Shown piece after piece: positions 1 through 64,000 of a stretch of DNA of 64,000 nt. This DNA is from Ginglymostoma cirratum (lineage: Eukaryota). Within the stretch, counting starts at the first letter, position 1. Each line of letters opens with the position of its first letter. A model generated the notes under the pieces. The model was given only the letters and a program-made list of their open reading frames with translations, did not search any database and was not told the DNA's origin. The stretch is taken from contig JAHRHZ010000274.1 of assembly GCA_024137785.1 (NCBI GenBank), forward strand, positions 15,098,387-15,162,386, given 5' to 3'. The translations under genes were made by a program, and so were the position numbers.

Positions 1-510
1 CAATAAATTACTCCTAACCCCACGTGATTAGGATTATACTAATGTCCTCCACCATGAAAACGGAGGCAAAATATGGATTTATTGTCTCCGCTATTTCTGT
101 CCCCCCATTATTAACTCGCTAGTCTTATGCTCCAAGTGATGAACGTTCACTTTAGCTACTCTCTTCCCTTTTATATGGTTATAGAAGCTTTAGCTATCCA
201 TTGTTATATTTTCGCAAGTTTTCTTTCATTGTTTACCTTTGTTATTTTTATTACTTTTTAGTAACCCTTTGTTGATTTTTAAAAGTTTCCCAGTCTTCCA
301 GCCTGCCACTGCTTTTGCTTTATGTTATCTTTAACTTCCTTGCTTAGGAAGTTTTGCTCTCTGTTTTTGTTTTTGCTCTCTGGAATATATTTTAGTTCTG
401 AGGAATTCAATATCTACTTAAACATCTGTCACTTCTCATCAACTGTCCTATCTTTTAGTCTTCCCGTCCAATCCACTAAACCAAATTTGTCCTTGTGTCT
501 ATGTAATTAA
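1..510 (-). mobile_element. CR1-clade LINE ORF2 fragment (decayed, region between endonuclease and RT)
   Basis: Minus strand reads EIAETINPYFASVFMVED (~44-97) and KSFYNHIKGKRVAKVNV (~143-193), matching the CR1 ORF2 motifs AExLNxYFASVFTxED and KxFYxYIKxKR. Confidence 0.8.
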
Positions 511-1046
511 TGGTCATATCCTATTAAATTCTGGCTGCCACTTTGCAGGGCTAACAAATGGATGAATTCTGCATCCAGACCTACCCCACCCCCACGACCT
601 CTTCCAGCTCATTTGCTGAACTTCAAGCACCATGCCTAAAATGAGCTAGCAGCACACCATGACAACGATAATGATTGATGATGACCAACAACACAGATGT
701 CCATCTGTAGTTGTGTCAGCAGAATGCCAGCAAGCACTGGGGAAAGTAGACTGGCATGATACTTGTGGTCAAAGATCAATGTTACTGCTGTGCAGTCAGT
801 CACTTCTGTGAGTGGTGCCACACAACAACTAACTTCATGAAATACAATCTGTGTCCATTTTATTTTGTAATACACTTGAGCTTGATCCAACTGAAAGAAG
901 AGATTTCTGTCATCTGGGTGACCATTCAGGCAAGCTGCAGACTTTGCTTTGTCATGTCAATTAGCACTGGTGCCCACAGTGTGATAAAAACAGAAAAAGT
1001 TGGAAATGCTATTCTTACATTTAAAACATTATTTTTGTTTCATTCT

Positions 1047-1130
1047 CTAAAGATGCTGCCAGACCTGCTGAGCTTTTCCAGCACTTTTTTTTTGTTTCCA
1101 GATGCCCAGAATCCACAATGTATTTCTTTT
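1047..1130 (+). mobile_element. Old Penelope-like element 3' terminal fragment
   Basis: gatgctgccagacctgctgagcttttccagcac...gtttccagatgcccagaatccaca matches the PLE terminus at 4600-4640 and, reverse-complemented, at 2281-2360. Confidence 0.7.
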
Positions 1131-2276
1131 CATCTGTAAAGCTGCTTTTATAGCATGCTTATGTCCCCGACAGATGACTATGCCTCACTGACATTAATTA
1201 GCTTAAATCTAAGTGCTCTGACGTATTGCATTTCAGCTCATTAATTCTAAATAAAGCATTTAATGTGTTATGTTTAATCATTCATTTAAAACAATATTTT
1301 AGAAAGAAAGTGTCATAGCTGAGTCTCTATTTATAACTTTAGTAAACACTGATCTAAACCAAAAAGTTGTGAAACTGTTAGTCTGTTTCTTTACTCTTAT
1401 CTCATTTCAAACTAGCAAATAACTTTATTAAGATAGTGCAATCACAGGTTTGATGCAAATGTAATTCCCAGTTTACTAAAAACAGCACATGGAGGAATTT
1501 CAAGTGTGGTGTTCATAACTAAATTATTATTGTTACGTCAACATAAAAGCATTGACCTACATGTTGCATGAGAAGAAATTAACCAATCTAAAACACATTA
1601 GGTGCTTTGTGCATTACAGTATTTCCCAACCACTGAAATTCAGAGGGAGGAAATGTTACTTTTAACAAAAATAACCATTTCCCCATTTTGACATACAGAC
1701 ACTTGGGATTTAATGTATAATATTCTGACTTGTGACAGAAAACTCCTTCCAGGAGGTGGGATGGAGGAGTATAACTAAAGCCACTTGGGCACCTGCTAGG
1801 CCAAAGGGAAATCCCAAGTAATTTTCATTAACTTTGTCCCTATTATTGTGTGTACCTTAAATAGACTAAAGGCCTTCTTGGGTTAAGATGGTGGTGGCAG
1901 AATAACTTAGAAATTCAGGCACGTAAAACAATCACCTAAGCCAGCAGTATTTGTTCTTGTCTCTTCCGAAAATACTATCAATACTTTACTAGATGTTACA
2001 GGATTTGTGATATGTTCCCTCAGTTAATTTTTGTTATTTGAAATGGTGGCACCTGAGTGCATAAGAAACTTATTGAAGATTATAAGAAGAGTACTGTATT
2101 TCATTACAAGCCAGAAATATATGACCCACCATATTGATAAAGGCCACGAATCTCTCACAACCCAAACATGAGTTCATGCCTGAGTACTTAGAAAAATCAT
2201 GTCTACATGTCCTCATAGGTGGTCCTGACATGGACCAGTACAGGATGGAATCAAGAAGTTACATTTTTCAAATATA

Positions 2277-4640
2277 TACCGAAAGAACTGCAGAAACTGT
2301 AAATCAAGAACAAAAACAGAAATTGCTGGAAAAGCTCAGCAGGTCTGGCAGCATCTGTGAAGAAAAATCAGTTAGCATTTCAGGTCCGATGACCCTTCTT
2401 CAGGACTGATGGTAGCTAGGAAAGTGTTGGTTTACATGCAGAAGATAGGGTGGGGGGATGGGAAAAGAAATAAATGATAGGATAAAGGATAGAGCCCAAA
2501 GAGAGAGAAGAACAGTTGGATAGACAAAGGAGTTGATAAACGATCTGACTAGGGAGGGTGAATAGCTGTTAATGGGGACTGTTAGTGACTAACAATAGGT
2601 AGTGGAGGGGGAGATGAAATGAGGTCAATTACCGTATTTGATACAATGGCCCAATGTTCCTCCAAGCTCATTGTCCCCCAGCCCCATGCAGCTCACTTCT
2701 ACCTCCTTCTAAAAATCCACAAACATGACTGCCCAGGCAGACGCACTGCTTCAAACTGCTTCTGCCCCACAGAACACATCTCTTCTTACTTGATTCAGTC
2801 TCTTCTCCCCTGGTCCAGTCCCTGCCCACATACATTTGAAATTCCTCTGACGCTTTATGCCAGTTTCAAAATTCCCAGTTTGCAGGGTCCAGCTGCCTCC
2901 TGTTTACCGTGGACATGCAATTCCTTTACAAGTCCATCCCTTAACAGGATGGTCTCAGGGCTTTCCACTTCTTCCTGCAGCAAAGGTCTGAACCGTCCCT
3001 ACCCACCACCACCCTCCTCCTCTTGGCTTAGCTCGTCCTCACCCTCAACAACTTCTCTTTTACCTCCTTTCATTTTCTTCAGATCAGAGGGCTAGCCATA
3101 GGCACCTGCATGGGCTCATGTTAAGCCTGTATCTTTGTGGAGTATGTGGAACATTCCTTGTTCCAGTCCTCTTCCAGCCCCCATCCACAACTCTTTCTCC
3201 AATATAATCGATGATATCATCGCTGCTCCTTCCCTCTCATCCGGAATTTGAAAAGTTCATCGATTTTGCTTCCAATTTCCACCCTGACCTCATTTTCACC
3301 TGGTCTATCTTTGGCTCTTCCCTTCCCTTCCTCAACATCTGTTTTACTTTCTGGGGATAGACTGGCCACTAAAATCCACTATAAACCCACTGAGTCCCAC
3401 AGCTATCTGGAGGATATATCCTCACATCTTACTTCCTGTAAAGGCTCCATCCCATTCTCTCAGTTCTTCCATTTCCACTGCATTTGTTCAGATGAGGCCA
3501 ACTTTGACAAGGCAGCTTCTGAAATGCCCAGTTTCGTCCTCAACCAAGGATTCCCCAGCACCATTGTTGACAGGGCCCTCAACCATCTCCTGACCCATCT
3601 CCCACACTTCTGCCCTCACTCCCTCTTTTCTCTTCCACAACAGCAATAGGGTTCTCCTTGTCCTTACCTACCATACCACCGGTATCCACATCCAGAAGGT
3701 CATCAGACGCCATTTCCGCCACCTCCAGCAAGATGCCACTACCAGACACATATTCCCCTCCCCTCTCATCTGCCTTCTGCGGGGACCGTTCCCCCGATCC
3801 AGTATTCCTTCACTCCCTTCATCCAAACGCCCCCTCCCCAAGAGCCCCACGGCACCTTCCCCTGCAACCACCAAAGGTGTAACACTTGCCCATTTACCTC
3901 CTCCCTCCCCCAGTATCCCAGGGCCTAAACGTACCTTCCTCGTGAAACAGCCCTTCACCTGGCACTTCCCACAATCTAATTCACTGCATTTGCTGCTCAC
4001 AATGTGGTTTCCTCTACACTGGGGAGATGAAGCATAAACTGGGTGACTGCTTCGCAGAACATCTCCTTACTGCCTGCAAAAAAGGACCTTGAACTTCCTG
4101 TTGCCTGCCACTTCAACACATCACCGTGTTCCCTAGCCAATATCTCAGTCTCAGACTTGCTGCAGTGTTCCAGCAAAGCTCAGCACAAGCTGGAAGAACA
4201 ACACCTCGTTTTCCGTTTGGGGACCCTGCAGACTTCCGGACTCAATATCGAGTTCAATAATTTTTAGAGCCTGAACTCTTCCATGTCCGAGCCCCCTACT
4301 CCACACACCAGACCTTGTTATCACATAGCCTGCCATTACACACTACCTATTGTTAGTCACTACGCGGAACCCATTAACAGGTATTCACCCTCCTAGCCAG
4401 ATCATTATCAACTCCTTTGTCTATCCAACTGGTCTTCTCTCTTTGGGCTCTATCCCCATCTATCATTTACTCCTTACCCCTTTCCCTTTCCACCCCCCCG
4501 CCCCCACCCACTGTCTTCAGCATCTAAACCGACATTTTCCTAGTTATCATCAGATCTGAAAAAGGGTCATCGCACCGGAAACGTTAACTCTGATTTTTCT
4601 TCAGATGCTGAGCTTTTCCAGCAACTTGTTTTTGTTCCTG
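2277..4640 (+). mobile_element. Penelope-like retroelement (5'-truncated, frameshifted RT + GIY-YIG endonuclease) with inverted terminal copy and 13-bp TSD
   Basis: RT motifs LLKIHKHDCPGR..CFCPTEHISSYL (~2700-2790), GxAIGTCMG (~3090-3115), IDD (~3208) and SIPFSQF..ICSDE (~3445-3495). GIY-YIG-like LIHCICCSQCGFLYTGE..LGDCFAEH (~3976-4062) and KLEEQHLVFRLGTLQTSGLNIEF. 2310-2605 is the reverse complement of ~4341-4640. Flanking direct repeat tttttcaaatata at 2264-2276 and 4641-4653. Confidence 0.93.
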
Positions 4641-4770
4641 TTTTTCAAATATACTTGACTGAATGTATAGTGGGAGGTACAGGAATGTCTTCTCAGATAT
4701 CTTAAATAATTACTTGCTTGTTAAGTAATGACACTGAAACCATTTTATGCATGCCAACTTAACACAACCA

Positions 4771-5684
4771 TTTTTTATTCATAAGATTTGGGCATCACTG
4801 GATTGCCTAGTATATATTGCCCACCCCTAATTGCCCAGAGGCAGTTAAGAATCAACCACGCATTGCTGTGGGTCTGGAGTCACATATAGCCCAGACCCAG
4901 TAAGGATGGCAGTTTCCCTCCCTAAATGGCATTAGTGAACCAGATGGGTTTCCCCCCTAACAATTGGTAACGTCATGCTGCAACTGTACAAAACACTAGT
5001 GCGGCCTCACTTGGAATATTGCATACAGTTCTGGTCGCCCCATTACAGGAAGGATGTGGAAGCATTGGAAAAGGAGCAGAGGAGATTTACCAGGATGTTG
5101 CCTGGTCTGGAGCGAAGGTCTTATGAGGAAAGGCTGAGGGACTTGGGTCTGTTCTCATTGGAGAGAAGAAGGCTAAGAGGGGATTTAATAGAGACATACA
5201 AAATGATCAGAGGATTAGATAGGGTGGACAGTGAGAGTCTTTTTCCTAGGATGATGACGTCGGCTAGTACGAGGGGGCATAGCTGCAAATTGAGGGGTGA
5301 TAGATTTAAGACAGATGTCAGAGGCAGGTTCTTTACTCAGAGAGTGGTAAGGGCGTGGAATGCCCTGCCTGCCAATGTAGTTAACTCAGCCACATTAGGG
5401 GCATTTAAACAGTCCTTGGATAAGCATATGGATGATGATGGGATAGTGTAGGGGGATGGGCTTAGATTAGTTCACAGGTCAGCGCAACATCGAGGGCCGA
5501 AGGGCCTGTTCTGCGCTGTATTGTTCTATGTTCTATGGTTTCATGGTCATCACTAGATTATTAATTCCAGATTTCCCTTGAATTCAAACTCCACTATCTG
5601 CTCTAGGAGGATTTGAACCTGGGTCCCCAGAACATTCCCTGGATTAATATTCCAGTGGTAATACCACTAGGTCATCACCTCCCC
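4771..5684 (-). mobile_element. tRNA-derived shark SINE (family 2), interrupted by a CR1 insertion
   Basis: The reverse complement matches the SINE at 40818-41723: head ggggaggtgatgacctagtggta..caggttcaaatcc, body catctggttcactaatg..tgactccagacccacagcaatg, tail gggcaattaggggtgggcaat. Confidence 0.8.
4971..5536 (+). mobile_element. Young CR1 LINE 3' fragment (uninterrupted ORF2 C-terminus + 3'UTR)
   Basis: ORF 4975-5451 LYKTLVRPHLEYCIQFWSP..RLRDLGLFSLERRRLRGDLIETYK..FFTQRVVRAWNALP; ends in a (gttctat)n tail. Confidence 0.95.
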
Positions 5685-5908
5685 ATCACATGATACCTGA
5701 TAGATATAATGAAATTGATCTACAAACTCTGACACCAACATGATCTGTTCTCCTCAATAAAGTTCTAATGAATGACTAATGATGTTCAAATGTGCAGCAC
5801 AATCAAAATTCATGGCAGGAATATATTTTTAAAAGTTCCTTATTAGCTTTGAACATGTATGAAATACAGTTTCCATATTTAGCTGGAACTCATTACTGAA
5901 ATATAACA

Positions 5909-6137
5909 GCCTGTGTGGAGTTTGCACATTCTCCCCGTGTCTGTGTGGATTTCCTCCAGGTGTTCTAGTTTCCTCCCACAGTCCAAAGATGTGCAGGTTA
6001 GGTGGATTGGCTGTGCTAAATTGCTCATAGTGTTCAGGGATGTGTGGATTAGGTGGGGTATAGGGGTATAGGTGAGATGTTCATAGGGTCGGTGTGACTT
6101 GTTGTGCCAGAGGATCAACTGTAGGGATTCTATGATC
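5909..6137 (+). mobile_element. HE1-type V-SINE, 5'-truncated
   Basis: V-domain tgtgtggagtttgcacattctccccgtgtctg..ttcctcccacagtccaaagatgtgcagg and tail ctgtagggattctatgat. Confidence 0.88.
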
Positions 6138-6662
6138 AATGATCTTAATGATGTCACTTGAGTTTTACTTTCTTTATGTATATACACTTAATCAGTTCCT
6201 TACACTCAGGTACCACCATTTTAAGGAACAAAAGTAAATAAATTATTTGAGGAAACATATCACTAATCCTGTAACATACAGTAAAGTGTTAAAGTATTTT
6301 TAGAAGAGAGAAGAACAAATTGCTTGAATCACTCATCTGCCCACATCTTTGTAAAGTTGGAGTAGGAGAAGGTTTTGAAACTCTTAGATTTGTTAAATCA
6401 AATGCTTGGATCAGCTTTCCAAACTGGTGAACCTTTAACTAACAGATGTTGGCATATAGGTTGGCCACAGAGTTTTCGAAAAATCTCTCCAAAGACAGCC
6501 TCGACTTGCATGCCTTTCTTAAAAACAACAGACCAGCTTCGATGGAGATGGTTGCTATCTTGAAATGTCACCTTCCTCCAATGCAAACAGTAGGCATGCC
6601 TTAAAACTCTGCCCACTTAGATGCAGCCTGTATCACCTGCTTGATCCTCTCTGCCCATTTAT

Positions 6663-6862
6663 AAGGTAAAAGGTAAATTAAAGTCACCATAGCCTTGCCA
6701 AGAGATTACAGAGAGACAACCTGTGGTGGTTTAACCTAAGGGTCACTGCACGTCAAGGGAGAATGGAGAGAAAACATCCTTTGTGGTAACCTCAGCTGGT
6801 GCAGGAATTGAGCTCACCATTGGTACCACAAACCAGCCAGCCGACTGAGCTAACGGACGCCC
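6663..6862 (-). mobile_element. Short tRNA-derived SINE
   Basis: Minus strand begins gggcgtccgtTAGCTCAGTCGG (A box) followed by gagctcaattcc (degenerate B box); ends in an (accttt)n-like tail. Confidence 0.65.
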
Positions 6863-7210
6863 AATATAAAGGTACCAGTAAATAAAGCATGAATTTATGG
6901 AGAGAAAAATTGAGGCTGACAACTGTTGCACGGCATAGCTGAAAACAGAGCATATGTAAAAACATATTGAGGGGCTGGAGATAGTGTTGCTTTATACAAT
7001 GGCTGATGTATACACGGATTTTCAGACAGCTGACAGAATGGTAAACTCTTTTTAATTGGTAGAAGTATAATATTAATGTAAAGACTTCTGAGCTTAAATT
7101 ATTCTTAAAGTTTAAATAACTGGCGAGATAGGAATCAATGAGAATTAGATCATAAAAAATGAAGGTATTGTCATCAATGACATGTCTTCAAGATGATCTC
7201 AGGATGATGT

Positions 7211-7775
7211 CAGCCATAGCTAAGTTGGCAACTCTCTTGCCTCAATCACAAATTTCCAAGTTCAAGCCCCACTCCAAGAGCTGAACATAAAAACCAAAGC
7301 AGGCACTTTATAGTGCAAGACAGTGTGCTGCACTGAAGATGATGCTAGGATTTGGATGAGATGTTAAAGAAGAAGCTTCTGGCCTTTTCAGGAGGATGTA
7401 GGAGATTACAATCGCACTGCTGCAAGGAGGAAAGGGAAGTTATTAGTGGTGGCCTGGACAATATTTGTCCCTTCAATATACATCACAAATATGCTGATCA
7501 GGATCAATTTGCTGCTGGTGGGAAATTGCTGTGTGCAAAACTGGGTGCCACGTTTCTTGTATTACAACAGTAGCTATGCTGACTCTTGTGGCACTGAGGT
7601 AATGTCCTTACCTCTGAAGGAGAAGGCCCAGGTTCAAGTCCTACGTGCTCTAAAGGTGTGCACTAACATCTTTGAACATATTGATTAGCAAATATCAAAA
7701 GCACTTCATTGGCTGTAAAGCATATTGAGACATCTTAGTTGTGAAAGGTGCAACATAAATGTAAGGCTTTTTTTA
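7211..7775 (+). mobile_element. Old Deu-domain SINE (SacSINE1/AmnSINE-like) with L2-type tail; a short tRNA SINE is nested at ~7572-7695
   Basis: tRNA-like head, Deu-like core (ggatgagatgttaaa..caggaggatgtaggagat..ggcctggacaatatttgtccc) and tail ggctgtaaagcatattgagacatc..gtgaaaggtgcaacataaatg. Confidence 0.65.
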
Positions 7776-7954
7776 AAATCTTTCTCAATACTGTTCTTTC
7801 ACAGCATTATTATGTTACATTTTCAGAGCAAGCTCACCAAGAAGGCACAGTTGAAAGGTTCACAGCAACGTAAACAACAGCATTTATCATAAATGGAGCT
7901 CTTTATTTTACTTTCCTCCCTCCATTTTATGCCTTCTTCTAATAAAAAAGTGTG

Positions 7955-9445
7955 ATGCTGGGGTCCAACACAGGCAAGGTGCCAAAGGATTAGAGCTCTG
8001 CAAACATTGTACCTTTATTCAAAAAGAACGTGAACGATAGGCCAAATAATTATAGGTCAATCAATCTGACCTCAGAGATAGGCAATTTGCTAGAATCAAT
8101 ATTGAGATATAAGATTAACTGTCCTTTGCAAAGGTATGGATTAATCAAGGATAGCCAGCAGAGTTTTGTTAAAAAATAAAATCAATTGAATTTTTTTGAG
8201 AATGCAGCCAGGAGATTTGAGGAGGGTAGGGCAGTAAATGTTATCAACATGGATTTTAGTAAGGCATTTGACAAGGTCTCACATGGCAGACTGGTCAGAA
8301 ATATAAAGCTCATGGAATTCGGGGGAATGTGGTGAGTTGGATCCAAAATCGGCACAGTGAAAGGAAACAAAGGGTAATGGTTGACAGATGATTTTGTTAA
8401 TTGAAGGTGGTTTCTACTGATGTTCAGTGTTGCATCCCTCACTGTTTGTGGGGTATGTTAATGATTTAGACTTAAATGAGGGAGGCATAATTGGGAAATT
8501 TTCAGTCAACACAAAACTTGGCCGGGCAGAGGTAATGAAGAGAACGACCATTGACTGCAAGATGATATGCATCTAGAGAGGGTGAACAAATTAAGAGAAT
8601 GGATAATAAGCAGGAGAGTATTGAGAGGGTAGAAGAAGTGAGAAACCTCAAAGTATGTTCTCGGGCCCCTGAAGGTGGAAAGGCAGGTGGATGAGGTGGT
8701 AGAGAAGGCATATGGAATGACGTCCTTCATTGAGTGACGTACTGAATACTAAATCAGGGATGTAATGCTGGAACTAAAGGTACTGATTAGGCCATGGCTG
8801 GAGTTTTATGTACAGTCTGGTTACCACATTACAGGAAGGATATTATTGAGTGTACAGAGGAGATGTACAAGAATGTTTCCAGGGCTTGAAAATTGCAGCT
8901 CTGGGCAAATGTTGGATTGGTTAGAGTTATTTTCCTTGGAATAGCGGGTACGGAGGGGTGACATAATTGAGGTGTACAAAATAACAAGGCAACATAAAAA
9001 CCAAAAGAGCTGCGGATGCTGTAAATCAGGAACAAAAACAAAGTCGCTGGAAAAGTTCAGCAGGTCTGGCAGCATCTGTGGAGGAGAAAACAGTTAACGT
9101 TTTGGGTTTGGTGACCCTTCCTCAGAACAAAATAACAAGGCACTTGGACAGTATGGACAGGAAAGACCCATTTCCTGTTGCAGGGAGGTCAATTACCAGG
9201 GAAACTGGTAGAGGATTAGAGGGGACATGAGGAAAGGTTTTTTTTTCAACTCAGAGGGATGGGTGTCTATGTTTCACTACCCAGTTTGTTGGAAACTTTC
9301 AACTCTCTTCAGAGGAATCTTAATCCACACAAGAATTATAACCTGCATAGTTATGGGCAAAGTCCTGGAAAGTGAGACTAAAATGGGCAGCTCGCAGAAA
9401 AGCAACATGCTGAGTGACCACTGTTTTACATTGGAACTTTTCAAT
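7955..9445 (+). mobile_element. CR1 LINE RT-to-3' fragment, decayed, interrupted by a PLE
   Basis: ANIVPLFKKN..NYRSINLTS (~8000-8075), MDFSKAFDKVSH (~8249-8284), then CR1 C-terminal motifs through ~9300. Confidence 0.88.
8992..9126 (-). mobile_element. Short PLE 3'-end insertion with 16-bp TSD
   Basis: Homologous to 2281-2405; flanked by acaaaataacaaggca at 8976-8991 and 9127-9142. Confidence 0.9.
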
Positions 9446-9744
9446 AGATCTAACACACATGCTGCCTGCTAGCTTAAACATCAAGGCTGGAGTTTCCTGA
9501 ATTATACCAATTCAGAAAAAAAAATATGAAGTTTACTGCTTTTGTGCTGACCTTGCTAATGGGAACTGACATCAAAGTTTCCTGTAGAGTTTATTAGATG
9601 ATGTAAAAGGAATACCAGGGAGTCCACTACTCCACCTTCCCCTCCAACATCACTTTTTTGCTATCTGTGCTACTCCTCTACCATCAGACAGGACCTTTTC
9701 ACTGAGAAGGTCATTCCGGCAGCTTAGGCACTTTTTTGTTTGTT

Positions 9745-10128
9745 TCTTCTTTCACAGGATGTGGATTTTGCCCCAAGCCCACATTTGATATGCACTCATA
9801 AATACACTTGAACTGAATGGCTTGCTAGGCCATTTCAGAGGACTGTTAGGAATCAAACTCATAGCCATGGGTTAGGAGTTATATGTAAGCCTGACCAGTA
9901 CCGGAATGCATTTTTATTTTTCTTCCCTAAAGAAAAATAGTGAACCAGATGCATTTTTACACCAATTGACAATGGGTTCTAGGCAACTATTAAATTAGAT
10001 TCTCATTTTTAATTCCAGATTTATTAATTAAGTTTATATTTCACTATCTGCCATGGTGAGATCTGAACCAAATGCCCAGACCATTAGTTTGGGTCTCCAG
10101 AGCCAATGACTATGCCATTGCTTTCCCT
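9745..10128 (-). mobile_element. Older copy of tRNA SINE family 2
   Basis: Shares tagtgaaccagatg, ttaattccagat and cactatctgccatggtgagat with 4771-5684. Confidence 0.65.
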
Positions 10129-10159
10129 TGAATGAGTAAGGAAGGGACACATTCAGAAT

Positions 10160-10521
10160 TGAAATAACTCCAAGTCACCAAGTCACCAAGTCACCAAGTC
10201 ACCAAGTCACCAAGTCACCAAGTCACCAAGTCACCAAGTCACCAAGTCACCAAGTCACCAAGTCACCAAGTCACCAAGTCACCNNNNNNNNNNAGTCACC
10301 AAGTCACCAAGTCACCAAGTCACCAAGTCACCAAGTCACCTTTTACTTACATGTGGGGAGTCCTTGATACTGATCCAACTTTCTCAGAGTGAGCAGAACC
10401 TCTGACACTCCTGTTTATATCTGTCAGCCAGGGCTCCCTGATTGGACTAGATTCAACTGCCCCAATCAGGGAATCTATATTCTATGGGGTCCACCTGGCT
10501 GACTGTGTTATAATCACTACA
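10160..10521 (-). mobile_element. Solo LTR with internal tandem expansion
   Basis: Minus strand starts TGTAGTGA and ends TATTTCA (TG..CA). Flanks agaat (10155-10159) and ggaat (10522-10526) form a 5-bp TSD with one mismatch. Paired CCAAT boxes at 10436-10471, TATA-like ATATAAA at 10414-10420 and polyA-like AGTAAA at ~10342-10347. Confidence 0.72.
10170..10340. repeat. Perfect 8-bp tandem repeat (caagtcac)n containing a 10-N gap
   Basis: Directly visible, about 20 units; Ns at 10284-10293. Confidence 0.97.
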
Positions 10522-11904
10522 GGAATATTTAAGGTGCACTAGGGCTGGCACCATTTTGATTTTAAAAAAAGCATAAGCATCGGTGCCTCTTTTTAAAAAA
10601 TCATGATTAAAATAATTACCAATCTCCAGAAATCTCAGTTGTGCCAATAGAAAAGTGATTTTGGGCAATGGGTTTGCATACAAGAGCCACACTAATACAT
10701 TATTCAGGGAAATGTGAGATACTCCTGCAAGTTATCTGGCACAGTGAGATAACCTTATTTAAATGAGGATCAGAGCATTTAGCCGGACCCATCTCACAAG
10801 TGGTGGACTAAACGATGAAAATTCTGGTGGCTCAACTATTCACCCTAAACCCAGCTCTTATCAATGATGTGCAAATGTTTTCAAAGATAAAATAGCGCAA
10901 CCGTATTCTTTGTTGTAGTTACATGAAATTCTCCAGGAAATACCCAACCTGCATATCAGCTGTCCTGAAACTTGCTCTTGTGTACAAGTATACCCACCGC
11001 AGTCCAATTCTGGCCACACCCGTTGTGATGCACATTCCCTTTCCGTCGTGAGCCAAGTGATCCGAATGAGAATTTTCTTCCCAGTGCTTTATCCCTATGG
11101 GCATCATGATTGAGATCAGCTAACTCAGCACATGTACCAAATTCATGCCATTGAAGGAACAACAAAGGTAATGGTTTGTTTTCCCAAAATCAAATCAGAT
11201 TACTGCAAATTGTGTTACGCCCGTTTAATGTCCAAGATTCAACACAGGAAGGTACAATTTAGGAAAACAATTTTTTTCTGAAAATTATTGCACAGTCATA
11301 ACACGTCATAAGTCACTTCTTCTGTAAAGCCCCATATACGGATAGGTATGCGTTAAGATAATTTACACTACAATTATTTTGTACATTGCTGTTCTTTGTT
11401 CCATCTTGCCCCTGCCTTGAACTGTTCTAGTTATGACAAGCTTAAGAAGGGAAGTCTGTGTAAAAACGCAACTGCTAACTTCTAACCTGGGAGACAAAGA
11501 AGATTGTGCGATGCAATTGTTGTTGGAAACTGCTCAACAATTTCATATGAAATTCCTAAAGTGGCCAGATTAAGTGCTCTGTTACAATAACAGAGGAATA
11601 TCCACCGAGAGTGCTAAATGTTCAAATGCTAAAATATTCATCACGTGATTTGGAGGGTGAAAAAAACCCTTTATATGAGAAAGAATTTGACTCAAATCAA
11701 CACTGAAGTCAAACAGCAAGATTGAAAACTGAATCTGTGCAGGGAGAGATAGGCAAATAAATAGATTTCAGAAATGTGACACTACATAGCCACAAAGATG
11801 ACTTTGCGCTTTATGAACTCTTATACTTTCTTATATGGAACGTTAATGCGCATAGATATTATGAAAAAAGTATGTGGTGACTGCTGTATCTTGTAATACT
11901 GGAG

Positions 11905-12615
11905 ATCATAAGAAGTAGGAACAGGAGGAGGCCATTCGGACCCTGAAGCTTGTTCCAACATTCAAGCGGATCATGGCTGATCCAACATTCCTCATATCCA
12001 CTTTCCTGCATTTTCCCTTGATTCCACTACCGATCAAGAATCAGTCAATCTCAGCCTTAAATATACACAAAGACTCTACCCCCACAGATCTCTGCGGAAA
12101 GGAATTCCAAAGACTCACTGCTCTCTCAGAAAAGAAAATTCCTCCTCATCTCAGTCTTAAATTGGCGCCCCTTTATTCTGAGACTATGCCCTCTGGTCCT
12201 AGACTGTCCCATGAGGGGAAACATCCTTTCAGCATTTATCCTGTCAACCCCCTTAAGAATCCTGTGTGTTTCAATTAGATCATCTATCATTCTTCTAAAA
12301 TTCAGTGAATAGAGTCCTAACCTGTTTGGCCTTTGGTCATCCTAGTGAGCTGAACTGCCTCCAATGAAATAATATCTTTCCTTAAATAAAAAGACCAAAA
12401 CTGCTCACAGCACTCCACAAGTGGTCTCACCAGCACCTTGTACATTTGCAGCAAGACTTCCCTAAACTTGTACTCCAATGCCTTGAAATAAGGGCCAACA
12501 TTCCATGAGCCTTCCTGATCTCCTGCTGCAGCTGTGTGCTAACTTTCTATGTTTGGTGCACAAGTTCTCCCAAGTCCCTTCATGTTGCAGCTTTTTGCAA
12601 TTCTTCTCCGTTTAA
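11905..12615 (-). mobile_element. CR1 LINE 3' fragment
   Basis: Minus strand VLLQMYKVLVRPLVECCEQFWSFYLRK (~12378-12458); CR1-type 3'UTR (gaatggcctcctcctgttcctac) at the left end. Confidence 0.88.
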
Positions 12616-13039
12616 GGTAGGAGTTTTATTTCCTTGTCCAACATTTTTACCAAAACAGGATCTGAATTTAAGGTTAACAAAAAACAGTGTTTTGGCTAAA
12701 AGCTAGTTTCAAATGTTGCATGAAGAGTTTCTTTCTGCAAGGCCTGGTGAAATCTTACCAAACTCATCTCATTAACGTCTCCTCCTCAACCACCATAGTG
12801 TCACTGTCATCTGATTCTTGCTCCATTGTACCTGTTGCTATGTATGGAACAACTCCCTACAGCATATCCTAGAATAGATTGGCATTCTTAGCACCAGTGC
12901 CAACTTTCAAAGATCTTTCTGCACCTGCGCAAGCAATGTTAGAATGAGCTGCCATGCACGGTTCCTGATCTTTGCCCTGAACATGGAAAAGAAAGGAAAA
13001 TTGGCACTCTGCTTTGTCGGCAACAACTGGACGATCCTG

Positions 13040-13190
13040 GTAGCTAGGGTGTTGCGGAGTTGGGACATCCATGGCTCCCAGGACCAGCAGTGAAAGGCAC
13101 CTGGTTCAAGGTTGCCATCAGGATCAGTGCAGTCTCAGCCATCTGGAGGAAGAACATCAATGAACATCTTCACTCCGCCAGGCTACGTGC
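13040..13190 (+). mobile_element. Possible Harbinger-type Myb/SANT (trihelix) ORF relic
   Basis: ~13103-13183 reads WFKVAIRISAVSAIWRKNINEHLHSAR, resembling W..VA..VSA....R...KK.NDL..SAR of Harbinger DNA-binding proteins. Confidence 0.4.
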
Positions 13191-15754
13191 CACCCTCTAA
13201 TACAACACATTCATTCTATCTCTGCTCAGCAGTACCACCTCCCTAAGGTTCATGCTCTACTACTCTCACTATTGATTGCTGACACCACTCCTACCCATGA
13301 CACCACTAATCTTGCACACCCTTCTGCCTCCTCACTTCCACCAGCAGTAACAGCTCTGTCACCCACTTTCATTATCCTTAATACCTGCCTATCTCTCATT
13401 CTACGAGGGCACAAAGAATCAAGATGGGTGGTGGGCTGGCCAACATCTTGCTCCCCACTGCTTTTGAGGAGAGCATTTGAATTCTCACTGTCCCGGTTGG
13501 CTGATTGACCGTGTCCAAGACCCTGGACTGGTATTGGAGGTTACTCCTTACTCACTTACTGTGTCAGAGCTCCCTGACCAGAGGTTACTTCCCTTAAAGT
13601 TACTGGGGACTGACAACCATATCCAGCTTCCCAGCTTTATGACTGTGCTAAGATGCAAGGCAGTACAGTATTATTGTGAGCCTGGTATATAAGGCTGAGG
13701 GTTGGGGTGCAAAAAGATATCGCAAAGCAGGCATGTTACGAGCACCAAGGTAGCTTACTGGTGAGTGAGACTGAGAGACCAAGCAAACAGGCTATGAATA
13801 CAGTCTGTTCTGTCCACAAGCTGGGTCTGAGTCCCTAAGTGCACAATGTCCTTGCTGCAGCATTACAATGAATGCTGCCAATATACCCCAAGGTTTAGAA
13901 TTGAAGTGCTATAAATGGATTAAAGATGTGCCATGATGCTGGCACATGTCAGATGCCAATATCCATAGAAGTGAGGTGCGTGCGCCCTGTGCACATGGAG
14001 CTTGCCCTGAGATATTGGCGCCTGGTGTCCAACGTGGAGGTTCTTTGGAGCAAGTGGCAAGCTGATGTTGATGGGTATCTGCTCTGACTTCCATGACGAG
14101 AATAAGATCAGTGGGAAGGTTAAAAACCTGATTATTAGTATGGCCAGATATGCAGCTGATAAGGTCATTAACAAGCAATAATTCCTATCAATAGGCAACT
14201 TGCTGCTACCTAGTCAGAATCTCGCTTTGGTACCGCACCGCAGTTAAAAGATGCAGCAAATTGTTCCCAACATCAGGACAGGCTTTGCTGCACTTCTCGC
14301 AAAATTCTGCCAAATTTCTTGCTGTAGCTCACATCATTCAGGCTCTTATGAGATTCCGCTCAGTGTCTCAGCAAAATATGCAAAATGACATTCAGGGTTC
14401 CTAGATGGAAGTGAACTTGATGAGTTCGTATCACTGGCAATCTGTTTTCTTATCGCTTTGCCTTTGTTTGAGTTTCTGGGAATGTTGCCATCACATCTTC
14501 TCCAAGCATTTCAGGCACAAAGGATGGATTTTCCATATTTCTTTGTGTTTTGGAAGTGGGAAATGATAAAACAATCTAGTCAAGTGTAACTGAGATGTTA
14601 GTATCTCAAAACAATAAAATATTGGCAGAGACACAGAACTGTTTGTCAAAGCATCAATGTCTCCTGAGTCTTCACTTCACCTAAGAAGCCATTATTGGAT
14701 AATGACACATGCCATAAGCGGACCGCAACTCATCTACAGTGACTTAAGATTTCAACGGCCCTGAATGTTTATGCAATGAAGTCATTCCAGGTTGTCACTT
14801 GATATCACAAATATCATTTGTTCAACTATACACTGATGTATTTTGCAATCACAGATGAATTGTTTACTGGACCTAGTAATTTCATCACATTCCATATGAC
14901 CAATCATTAGCAACATGATAGAGCACCATAAGTTTAGAAAATTACAGGATCCACTGGTCCAAAGAATCTAAGATTGCACCCACACAAGTTAAAACTCTCC
15001 TTTAATCAATAACTGCATCAATGTAACAAACTATCCCATTGTCTTAATACATTTCTGTGAGATGCTACATGCTTAGGTCAAACAACTAAACCAGTGCTCC
15101 TTGATGTAGAAAGACAAGTTTGATTCTTGAGAGAAAATAAGGTAATCCTCTGCAGAATATGGTTCACAGCATGCACATTATTCCAGGATACCTACTCAGC
15201 AATCTTGCATTGAGGTCCATGTGTGCACCAGAGTATTTAAGGAGCATGACATTGGATTATTGGAGGTACACCTTAAAGGACTGGATAAAATATAGTCCTG
15301 CATTTTCCCATAATGGTTAGGCACTGCCTGTTGCACAAGTATACCTTACAAAGGTAAGGTAAGAAGACCTAAAGGACAGCAAGAGGGAATTGATAAGGGA
15401 GCAGTAGCATCAGAAGATGTGGAGTTCTACATTTTGGCAGTCAGAGACCAGTCATTCGGTTTGACCCCCATGAATAACCACTGCAGTCACAGTCTTGTTT
15501 CCTTCATCCTCCTCCCTTCATAAATGTGCCATCATCAATGGATCATTCTTTAGTGCGCGGAAATTCATTACCCAAGGAAAATAAGTTCTAAATCTTTGCA
15601 TGAATAATATTTGCATCGTCAACAGCTTCAATGTAGCAACAATTTGAAAGAGAAACCACATTATGAACATACTTAGCATCTCTTACCACAGAACTTCCCC
15701 TTGCAGCCTGTTTCTCCTCAGTGCAACTGCAGGAGTAGGCAGGAAGTAGTCACT

Positions 15755-15850
15755 GAGATAACAAGGTGTAGAGCTGGGTGAACACAGCAGACCAAGCAGC
15801 ATCAGAGGAGCAGGAAGGCTGACGTTTGGGGCCTAGACCCTTCTTCTGAA
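15755..15850 (-). mobile_element. Young PLE terminal arm (family B) running into a 100-N gap
   Basis: gagataacaaggtgtagagctgggtgaacacagcagaccaagcagcatc..gacgtttggggcctagacccttctt is near-identical to the copies at 23911, 39613, 41045 and 55492; Ns at 15851-15950. Confidence 0.88.
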
Positions 15851-17299
15851 NNNNNNNNNNNNNNNNNNNNNNNNNNNNNNNNNNNNNNNNNNNNNNNNNN
15901 NNNNNNNNNNNNNNNNNNNNNNNNNNNNNNNNNNNNNNNNNNNNNNNNNNCAGATACAGACTAGTTCTACAAATCTTTTGCTGCCAGAGCCAACCTTGAG
16001 GGTGGGATGCAGGTTGGTGGGAATGCCACACAGAGTTGTCATCGTCCAAGTGCATTCTTGCCATGTCACTGGTTTAGAATGCCTACAGATCTGCAGATCT
16101 ACAGATAAGTGAAGTCCTGTAAATGCTTGCCTGCAGCCCAACCCTAATATTTTGGAGTCCAGAGAGACAGTTTTCTTCAATCTCGAACACCAGGCCTCAA
16201 CTGTAGGTGTCTAAATATCCACAGAGGAAGGAAAATTCCTTTGGAACCACTTTTATGATGCTCAAAGCTATAAGCGTTCCTAGAACTGTCACTTACTCCA
16301 TGGTACAGTGTAATTTAAACAGTTGCGTTGTTATACACTTGCTGCTGGTGGATTTATTCAATTGCAACAAGATTGTTGCATACTGTTAGGGATTGCCCTC
16401 GATGCCCACATCAATTATTGATGCTATTCAAGTATTGTTCTTCTTGAAACAAACCCCAAGAGACATAAATTGTCTTAATCTTCAGCCAAGGCACTATGCA
16501 ATTTCATAATCCAGACAGTGTTCTTTTAGTATTAACATTCCCAGCAGCTGCAATACCTCACCCATGTATTATCTAGTGCTTTCCCATCAGCCTCACTCTG
16601 TCAGTTCCCAGGGTTGGATGACCCTGAATTAGGGTTTGGGAAGGATATCATGTGATGGCGTGTGGTGTCAACTGTTGGGCACGCCAGATGTCCTGAGACC
16701 AGGTTCTGTGTCAGTCACATCTTGAGAAAAAAAAGAGGAAGTAAAGTTACGATGAGTTCCTGATGAGCAGGATTTGCATGTAGTTTGGAGAAGGAGTGTC
16801 ATAATTTCATGATGTGGTTTGCTGACAGTTAATCGGACATACCATAAAATAAGAACAAAGAAAAGCAGGTGCTACTCACAAATGCACAGTTGCACATTGC
16901 CTCCTGAACTCCTCTCTCTGCTAAATCTAATTACATCCTTCCCCAAATTCGGGGAACTAATGGGGGATGAGAGGTCAGAGGTTAAAGGGGGGCCATAATG
17001 GATGTGATGACAGGTGCGATTCCACAAACAATTATAATGACTTGCCAAGTGAAAGTACTTGAAGATATGAGTGAAGGCCACTAAGGCGAACGCAGGGAAT
17101 GTAAAAGCATTGCTTATCATATTGATTGGAAGCACTTCAATAAAGTGAAAGGGGGGTGCTTACAAAAATGGCATACTTGTTCATCTGTGCATTTCTATGT
17201 TTCACTCATACAAGCTGAGCTTGGAGCCTCTTACATTATTTGATCTAGTGAAGTCAGTACTGTAAAGCTCCTTCTGTACCACCTGGACATCAAACTTAT

Positions 17300-18290
17300 G
17301 TGGCCTTCCCAGATCATCTCCTTCTTTCTCCCATTCTGCTTGTTAAAACTCTAGATCTATCTGAGTAGAAATTTCCTCCAAACTAAATGTTGGGAAAACT
17401 GAAGCATTGTCTTCAGTCCTAATCATTGACTCTGTAATCTAGTCACTGACTTCATCACTCTCCCTGGTCACTGTCTGAGGTTCAACTTGACCACATACAA
17501 CCTAGGCATTGTATTTCACCCTGAGGCGAACTATGACCATGTATCCATTCATCACCATAAAAATATAAGGTGTAGAAGTATGCCATCCAGCCCATCAGAT
17601 CTGAACTGCCATTCAAAGAATCATAACAGATCTTATAGTCCTCAACTTGACTGTCCTGCCTTTTCCCCATCACCCTTAATTCCGTTACTGATTGAAAATC
17701 TATCTCAGACTCTAACCAAGACTACTTCATCTTTGTAATATTGCCCTCCTTAGCCCTACCTCTGTTCCATTGCTGCTGAAGCCCTTATTCCTGCCTGCAG
17801 ACCACTCTATGCAAATTGTCTCCTGGATTATGACCTTCCATCTTCCACCCTGTGTAAACTCAAATGCATCCAAAAAAATCTGTTGCAAAGTTTATAAGTT
17901 GATCAAGTTCCAATAATCATTTCTCTCCATGTTCTCAGCAGACCAACCAAATCCTAGCCCAGGAATTCCTAAATTTTAAAATTCTCATCCATGCGGTCAA
18001 ATTTCTTTATGGCCTTACTCTTCCCTATCTCTGTAAAGTTCTCAAGATCTACAGGCCTTCATGTTTTCTGTACTCCTTCAATTTTGGTCTCTTTAGTATT
18101 CCTGATTTAAATTGGTCAGAGGTTACTATGGCTAATACCTAAAGTGTTAATTTCTGTCCCTTTCTTTCCTCGTTTAAGCCATTTCTACTTCTTTGCCCAT
18201 TTTTTTCTTAAATCACCTCACCCAATATTATCTTAGGTAGGTCAAATCAAATTTTTAGGTCTTGCAACATTTAACTACAGTGAAGGTTAC
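17300..18290 (+). mobile_element. L2-clade LINE 3' remnant with a nested minus-strand CR1 tail (~17550-17710)
   Basis: Frameshifted NFLQ-LNVGKTEA (~17368-17410) and NLGIVFHPEANYDHV (~17499-17543) resemble the L2 motifs LNxxKTE and NLGVIFD. Confidence 0.65.
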
Positions 18291-18499
18291 GTTTGTTCTA
18301 CTACTCCCATGGGAGCTCTCTATAATATCTTGGGGTTCTCCATAATAAACAATGTATTACTCTCCTGTCACACTGACCACAGCAGGATTTTTACTCCCAT
18401 TCTACAGACCTAAACTTACCTGAACATTGCTCCTTGAAAAGCAATGACCTGATCTTTGCCATCTAAGCTGTTGTACCCCTTTAAATACCAGTACAGACA

Positions 18500-19385
18500 A
18501 ACATAGAAATGAGAGAAAGTAGTGCACAACCAGAACATTTATCCCTTCAAACCTGCTCTGCCATTCAATACAATCACGGGCTTATCATCTAACTCAGTCT
18601 CCTGTTCTTCCTTTCTTTTCATATCCTTTGATTCTTTTAGCACTAAGAACTATATCTAACTTCTTTTTGGAGACATTCAATGTTTTGGCCTCAAATTCTT
18701 ACTGCGGCAGAGAATTCCATAGGCTCCCCACTTCCTAGGTGAAAACACTTCTATTCATCACAGTCCTAAATGGCCTACCCCATACCCTAGATTGTGACCC
18801 CAGGTTCCCAGGTCATTAGGAATGTCATTCTTGCATTCACACTGTCTGGTCCAGAAGAATTTTAAGGGTTTATATGTGATTCCCCTCATTCTTCAAAGGT
18901 CCAGTAAATATAATCCTAGCTGATCCACTCTCTTTTCATACATCCATTGCCATTGATTCATGCACTCTGATAAACCTTCATTGCACTCCTTCAATAACTA
19001 GAATATCCTTCCTCAGATAAGCGAACTGAAACTTCACGCAATATTCCAGGTGTGGTCTCACCAATGTCCACTACAGTTACAGCAATACATCCTTGTTCCC
19101 GTTCTTGAATCCTCTCATTATGAAGGCCAACATACTATTTGCCTTCTTCATTGCCTGCTGCATCTGTGTGTTTACTTTCAGCGACTGGTATACAAGGACA
19201 CCCACACCTCGTTACACCTCCCTTTTCCAAATCTGTCACCATTCTCATAGTAATAGCCCGCCTTCCTGTTTTTCTACAAAAGTAAATAACCTCACTTTTA
19301 TCTACATTGTACTTCTTCTGTTATACATTTACCCACTCACTCAACTTGTGCAAATCACACTGAAGCATCAGCTCGTCCTCCCACT
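18500..19385 (-). mobile_element. CR1 LINE 3' fragment
   Basis: Minus strand TLVRPHLEYCVKFQFAYLR (~19010-19068) and CR1 3'UTR at ~18500-18600. Confidence 0.85.
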
Positions 19386-19716
19386 CAGTATTGTTCCAAT
19401 ATCTGGAGCTTACCTGCAATACTACAAGAAAGCTGACCACAAAAATCAAACCAGCGTCAATATTCATTGTGTCAACAAAAGAAAAACATATTCTGTCTCA
19501 TTTCCACTTGCGTTTTTACCTGATCTGAAAATACAGGCTTGAATGTCAACATGTTTTCAACTATGGGATGAATTTGATTCCATTCTTACAAGGTGCACAG
19601 AAATATTCTGACAAAAATTGAAAATGAGTGCCATAAGCAAATGTTCCCTTCTGCAGGCAAAGTGAAGCTAATTATACCCCACCATTTCCGACTCAGATAA
19701 GCGATTGAAGTTGGGA

Positions 19717-19960
19717 AGCAAGAACAAAAAACTGCAGATGCTGAAAATCAGGAACAAAAACAGAAAGAGCTGGAGAAATTCAGCAGGTCTGGCAGCATCT
19801 ATGGAGAGGAAGTAGAGTCAATGTTTCGGGTCCAATGACCCTTCTTCAGGACAGAAGATAGATCATCTGAAGAAAGGTTACTGAACCAAAAATGTTGACT
19901 CTACATTCTCTCCACAGGTGCTGCCAGACCTGCTGAGTTTGTCCAGTGGTTTATATTTTT
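19717..19960. mobile_element. Fold-back (hairpin) PLE-derived insertion, family A
   Basis: 19760-19849 and 19867-19960 are imperfect reverse complements separated by a ~17-nt loop. Degenerate TSD gattgaagttggga (19703-19716) / gattgaacctgaga (19961-19974). Confidence 0.88.
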
Positions 19961-20569
19961 GATTGAACCTGAGACTTCCCTGCTGTATGGAGGTCAATAC
20001 TGAACAAGGTGGTCCCTTATTCTACAAACTGTCTGGTGACAGTGAGCTTGGTCCCTTACTTACGAATTACAGTTTTATTTTAACTTATTCAAAAATTTCC
20101 TTTTGGGATTGTTGATGATAATCTTCATAAACTTCTTAACAAATGGATTACATTGAGTTGATGCTTCATTGACATTAGAAGGATGATAATCTCAAGCTTT
20201 CATGCCATAAACATTCTAGAAAACTAAATTCTGTTATTGACTCACCATTGTATATTCCTACGCAAGCTCTGCAGTGTGACTGTACTGCAGAGAAGTAATT
20301 GCTTGAAATGTCACTTTACATATTGTGACCTATTTGATATGGAAGGTTTTTGATACATTGGTTTCAGTCTTACCATTTTCAGACTGTAAGTGTCTCTGGT
20401 TCATTTCTCTTTGTTTCCCTGGTACAATAGTGGCTTTCTGATCTAAACAGGTCAGTTTTCAATTTCTGCTGCCTCACTGCTAGTGGCTAGCTAACTGGTA
20501 CAAGGCTGAATTCCCGTCATGCCAGGCAACATCTGGCTAGAGCATCATTTGCCTGCCTTTTAAATTAGA

Positions 20570-20862
20570 TAATAAACCCCACTTTTCTTTTAGGTGCATA
20601 CAAAAATTCACATGGCATTATTTTAAAATTATTTTTCAATTGAAGATGAACAGAGAAGTTTCCCTCTGGTTTCGTAACCACCTACACTTAAAACAGTTGA
20701 TCTGGCTGTTTATTTCCTTGCCTTTTTGTTTGGAACTAGTGATGTACAAAGTGATTGCTGTTTTACTCAGGTTATAACAATGACAACCACTTCAAAAGTA
20801 CTTCAGTGGTTGTAAAGAAATTGGCTGAGTTTGTAAAAGGTGCTACAGAAATGCAGGTTCTT
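20570..20862 (+). mobile_element. Deu-domain SINE remnant
   Basis: aggtgcatacaaaaattcacatggcattatt..gaacagagaagtttccc and tail tggttgtaaag..gtaaaaggtgctacagaaatgcagg, similar to 7380-7770. Confidence 0.55.
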
Positions 20863-23343
20863 CCACCCTTGTTGTTTTAAGTACCCATCTCCCCCTAGAA
20901 ACCCATCGACAACATCACAACAGTCATTGGCATCAATTCTTTACCTAACTACAGCAGTGCAGGTCTAACACTAGTATTTTCTTGTTTAAGTGAAGCTGAC
21001 ACCACATTGCTCGGAGCAATTATACATGATGACAATGTGGGTTGTTTGTGATTTGGTTTCAAGCAAAGCCAAGAAATTTGGCTACTCTATTTAAAAGATA
21101 TAAAGAACGCCAATTTAATTTGAAAGCCAACAGACATCACATTGTGAAAATGCTAAACCATCTGTCCACTGTAGTAATTGGCAAGGCTTAATCTCACCTC
21201 TTGAGGTCCAGCAATTAACACCGCACTGAGGATTTTGTTTGGAGTCCTAGGTGATTAATGGGGGCAAACCGCATAATGAAATGATGAAAATCATCACAGA
21301 TCAGGTGTTACACCAGAATTTTTTTATCATAACATGACATGGTTGAGAGAGATACAAGGATGTTTAAAATCTCACTATTAATAAACCAGACTGTGTCTCC
21401 AAGGGAGTTTGTTCTCCAAAAGGTAAGCCTTACTCCTGAAAAAAAATTACTCAGATAAAATGTGAAATATATATGCGATTCAAAAATATTTTGCATATTG
21501 CAAAAGACAAAAATACAGTTCAAATGCACTTGGAGGTATATCGTTCCAGGTGTTGTTGGCATCAATATGTTCAAATGTGACATTTAAAGAGATCCTACAT
21601 GTATGAAGTTAGGATGAATGCAAATCCATTCATTTTAATCCGTAACACTTCTTTTGAATGGATGCTACACTGATTCAGAGTTGCACAGTTTCCAAATGGT
21701 TTTGGAACATTACACACATTTCCATCCAAAACTTTGGAAGGTGCAACATTTACTCTGAAAGTACACCATTTTCCTTTGTCTGTGAGACAAATGAGTATGT
21801 GACCACAAGCAGTGCTTTATTCAGAGCTTCTTTTTGCAATCTGTTCCTCCTTCCTATTGATGAAACTACCTTCCACATTTGCTATGGCTCTTTTCACAAA
21901 GAGACAGGGAAAATTGAGTGGCAAAAGCCAGGAAAAAAAAGCTATTTTCTAATTTACTAGTTTGCAATCCCTCAAGTCGTCCAGGCACTCTCAAAATCAT
22001 CTGAAGTGAGACTTCTCCATATCATGGCTCCTCCACAAGAAAATTACACCAAAATATATTGTGTTCAAAAACAAACTCTGTAGCATCTACAGGCTATGCA
22101 AGTTCATAACATTTAAGTAAAAAGGTAACCAAGCTGGAACCCTAATGCTACAAATAGTCAGACTCTGGGTATACAGTTTTCAATGCCCAAGCCATTCAGT
22201 CCTGTTTGCAATCGCAACACCTATTCGTTGATTTACTTTGTTTACATTTTGTGCTTCTGAAAGTTTGGAATAGACGTTTTGCAACCACTATTGCCTCACT
22301 AGAGGATATATCCTTAACCAGGCCCTAGAATTGCAGAAGCAAGGGGAGCTATAACAGAGTGAATGGGCCTGTTTGAGGCACAGTGGTGGTTTTCCTATCT
22401 TTGGGCCATAAAGCCTGAGTTTACATCCCACTACTACTAAAGGGCATTGTAACATTTCTGGACAGGTTCATTTACAAAAGTACAGGGCCAAGGCTGTAAG
22501 TGGAAAAACTATTCACTGCATTTTATTTATCACTGTAAAATACACGTGACAATAAAATCATAAAAACTAAGCAATGTATATCCCCCACATATACACTGGA
22601 TAATGACGGATGGGTGTCCCACAATGTTGCCGCTCAACAGGTCTTTGTATTTCTGGCACCTTCTTTTCTTTTCAAATTTCTGACCACATTTGAAATTAGA
22701 ATCTTCCTGGTCTGCGTAGCTTATTTGCCAAATACATTATGGACTTACCCATGACAGCTGAATTGGATCATCATACAGAATATTGCAATATCTAATCTTG
22801 CACGGGGAAAAATTTGGCTTACTCTTTGTGGTCTGCTTCAATACAATTTAAAAACAAAAATATTGCAGGCTGAAAAGGGGAAATTTAGGATCATTCTACA
22901 GAGATAACCTAAGGCCAAGTGGTCTTTCTTATTTGTAATTATCTTGTGATTTTGTAATGAAAGCGGTGTGCTTTTTTTTGAGGGTTTTTTTTTGTGTCTT
23001 TTTGAACCAACATGCTTATATTTAGGAAGTAAACATATTCAGTAAGTTAGACAAAATTAAGTAGAAAGCCTGTGGCTTCCCCTTCAATTCTTTGTCATTG
23101 TGTCATTAATAAGAACAATAATAAATAAAAGCCCATACCTGAAATGAACTCAGGGATGTTTATTTGTCTGCATTTTCCACTTTGTTTTATTACCCCTCTG
23201 CTACTATCTAGCACAAGGGGATAATTCTCTGAAAAAGAACAGCACTAAAGTGACAGAGATTTGCCAAAGGTATCCGTGCAGATGGTCATTGGACAGGATT
23301 AGTTTGTGATGGCGCCCATAATCAAGTAGCCAACCAAGATTCA

Positions 23344-23447
23344 CTAACAAAAACAGAGCTGCTGGAAAAGCTCAGCAGGTCTGGCAGCATCTGTGAAGGG
23401 AAAAACAGAATTAACGTTTCGGGTCCGGTGACCCTTCCTCAGAACTG
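23344..23447 (-). mobile_element. Short PLE 3'-end insertion with the best-preserved hammerhead-like motif
   Basis: Homologous to 2312-2409; possible 7-bp TSD agattca at 23337-23343 and 23448-23454. Confidence 0.88.
23409..23447 (-). ncRNA. Minimal type-I hammerhead-ribozyme-like motif
   Basis: Minus strand cAGUU-CUGAGGA-A-GGGUC(ACCG)GACCC-GAAA-CGUU-AAUU: core boxes CUGAnGA and GAAA, perfect 5-bp stem II, palindromic AACGUU stem III, and 4-bp stem I with one G-U pair. Activity is not demonstrated. Confidence 0.65.
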
Positions 23448-23910
23448 AGATTCAACCAACATTTACTGCCCAGGAATCAAATAAATGAAAAGTCCAACTA
23501 ACCCACTCAAGCTTTTGCCTCACAGCGGTTAAAAAAAATTTGAATCAAATAAAATTTTGAATAACCATATTTGGTAACACCTGTCCTGTTGTCGAGAAAT
23601 GTTGGTGAAAGGTCAAGAATTTTAACTTTATGTGCTACCAAGATTGACACGAATAAAAGGGCAGGGGTGAAAAATCGAGAAGTGACAGCTTGTTGATGAA
23701 AAGTTTGGTTATTTTAAAAAGCCTGAAGATCATAGGAAGTTAATTAGTGCTGTGGTGAGTGCTTTAAACTAAGTTGGCAAGGGAAGGTGAACTGGGTTAC
23801 AGTTAACAGAAGACAGACAAGATCCACAGAAAAGACAAGAAGCAGTGAAGAATATTACAGAAAGGACAGGAATTAGATGGATGAAGAAAACAAAGCTGGA
23901 TATTAGAATG

Positions 23911-24126
23911 AACACAGCTGGCCAAGCAGCATCAGAGGAACAGGAAGGCTGATGTTTCGGGCCTAGACCCTTCTTCAGAAATGGCACACAACCCAGTACC
24001 ATTTTGGGCCTTTCAGGCCCGAAACGTCAGCCTTCCTGCTCCTTTGATGCTGCTTGGCCTGCTGTGTTCATCCAGCTCTACATCTTGTTATCTCAGATTC
24101 TCCAGCATCTGCAGTTCCTACTATCT
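23911..24126. mobile_element. Fold-back PLE-derived insertion, family B, with 15-bp TSD
   Basis: 23911-23963 pairs with ~24015-24068; perfect direct repeat ctggatattagaatg at 23896-23910 and 24127-24141. Confidence 0.93.
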
Positions 24127-25213
24127 CTGGATATTAGAATGCAAATTAATGAGCACAATGGTACAAATCAGGTTGCTGAGCTGCGGGCACAAGTTACCAC
24201 ATGCGTTCTGAGATAGTCATTCTGACAGTGGCTCGGTATAAACATAAGCAGGGACGGGAGCTAAATATTTCTGGCTGCAACATGCTCAGGAGAGATAGGG
24301 AAGGAAAAATTGAAGCAGGAAAACTGAGGCGTAAAATCTTCCACAGCCCCTGAATGTCATAGGAAATGACAATAAAGTTGGGAAAGTCATGTGAGATGGC
24401 CAGAGAGCAGCTTCTCAACATCACAAGCATAAAGTTCCATTTGCCACATGAACAGCAATGCAAGATTCATTGCTGAAAGACGAGAGGCTTATTTGCAAGT
24501 ATCAGCACACATTGCCACCTCATTATCATCAAATCTTGCCTTGTTAATAGCATTATCGAATTCTCCCACCTACTGGATAGAAACAAGACAGTGACAATTC
24601 CTGACATGAATGCTGGGGTAGTTGCCTGGTGACTTCAACTCACTGCTTGCTTCTCGCAACCTCCATCATGGATCACATGGCAGGCACACAACCCAGACCA
24701 GGTCAATGGCATTCGACATATACCAGTCTCACCACACCCATCATGCCCCATCTCGGATCCACTTACAATAAATTTCTCTACTTCAGTGCTGCATGTTAGA
24801 ATGCACCAGCACCTTTAATTGTAATGCTGTTGCCAGTACACTGTGCACTGGGACAGGCACTCTTCTCATGGATTGGACCATGTTGCATCTCAGCTCTGTT
24901 GCTCACTCTCTTATTGCTCATTCACTTTGCGCCTACTCGGATGTTCACAGCATCCCTGCCTCACCTTGCCTTGCCTTGCTGTGCTTTGACACCTCAGCCA
25001 GCGTTTAAAGACTACCCGTAATTCTGCCTCGCCTTTAGCTTAGAGCAGGCGCAAACTGAGGCAGTTTTCTGTGGTTGTCAGCAGTATCAGTCAATGTGTT
25101 ATGTCAATTTCACACCAAAAGCATATGCAAACAGCCTGTGCAGCAAACTGCATGTGTATCAACCAAATAGCTACATCTCAAAGTCTAAGAGGAGTAGTCC
25201 TTAGTCAAATTCT

Positions 25214-25256
25214 GTGTGTGTGTATGTGTGTGTGTGTGCGCACATGCGCGTGTGTG
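25214..25256. repeat. (TG)n microsatellite, imperfect
   Basis: Directly visible. Confidence 0.9.
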
Positions 25257-26679
25257 GGTAGGGGGTAGTTTCTGTCAGTTGGGTACACCCCCATAAAGGA
25301 AGCCAAGTGTATTATCTGATCTCAATTCAGGGGCTTAGACATGGTTAGTCGACCAGTTGGGGCAGTCAGGGTCAGGGTTTCCATTTCACTACAGGCTGTG
25401 GAGTTGGCCACAGTCAGTTCCAGTGCAAACAGTCAAAACAGTCAGCAGATTATCTGTAAGTCAGTTCAGGAGGTCCGCTCAGATCAGTCAAGGGTCTGGC
25501 AATTCATCAGCCTGGGATCTCCATCAAAATCAGACAGGACGGTGGACCACATTCAGCCTGGCCATAAGTTGAATGAAAGTCAAAGGGGCTAGGAAGGAAC
25601 ACTTTTGTGTTAGGGAAGTTGGGGAATTCAATGTTGTGGATTGCAGGCAGCAACTGGATGCAGAAGGGATCAAATAGTGAAGCAGAAAATGTGATGTATA
25701 AGGTTGGAGACAGTCATGCCTGGGGCATCATAGGGTACTGCAGGAGGGTGTGTTACCAGTGGTCATCACTATCATAACCTTGGTAGGGGACAGTGCAGTG
25801 TGATGTTGAACAGGGGACTCTGGGGTAACGACGACAGTTGCAGGTATAATTCCAGGTGGAGAATCTATGGTGATCAGTTGGCTAGAGAGTGCCACAAAGA
25901 ACATGACTGTTCGGGCTGTGAGGTAAGTGCCTTACCATCTGAGCCCGAGGCTCACTGTGCTAAACATGACCTGCAATGCCTTCAACATTCAAATGAGCTG
26001 TAAAGGTGCACTGCAAATGGAAAATGACTGTGACCACACCTGCAGCAGCAGAGTCCATGTTTTCTTCTATTTGAGCACATATTCTTGGCTTGCAGGAGAC
26101 ATGAGGCCCTTCAAATGCATCAATGTGCAGTATAGTTTGAAGTCATCTGCAATCATTCCATTGTGCATATGAAATGCATGCTGTGTACAACTGCAATGGG
26201 ATACAAATTTTGATCATAAATAGCCTTTACCCTTTCATTGATCATTGCAGATTGAAGATAGTCATCTCTGTGAAGCAGAAGTTATCACAAGTGATCTTAA
26301 ATATGATAGCTGCAGGCCACAAATCAGAAAGATGCTGTAAGATCTCAGAGGCTATACAGGTGAACAGAGCTGATTCTCACCTTGAACTGTAAGCATCTGT
26401 CAATGTACTCTTTAATGCAGTGACGCCTTTTGTGGTTGACATGGGGTTCTGAGGTCAAGGCCTCAATACTCATGTAGCACTTACCATCTCCTACTGATTC
26501 TTTGTAGCATGACCAGTGCTGTATTTAGCAGAATAAGGTCCTATGTCAAATTTCCATGTAGGGACATTCTATGCACCCACTACTACCTCCCCCCCCCCTC
26601 CACCCCCACCCGCCTCTTGTCAGGGAGTTCTATATCCCACTGCAAGGAGGAATATGCTAAACTATCATTTGTGAGTGAT

Positions 26680-27128
26680 GGATGTTGCCAGGGTTGGAGC
26701 CTTTGCGCTGTAGCAAGAGGTTGAACAGGCTGGGGCTATTTTCCCTGAACCACCAGACGATGAGGGGAGACCTTATAGAGGTTTATAAAATTATGAAGGG
26801 CATGGGTAGGGTGAATTTCCAAAGTCTTATTCCCAGGGTAGGGGATTCCAAAACTAGAGGGCATAGGTGGGGGAAAGATTTAAAAGGGACCTAAAGGGCA
26901 ACTTTTTCAGATGGTGGTGTGTGTATAGAATGAGCCTACAGAGGAAGTGGTGGAGACGGGTATGACAGCAATATTTAAAAGACATCTGGATGGGTATATG
27001 AATAGGAAAGGTTTAGAGGGATATGGGCCAAATGCTGGCAAATGGGACTAGATTTATTTAGGATGTCTGGTCGGCATAGACAAGTTGGACCAAACGGTCT
27101 ATTTCCATGCTCTATAACTCTATGACTT
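26680..27128 (+). mobile_element. CR1 LINE 3' fragment
   Basis: MLPGLE..RLNRLGLFSL..RGDLIEVYKIMKG..SKTRGHR; tail ctataactctatgact. Confidence 0.92.
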
Positions 27129-27344
27129 TGTGTGAATGATGATTGCTCACATTAATATGCACCTTTTTTCCATTTCTTGTGTTCCTCGCACCGGTTCATT
27201 CCTAGTGTGACTGACGAATCTAGTCTTTTCTTCTGCAGTATAAATCATTGATCCTATTGAAATTTGTCATTCCTGCATTTGCCCTGTTGAGTGCAAGGCA
27301 ACAAAACTTCAAGAGCTTGGCTTAGTTACTTAGTTATTTGGACA

Positions 27345-27725
27345 GATTGGAAAAGCTCAAAATGTTCTTACAACAGAGAAAGGTAAGGAAAAATCTAATA
27401 GATGTGTTGTAAATTAGGAGCGGTTCTATAGGAACTAAGTAGGGATCAACTGCTTCCTTGGAATATGGAGAGAAGTCATAAATTTAAAATAATTACCAAA
27501 AGAGCTAGAGTTGAAAATAGGAAAATTTATTTGCATAATGGATGGTTAAGACTTGCACCAAGTGAAAGGTTTGTGGAAACAGCTTCATAAGAACACTCAA
27601 AGGCAACTAAATATGTTGCTGAAGAGATTGAATTTGCAGGGTAAGTGGGAAAAACTGCAGTGAGGATGAAATTGGAAACATTCACACAGGAACAATCTGT
27701 TGAATAATCATTTCTGTTCTGGAAA
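27345..27725 (+). mobile_element. Highly decayed CR1 3' fragment
   Basis: gaaaagctcaaaatgttc..cagagaaaggtaaggaaaaatctaatagatgtgttgtaaatt resembles the LEKLGLFSLEQRRLRGDLIEVFKI coding region. Confidence 0.5.
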
Positions 27726-29323
27726 TTATGGAGTAATCCAGGAGGAGATGTTGGGAATTGATGAAAAACTAAGACAATTATGTAATTTCAAATATTGAAC
27801 ATAAAGGAAAGTGAATCCACTTTTGTGTGATGTGTTCATTGAAATTGGCGAAGTAGTGGTCATCGAACTTCCTTTGAAACCACTTATTACTGATGGCGAC
27901 TCACGCAGCGCTTGAAGCGAATGAGCTGGAGTTGACTTGGCGAGTTATTTCTATGGTAACAGCTTTTGTTTACTTCCTGTCGAGCAGAGTTTCCAAACCC
28001 TTCTACATCACCAGCCTTATTGGACACATTCCAAATGTCACAGCCTTATTTTGCACAGCAACGTTGAGTCTGGGTGGAGTCACATGATTATTAATGTAGT
28101 GTAAACAGTGATTTGCTGTGGAGGTGAAGTGCCAGGAAATAAAAAAGACTTTGAAGGGAGTTTTGCTCTGCCAGTGTTATTTTTGTGTTGTCCAGCTCTG
28201 TAAGATCAGACAAGAGTCAAAACTAAAAGCTGAGTCAAACTAAAACGTCACGTTTTCTTTTCCTTCTTAGAAATATTTCACTAAAGTAAAAAAAACCTTA
28301 TGTCATAGCTCTTACAATTGACCTTTTTTGATATTCTATATTTACCACCCATGAAAACCTTATTCATTCAATATTCCTCCTGGCTAAACAGTTTCTCTGC
28401 ATATCCAATAATGGAAAACAGTGGGTCTGTGTTTTCAATTTTCATAGCTTTTGGGTGTTTGGCTCTCATCCAGTCTCCTTGAAATCTGTTTGCAGAATTT
28501 GCAAAGCCGTTACCATAATTAAAGTGTCCCCTGTTCAACTCCTGCTATAACGCATTTATCTGGAATGTCACCAAAGTACAGCAGACCGCCCAACATCTGT
28601 TCAGATGTACCCCTGTAGTCATCTTTAACAGGAATCTTCTTGTCATGCTGGCAGGATTTAAATGGGCAGCATTGTTCAAGTTTTAACATAACTAACAGTA
28701 AATTAATAATGACAAACAACTTTAGTTACAAGGACAGTCTTCAATCGCTGGCAGCCTATGGATTTTTTAATATAGCATATTATGGTTGCTGAGAAGTCAT
28801 AATGTAGTGCTTCATGCTAAACTGATAATGGAATAATAGCTCACTCTATTTGATTGAGTCTAGACAGAATCTATTACGTCCTCGCCCAACTTTCATACAC
28901 AGGCAACAGATATTGGGAATAGAAGGCTTGACTGAAGCTCTGGTGGCCGTGAATCAAGCTTGGGTCTGTTCTTAACTGTTTGCTTCAAAACCAACTCACT
29001 CAACCCACAAGCCTAAGACTTTGAGATTACACCATGGAATAAAACTTTATATGTTTAGCATGCTCACCTAAAATGTGAAATTCTCTCAACCTCAACAACG
29101 TTGATGTTTTGAATAAAAAGAAACGGATTTCAGATGAATGATTTAAAGCATTCATATGTGGTTAACTCATGTCATAGAATTGGAAACCTAAATATCGTTT
29201 GTGAACATTCCGAAACTCAGAATGCATTATTGTCTGAATTTAACTTTGCTTCTATTGATTTAAAACCCAATATATCCTATGCATTAATGTTAGATAGTCT
29301 AACTGCTATCGGTACAACTTCAT

Positions 29324-29411
29324 ACACACACACACATTAGCTCACACACACATTAGCACACACACACACTCGTGCACACACACACTCGTGCGCACACACA
29401 CACATACACAG
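29324..29411. repeat. Compound (CA)n microsatellite
   Basis: Directly visible, with cattagc and ctcgtg interruptions. Confidence 0.92.
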
Positions 29412-30863
29412 GCAAGAACACTGGACTAAAGTGGCATGTCTGGTTTATACAAAGATACCAATGTTCTTCCCTAATGTGCTGGATAGAGGAAAATGAATCC
29501 CTTCAAGGTAATGAAAGACTACTAGTCTGAATATGAATGTATGTGTACTATTAGTAGATTGAGGATCAACCAAGACCTTTGATCATTTGGAATTAGAATG
29601 GTTCAACAAGACATTTCAAATGTGCATCAATTACTTATTTAATAATGCACTTTGATTTTACATCTAGGTGCTCAAGATTTCCTGTGTCCAAATGCTTCCT
29701 GACATATATCATTCTACTGCATTTATTATCAAATCCTTTTTCAACCACACAAAGTAGATGTACAGTAAAAGCCCTGGCAATGTCTAGCAGCATGCCTGTT
29801 TCAAGGCCAATGTTCTATCAGCTCAATAAAGTGATATTTAATTCACATATTTCATTTCATTTAATTCATTGGTTGGATGGATAATAAAATTGTGCTATTC
29901 CAGTTCTTTGCCAAGCATGTAGTCGCATGTTTCAGCATTAATCCAAATGTAACTGAGTCAGGATGATTATTGGCACAGACAGAGTGTCAGTAATGTATCA
30001 TCAATTGTATGGTAATCTCAGTGATCCATTTGTCATTATTATAAATGCTAAAAGCATTCATTGTTGAAATCAAAAGAAACCCGTCCAGAGGAAAGGGAAA
30101 ATGTGCTATATAGGAGGACATATCACAAGTTGAGCTCAGGATGAAGAGGAAGTAACAACAAATTTAGCAACGCTACATTCTATTAATTAAAATTAATTAC
30201 AACTGAACTTGTGTCCAAAATATCATTGAGTCAGAGGCCATCACTTTGAGTTCCATGGTGTGTATTTGAACACATAAATTATTCTGCGGGATTATTCCAT
30301 TAGGCTTTTGGATAGGAGATTAAATTATGACCCTGTTACTAGATGTAATACATAATTCAGTCACCCAGGTGTCAGAGTCTGGAATTGCTTCAAGATGAAA
30401 AGGGTGTTCTTGCTGTACACTGACCAATATTCCTCCCTCAACCAAGACAACTAAAAACATCACAAATTAACTGGTAATCCATCTCACTTAGTCAATGAAA
30501 TTACTCAGTACTGAATCTTCTGAGGAATATCAATCACGATGATATTGCCATTCCTTTTTACTTACTCTGCACCCTCTCAGTGTTTCTAATGGAAATGTCT
30601 AATTCAAGCAGTATGAGAAATTTAGAGTGTATCTGATCTGATAGCCTCCCAGCTCAGAACAGGACTAACACTGGAGTAAAACCATACCCGGTTTATATAG
30701 CAGTAACTGCGGCAAGAACAGGTTTAAAGGTCCAAAAGCACTTCGACCAGCTGTGGAGAGAAGGTGAGTATATAAGATAAGCAGGTTAGGGAGGAGGGTG
30801 GGAGGTGGGGGTGAAATGGTTGGTGGACAAGTGGGCGGGTGAGGGGTAAGCTGGCAGCTGTTT

Positions 30864-30958
30864 AAGGTGTAGAGTGCCAGGTGAGTGAGGGAATAGAGTG
30901 CCTGCCGGGTGAGGTGTAGAGTGCCAGCTGGGTGAGGTATAGCGTGCCAGGTGGATGA
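30864..30958. repeat. Degenerate ~23-bp tandem repeat (gaggtgtagagtgccagnnngggt) x4 in a G-rich tract
   Basis: tagagtgcc or tagcgtgcc recurs at ~23-bp spacing. Confidence 0.75.
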
Positions 30959-32142
30959 AAGTGTAGGTTATCAGGGTGGTTAATGAGGTGGTAGGATAGG
31001 CGAGTAGTGAGGTGAATAGATAGGATGGTAAGCAGAAGGAAAGGGAAAGCAGATAAGTGGTCAGAGGGTGGGGTAGGTCTGGTATTTAGAGGGTAGATGG
31101 TTTCAGGGTTTCAAGGTGGAGGAGCAGGTTAATGTTTGATAGGAAATTAATGCGTATTTAATGAGGAGAGGGAGTAGAGGCTGAGTAGGCTTTCAGTGTA
31201 AGTAGCCAGGAGGCCAGTTTTATAATTAACCACAAGTTGGAGCCAGTTTTAATCCCTCAAACCTTTCCTGTGCAACTATTCTGCTTAGTAAGTTGGCGCC
31301 CCCAGACCCTAAAGTTCCAGTTGCAAGATAATTGCCCATCTAAAGTTGAAACTTCCTGGGCAATTACCACATAGTCAGTGAGTCGCACTGTCTGAGGAGT
31401 CCTTATAGTACATCTATCAGGGTATGCCCAGCCTCGACAGTGGAAGACTTTGGTCTTCAAATTACAGAACATACAATCCAACAAGCCTATTCAAACACTG
31501 ATGTTCCACACGAGCCTCCTTCCAATCCCATTCATCTCACCCCTCCAATAGACCTTTCTATTCCTTTCTCTCTCTTTTGCTTATTTAGCTTCCCCAATTT
31601 CTACTTTTGCTACAGAACAGTGGAAGCATTCCAAGTAGATCGGTAAAGTACCTCGGGACATTGCAACACGATGAAAGGTCTAATGGTCTTATATAAGTGC
31701 AACGTTTCTTTTTGGTAGAGTTATCACAAAAAAGGTGCTGTGCATACAAAGTATTTCAGTACCATACTTCTCCTTTAATCAGATTAAAAGAGTTTGACAG
31801 TCTCCAAACCCCAGTTCTTTCACAGCTCGGTATATCTGCCACAAACTCGATTCGCTGATTCCAGTCACTGATTCGGTCCCCCTTTCCATTCAGTTTGTCA
31901 TGACGATCCAGACTTTGTGCCATCTCAGCCTCCCAGCTGATCTGATCTGAACTGAACTTTCAACCTAAGGCCTCTCCTTTTAAAAGGCTGTCTGTTTCTA
32001 CTCTCATAACATTATCATCTCCATTTGGGGCTGAAAGCCCTTTACAGTCATTTACTATCTTCAGTCTTGACCATTCCAATATTGCTCTGGCTAACCTCTC
32101 AACTTACAATCTTCATGTACTCTGTGCTAGTTCATCTTTTTC

Positions 32143-32450
32143 AGAATCATAGATTCCCTACAGTGTGGAAACAGGCCCTTTGGTCCAACAAGTCCACACT
32201 GACCCACAGAGCATCCCACCCAGACCCATCCCCCATTACCCACCTAATCTACACATCCCTGAACGCTATGGACAATTTAGCATAGCCAATCCACCTAGCC
32301 TGCACATCTTTGGCCTGTGGGAGGAAACCAGAGCACCCAGAGGAAACCCACGCAGACACGGGGGGAATGTGCAAACTCCACACAGACAGTCACCTGAGGG
32401 TGGAATCAAACCCAGGTGGTGTGCTAACCACTGAGCCACCGTGCCGCCCC
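32143..32450 (-). mobile_element. HE1-type V-SINE, near full length, inside an L2 remnant (~32050-32870)
   Basis: Minus strand ggggcggcacggTGGCTCAGTGGttagcac..GGTTTGATTCC, followed by the V-domain and tail ctgtagggaatctatgattct. Confidence 0.92.
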
Positions 32451-33169
32451 CTTGGTGTTTCTTGGTGCATTAATGCCTCAGACTTAAAATACTTAATCGC
32501 TTTATTTTAAATATTAAATCGCTTTTTGCTTCACCCCTCCCTATTTCTATAACTTATTCCAGCCCTCCAGAAATATGACTTCACAACTCCTGACCCTGAC
32601 ACATACTCCCACCCCCGATAACCTCACCTTCATTCATGACATCCCTCAAGTCTGGAATTCCCTTCCCAAATTTCTCTGTGACATCAGCTCTCTCTCCTCC
32701 TTTAAGTCTCTTCTTAAAATCTCCCTCTTTAACCAACTGTTTTTTTTTAAACATAATACTTCCTTCTTGGCTCAGTGTCAGTTTTAATCAAATTACACCC
32801 ACTGTGAAGGACCATGACAGTTTTCATACCTTAAAGGCACTGTTTAGAGGTAAATTATCGTTGTTATTTCATTTCCATCGATTGTTCATTATTTGTGGCT
32901 ACTGAAAAAAGAAAAACAAACACAAAAGACACTTTCCGACTGACCTGGAACGGAATACACGTTTATCTTTTACTGGTGCTGCTTGGTGTTTTTGAAATCT
33001 AATTATCGTGTTTGTCAATCAAACGTATGACATCATCCAGATTTTAATGCTGAGTAGTATTTGAGAGGCAGCTCCTCCGTGTTAATCAGAAGTGAAATGT
33101 ATGCATCTGATTTAGGCCGGTACTCCATTCCCATACTAGAATATGTACTAGAGGTGTGTAAATTAAGCC

Positions 33170-33405
33170 ACTATTTCAAATAAGGACCTGGAAGTTCCCC
33201 TTTATTTAAAACTTATCTTTCAACCAACATTGCAAAAATAATTGCCCGCATTGTCTGGTCATTATCATATTGCCCTTTCCAACACCTTGCTGTAAAATGG
33301 TTGCCACATTCCCTACTTTACAATGGTGACTGTGCCTCAAAAGTACATATCTGGCTGCAAAGCAATTTGAGATGTCCTGAGGTCATGAAGAGGCGAATAA
33401 AATAT
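33170..33405 (+). mobile_element. Deu-domain SINE 3' remnant
   Basis: tcaaccaacattgc..tctggtcattatcatattg..ggctgcaaagcaatttgagatgtcctgaggtcatgaagaggcg. Confidence 0.55.
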
Positions 33406-34172
33406 ACTTTAATAGTCTTTTAAGTAATAATTGACAACCATTTCAAACTAATTCGGGTTCGGGAAACACACAGGTTTCTGGACAACAGAAACAATGTTAT
33501 TTCCTGCACCTGCAACTTCCCCTTTCTGGATTAGCTTGTTATAGATCTGGTCAGTATCGTTATCCACACAGCTATGCCAGGTCTTTGTCATGTGTCCAAA
33601 GTAGGCCTGGTGATACGTATTTTACACTGATGCTAGTGCCATGTTAGCTAATTACACCCTAATTACCAACTGTGCTCTTTCTCTTAAAAGAAACAAATGT
33701 ATTGCACAAAGCTGTCCTAGTTCTGCAGTAGCTCAGAAGCTAGTTTCCAGACGCTCAGATGGACAATTTTGGCAGCTTCAGGAAGAGCATGTTTACTATC
33801 AATTCAAAACGGCAAGAAAGAAACACCCTCTGCATTGTGGTATATATCATAAGAAGGTATCCATCAATGGGAACAGTCACTCCCAACCCAGAAACCAGAA
33901 TAGCATCCACAAGCAAAATTATAAGTGTGGGTGAACTTTGTTTTTTTTGTTTGTAACTATTTATGAAGTATAACAACACATTGTATACACAGTTGGGTCA
34001 TTTATAAGATTGACACATGCACTCAATATATTGGTACACTGTAATTGTTAGTTATATTCCATAATAACATTTACATACAAAGTCAACAATTTCTTTCTTT
34101 CATTGTGTTGGTTCCTATTGGAATCAGATGGCTTACTTTAACTGGTGTGCACCATTTGGGGGCTGATTCCAT

Positions 34173-34337
34173 ACTCCCAGCAACGAACCTCACTCGCAAA
34201 GAAATAACATTGGGAAGCTGAGAGCCTGCAACCCTGTGATTTTCCAACCTGTTAAATGAATGGGTGGAAAATCACAGGCTGCTAGATCTGACTTCCTGAC
34301 TCACTCTCCCCACAAGTACAGCTGCTTGCTTGGGAGT
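34173..34337. repeat. Imperfect palindrome, MITE-like
   Basis: Perfect 14-bp inverted repeat cctgtgattttcca (34233-34246) / tggaaaatcacagg (34265-34278), extending imperfectly to actcccagca / tgcttgggagt. Confidence 0.7.
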
Positions 34338-35602
34338 GCCCAGTCACAGACTTCAGGCCTTGCCTTTAATTCATAGATTTTCCAAGTGGGGTTTCCATAA
34401 CCTAGTGGGTAGGTGTGGATCCTTTTGTTTTAGGGCTGGTGACTGAGGTCAGCAGGTTTCTGCCCAATGGCCAACACTATTCAAAATGTGTCTGCATTCC
34501 TCAGTTTATTGGTATATTGCTTCTGTCAGATTGTAGTACAATTTTTATCTCAGGCTGTATTTTCAAACATTTTTGCACAAGAGGGTCTCCCTAGGAATGT
34601 GCAAGGGGTCCCCAAAAGGGAAAGTCTGAAAGTCACTGAATATGTTCATTTCAGGCCTGGTGGTGTTACCGTTTCCTGTACAAGACACTGTGAAACTCCT
34701 GATAAAATGCTGGCAGCCCACACCCAGTTACCACATCCTACATGGTCTACTTTGCGACCGAGAAAGTTATGAAAGATTTTGTAGGAACTAAGCAGCAATA
34801 CGAGCCGTGTGCTCCCCACTGACTTTGGGCAAAAACGGCTGAAGACAGCACTAAAAGTGGAGACAGGGCCTCAGGAAAAGCATCATAAACTTCCAAAATC
34901 TGAAATCTCACTCTAGGTGATGTCATTAGGCAGAACTTAAGGAGACACAGCAGATATGTAGACAGCCACAGCATCTGGAATGTGTTACAGGCAAGAACCC
35001 AGTTATAAGTGGTATGGGTGGTTTCTGCATGTGTGAGGCCCAAACTGCTCTCTGCCAACCATCAACAGAGGAGGGGCGGATAGTACAAAGAGCACAGCAC
35101 TTTCCTACGAGGCATACTATTTATTACCTAAACCCAAAGTTTGTTTTGTAGTGGTATAAACAAAAGGGTGGAGATAGCAGACGAAAGAGTATGCAGACAG
35201 CTTTATTGTTGTTCTTTTTTTAAAAAGTTAATCCAGGAACCTGCTCCTCTCCTTCTACAACACAGATACCTGATGATAAAGAAAGAATCAGACTACTTAT
35301 TATATTCATTTAATTATAGCTTTTTTTCAATTTCAACAGCATCGAGTGAGTGACTGTTGAGAGATTTGGAAAGGCCATTTAAATGACCATAAGTTCCCAT
35401 TGTCTAGCTAGCTTAGCAACCATGCAAACAACACCTAGTGACACAAATATTTAATATCTCATCATATTTCCTTTCATTATTAATATAACACTTAGCTCAG
35501 TGAGCGATTGCAGGCCAGGTGAGTCCCAAGCTAGGCCCACAATCTGTGTTGTTGACCCACCTCAGTCAGGGTAAAGTTAGACCACCACAGCTTTCTTTTC
35601 TT

Positions 35603-38030
35603 TTAATTCATTCATGACAGAGGTGAAACTAGCAAGGCTGGCATTTATTTCCCACCCCTAATTATCCTGGGGAGGGTGGGGCTGAGCTGTTTTCTTGAAC
35701 TGCTGCAGTTCTTCAGGTGTAGAGACACCCACCATGCTGTTAGGGAGGACATTCCACCATTGTCACTCAGCAAAAGTGAATGAAAGGAAGCATTGTTCCA
35801 CGTCAAGATGGAGAGTGGCTTGGAGTGGAACTTGTAACTGGTGGTGTTGCCATGCACCTGATGCCCTTGTCCTTCTATATAGTAGAGGTTGCAGTTTGGA
35901 AGGTGCTATTGAACTAGTCTTGGTGAATTATTTCTGTGTATCTTGTAGGTGGTGTATGTTGCTGCCACTGTGTGCCAGTGGCAAAGTGAGTGTATTATGA
36001 AAGTGCCAGATGATATGCCAGTCAAGTAGATGAGTGTCAGCTTCTTAAGTATTGTTGCAGCAGCAGTTAGTATTCCATCACACTCCTGACTTGTCCTTGT
36101 ACATGCTCAACAGGCTTTGGGGAGACAGGAGGTGTACTGCAAACTGCTAAACATCTACCCTGTTCTTTTACCAACAGGCTGTTTCTGGCCAATGGTAATC
36201 CCCCAGGATGTTGATAATGGGGATTTCAACAATGGTAAACCCACTGAACATCAAGGGCCAATAGTTCTGTTTTCTCTTATTGGAGAAGTTCATTCCCTGG
36301 CATTTGTGTAGCATATTACTTGCTGGGTGTTGCTGTATCAGAATCTGAGGAGATAGAAATGGTGCTGAACATTGTTTGTCATCAATGAACTTCCCTACTT
36401 CTGACCTTTTGATGGATGTAGGTAATTGATGAAGCAGTTAAATATTGTTGAGAGTAGGACACTACCCTAAGGAGCTTCTACAGTGATATCTTTGAGCTGA
36501 AACAATTGGCCTCATTCCTTGGCACTAGGTATGACTCCAATCAGCAGAGATTCCCCTGATTCCTTTTCATGCCAATTGTTTTAGGGCTCTTGGACTATAT
36601 ACTCAATCAGACGCTGCCTTGATGTCAAGGGCAGTCACAAGCACTTCACAGCTTGAATTCAATTCTTTTGTCCATTTTGAACCAAGGCTATATTGAGGTC
36701 AGAAGCAAAGTGACCCTGGCAGAATCCAAACTAAGCAATAGTGAGCAAATATGAGTGCCATTTGATAGTCCTAATGACAACACCTTCCATCACTTTGCTG
36801 ATAATCGATAGTAGACTGATGAGGAAGTAACTGGCCCTATTGGAGTTCTCAATTTTTTGTACACCTGGGCAAGTATCAACATTTTTATAGCTGTGCTGGA
36901 ATAGATTGGCTAGGTGCATGGCTAGTTCTGGAGCACAAATCTTCAGTACTGTTGAGTATGGAGATATTTATAGAATATCTACCTCTGTTAGTTGTTTAGC
37001 TGTCCACCACCATTCACAACTAGATGTAACAGGACAGCAGAACTTAGATTTGAAGCATTGAATCTTGGATCTGTCTGTTGTATGCATTTAAGCAGTTTGG
37101 CACACAAGTAGCGCTTACAGCTTTAACCAGGCTTACAGCTCATTTTAAGGAATATCTAGTGCTTCTCCTGTCATGCACCTCTACGCTCTCCGTTGAACCA
37201 GTGTTGATCTCCTGGCTTGATAGTAATAATTAAAATGCTGAACTATGATATTACTGATTATAGTTGAATACAATCCAGCTGGTGCTGATGGCCCACCTTC
37301 CCAATGTCCAGTTTTGACTCGTTAGATCTGATTGAAATATGTCCCATTTAGCACGATAGAGGATATTCTCAATATAAAGATGGGGACTTTGCCCCCACAA
37401 GGACTCCTTCAGATACTGTCATGGGCGAACACAGGCGAGGGTGAGGTCACAAAAGGTCCCTCTTGTTGCATTCCTCACTGCCTGCTGCAGAACCAATGTA
37501 GCAGCAATGCACGTTCGGATTTTTCCAGCTCAGTCAGTGGGAATGCTACCAAGCTGCTCTTGACGATGAACATTGAAGTCTCCCACTCAGAGTACATTCT
37601 GTACCCTCGCTACCATCAGGGCTGCCTCCATTCAACATTGTGGCGTAATGATTCATTAGCCAAGTGGGGTACCTGGCAATCAGCAGGAGGTTTCCTTGTC
37701 CATGTTTGATGCCATGAGATTTCTTGCTGTCCACAGTGTACGTTGAGGACTCCCAGGGTAAATCCTTCCCTACTGTATTCCATTGTGCTGCCATCTTTCG
37801 TGCATCCGTCCTGCCAGTGGTACAGAATAAATCCAAGGATGATGGTAGTGGCATCTGGGACATTCTCTATAAGGTATAGATCAGTGAATAGGACTATGTG
37901 AGGTTGTTGCTTGACCAGTCTATTGGACAAGCCCCCTGATGTTGGTAAGGAGACCTTGCAGGGTCGACAAGAGTTGAGTTTGCCATTGTTTTCCAGTGTT
38001 TCTTTTGATGATCAGTGGTATGTTCAATTT
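35603..38030 (-). mobile_element. Decayed, internally deleted APE-RT LINE (CR1/L2/Jockey group)
   Basis: Minus strand: APE N-terminus RLVKQQPHIVLFTDLYL..VPDATT (~37920-37850); RT ISLLSIISKVMEGV (~36780-36822) and TALDIKAA (~36610-36637); 3' tail aattaggggtgggaaataaatgcc..atgaatgaatt at ~35603-35665. Confidence 0.82.
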
Positions 38031-38559
38031 CATTCCTTGACATCAGCAGCAATTCTGGACGTAAAAAAGGAATACGAATTAGCCAGAAGTTCTCTTCCCC
38101 TGATCACTGCTCAGAGATACTTGTCAGAAACTGGATGTCAGTTAAAGACTGAAGATATTCTTTATTTTAATTGTGCCAACATTGCTGTCAATTCCTTCAG
38201 ATGGGCTGTGGAAATCCTTCCCTCAATCTAATTGTGTTTTTACTTCTGTCTCTGCCTTTTCTTAAAGCCTGCCTCAAGCTTTTAGTCCTGTCCAGTTATC
38301 TGCTTATTTGGATTCGCGTCAAATAGTTTTTCATAATGGTCACGTGATGTGCCTTCAGACATTTTAGACATGTAAGACGCTATGCAAAGGCAACTTGTTG
38401 TTTATGACCATGCATTACAAAATGGGCAACAGACTGTGGCTGGTATCCAGCAAGACACAGGCCTTGGTGTAAATCTGTCCTGCAAAGGGCAGAAAGAACT
38501 GCCTCAGGAAACAGAAGGAGCACAAACACCTTCACCATCAGTAGACAATGGCTTCACAA

Positions 38560-38710
38560 ATCTACCTCAGAAGGCTGAGAAACAGAATGAATGTTTGGGC
38601 AAAATGTTTAACACATTGGTCAAATCCATTTGTGCTCATTTTGCACCCCAGAAGAATTTGATCCTCAATGTTAAGACTTTTTTTTCCCAAACAAATGACA
38701 TTAAATGAAT
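38560..38710 (+). mobile_element. Possible Gypsy gag relic
   Basis: FNTLVKSICAHFAPQKNLILNVKTFF resembles the gag motif (Y/F)xxLxxxLxxHFxPxKNxxxERxxF. Confidence 0.3.
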
Positions 38711-39612
38711 TATTCCACATTTCTCTGTAAACTTTCTCCAAAATTATGGCATAAAACAAGGCAATCATTTTTCATCTCTTTTAGCACACTATCATGATGG
38801 TTAAGTGAATCTTTTGAACAACAATTCAAACCACAAAATACCAGTGCAATATTAACTATTTCACACCTGTTGGATAGGAATGCTGGAACATTCACCGTCT
38901 CATATCCTGATTCGACTAAAGGTCAGAATTGAGAAGTGCGGTCAGAGCTCCAGAAATGTCATCCTCTTCAATCTTACCAACTGAAAACAGCAACACTTTC
39001 AAAATGTCAAAGGTCAAGTAAAAATATGCCACTGATTATAGCATGCAAACCTTCCTCATGTGCCATCTGTTGCACATACCATTGACCCTGCTATCTGATT
39101 CTAATCCCAAATAAAGTAGTGTTATGAGGAAAAGTATGAATATTGAACTTACTTGGTTTGTAATTTGAACCTAGATTGGCGTATTTATGGGGGTTGAATG
39201 TTCATTTCATGCTACAATGTTCTTAGTCTTATAATTTATGGTCCCAAAAGAACTATGCTCACTAGGCTAATTTTTTGCCCACTCCACCAACACTACTAAA
39301 TGATTTAAGTGACACAATCACATGAAGAACATTAATGGAAATCAACATAGAGTTGATATTAATCCTCCTTATTACAATCAGCATTTGGATATTGCCACAT
39401 GCTAATACAAAAACTAGCAACTCAATAATACTAATTAACACAGGAACAATAATGTGATTTTAATGTACGTGGCTTCTTGAATGGTTCAGCTGTAAATAAG
39501 AGAGTGAACCACACAAATTGGGGTAGTCTCAGTTTCAAACTGAGACCCGTAAAAGGTGAGCTTATCCCAATAGTTGAGGTGCCGCAACTAGAAAAGGGCA
39601 AGATAGTTCCTG

Positions 39613-39698
39613 AGATAACAAGGTGTGGAGCTGGATGAACACAGCAGGCCAAGCAGCATCATAGGAGCAGGAAAGCTTGATGTTTCGGGCCTAGGCCC
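39613..39698 (-). mobile_element. Short PLE family-B insertion
   Basis: Near-identical to 55492-55565; possible 6-bp TSD ttcctg at 39607-39612 and 39699-39704; ends in the palindrome gggcctaggccc. Confidence 0.88.
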
Positions 39699-40630
39699 TT
39701 CCTGCTTTGATTATTATTGAGTTGCGTAGTGTGAAACTATAAGATGGCGCATGTCGAGGAAGCAAGGATTGAATGGGGATAAAAGGCTTCAGGTTTATGC
39801 TTGAAGTAGGATCTTGCATTTACGAATGTGTTTCACATTATCAAAAGGCCCAAAGTGCTCCACAGACAATGGATTACTTTTTGGGTAGTAATCCCAGTTG
39901 TTCTATCAGCAAAAGTAACAAATAATTTCCAGAGTAAAGACCAACATACTGCAAGTATTGCACTATTGCAATTACATGATGTCTAAAAAGGCTTACTGTA
40001 AGCGAAGCATAGTCACTTTTGCAATGTAGGAAACACAGCAGTGAATTTGCCTACAGCAAGGTCACACAAACAACAATGTGATAATGGATCATAATGCTGG
40101 ATTTACTTATAGATGTACTGAACTTTTAATTCTATTGGGTTTTACAAGAGGACATATAGCCAAAATATAACAGCAAATGTAAATTTAGTGACTGGCAGAG
40201 ACCTGAGAGCAAACATGGAACATCACACCTGAGGAGATGCCAAGGGAAATTCAAACAGCAACCCTTCAAACATAAATGTGAAATTCAAACCAAAGTTGAC
40301 TAATTGCCTCTGGTAGTAAAGATAATAAGAGGTCAACTATCTTTCTCAGCAGAAAGTCAACTCCTGTGGAACAAGACCCAAACCATAGACACGTCTGTGT
40401 TTTACCCTTCCAGGGACATACAAAAAAAATATAGAAACCAAATGCAAAGCCAGATCTGTGTGTGCTGTAATCTAGTGTGGACTGATGTACTGTGAGGTTC
40501 ACTGCCTGAGGACAGCCGTTAGACAAACGGGTGCTGCAATTATTTATTCACTCTCTTGCTCTCTCACTCTGACTACTGGAAGCTAGACAAGCCAGTGAAA
40601 CCCTGTCAAAAAGGAAATATGGCAAAAGCT

Positions 40631-40728
40631 TGAGATAACATCATGTGGGGCTGGAGGAACACAGCAGGCTGGGGAGCATCAGGGGGGCCGGAAAGTTGAA
40701 TATCAGGTCAGGACCCTTCTTCAGAAAA
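40631..40728 (-). mobile_element. Older PLE family-B terminal fragment
   Basis: gagataacatcatgtggggctggaggaacacagcagg..caggacccttcttcagaaa. Confidence 0.8.
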
Positions 40729-40817
40729 TCTCTAAGACAAAAAGTTGTCAGCTAATTTGCCAAGCAAAAAACCTGAAATGACTGTCTCACTTCCAATGAC
40801 AGCAATATCAGTATTAA

Positions 40818-41723
40818 GGGGAGGCGAGGGCCTAGTGATATTATTGCTGGACTGTTAAACCAGACATCCAGATAATGTTCTGGGGACCTGGGTTTGAAAC
40901 CCACCATAGGCAGACTGTGAAATTTGAAGTCAATAAAAAATATCTGGAATTAAGAATCTAATGATAACCATGAATCCATTGTCGAATTTTGGAAAAATTC
41001 ATCTGGTTCACTAATGTCCTATAAGAAAAGAAAGCACCATCCTTGATAACAAGGTGTAGAGCTGGATGAACACAGCAGGCCAAGCAGTATCNNNNNNNNN
41101 NNNNNNNNNNNNNNNNNNNNNNNNNNNNNNNNNNNNNNNNNNNNNNNNNNNNNNNNNNNNNNNNNNNNNNNNNNNNNNNNNNNNNNNNNNNNNNNNNNNN
41201 NNNNNNNNNNNNNNNNNNNNNNNNNNNNNNNNNNNNNNNNNNNNNNNNNNNNNNNNNNNNNNNNNNNNNNNNNNNNNNNNNNNNNNNNNNNNNNNNNNNN
41301 NNNNNNNNNNNNNNNNNNNNNNNNNNNNNNNNNNNNNNNNNNNNNNNNNNNNNNNNNNNNNNNNNNNNNNNNNNNNNNNNNNNNNNNNNNNNNNNNNNNN
41401 NNNNNNNNNNNNNNNNNNNNNNNNNNNNNNNNNNNNNNNNNNNNNNNNNNNNNNNNNNNNNNNNNNNNNNNNNNNNNNNNNNNNNNNNNNNGATACTGCT
41501 TGGCCTGCTGTGTTCATCCAGCTCTACACCTTGTTATCTCAGATTCTCCAGCATCTGCAGTTCCTACTACCTCTGAAGCACCATCCTTACCTGTTCTGGC
41601 CTACATGTGACTCCAGACCCACAGCAACGTGGTTGACTCTGAATTGCTCTCTGGGCAGTTAAGGATGGTCAATAAATGCTGCCTAGCAGCGATGCCCTCG
41701 TCCTCTTAATAAGAAAAGAAAAA
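40818..41723 (+). mobile_element. tRNA SINE family 2, full length, interrupted by a PLE hairpin
   Basis: Head ggggaggcgaGGGCCTAGTGAta..GGGTTTGAAACCC; the body continues seamlessly across the TSD; A-rich end. Confidence 0.85.
41045..41575. mobile_element. Fold-back PLE family-B insertion with 13-bp TSD and a central 400-N gap
   Basis: 41045-41091 is the exact reverse complement of 41492-41538; aagcaccatcctt at 41032-41044 and 41576-41588; Ns at 41092-41491. Confidence 0.9.
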
Positions 41724-41744
41724 TAAATCAACTTAATGGCTGCA

Positions 41745-42095
41745 ATATACACAATCTTCTCTTCACGGAATCCAGAGTCTGATTTGTATATTTTTCTTAA
41801 CTGTTATCTCTTTACTCAATTTAGTTTTCTAACCTGTGCGTACGTGTACTGCATTTTATTATTTTTCTCATGTTTTGTACCCAATAAGCATAACCTTTCT
41901 TTAACTCAAGAAAGCTTCGTTGATTTGACTCACTTTAAAACAAACACATTTGGATTGAGGAAAGGTATCTGTGAGGGAAGAAATCCTTTACTGCAACCAA
42001 CTGAAAGAGGGGTTGACTTGAAATGGGGAGCCAATTCATTCCTCCTCACCTGGAAATGTAGCTACTTGACAGTATCTGATCTGGAATTGCAAGAA
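41745..42095 (+). mobile_element. Old LTR-like repeat fragment, homologous to ~47165-47528
   Basis: Shared blocks in the same order: cagag(t/a)ctgat(t/c)tgtatat, ttctaa(c/t)ctgtg(c/t)(gt)acgtgt, aactca(a)gaaa, gaaaggt and ggagcca. Confidence 0.5.
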
Positions 42096-42263
42096 CTGGG
42101 GACCCTGGCCTGGGGACCTTTTGAAACACCAGATAATCTGTCTGCGTCATTTTGCTTGAGGTTTAAATTTTAGTCGACACTTCAGAGATAACTTTCCTGT
42201 TCGTCATCATGGGATTTGTCCACCTGTAAGGACACATGGGATCTCATCTTAACACACCATTCA

Positions 42264-42592
42264 GGGCAGCATGGTGGCTCAGTGGTTAGCACAGCTGCCT
42301 CACAGCACCAGGGACTTAGGTTCGATTCTTGCCTCAGGCGACTGTCTGTGCGGAGTTTGCACATTCGCCCCTTGTCTATGTGGGTTTTCTCTGGCTGCTC
42401 TGATTTCCTCCCACAGTCCAAAGATGAGCAGGTATAGGTGGATTGGCTGTGCTAAATTGCTCATAGTGTCTTGGGATGTGCAGGCTAGCTGGATTAGCCA
42501 TGGGAAATGCAGGGTTATAGGGGGTTAGGGCTGGATGGAACCCTCTTTGGAGGGTTGGTGTGAACTTGATGGGCCAAATTGTAGCAATTCTA
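42264..42592 (+). mobile_element. HE1-type V-SINE, full length, nested in a minus-strand Deu-SINE remnant (~42183-42740)
   Basis: gggcagcatggTGGCTCAGTGGttagcac..GGTTCGATTCttgcc followed by the V-domain. Confidence 0.92.
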
Positions 42593-42937
42593 CATCTGGG
42601 AGACAGCACCTTTGCTAGTGCTACACTGGTACTGTATTCTGATGTCAGCTTTGACTTCTGTTCTCAAGTCCTAGAGCATAACTTAAGCTCACAAGTTTCT
42701 GACTGAGAGGAAAGAATTATACCAATAGAACCTTAGCTGACATAGTCAAAGTTGCTATTTAACTACTCACAATAAGTTCAGCATTTTTGACCTTAAAATA
42801 ATGGACCCATAGTCAAAAGTTTGAAAATTACACTTCATTTTGTTACAGGAAAGATAAAATACAGAGACAATGTGACTGTTTGGGATTAAGAAATACAAAT
42901 ATTGCCTCCTTTCCATTTTGTAGAGCTGCAGTGTCAT

Positions 42938-43055
42938 ATATGGATGATGATGGGATAGTGTAGGGGGATGGGCTTAGATTAGTTCACAGGGCGGCGCAAC
43001 ATCGAGGGCCGAAGGGCCTGTTCTGCGCTGTATTGTTCTATGTTCTATGTTCTAT
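42938..43055 (+). mobile_element. Very short 3' end of the young CR1 subfamily
   Basis: Differs from 5426-5536 at only about 2 positions; (gttctat)n tail. Confidence 0.95.
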
Positions 43056-44199
43056 TCTTGTGTTATGTTTTAAAACTCCACCTGATTGACGGAGAACTTG
43101 ACTCACTGTAGGAAATTCATGATGTGTTTCACAGAAAGGAGTACTCAATGCATTTTGGTCTAAGGTTATTCAAAACCCCCAGCCTGACCGTTCATCTTTA
43201 TTTCAAAATGAAAGTGGGTGGAAATTAATTGAACACTTTACAAGAACAGGAAATTACTCTCTAAAGGCACAAAGCCTCTAAAAATCAGATTAGTTCAATG
43301 AGATGAACAGCTGAAGAGTAGCAAAGGGAATTTGGAACTCAAAAGTATAATATTGAATGTAATTAGTGAATCTGTAGCAGAAATGAAGTGCCTTTTCGAG
43401 ACTATTTTATTTGTTTAACACCTTTGCTTGTATCAAATTCCCTTCCTATTTCCTTAAGATGTCATGTTGGGGTTAGTTCCTCTTTATAGTCCAATACTAA
43501 AGTGGGCAAGCTTCTGTTAGCCAGTTTTCTGCTGTCTTATATGAATTGCTGACTATCATCATGAAGCCCATTTCAGTTCAGGTGTGTTAATAATGGTATT
43601 CTGCCCCATCACCTATAACTTTGGAATCATGCCAAACTAGTTTTTGCAACCTCTGGTCATTATTTGACAGTAATGGTTTGTCTAAGGATTTTAGTCTAAT
43701 TTCTTCAGTATGTGATGACACCTATTTTGTTGGACTTATTCAACTTATTTGCTGATCATTCAATGTGAAAAAGGGTGATTATAATTGAGCTTCCATTTCT
43801 CCTACAGAAAGTTATTGAGAATAGAAGGTTATCCATCTTTCAAACTCTTGAAAACTTGTTCAATTTGAAACTGGTCTGTTAGTACCCACCGAAGAATTTA
43901 AAATTACTTAGTTGTCGCATACTTCTTTTCAACTGGACCAGAGATTAGCAGTGTTTAACTTCTTTGTTCTCTTGCTTTTCTTGCTGATGTTGGTGAAACC
44001 TCTTCTCAGTACTCATGTGCAAACAGAAGGGAAAAACTCCAATAATAGGATTGCATTCTGTTTGTTGGAGCACCAATACGGATTCTTATATCCAAGTAAA
44101 TATTCCATAATGAGACTGGGATTAAAATCTCTGAATCCATCTCCTTACTAAGTGAGTCAAGTATGTCAATGTCAACTATTTTTTTCCAGGACTCCCTTC

Positions 44200-45350
44200 T
44201 AACTTCAAATCACCCTCCAAATTCAGGGACAGTTCCTATCACAGTATCCAATCAGCATTAATTTGTCACAGTGTCTCAGTGTATCTGAATGTGCTGTTAC
44301 TGATCCCTTTTCCGTTAGCTGCCAGTCTCATTTCGTATTCTCTATTTGATCTCTTATTCATTTTCTTTAATTTCCCTCTGAAATTATTTTCAGTCTGGTC
44401 ATCTATTGTGTACAGTGTGTTTTTATTCTTCATCTTAATCTTTACTTTTGCCATTGAGAGATCTCTGGATTATTTGGTCTACTTTTCCTCTTTGTGCAAA
44501 TATACTTTGACTATTTCTGAACTCTTTTTTCTTAAAGGTCTATTGGTCAGTTACAGTTGTGCCTGCTAATCTTTGATTCGAGTATATCCGAACCAAATCT
44601 TGCTACATTGATTAACTCTAGTTAATCATTTTTACCCTGGATTATTATTTATTGATTTCTGTTGCTAAAATTGTTTGATACAATGAACATTGTCCTTTAA
44701 ATTTTCTCCTATGAACACTTGATCCAATTGGTTGACCTCATTCCTAAGAATGATGATGCCTGTCCCATTGGATTGGAATCATATTGCTGTCAAAAAGTTT
44801 TCTCAAAACACTCTAGAAACTCCTACCTATCTCTGCCCTTTACAGGACTATTATTCAGCCTGTACTCAGTCCCTCTTTATACTTACCCAGTAATGCGTGC
44901 ACTTCTCTTACCTTGGAAATTTGTTTCTTTATATCTTTCCCATTAGGTGATAGCCTATCTTGATGCTTGACCAATGTAATTATACCTTTGTTCCTTAGCT
45001 CTAGCCAAATAGGTTCTGCTCTTGACCCCACTGTGGCATCCCATCTCTTCAGCACTGCAATGTTTCCAATAATATCAGCCTGCCTTCCTTCCTTTCCTAT
45101 CTTCTCTGAACACCTTGTATCCAAGAATATTTATGTTGTGCCTTTCTTTGAGCTAAGTCTCTGTTAGAGCCACAAGATCATATTTCCAGGTGGTAATCCG
45201 CGTCTGTAGTTTGCCAATCTTATTTATCACATTCTGCACATACACATACAAACACAGTAACTTATTAGTTTCTCCTTTACCCTGAACTCACCTAATGATT
45301 TACTATTCCCTACTCTAGTCATATCTGTCTCTTAGAATTGTGTGCACCTT
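44200..45350 (-). mobile_element. Decayed CR1 ORF2 N-terminal (endonuclease) region
   Basis: Minus ORFs read AEPIWLELRNKGIITLV..RLSPNG (cf. ESIWVELRNKKG..YRPPN) and REYEMRLAANGKG..FRY. Confidence 0.7.
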
Positions 45351-45603
45351 GCTATTCCTTTCTGATACTGAACAACTAATAAATCGGATTCTACAAAACT
45401 GCAAGTAAGGAATGAAGAATGTCATTATCACAAATCTGACCCTGAATTATTACGATCATTTTTAACATATAATTTCAAAACATGCTTTTCAAAAGAAGCT
45501 GCAAAAATGGTTGCAAATGTAAATCAAGTCATTGTCTGGAATGAGAACGTCACACTTCAGGATATGAAGGGGACTTTAAACAACAATCCTTCCAAGAGGG
45601 ATG

Positions 45604-46172
45604 AATCATTGAGTCATAGAGTCATAGAGATGTATAGCACAGAAACAGACCCTTCAGTCTGACTCATCCACGCCAAACAGGTATTCAAAATTAATCAATT
45701 CCAGTTGCCAGCATTTGGCCCACATCCCTCTCAACTATTCCTATTCATATACCCATCCGAATGCATTTTAAATGTTGCAATTGCACACACTTCCACCACT
45801 TCCTCTGGCAGCTCATTTCATACACGACCACCATCTGTGTGAAAATGTTGCCCCTTAGGTCCTTTTTAAATCTTTAACCTTAAACCTGTGCCCTCTAGTT
45901 TTGGACTCCCCACCCCAGGGAAAATAACTTGGCTATTCAATCTATCCATGACCCTTATGATCTTGTAAATCTGTATAACATCATCCCTCAGCCTTCAAAG
46001 CTCCAGGGAAAATAGCCACAGTTTTTTCAGTCTCTACCTATGGCTCAAACCCTCCAAACCTGGCAACATCCATGTAAATATTTTCAGCACTCTTTCAAGT
46101 TTAACAACATCTTTTCAGTAGCAGGGAGACTAGACTTGCACACAGTATTCCAAAAGTGGCCTAACCAATGTA
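45604..46172 (-). mobile_element. CR1 LINE 3' fragment
   Basis: (gagtcata)n tail; minus strand LVRPLLEYCVQV; same subfamily as 53441-54402. Confidence 0.92.
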
Positions 46173-46205
46173 CTGGGCATGTCAAAGCATACTGAAATAT
46201 GATTT

Positions 46206-46619
46206 ATAACATAGTGTGGAGCTGGAGGAACACAGCAGGCCAAGCAGCATCAGATGAGCAGGAAAGTTGACATTTCAGGTCAGGACCCTTCTTCAGAAAT
46301 GGGCAGGAGGAAGGGAGTTCAGAAATAAATAGAGGATAGGTGGGGCAGGGGAAGGTAGGTGGGATTGTGATAGGTGAGTGCAGGGAGGGAATGGTGGGCA
46401 TTGATCAGTGAGATGAGAGGGGCAGATAGATGGAAGAGAAGATGGACAGGTTGTGTCAGATCAAGGAGGCAGGGATGAGAGGGAGCGTTGGTCATGGGAT
46501 GAGGCTGGGGGGTGGGGAGATTTTGAAACTGGTACAGCCTACATTTAGGCCATTGGGCTGTAGACTCCTGAGGCAGAATAGGACGTCTCTGTCTCCAGCA
46601 TCTGCAATTCTTACTGTTT
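46206..46619 (-). mobile_element. PLE family-B 3' fragment with inverted terminal ~30 nt and 14-bp TSD
   Basis: Minus strand encodes the ORF C-terminus FCLRSLQPNGLNVGCTSFK (~46523-46580), then the 3'UTR. 46592-46619 is the element tip in the opposite orientation. TSD ctgaaatatgattt (46192-46205) / ctgaaatgtgattt (46620-46633). Confidence 0.88.
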
Positions 46620-46633
46620 CTGAAATGTGATTT

Positions 46634-47528
46634 CCTGTGACTATAAAGATATTGAAGGGCTGACCATCCTCTGCACAACATCAGGCCATGCCCTTGCATT
46701 TATGGTCCCAAAGTGCAGATACATTTTATACTTTTATCTTTAAGCAATATACAAGGATAAGGGTTAAAAAGCCAGGTTCAATTCAATCTGTCTTTGCTAC
46801 TGGGACTGAACATTCCTTCATGCCAGCTGGCTAAGGTACCCAAGTGTATTAGCCTCGGTTCAAGCATCAGCGTGCTATGAAGATCACAGTCAAAGACCTA
46901 TCCCCAAGTCATCCCTATCTTACAGGTAAAGGGATTCCTGCAGTCTGAGTACAAGCAGCCAGTGAGCCAAAAAGTAAGATAAAAGGAAACAGGACAAAAA
47001 AAGTGGACTTCTGCCTCATCATGAACTGCTGGAACTTGGATATAGTCAAAAGGAATAATAACCATAGGATCACAACCAACCTGAAAAACTAACAAACAAT
47101 CTTCAAATCCACTGTTCAACTACCAATGTCAATGCCACCAGTAACGTCCATGTAACAGTTGTGAAATGCTACTATCTGCTTCTAATGAACAATTCAGAGA
47201 CTGATCTGTATATCTTCTTTTTAAAATTTTATCATTTTAGACTCACTTTTTATTTCTAATCTGTGTACGTGTGTTGAATTACTAATTCCTCACACATTAG
47301 TAAATAATAAATTCACTCTTTTGAACTCAGAAAAGTCAGATTAAATTGGCTCCTTTTAAAATAGGAGTTCATTTAGGTCTAGCTGAAAGGTGTTTACAAG
47401 GGAAGGGATCTAGTTTTAAATTAACTTTGTTGTCATCAACCAAGATGGGGGCAGATGAATAAAGAAGAGGAGCCAGTACATTTCTGCTCTCCTGGGTGAT
47501 TTGGGGTATCTCATTTAGAATGGTGACA
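46634..47528 (+). mobile_element. Probable solo LTR or LTR-like repeat (may start at ~46180, before the PLE insertion)
   Basis: Its 3' half is homologous to 41745-42095; contains AATAAA (~47306) and ends ..ggtgaCA. No TSD was found. Confidence 0.4.
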
Positions 47529-47574
47529 TGTTAGGAAATCTCACCTGAGGTCTGGGTGTAGTTAAAACTACATG

Positions 47575-47935
47575 TTTTGATTGAAAATAATCTCAATGTT
47601 CTCTCACAATCTTCCGAGAGATCTGCACTCCTCTAATGCTGGAATCTTGAGCAACCCAATTCTAATCACCCAACTCCCCATTGATGCCTGTGACTTCACG
47701 AACCTTCGCATTAAGCTTTGGAATTCCTTCTATACAACTCGCCACAGCAGTCCATCTCTTTAGCTCACTCTCCTCCTTTAAGAAGCTCTTTCAATCCTGT
47801 CTTTTTGACTAATCTTCTAGTCATCGACACTAACATCTTTTTCGATCAGTCACATGTCATATCATGTTATACATTGTACTTGCAAAGTGTCTGGGAATAT
47901 TTTATCACATTTACATGCTATATGAGCTACAAGAA
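47575..47935 (+). mobile_element. L2 3' remnant
   Basis: ctgcactcctctaatgctggaatcttg..ctttggaattcctt..ctcctttaagaagctc, similar to 18060-18200 and 32640-32740. Confidence 0.55.
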
Positions 47936-50900
47936 TATATTTTGCACTCATTTCAGCTGGCATGGTATCAGGAGTGGTACAACTGGCCTCAGTGCTCCCA
48001 GGTAAGGGAAGGAACAATTACTTTTGTATCCTGTTCTTGATCATTAACCAGTGTGCAGGGTGAGAAGCATTTACATGCGGACATTGGGTAACAAGAGGAT
48101 TAAGCTTCAATGTGATGCTCCAGATAGTTGGAAATGCTACTAACACACAGCCTGTTCCATATGAAGAATGATAAAATAGGCAAGGCATTGAAGATTACCA
48201 ATAAAAGGAGGGACTTCCCTCAGGTGAGAATGGGAGGGAAAACATTCTTGTTCATGCAGGAAACAGACTGGTGCAAAAGAGATCAGCATGGAGTGGTTGG
48301 TGTACATGTCCCATTATCTCTTACTTGGTGTCAAGCCGAGGAAGAAGAAAAGATCAAAGAAATTATTTCAGTTATGATCTCAACAATCAAGTCATTGAAC
48401 AACATCTTCAAGCCAGTTCAAAAATGTTACAAACTTTACAATTAACCCCACAACAATTACCACCTGAACTTGTCCAATTGTCTTTGGTCAGGCAAGATTA
48501 CACAAATTGTTTAGTCTCTAATGTGGTTGTTGAGAGTGACGTTACAATAATGGGGCTTCACTGCATTGTTATTAATCAAACGGGAGCTGAAAAGAACAAC
48601 ACGAAAATGCAGAACTGAAGTGCCACCTTGACCAACAAAATCATTATTTCAAGTTGCTGTGTCAGTAGAGAGACATGTGAAATGGGGATGGCATAATAGA
48701 GCGACGTTGATTTGTGCGCTGCATTTATTACTGTCAATAATCAGCACTGATCAAAATCTTTTCTATCAAATCTGTTGTGAGAAATAACCTTCTTACCACA
48801 CTGTTAGTATAAGTTAGTATCTTTAGAATTCAATTCAACCTTGGGTTGATTTATTTATTGTCATGTGTATTTTGTTACAAAATACAGTGAAAAGTGTTGT
48901 ATAGTGTAGCCACTCTCTTGGCCATCTTAAAACACAGAAAAATAAACCAAAACTTAGAATATAGAGGCAGAAAAATTAAGAAATAAAGACCCTGAGTTGA
49001 GCTTCAAACCTCACATCCTATCCTTCACCAAATTCACCTTTCCTTTACAATGTTGCCTCCCTGCCCTTGCTGTGTTCTCACATTCTCAGATTATTTGTGT
49101 CTTCATTGCTCTCATTTGGAGGATTCAAATGTTCTTCTGAAGTGAGTTTAGTGACAGAGCAGGGTGGGAGATTTGGCATTTAACCATGAGAAGGGTGGTG
49201 AGAAATAACCACCCAATCACCCACCTTCCCATTTCCATCCCAAATTAAGCTCAGTGTCGAAGGCTTGTGGGCAGCTTTCCCATTCCCAATGCCAAGTGAG
49301 GATCATAAGTGAGGGACTGAGGCTCACTTAAGGGCCTCATCCCACCCACACCTGTATTCTCCTATCGGAGGAGTTGTCATGTGGAAAGACCAAAAAGTGC
49401 AAAATCCATTTCAATACTAGCTTTCTGATCGCTTCTTCTAATCTGCCAGAGCTATCTGTATCCAAAGTCTTTGCTGATATATGTATTCTATGCACATGTA
49501 ACTAACTGACACATTTAAAACTGGCAGGTAACAAGGTATTGTCAGGGTAGGCGTTAATATGATCAGTGATTATTTTAGAAACATCAATTTTCATTATTTT
49601 CAGACTCCTCCACAATACAAAATGCAAACAGGTTAGTAAAGTGTTAACCTGAAGAGGCATCAGAGAAAGTTACCTCATGTCTGATAAAAGGACTCTGTTT
49701 GTTAAAGCCTGTTATTGTTCAGCTGCAGACAATATTAAAAATATCCTAATAACACTTCAGCTGTGTTATTATTGTGTGTGGAGTCTCCTCCACCTGTGTG
49801 CAAAGCTGTTATTTATGTATTGTATTTTAAAGCCTCATCTTTAAAATTCAAATGATAGCATCTTTTTTGTTTTGAAGTCTATTGTGATGAGTGAAAAAGT
49901 AAATTAGCATTAAGAAAAAGACCTGTTGGAGTGATTTTTGTCAAATATTGGGGGACGTAAGGTCAGTGACGACTTAAAATTCTTTTGTTTAATTTAGTCA
50001 CAAATGCATTACTGTATGACAATTTAATGTCCCCTATTTAACACAGGTTAACACCTCTGATTAAACTGTAGACAGAGACATTTCATCGCTGTGCGTGTTA
50101 CCACTACTGCACGGTGTCATTTTAACCCTCAAGGTTTCATAACTGCGTTTCGTAGCAATTATCTCGCGGCTGGGCAATGCAGTTCTTGGAATAACAGGGA
50201 ACAGTTATATATAGAAATGAGTAGGAAGTGACTTGAGATTTTATAAATCAAAGGGAATTAATAGATTGTAAAGAGGGAGTTCTGCTCATTAGAGAATTAT
50301 TTAAAATGAACACTATTTGCTTGGACAAAATTCATTCTTCAAGCATTAAGCGGTCTCTACTTATTGGAGTGATGGGCAACAGGTCGTCTTTGACTTGGGG
50401 CACCTGGTGCCAGTATTGAGTGCTCTCAGGACCAGGAATAGCAAAAACAGACTCAGAGTGCATTGCTTCCTCTACCTTACCTTAAACCAGCCTAAGAGAA
50501 GCAGACATTGCATTGGTGTGGTGACACTTACCCCACTTCACCAATGAGTCATCCGGTGACTGAGACTGAGTAACCATTTCACAGGTGATAAGTACTACTG
50601 GCAAATGGAGACAAGTCTGTCTTATTAGTGCAGGCCAGACTTAAACTCAGTTCTCAACAGAAAAAGCATTTGTCTAACCCACTGCACCAACCATTAACAT
50701 AGAGAGCAGTTGTATATTTATAGGGATGTCCCTACTTATGCTTCATGTGATTCAAGAATAAGACTCAATTGTATTGAACATGTGAAGTGAAACAAGACGT
50801 CATGAGTGCCTGTTTTTATCCCTTATTTACCTGTTTACCAATTTAATAATGGAAGCACATAACTCGGAAACACAGAAGAAAAACATAAGCTTTTTTCATT

Positions 50901-53440
50901 TTTTTTAAGCACCTCACTAACTCTTAGGATGGAGCAGACAGTTTTGATTGGAGACAGACAGGTTCTGAATCTAATTTTATCAGGTTCCTCTGAGGCCTCC
51001 TATAAGAAACACATGTGATTAACTAAAGTAGCACCCCCACCCAGATGGTTATTGGATATAACTGCACCACGTAGTAAGAAGTGAGGGATATAGTTCAGGA
51101 ATCTCAATAGTGGAAACTCCTGATAATCCTGCAGGCACCCTCAGGATGGGCACAGAAAAGGAAGGGGGGACAGGGGTCGGTTGTGGAAGGGAGGAAATAA
51201 GCTGAGGTTCTCTCTCCTGATTATTACCCAAAAACCTCTACAGGGTGCTATGAGAGGGTCATGTGAATTAACTCCAGTGTCAAACAATCCATTGATGCTC
51301 TGATATTCTTTTCCAGTGTTATAAAGAAGTAGCATTTAGGCAGAGAGCTCATAGTCTTCTGGATTCGGGATGACATAATTTACCTGCTGAACTATCAGAG
51401 AAGTAAAAGAGAAATAAACTATCAAAGAACTATCTGCTCAGCGGCATCACCAAGAGTGTGGCCATCGTTGGTCCAGCACCTGAAAGAAAAGGTTGTCCGG
51501 ACCAGGTCAGGCAAGCACAGGGAGAAAGGGGTTGGTGAGGGTAAGGAGTACTACTGCTGCAGGGGTGGCCATTGTTGTTGGGTAGACCATGGACTGCCTG
51601 AGTGAAAAAAAACCCTCCCCCCACCATCGAGCCTGCAGTGAGATCACCAGGTTTTTACCTGGCATTCACCCAATGTGGCAGAGGTCTCACCCACTGCTGT
51701 TAAAATGCCAGTGATGGCAGAAGAGACTCTTAATTGTCCTTTATGTCAGAGGGCATCCACATTTTCTGCTGCTAGCAAGATGGCATGGTAGGAGTAGGAT
51801 GACAAGTGCTTCACCACTAACCCTGCCACCTTCCCTCCCAACCCACTCCCTACCATCAACACCTTTCCCCCATGATTTTACAGGCTGTCCTCCTTACTTC
51901 CTAATCGATTCCTTTAGAGTCAGTAACACCTAGCCCTTACATTCTTGTTAAGTTAAACTAAATTAAATCCCATGTGGCTAACATTCCCACCTCTGTTGGT
52001 CACCTTTGCCACTGAGCTGCTGTGAATTGTACCTGTTCTCAAAATCATTAGCTGTTATTTCAGCATTTATCAGAATGCAGAAGAGTAGATTGCTGCTGTG
52101 TTTGTGGCAAAACAACGTGCAATTCTTTTTCAAGGCAGTCAATGTACTTTGCCTTTGTGATTTTTTGACTAATCCTGGCAGTAGCAGAAGTATAATCCCT
52201 GTGCTACCCAGCAAGAGATAACTATCAAGTGTTCTGTGGTTGCCCAGGTTCCTCCTCATTGTCAACTGTACGATTCAGGTCAAATGCTGTGATTGAGCTC
52301 AACCCTTGTGTACAATCAGAACCAGCAAGATTAAAGTAAAGAAACTACCTTCCTCTTTCGCAAGGTCTTTTTTTAAACCATGAATTAACTTGCTTTCTTC
52401 ATCTCTGTTCTGTCATTTTTGAAATGTTTGTGTGTGTGGGTTTGTTATGATTCACATGTGTGCATGTGAACCTGTTTGCACGTGCAATGCTTCTCTGCCT
52501 CCTCCACTCCTGATGGTCACCCCCACACACAGACCCAGCAACCAACCCATACATATGCAAAATTAAAGGATACCTCTGCTCTAATTATGGTTTTGGCTAC
52601 CCTGAATGGTCATCGATCATCACAAGTAGTATGTGTGTCCAGCTGAGCGTCGCTGCTGGTGTAGAGTATTGCAGGAAGCTCATCTGGGTCTGTGAAGATG
52701 AGTGCAAATTATAGTGAGAGCAATAGATCTTTTAGAGTGAATAGTAACACAGGGATTTACTCAGGGTTTGAGTTCAATTCATAAGCCTGACAAACGAGCC
52801 CCAAGTTTAAAACATTCTCTGGCATCTATTATTGTTGTAGGTTACACCCTGCATAAGCTAAAACCAAAGCCTGAGAAATACTAAACTTTCAGTCAATAAA
52901 TATTTTTTTTTTTTTACTTACTATGGATTCATATGATTTACAGAAAGAGTTCCTTTACATTCCAAATCCCCTTGTCTCTGTTAATTCTTGTTGGAGTTAG
53001 GGTTTGTAGATGCTAGCTGCCATGTATGACATTGATAGTAATAGGCCATGCACCATTCTGCTATGGAATAAAATTCTTGCTATTTCTCCTATTTCCTAGC
53101 TCACAAAGGAAAAACTAACTCAGGAAATATAGAATATTGAACTAGGAAACCTTTCATTTAGGTGACTCAATTACAACATCAGATAGTGTCAGGAAGTACC
53201 AGAGATATGTGATTTGACCGCAATACAATCACTGATGGCCACCATCTTGGAGATCAAGATCCTGCTCCTCCTCTCTTGTCACCCCTTGTTCCTCCTCACG
53301 AGGTGTCCTGCAACTGAATGTCCTTAAACTCACAGACTACATGCTCCAGGATAAGTGGCTGCATTGGTACTTGCAAGTGTTTGTGAAAGGGAGACTCAGT
53401 ATGCTGTGAGGCACTTTACCTCAGTGGTAGTACTAACCAG

Positions 53441-54402
53441 CATAGAGTCATAGAGATGTACACCACAGAAACAGACCCTTCAGTCCAACTCGTCCATGCC
53501 GACCAGATATCCCAAATAAATCTAGTTCCATTTGCTGGCATTTGGCCCACAGCTCTCTAAACCCTTCCTATTCATGTACCCATCCAGATGCCTTTTAAAT
53601 GTTATAATTGTACCAGCCTCCGCCACTTCCTCAGGCAGCCCATTCCATACACACACCGCCCTCTGCATGAGAAAAGTGACCTAAGGGGCAACTTTAAATC
53701 TTTCCCCTCTCACCTTAAACCTATGCCTTCTTGTTTTGGACTCACACACACCAGGGAAAAGACGTTCTCTGTTTAACCTATCCATGCCTCTCTTGATTTT
53801 ATAATCCTCACCCCTCAGCCTCCGATGCTCCAGGAAATATAGCCCCAGCCTATTCATCCTGTCCCTATTGCTCAAACCTTCCAATCCCAGAAACATCCTT
53901 GTAAATCTTTACTGAACCCTTTCAAGTTTCACAACGTCCTTCCCATAGCAGGGAGACCAGAATTGCATGCAGTATTCCAGACGTGGTCTAACCAATCTCC
54001 TGTACAGCTGCAACATGACCTCCCAACTCCTATACTCAATGCACTGACCAATAAAGGTGAGCATACCATACGCTGCCTTCACTATCCTGTCTACCTGGAA
54101 CTCCACTTTCGAGGAACTATGAACTTGCACTCCAAGGTCTCTTTGTTCAGCAACACTCCCTAGGACCTTACCATTAAGTATATTAGTCCCACCCTGGTTT
54201 GCCTTACCAAAATGCAGCACCTCACATTTATCTAAATTAAACTCCATCTGCCACTCCTTGGGCCATTGGCCCATCTGATCAAGATCCCATTGTACTCTGA
54301 GGTAATCTTCTTCACTGTGCACTACAACCCAATTTTGGTGTCATCTGCAAACTTACCAGCCATATTTCCTCGGTTCACATCCAAATTATTTGTACAAATG
54401 AC
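53441..54402 (-). mobile_element. CR1 LINE 3' fragment (~1 kb) including the RT FADD motif
   Basis: Minus strand GKFADDTKIG (~54328-54357), WQMEFNLDKCEVLHFG..ERDLGVQV-like and LVRPRLEYCMQFWSP; (ctctatga)n tail. Confidence 0.95.
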
Positions 54403-54694
54403 GTGTCCAAGAAAGGGGACAGTATTAGAATGCTGGCTCCAATGATAACTTTCAATGCAAATTCTGTTTGAAAGCATAACTGTAGCTCTCTGCATGACCT
54501 ATGTGAGATAGTAGGTGAAAGAGAACCAGACATTAATTACCCTCAGCTTAGAAGAAGCCTGTGGTTTACCCTCCACACTCCTTTGGTTCAGAAGAGCCGA
54601 CTCCTGCTTTTAGGCAATCCTCAGAACAAGGCCCAAGGGTCAACTTTGTAAAGCCCAGTAGATTAGCACCAGCCAAACATCTGTTCAAAGTCCA

Positions 54695-54817
54695 CATCCA
54701 GGATTGGCCATGCTAAATGTTTAGCCATGGGGCAGTGGATCTTGGTGGGCTGCTCTTCGAGGGTCAGTGTGGACTTGATGGGCCAAATGCCCTGCTTCAT
54801 CACTGTAGTGATTCTAA
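54695..54817 (+). mobile_element. HE1 SINE 3' fragment
   Basis: ggattggccatgctaaat..gggtcagtgtggacttgatgggccaaatg..ctgtagtgattcta. Confidence 0.7.
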
Positions 54818-55463
54818 ACTGTATCTTCTGTTCAAATCCAGCATTATGTCAATCCTGTTTTTATGATAAACTGGACACCTGCATATTGGTAACAATGACT
54901 CAGAGGCCTTTCTAATGAATTATCTTAAATCTTAGGTCTCTGGCTGGCAGATTAAATGCTAGTGGGAAGGACAAAGCAAAGTGTGTATCATCAAGAAACA
55001 TTAATGCTTCATGAAAGTCAGTAAATTAAACAACTCTGGTCTACACATTTCCCCAAAACTGAAGGGACATAGTAAACACCTGATTGGTTCACAATTTACT
55101 AACATGAAAATGCATAACAATTGATTTTTTTTCATTTGTTTCACAAATTAAGTAATCTGCTTTGACATAACTGTGGAAAATTCTAAGGCCTTCACCAAAA
55201 GAAAGAGCTCAGGTTCAAGCATGAATTTGGAGAGATGAAGATGGTCGAGTTGAAAAACTGAGTTAAGATGAGGCATTTGCAAGATCGAAGTGTAACAATG
55301 TCGCTGGTTTGAAAAGAGAAATAATGTGGCTTTCATGGCCTCAGGTTGACCAAAGCACTTTTTAGTCAATTAGTGTTTCCTACTGCTATAACATAGGAAA
55401 CGGCACCAACAATGTTGTGCATGGCAAAAGCCAATGAGCAGGAATGAGATTAATGACCTGATA

Positions 55464-56067
55464 TAATAGGTACTGCAGATGCTGGAGAAACCGAGATAAC
55501 AAGGTGTGGAGCTGGATAAACACAGCAGGCCAAGCAGCATCATAGGAGCAGGAAAGCTTGACGTTNNNNNNNNNNNNNNNNNNNNNNNNNNNNNNNNNNN
55601 NNNNNNNNNNNNNNNNNNNNNNNNNNNNNNNNNNNNNNNNNNNNNNNNNNNNNNNNNNNNNNNNNNNNNNNNNNNNNNNNNNNNNNNNNNNNNNNNNNNN
55701 NNNNNNNNNNNNNNNNNNNNNNNNNNNNNNNNNNNNNNNNNNNNNNNNNNNNNNNNNNNNNNNNNNNNNNNNNNNNNNNNNNNNNNNNNNNNNNNNNNNN
55801 NNNNNNNNNNNNNNNNNNNNNNNNNNNNNNNNNNNNNNNNNNNNNNNNNNNNNNNNNNNNNNNNNNNNNNNNNNNNNNNNNNNNNNNNNNNNNNNNNNNN
55901 NNNNNNNNNNNNNNNNNNNNNNNNNNNNNNNNNNNNNNNNNNNNNNNNNNNNNNNNNNNNNNNNNGGGCCTAGAAGAAGGGTCTAGGCCCGAAACGTCAA
56001 GCTTTCCTGCTCCTATGATGCTGCTTGGCCTGCTGTGTTCATCCAGCTCCACACCTTGTTATCTCTC
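55464..56067. mobile_element. Fold-back PLE family-B insertion with 15-bp TSD and a central 400-N gap, inside a minus-strand Deu-SINE remnant (~55320-56230)
   Basis: 55492-55565 is a near-perfect reverse complement of ~55993-56065; attaatgacctgata at 55449-55463 and 56068-56082; Ns at 55566-55965. Confidence 0.92.
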
Positions 56068-56571
56068 ATTAATGACCTGATAATCTGTTTTAGTGATGTT
56101 AGTTGAGGGGTAAATCTTGCAGTGCACATTAACAAAACACTTCGTTGAACTGTATCCTGAGATTGTTTCCATTGTCTGAGCAGACAGAAAGGGTGATCCC
56201 ATTCCAGGAATTTCCACTGCCACATTCACTGAATATATTTTGTTTCTTCTTTTTAAAGTAATTGATTTAATTCCTTCATTTCTTGTACAATGAATTATGC
56301 TCAATCTGCTCACAAGATTCGTGTTCACAACAAAACCTTTCAACCCCAAGGCAGTTCTGAGGCAAAGAAAGGTCCAATAGCTACGTTATGGAGATTTCAA
56401 AACCTTCACTCTTCTAGTTCTTTTTTTAAATATTGTACTTATCCCAATCACTGACTTGGGAATCAGCAGGTTTAGCTGTTTGGGTAGCTAAGTCTTAGAG
56501 ACGAGCAAAGCCAAGGATTTGATATGTGCTGAGACAGAGACAAGAGAATTAGATAGCTTTAATATCTCTAG

Positions 56572-56704
56572 AAGAGCAAATTACTGCAGATGCTGGAATC
56601 TGTACTGAAAACAAAAAGTGGTGGAAATCACAGCAGGTCAGGCAGCATCCATGGAGAGACACCAACCTAATGATCAGAGTCTAGATGAGCCTTCATCAGA
56701 GCTG
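56572..56704 (-). mobile_element. PLE terminal fragment, third subfamily
   Basis: actgcagatgctggaatctgtactgaaaacaaaaagtggtggaaatcacagcaggtcaggcagcatccatggagag..ccttcatcagagctg; carries CTGATGA on the minus strand. Confidence 0.78.
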
Positions 56705-57220
56705 ACATGATGTGCGGAGTCTCTGGGCCGAGCAGAACTGGCCAGTTGCTCGATATGCATGTGTTTGCCGATTTGGATGGGATCAGGATTGAGATCATCA
56801 AGGATGCTTATCACAATTAAATAGGACCCTCTCACACATACATGAATAATGGTGGCCTTGGTTCCAACAAAGTACATATAAAATTTGTGGAATTACTTCC
56901 AAGCAAGGAGTTTGTGGTGGGTGCAAAGCGAGCCAGAAGCTCGTTTCACATCTGACAATATTTATTTCCATTGATTTCATTGGATGTAAAAACTGTGTGA
57001 GATGTAAAACGATTTGTTATCAGCCATTTTATGCTCATTGCACAAAATCAAGATTACCTCAAATAAATGCAGGAAAGGAGAAGCAGGGGTGGTGAAAAAG
57101 ATCTCGGATATGTTTGAAAAGCCAACTTGTATGAATTATATTGATCAAAACCCTAGTCAGGCAATTATGTGTTAAAAGTAAACCTTCACTGTACAGTGTT
57201 TGGCAAAAGGGCTAACAAAG

Positions 57221-57250
57221 CACACACACACACACACACACACATACACA
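57221..57250. repeat. (CA)n microsatellite
   Basis: Directly visible. Confidence 0.92.
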
Positions 57251-58743
57251 AAGCCAGACAGTAAGACTGCCTGGTCTAATAATGCCTGGGAAGCAAATGC
57301 ATGGCTAACTAAGTCATACTCACACAATTTGAAGGACAATAACTGTAATAAATGTGGAGAAAAGCCATGTGTCTGTTTGTTTCAGGCATCTGTCACTACA
57401 GGCCCATTAAATTTGGAAATGTTTTAAACAAAACTAACGCATCCGTGTATAAAAAAAAACCTTTCTAATGCTCTAATAGTGCTGTACTCCAGTTAATGAG
57501 TTTGCAATTAGTGAGCGAGAAAACCATAAACCCAGCTAACTTCTAGGCCTTGGAAGAGATTATTGCAGAGGGACTATGCCAGGCGGATTTAAGGGGAAAG
57601 AAATTGCGCATAATCGCAGATAATTAAGTTGGCAAATCTATATGCTAATGAGGTTTCTTCTGGACTGCCCAGACTGTCAGTAAGAATTGCAAATGACAGC
57701 GAGCAAGGGCACTAAGCTGCAATACCTCTGCTCCCTAGGTCTTTATATTAGCCTGTATTAAGGTTTCAACGCTTTGACAGGCCAAGCCCAACTGTCAGTA
57801 AGAACACATGATGAGATAGAATGAGACAGTGAAAGCTGGATGGTCCATTGGCATATATTAAAATCTAAGCCAACAAAATCTGCATCAACAAACAAATGAA
57901 AAGCAAAATTTGTCTAAATGCTTGTGTTTTTTTTAATTTAAATTCTTTTAAATTTTCTATTGATCATGACTGAGCATCAGTGAAGTGCATGTAACTCATG
58001 TTCAGGGGATCGAAGTGGATTGTGGAGGCCAAATTCTCGCACTTTTGTGCTGACACACAATCACTTTCTTCCTTCCTTATTTTTCCACCCACCTGATTCA
58101 CGAGTCATGACTTAAAACCAGGTTGTTTCTTTGGTGCTGCCGGGACAAGCATGATCAGTTTCCACCTGAATAAACATGATCACACTTTCCTGTTTTCAAA
58201 AGCATGCATCTTCAAAGCAAAATGACACGCTTTTCCAGGAGCTCATTATTTTAATTAGAACTCCAGGAATAATGAGAAAAAGTGGCGGGCGTTGGATAGG
58301 TTTAATGTTCACGACTGCTTACTTGAATCTTTAATTGCTGCACTTCACTGTAATTAAGTTTCTTCTGAAGTGATTGCAGTTTTATATCAGTCTATTCTTT
58401 TCTGTCAGTCCTCCCTCTCAATCAGTCTGACGCAAATTGGCTCCCTTTAATGGAAAGTTGTACATTTGAGTACACGGCTCAGCACTCAATGCTTTCGTAG
58501 TCTCAGGGCTCTTGGGGAGGACCAGGCACCTTGTTTACTGAAAGACAGGGCGAACCAGCAGCAGGTCTGCCACTGCTTTTCTTCACTGGAGGCACATACA
58601 CTTGTCAACATTATCAACTGGAAATAAGTCTTTACTCTGTACTTGGAATTATTTTATAATATTCATTCATAGGCTTTTTGGCATCCCTAGCCCCTCGTTG
58701 CCCCATTGAGAAGGTGACTTATACCCTTCTTGTACCCTTGGCA

Positions 58744-59025
58744 GGGGTGGCACATTAGCTCAGTGGTTAACATTACTGCCTCATAGTACCAGGGACCTGG
58801 GTTCAATTCCAGCTTTGGGTGACTGTCTGTTTGGACATTTTCCCAATGTCTGCATAAAGACAAAGTTAGGTGGGTCGGTTGTGCTAAATTGCCCACAGTG
58901 TCCAGTGATATGCAGGCTAGGTGAATTAATCATGGAAAATGCAGAGCTACAGGGATAGGGTAGGATGATCTTTGGATGGTCAGTGTGGCCTTGATGGGCC
59001 AGACAGCCTGCTTCCACACCATAGG
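58744..59025 (+). mobile_element. HE1-type V-SINE nested in a LINE 3' remnant (~58660-59125, same family as 35603-35830)
   Basis: TAGCTCAGTGG..GGTTCAATTCC head, partly deleted V-domain and HE1 tail; the flanks resemble 35605-35830. Confidence 0.82.
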
Positions 59026-59143
59026 TGCATTCACAATGCTAATAGGAAGGGAGATTTAGGTTTTTAATCATGTGACATTGAAGGAACAGTGATATAGATC
59101 CAAGTCTGGATGATATATGACTTGGACCAGAAGTTCATGCATG

Positions 59144-60231
59144 ACAAACAGGAGGCTGGAAGAACATTGCAAGCCAGGCAGCTGGCGAAGGGAATGGCCC
59201 TTGCAGAGAGCAGAGAGGGGTGGGGAGTGGAAGATGTCCTGGGTTGTGGGGTCTAATTGGAGTTGGTGGAAGTGTTTGAGGATGATATGTTGGATGCAGA
59301 GTCTGGTGGGGTGGAAAGTGAGGACAAGGGGGCCCTATTTTTATTATGTTTTGGGGGTGGGTGGTTAAGAGCTGTGCAGTGGGGAATGGAGGAGGTATTG
59401 TGGAGAGCTGTCTGAATGGCAGAGGAGGGAAAAGAGTGTTGTTTGAAAAAGGCAGACATCTGGGATGCTTGTGAGTAGAACGTCTCCACACCAGAGCAGA
59501 TGCGACAGACACAGAGGAATTGGGAAAATGGGATGGAATTTTTGCAGGATACAGGTTAGGAGGAGGTGTAGTCTAAGTAGCTATGGGAGTCTGTGGGGTT
59601 ATAGTAAATGTCAGTCTGTAATCTGTCTCCAGAAATAGAAATGGAGAGGTCAAGAAAGGGGAGGGAGGTGTCTGAGATAAATCAAGTGAATTTGAGAGCA
59701 GGGCGGAAATTGTTAGCAAAGTCGATGAACTGCTCCAGTCCAGCCTGGGTGCAGGATGCAGAACTGATGCAGTCATCAACATAACAGCAGAAGAGTTGAG
59801 AACTGTACCAGTGTACATACTGAACAGGGACTATTTGACATACCCAACAAAGAGGCAGGCATAGCTGGGGCCCAAGCGTGTGTCCATGGCAACCCCCTGA
59901 ATTTGGAGAACATGGGAAGAATTGAAGGAAAAGTTGAGGACTAGTTTGATGAGGCGGAGGAGGGTATTCGTGGGGGGAGGGGAGTGTGGGGGTGGGGGCT
60001 GCTGGAAGGATCTGTTGGAGAGGAAAAAACTGTGGGCCTCTAGGCCGTCCTTGTGGGGTATGGATGTGTATAGGGATGGAATGTCCATAGTAAAGATGAA
60101 GCGCTGGGTGCCAGGGAACTGGAAGTTTCAAAAGAGGCAGAGGGTGTAGTTTGTGTCCCTGATGTAGGTGGGGAGTGCCTGGGCCAAGGGGGAGAAAATG
60201 GAGTTGAGTTAGGAGTCCAGCTCAAAGCCCA
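59144..60231 (-). mobile_element. Penelope-like element RT fragment with internal deletion and 15-bp TSD
   Basis: Minus ORFs MDIPSLYTSIPHKDGL, QIQGVAMDTRLGPSYACLFVGYV and CYVDDC. Flanks agaagttcatgcatg (59129-59143) / agaagttcatgaatg (60232-60246). Confidence 0.92.
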
Positions 60232-61639
60232 AGAAGTTCATGAATGTCTTGGAAAATGTAGAGTATATTTAGCATTAATTGTAGGGGCTATCAATTCTTG
60301 GTATTGTCAGTGGCCTGGGTGTGGTAGAGGTCTAGGAGCAAAAGCATATGCAGTTTTAATTATCAATTAGATGTGTTACTTAATTATTTTATCTGTCTTG
60401 ATCAATTTAATTTTTAAAAAGAATTACTGACATTGATGAATATCAATCTTCAGAATTTTTTTTGGCATTGCCCATTCTCAGAAAATACAACTTAAATGAA
60501 CAGATTCTGAAGGGACATAGTATTCAAGATGACAATCAGTTTCACCTTTAATGATTCCTTGCGATAAATTAAACCCTTTGTACATGAATCCTATTTGTAA
60601 TTTTAACAGTATGCAAAGACCATTTCTAACTGAGTATAAATCTAACCATGCTGTGCATTGCAAATACAGCAGCTTAAATATCAAATAGGGAACAATCGAC
60701 CAGTTTCAATCTGACTCCTTTGTGTAAGTAGGGTCACTGGAAGTGCACAATGTAATAGTCTGCTCCCATTATGGGAGACGCTTCAATGCAGCAATGCTGT
60801 ATTAACTCAAGCAGGACGCCCTACTGAAACTTGTCAGCTGATTAACAGTGTCCTCCTAACGGATGAAAACACCACAGGACTGTCAGTGCTTTGCTTAAAC
60901 TGCCTTTTCTTTGTAAATAAACCTTGATGGTATGACCTGTCAGGTGAAAGTCATCAGCTCAAAGCACAGCAACAAATCTAACCTTACAATCTAAGCAAAT
61001 AGTTTCAGCAAAACAAATGCAAATAGGCTGAACTCACGCGTACTGCCCGCTCCTGAAAGAAGCAGGTTCAGAAAATGCTCTGGCCCAGCTGGAAGCAAAA
61101 TCAAAACTACGCATCTTATTAAACCCCATATAGTACTGCACAGAGAACTGCGGGCAAAAATTGCTCTGCTCTGTGGCTCTTCCACTTCGGGCAATTGGGA
61201 ATCCCCAAAATGTGACTTTCCATCCGTTAAATCTGATGGGACGGAGATTTGTGGCTGCACAATTTTCCTCTAAGTGCTCCCAGCAACTGAAATGTCAAAG
61301 TGGAAAATCTATGGTAACTTTCGGTGCAGTAACATCATTAGTGCATTCATGAAAATGTCTTCTTGTCAGTAGCTGAAACAAAAGCTTTAATCGTTGCTTG
61401 AGCATTTTTACTGTTTCTCGGGCAATTTTTACGGCAACATTTAGCATGACACTTCAGAAAGCAACCAGACCAGTTGTGGTTCACACTTTCCTCTGAAATA
61501 TTTTTCTTGCAGTTTTAAAAATATTTTTTCTTTGCCCAGTTCTCCAAGTACCTTAAAGCATTTCTTCAACTGTAGTACAGGTTACTATCTGCTAGGTCCT
61601 AGCAAGCATCGCACACAAGTTCAATTCTGTCACTTTTAC

Positions 61640-61848
61640 ATCCAAAGATGTGCGGGTTAGGTTGATTAGGGAGCAGTTTAGCATGGCCAGTGTCCAGCGA
61701 TGCGCAGGCTAGGTGGATTAGCCATGGGAAAATGCAGAGTTACACAGAGGAGGGTTTGGGTCTGGGTGGGATGCTCTTCGGTGGGTCGGTGCTGACTCAA
61801 TGGGCTGAATGGCCTGCTTCCCTGCTATAGGGATTCTATTCTATTCTT
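61640..61848 (+). mobile_element. HE1 SINE 3' part
   Basis: tccaaagatgtgcgggttagg..gctaggtggattagccatgggaaaatgc..gggctgaatggcctgcttccc..agggattctat. Confidence 0.8.
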
Positions 61849-61892
61849 ATGGATGAGATTGGAAATCAGTGTCAATGATAAAAGCATTGAAT

Positions 61893-62260
61893 CAACACAT
61901 CATGGGTTCAATACCTCTTCCTTCAGAGTCTTGAGCAGAGTGGCTAGGCTGATATTGCAGTGAAGCATAGAGGGAGTGCTGCCCTGTTGGAGGTGAGACA
62001 TTAAACCCTTTTCTTCTTGCGCAGTTAGGTATAAGGTATCCCATGGCACTACAGCATGGGAGTTTCCCCCCACAACTTGGACAATACTTATGCCACAATT
62101 AAATACAGATCATCACATGGCAATTTGTGGGACCTTACTCTGTGCAAAATGGCTCCTGCATTTTCTACATTATAACAGCGACAACACATCAAAAGTAATG
62201 AATTAATTGTGAAGCACTTTGGAATATTTTGAGACAATGCTGTGTAAATATAACTGTCTT
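61893..62260 (+). mobile_element. Deu-domain SINE remnant
   Basis: gggttcaatacc B-box-like head, gagggagtgctgccctgttggagg..atcccatggcact..gggagtttcccc core and L2-type tail. Confidence 0.62.
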
Positions 62261-64000
62261 TCTTTTTCTCTCGTTTCTTTCCTGTGGGCATCAGCTCTCA
62301 GCATTTTGAAACGTCAGTGCATGGTGCTCCTTAAATGTACAGATTTATTCTGGACAAAAAAAAAATGTTTTTCAAATATTCAGCTTGTTGAAATCATGAC
62401 ATGTGATTACTAATTTAATATAGGAAGCACAAGACAGGGAGCTCCTGATAGCTCCTGTGCCATCTGTACTGCCTGGCGTGGCACTGACTCAAATCAAGAA
62501 AGGTGGTCCCAGTTGCTGATCTCAGTCACTGTGCCTATAGTTATTTCAAGCAGCTTGAGCACCTCTGCAGCTGGCTGGAGAGAAAAACAACAGGGAGAGT
62601 TCTTACCCCTGATCATATTACCTGCCCTCGTGCAAAATGCACGTGTGTCTGACTGGAGCAAGTGTGTTCTAGTTTGGCTGTAATATGCCCTTACGTTTGA
62701 ACTACCTGTCACCACTCACTACTTTGGCTCATGCACATAAACAGCTCCCACCCACATTGAGGGCGAGATACTCGTGGGTTGCTGAGTCAGCACCTTCACA
62801 ATAGGCGGTGACAAAAATTAGTAAACCTCATGCTTGCAACTGGTAAATTCAGTTTGCTGTGCTGGTTTGCAGGTGCTATGCAAACATAGATTAAACTAGT
62901 CCAGACAGGGGTTTGTTTCTGAATGAACAGAAACAAACATAAGTCATGTTACTTTCTTGTTTGGGCAAAAATACATCACAGTCTTGTGAAGGTTGACACG
63001 GTGCAGCCTGCTGCAGGTGCCGAAAGCTTCAGCCTAATTCAACAGCGTCTTTGAAAAAAAATGGAACCGAAAGCAGAGAATGAATTATTTAAAAACATGC
63101 TTTGCTTAGGTTGCATGTGGCGCTGTCACTTGTGCATTTTACTAAATGTCCCTTCTGAATTAAACAAGGTTCGCTGCTGTGACGGATAGAGGTGAAGCAC
63201 TGTGAGAAACATGATTATTGCTTTCTTGTGCAAGATGCATGCTCAGAATATAGCATGTAACATTGTGTGTATCAAAGTCTTCTTTATGCAAGATGCGATT
63301 GGTGAAATCAGCTTCTAATTTATTATGTTGTGACGCACAGTACCAGATGGCGCATGTGGCAAACAAGATTAGGGGTGATTGTGGTACTGAGTCTGTACTC
63401 GATCTGCCTCCAGTGTTTCCTTGCTTTAAAGATAGACTATTAGCTGAATGAAGTTGAATTTCTTCTATATATGGAGATACATTGATGTATGGAAAGTCAT
63501 CGTTGCTGTTAATCTGGTTACATTGCAATTCATTTTTCAACTAACCAAGCCAAACTTGCACGCAGGAGGCTGAGACCAGCAGAACCAGAATTAACTTTCA
63601 CTTTTTCTCACATCTTATGACACTAATCCTACTCAGAGCTCTATTGGAAAATTTGAAGACAGAAATCCCAAGCTTGAAATTCAACACAACTTCTGTTATG
63701 TTACCTTTACGAAACTAAAATAAATTAAAGTAGGCAGATTTAACTGCTTGGCCATCAAAGGCATTCTTAAGCCATAAGGAACCAGCCAAATCCTCAGTTC
63801 CAACCTCAATCAGTAAAATCTCAGCCAGAGCAGCACTTGAGGTGCTGCAACTGACTGCACAATTCTCAGGCAGAGAGTCAGCCAAGGCTTTTATTCCTAA
63901 TTGCTATCCAGCCGTTTGTTGGTGAATGTCAATGAACCGAACTGGTTTATAGCAGAGCTAGAGTTATCCAAAACTCATTCCACTGTCACCTTCTTAATGT

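Follow-up and report, generated by a model that had tools for sequence, protein, structure and literature searches.

The window analysed here, a 64-kb stretch of the Ginglymostoma cirratum genome, contains short copies of Penelope-like retrotransposons (PLEs) that stop or fold back beside a hammerhead-like motif, which raises the question of what sets this 5′ boundary. The original prediction held that the boundary was non-random, that self-cleavage did not set it, and that it reflected either a separate non-autonomous unit or a reverse transcriptase (RT) stalling or switching template at the structure. Breakpoints were numbered with C3 of the CUGAnGA core as 0, minus values lying 5′ of the core.

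Assigned by motifs, the elements with short copies are Neptune-type PLEs. Locus L184 encoded a 697-amino acid open stretch for which Pfam gave two matches slightly below cut-off, one to RVT_1 (E 8e-6) and one to GIY-YIG (E 2e-4), in the layout of EN+ PLEs (a single ORF carrying RT plus a C-terminal GIY-YIG domain). DKG was present as ADKGG, and CCHH as CIRC within GIY-YIG plus two later histidines. The linker joining RT to EN, which is CX2-5CxxC in both Neptune and Nematis, read CNRRKCYTC in L184 and CNHQRCNTC in the window, where a Pfam search of two ORF fragments gave no match and the fragments were recognised by motif instead. L184 was rejected as a full-length element; it is a short copy (−3 to +93) fused to a truncated long copy and was therefore excluded from the full-length count. 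The first ATG of the long ORF lay near +167, and the pLTRs showed the partial tandem, inverted 5′ copy and optional tail of EN+ PLEs. The Neptune EN+ PLEs described in the available text of PMC8557442 share the single ORF with DKG, RT, CX4CxxC linker and C-terminal GIY-YIG with CCHH, as well as partial tandems, an inverted 5′ copy and a 30–40-bp tail on one end; they differ in that frequent 5′ truncation is described there without a fixed ribozyme-edge breakpoint or cap mark. The nurse shark copies fell into four families, A, B, C and D, and those in the window were as follows.

1023..1117, plus strand: family A short copy, starting within the ribozyme at +22.
2282..2600, minus strand: family A inverted long arm, to −193, core C3 at 2403, tail present.
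3049..4647, plus strand: family A long arm with a decayed RT end, CX4CxxC linker, GIY-YIG remnants, 3′ UTR and a mutated core at 4556; a 13-bp target duplication (2264–2276 / 4641–4653) flanks this arm and the preceding one together.
8994..9128, minus strand: tailed run-off copy of family A whose 5′ end lies at −3; it is flanked by a 16-bp duplication, 8976–8991 / 9127–9142.
15753..15850, minus strand: family B arm to −2, its true end hidden by an N gap.
19726..19861, minus strand: tailed left arm of a family A fold-back, reaching −12.
19866..19961, plus strand: right arm of a family A fold-back, beginning at −1 and lacking a tail.
23346..23448, minus strand: family A run-off copy, 5′ end −6; duplication 23331–23345 / 23453–23467 (13/15 alike).
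23908..23984, minus strand: left arm of a family B fold-back, reaching −6.
24015..24131, plus strand: tailed right arm of a family B fold-back, beginning at +14; duplication 23896–23912 / 24127–24143 flanks both arms.
39612..39701, minus strand: short family B copy that stops at +5, just beyond a palindromic stem II.
40633..40727, minus strand: family D run-off copy, 5′ end −3.
41045..41575, unstranded: family B fold-back with an N-gap centre (arms 41045–41091 without tail, 41492–41575 with tail); 13-bp duplication 41032–41044 / 41576–41588.
46206..46586, minus strand: long family D arm reaching −292, its core C3 at 46296, with an initiator-like CCATTTC whose A is at 46300.
46325..46331, minus strand: TATA-like box TATTTAT at −35..−29, about 31 nt before the putative start, with a presumed promoter role.
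46592..46622, plus strand: tail-only inverted arm; duplication 46192–46205 / 46620–46633 flanks it together with the long arm 46206..46586.
55457..56066, unstranded: family B fold-back with an N gap (left arm 55457–55565 with tail, right arm 55973–56066 from +2 without tail); 15-bp duplication 55449–55463 / 56068–56082.
56575..56714, minus strand: family C short copy to −15, core C3 at 56699, an exception to the peak described below.

Five of the 15 placeable arms ended at −6..−1 and five others within 15 nt of the core; two ended further inside (+22, +90) and three were long (−193, −292 and >330). Four arms cut by N gaps (15850, 41091, 41492, 55565) were left unplaced. Most of the stops predicted near the core were found there (9128 at −3, 23448 at −6, 23984 at −6, 40727 at −3 and 39701 at +5). 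The copy at 56.7 kb, expected to stop at −5, reached 56714 (−15), and the hairpin apex placed at ~19852 is indeed a fold-back, with arms ending at 19861 (−12) and 19866 (−1). The predicted set of copies omitted three long arms (2282–2600, 46206–46586 and 3049–4647).

Breakpoints were then plotted relative to the core, as the original prediction had proposed, in 140 stretches of 10 kb, of which 31 were wholly unreadable, giving 1,038,301 readable bases (1.04 Mb). Copy length was ignored; 338 matches to tip-only queries were reduced to 281 by dropping 20 with the tip unaligned, 23 with Ns or a stretch end at the breakpoint and 14 duplicates. The distribution was not smooth and had a clear peak at the core edge. 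While 141 of the 281 copies ended at or inside the core, 82 of the 140 core-reaching copies stopped at −6..−1, where the upstream rate predicts 3.2 per 6 nt, so the claim of a non-random boundary stands; the others comprised seven at −12..−7, 32 at −329..−13 and 19 beyond −330. The breakpoint rate was 0.12 per nt in the main peak, ~0.02 at 0..+12 and 0.003 upstream. The boundary was spread over −6..−1, the most frequent point being −3, not −4. With duplicates still included, the peak was seen in arbitrary stretches (40/79) and near earlier matches (45/71); young copies with ≥90% similarity to a long reference (26/57) showed it too, as did solo copies (50/185). An exact-pattern search of the whole genome revealed 25,408 family B and 5,589 family A cores; tallied by eye, 32 and 78, respectively, of the first 100 listed stopped at 0..−7, and about 67 of those listed for family B extended past −14.

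As predicted, these PLE ends carried a minimal type I hammerhead, a predicted ribozyme with CUGAnGA, stem II, GAAA-CG-UH and a short stem I; an Rfam scan matched no hammerhead model. The expectation that self-cleavage does not set the boundary was also upheld: breakpoints in the genome formed no clear peak at the cut site (+28), with 10 of 281 at +28..+31. A candidate cut-site peak in young family B copies (0.015 per nt at +28..+31 vs ~0.004 beside) shrank to about three independent copies after duplicate removal. The metazoan PLE hammerheads of PMC4209133 share CUGAnGA, an extra base before stem II, a palindromic stem III and thousands of solo motifs. The available portion of that source proposes cleavage and circles as the template, whereas the peak here is at −4 and not at the cut site, and a linear, uncut RNA is therefore indicated for these copies.

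The prediction had named one explanation that would undo it, namely that the pLTR simply starts at the boundary. This does not apply to the DNA, since long copies continue upstream of the core into the ORF, but most likely does apply to the RNA of the element; the 5′ boundary is, on sequence grounds, most likely its transcription start. TATA boxes and initiators (YYANWYY) are consensus promoter motifs, and long copies had TATAAA at −33 (A) or TATTTAT at −35 (B, D) and CA at −5/−4 in a YYANWYY context, with A at −4. Majority-letter frequencies in long copies of B, D and A (32, 40 and 40 copies) were 0.99, 0.96 and 0.91 at −35..−28 and 0.99, 0.96 and 0.96 at −6..−1, compared to 0.90, 0.92 and 0.84 further upstream; for family C, one long copy passed the filter. 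A TATA box and initiator have been noted in a pLTR, with a start within the pLTR and inverted pLTRs with target duplication, in the accessible text on Adineta vaga Pen2a (PMC3846280) and the Drosophila virilis Penelope promoter (PMC2377424); the latter differs in that its internal promoter lacks a TATA box and a 75-bp intron precedes helix I, the mapped start lying 46 nt plus an intron upstream.

Additionally, an extra G often preceded the boundary. When the first 100 listed rows, some of which are both strands of one hairpin, were counted by eye, G stood before A(−4) in 45 of the 86 that were not long (22.7 expected, p 3e-7), in 32 of 57–59 once fold-back and duplication rows were removed, and in 10 of 14 family A rows (3.7 expected, p 5e-4); it preceded C(−5) in 39 of 90 (23.7 expected), with no excess there in family A (2/11). 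Controls gave 1/27 at the internal point +12 (by eye) and 15/67 at internal breakpoints (19 expected). The signal in the 1.04-Mb sample was weak (7/13 at −4, 3/16 at −5; 6/18 against 4.8 expected in copies of at least 85% identity). Cap-derived G has been described in L1 and SVA insertions (PMC3287187, in the part available), and the G before A(−4) is probably the mark of a cap copied by the RT. T before −3 (18/24) was rejected as a non-templated base because long copies have a four-T variant. A splice acceptor at −2 was likewise rejected: AG occurs in A and C and is absent from B and D, many A copies retain −5..−3, and no shared upstream exon was found. In two raw-read RNA runs, assigned by species label, a pair of joints onto −5 was seen, each with an intervening G and supported by 50 and 5 reads, respectively. 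The polyA run appears to be unstranded, 84–96% of aligned reads continue into dissimilar sequence, and the listing showed no pile-up of starts. X18 reflects one host transcript. A boundary at the ribozyme edge, read as a capped start, was not found in the literature searched.

At the other end, copies terminated at either of two 3′ positions, near +93 and near +128. Among 41 fold-backs, 38 joined a tailed arm to a tip arm, three joined tip to tip and none tail to tail; the arms thus came one from each end point in 38/41, were enclosed by one target duplication and were often unequal in length. Target duplications of 10–19 bp flanked 7 of 13 window insertions and, in a narrow search, 19 of 75 short solo copies (1% in controls). 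In vitro, Poseidon PAc of Anolis carolinensis initiates RT internally at two sites, extends both strands and uses uncut RNA (PMC11167929). The nurse shark elements probably share with it two adjacent internal starts that define the tail, extension of both target strands and uncut RNA as the main template; they differ in being Neptune rather than Poseidon and in their ATG near +167, the PAc ORF beginning in stem II, and RT start sites, not RT end points, were mapped there.

Taken as a reading of the sequence, the copies are very probably target-primed insertions of the first 100–135 bases of the element RNA, with the 5′ boundary as its likely capped start, 4–5 bases before the core. The RNA would start at −4, sometimes −5, driven by a Pol II promoter within the upstream pLTR. 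The RT would bind the leader, begin inside it at +93 or +128, traverse the uncut ribozyme, reach the cap, often copy it as C, and stop. Both nicked target strands would be extended, one from each start site, and the ends of the two run-off cDNAs joined to each other, with short overlaps, trimming or filler at the junction, to give hairpins. Long copies would arise by priming at matching sites in the 3′ repeat. Among 30 ORF-bearing loci, 11 reached the core; three started at −6, −6 and −4, the last after a G, and eight continued past the boundary, so a further step is needed (read-through RNA, strand transfer or a circle).

An improbable variant keeps this start with another template, the copies being made in trans from short non-coding RNAs of promoter-bearing truncated copies, or by a mini-element lineage. 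Most young copies retain the TATA-like box, initiator, ribozyme and tip without the ORF start, which makes short RNAs plausible, and for the older A-like short copies the sample contained no close long relative. Short copies also clustered in the family A tree (12 changes vs 21.7), but its long set was chosen by likeness to one query and the clustering is therefore not a fair test. In the B/D tree short and long copies were mixed, some being identical (26 label changes vs 24.5 in shuffles; 415/500 shuffles as low), so that they do not form a lineage apart from their autonomous partner as SINEs do. The TATA-like box is also absent from short copies, and no upstream flank was common to 52 solo copies of this short kind; given the mixed tree and the missing flank, the proposed separate non-autonomous unit is unsupported. 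No discrete RNA was seen in the RNA reads, though a 100-nt RNA would escape such libraries. Non-LTR retrozymes (10.64898/2026.07.22.740005, in the text available) are likewise PLE-derived with a type I hammerhead but form head-to-tail arrays, whereas the window and sample copies are dispersed, solo or head-to-head.

The second proposal, RT stalling or template switching at the hammerhead fold, is very unlikely and is unsupported because the main peak lies at the far 5′ edge, where the whole fold has already been passed, and because of the cap-like G, whose confinement to −4/−5 a stall does not predict. The predicted folds are also weak (−7 to −12 kcal/mol), and stem I varies among families while the boundary is constant. 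The breakpoint rate is raised at 0..+12 and some junctions fall within the palindromic stem II (e.g. window 39701); stalling may account for part of the minor junctions.

There is little to recommend a cut in the new DNA at an AT-rich site before the core, by the GIY-YIG endonuclease or repair: the anole enzyme favours ATT in its own pLTR (PMC11167929) and families B and D have ATTT at −4..−1, but A and C carry AGTT and AGCT with the identical boundary, the site is intact in many long copies, and the extra G is unexplained. Least probable is the self-priming on an antisense template by which rotifer (Adineta vaga) palindromes are interpreted in the available text of PMC3846280, with the boundary as fold-back point, since palindromes are indeed frequent at junctions but solo copies share the boundary and the arms differ by tail and often by length, which is not expected from arm-to-arm copying.

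The preferred reading, run-off at a capped start, has a parallel. Retroviral minus-strand strong-stop DNA is primed near the RNA 5′ end and runs off at the cap. The shark copies resemble it, and the cap G of L1 and SVA (PMC3287187, as far as available), in priming near the 5′ end, cap run-off and the extra G; the primer would here be nicked target DNA, not tRNA, and the product therefore integrated as is. We tentatively suggest strong-stop replication, in which a dimeric RT-endonuclease would prime both strands of the target at a pair of fixed positions within the capped leader and run off the cap. Only transfer to the 3′ repeat would yield long, promoter-bearing tandem copies, and hairpins and stubs (possibly several hundred thousand here) would be failed intermediates, the pLTR being a U3-R-like unit in a target-primed element.

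The finding bears on how PLEs are copied, on the role of the hammerhead and on the formation of inverted and tandem ends, in a group of which one element has been reconstituted in vitro. This genome holds a readable record in tens of thousands of exact copies, comprising where the RT stops, what is likely a cap mark, and a strict rule of one tail per hairpin. The evidence favours a capped, uncut, sense RNA as the template for these copies and disfavours circles or antisense self-priming. For annotation, the stubs should be regarded as by-products and not as a new SINE or MITE family, and the start site, the promoter and the two priming sites are now named as targets for mutation.

The window contained 19 arms of Penelope-like elements (PLEs), an arm being one copy or half of a fold-back, and these were assigned to four related subfamilies (A–D). 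They included the following insertion, both arms of which were enclosed by a 13-bp target duplication:

2282–2600 (minus strand) and 3049–4647 (plus strand): classic Penelope-like insertion with an inverted 5′ arm and decayed reverse transcriptase (RT) and GIY-YIG coding sequence

A decayed fragment of PLE ORF (59190–59936, minus strand; ~67% like 3049–3793) and a tandem array of 8-bp units with a 10-N gap (10170–10340) were also present. In a young copy outside the window, an open stretch of 697 aa carried DKG and RT, a CX4CxxC linker, and a GIY-YIG domain containing CCHH; this predicted domain order is the Neptune-type layout, as described in the available text of PMC8557442. Counting from C3 of the hammerhead core CUGAnGA (= 0), the order at loci with an ORF start was 3′ UTR, core, tip (~+93), tail (to ~+128) and ORF. 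Long copies were unbroken from the tip over 1.5 kb into the ORF, and therefore the DNA of the repeat does not begin at the core, an alternative that the original prediction had named for the PLE terminal repeat (pLTR).

Among the 15 window arms uncut by gaps, 10 ended no more than 15 nt from the core, five of them at −6 to −1. The stops listed near the core were recovered; three long arms had been omitted, and the 56.7-kb copy, placed at −5, extended to −15. The genome (4.36 Gb) was sampled as 140 stretches of 10 kb, of which 80 were at or adjoining arbitrary places and 60 lay 5–15 kb from earlier matches; 31 were unreadable and 1.04 Mb was readable. Queries restricted to the region 3′ of the cut site detected 338 copies, which were then aligned to real long copies; removal of misaligned (20), gap-adjacent (23) and duplicate (14) rows left 281. 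The core was reached by 140 of these, and plotting their breakpoints relative to it, as had been proposed, revealed a peak: 82 ended at −6 to −1, against 3.2 expected from the upstream breakpoint rate, and seven at −12 to −7. The peak was present in both halves of the sample and held 26 of 57 young copies, in which a divergent, unseen 3′ UTR cannot be its cause. No upstream flank was common to 52 short solo copies. Exact-pattern matching of the whole genome returned 25,408 family-B and 5,589 family-A cores; by eye, 32 and 78 of the first 100 rows, respectively, ended at 0 to −7, the first letter of the pattern tilting rows slightly toward long copies. The pile-up is a genuine feature of an element of known kind. 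Provided that the sampled stretches are typical, the genome may carry about a million arms (0.33 arms per kb). Copies of one subfamily often abutted the tip of another's (L129, L122, L143, L160, L166 and L069, loci sampled elsewhere in the genome), which hints at insertion into, or beside, earlier PLE ends.

Judging from the sequence, the boundary is probably a transcription start, with RT running off the capped RNA end. The template could also, though less probably, be RNA from promoter-bearing truncated copies, for which the start would be the same. A separate short unit with its own lineage, as the original prediction offered, fits poorly: in a 75-row B/D tree (few columns, weak support) short and long copies were intermixed, with 26 changes vs 24.5 in shuffles; the A tree was clustered, but its long rows had been chosen by likeness to one query. 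The other option offered, RT stalling at the hammerhead, is not mainly the cause, as RT travels from tip to core and the whole fold, which is predicted to be weak, is already behind it at the stop. The original prediction was right that self-cleavage does not set the boundary: only 10 of 281 breakpoints lay at the ribozyme cut site (+28 to +31). Three young fold-back arms started exactly at the predicted cut site (L184:3189, L185:6922 and L192:6117), and a minor class made from cleaved template is possible.

TATA boxes and initiators have recognised consensus motifs. Long copies carried a TATA-like box (TATAAA at −33 in A; TATTTAT at −35 in B and D) together with an initiator-like motif, YYANWYY, whose A is at −4; both were conserved somewhat better than sequence further upstream. 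A TATA box with initiator is noted for a rotifer pLTR (available text of PMC3846280), and for D. virilis and Chlamydomonas the start sites are placed within the pLTR (available text of PMC2377424 and PMC8557442). In a young B variant (L273:1203–1250), an ATG in the core, 7 nt from the inferred cap, opens a 14-codon upstream frame; close to the long ORF, an ATG first occurs at ~+167.

The sharpest test of a transcription start is an extra G, an untemplated cap mark known from L1 and SVA (available text of PMC3287187). By eye, G preceded A(−4) in 45 of 86 family-B rows (22.7 expected; 14 long rows carrying a point mutation were excluded) and 10 of 14 family-A rows, and preceded C(−5) in 39 of 90 family-B rows. 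Control rows breaking at +12 had G in 1/27, and internal breakpoints in 15/67. The small genome sample had an excess only at −4 (7/13), and none when pooled and filtered (6/18); family A had none at −5 (2/11). The commonest end was −3, which counts against a start at −4.

RNA read depth rose approximately eightfold at the core, equally on both strands, and two joints onto −5 had a G between. These reads derive from copies within host transcripts, repeat the genomic picture and show no transcription start on the element. Approximately 600 reads of a non-standard library (run X18) on L273:1230–1284 look like one host RNA with a divergent short copy.

In an anole element, reverse transcription starts within uncut RNA at a pair of neighbouring sites, which set the limits of the tail, and both target strands are extended (PMC11167929); here, 3′ ends clustered at ~+93 and ~+128. 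The RNA would begin at −4 and RT would prime at +93 or +128 within the leader, giving a cDNA of 100–135 nt that ends by run-off at the cap; such cDNAs would be the short copies. Fold-backs contributed 103 of 281 arms. A tailed and an untailed arm were paired in 38 of 41 resolved cases, two tails never, and a single duplication surrounded both arms (three window cases), which fits a pair of priming events, each on its own target strand and from its own start site, whose products were joined at the 3′ ends. Junction rows, in which arms meet at −4 or −5 through a palindrome of two or four bases, or which show short restarts or filler, fit end joining with trimming, and trimming would explain the smaller breakpoint excess inside the ribozyme. 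Tandem restarts of the first 7–10 bases (L079:1906–2082, L038:133–285 and other junction rows) resemble insertions templated during end joining, or the outcome of RT jumping repeatedly. At L184:5545–8104 (G000:C82), a short run-off copy lay head to tail with a 5′-truncated long copy within one target duplication, as if RT had restarted at the tip site from its own cDNA end. Gaps lay at hairpin centres in the window (15851–15950, 41092–41491 and 55566–55965) and some hairpins were duplicated across a gap (L086 and L184); therefore assemblies undercount and distort hairpin junctions.

Of 11 ORF-bearing copies, three began at the same boundary and eight extended past the start. Promoter-bearing tandems may be rebuilt from read-through RNA, by strand transfer inside the repeat or via circles, the last proposed in the available text of PMC4209133. 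Published work already covers this type of element, its hammerhead, its inverted arms and its tail on one side. The literature searched, which comprised freely accessible texts and included the available text of a retrozyme preprint (10.64898/2026.07.22.740005), held no report of the breakpoint peak at the ribozyme edge, the cap mark or the run-off model; in those texts, the mechanistic variant set out here, for an element of known kind, is not described.
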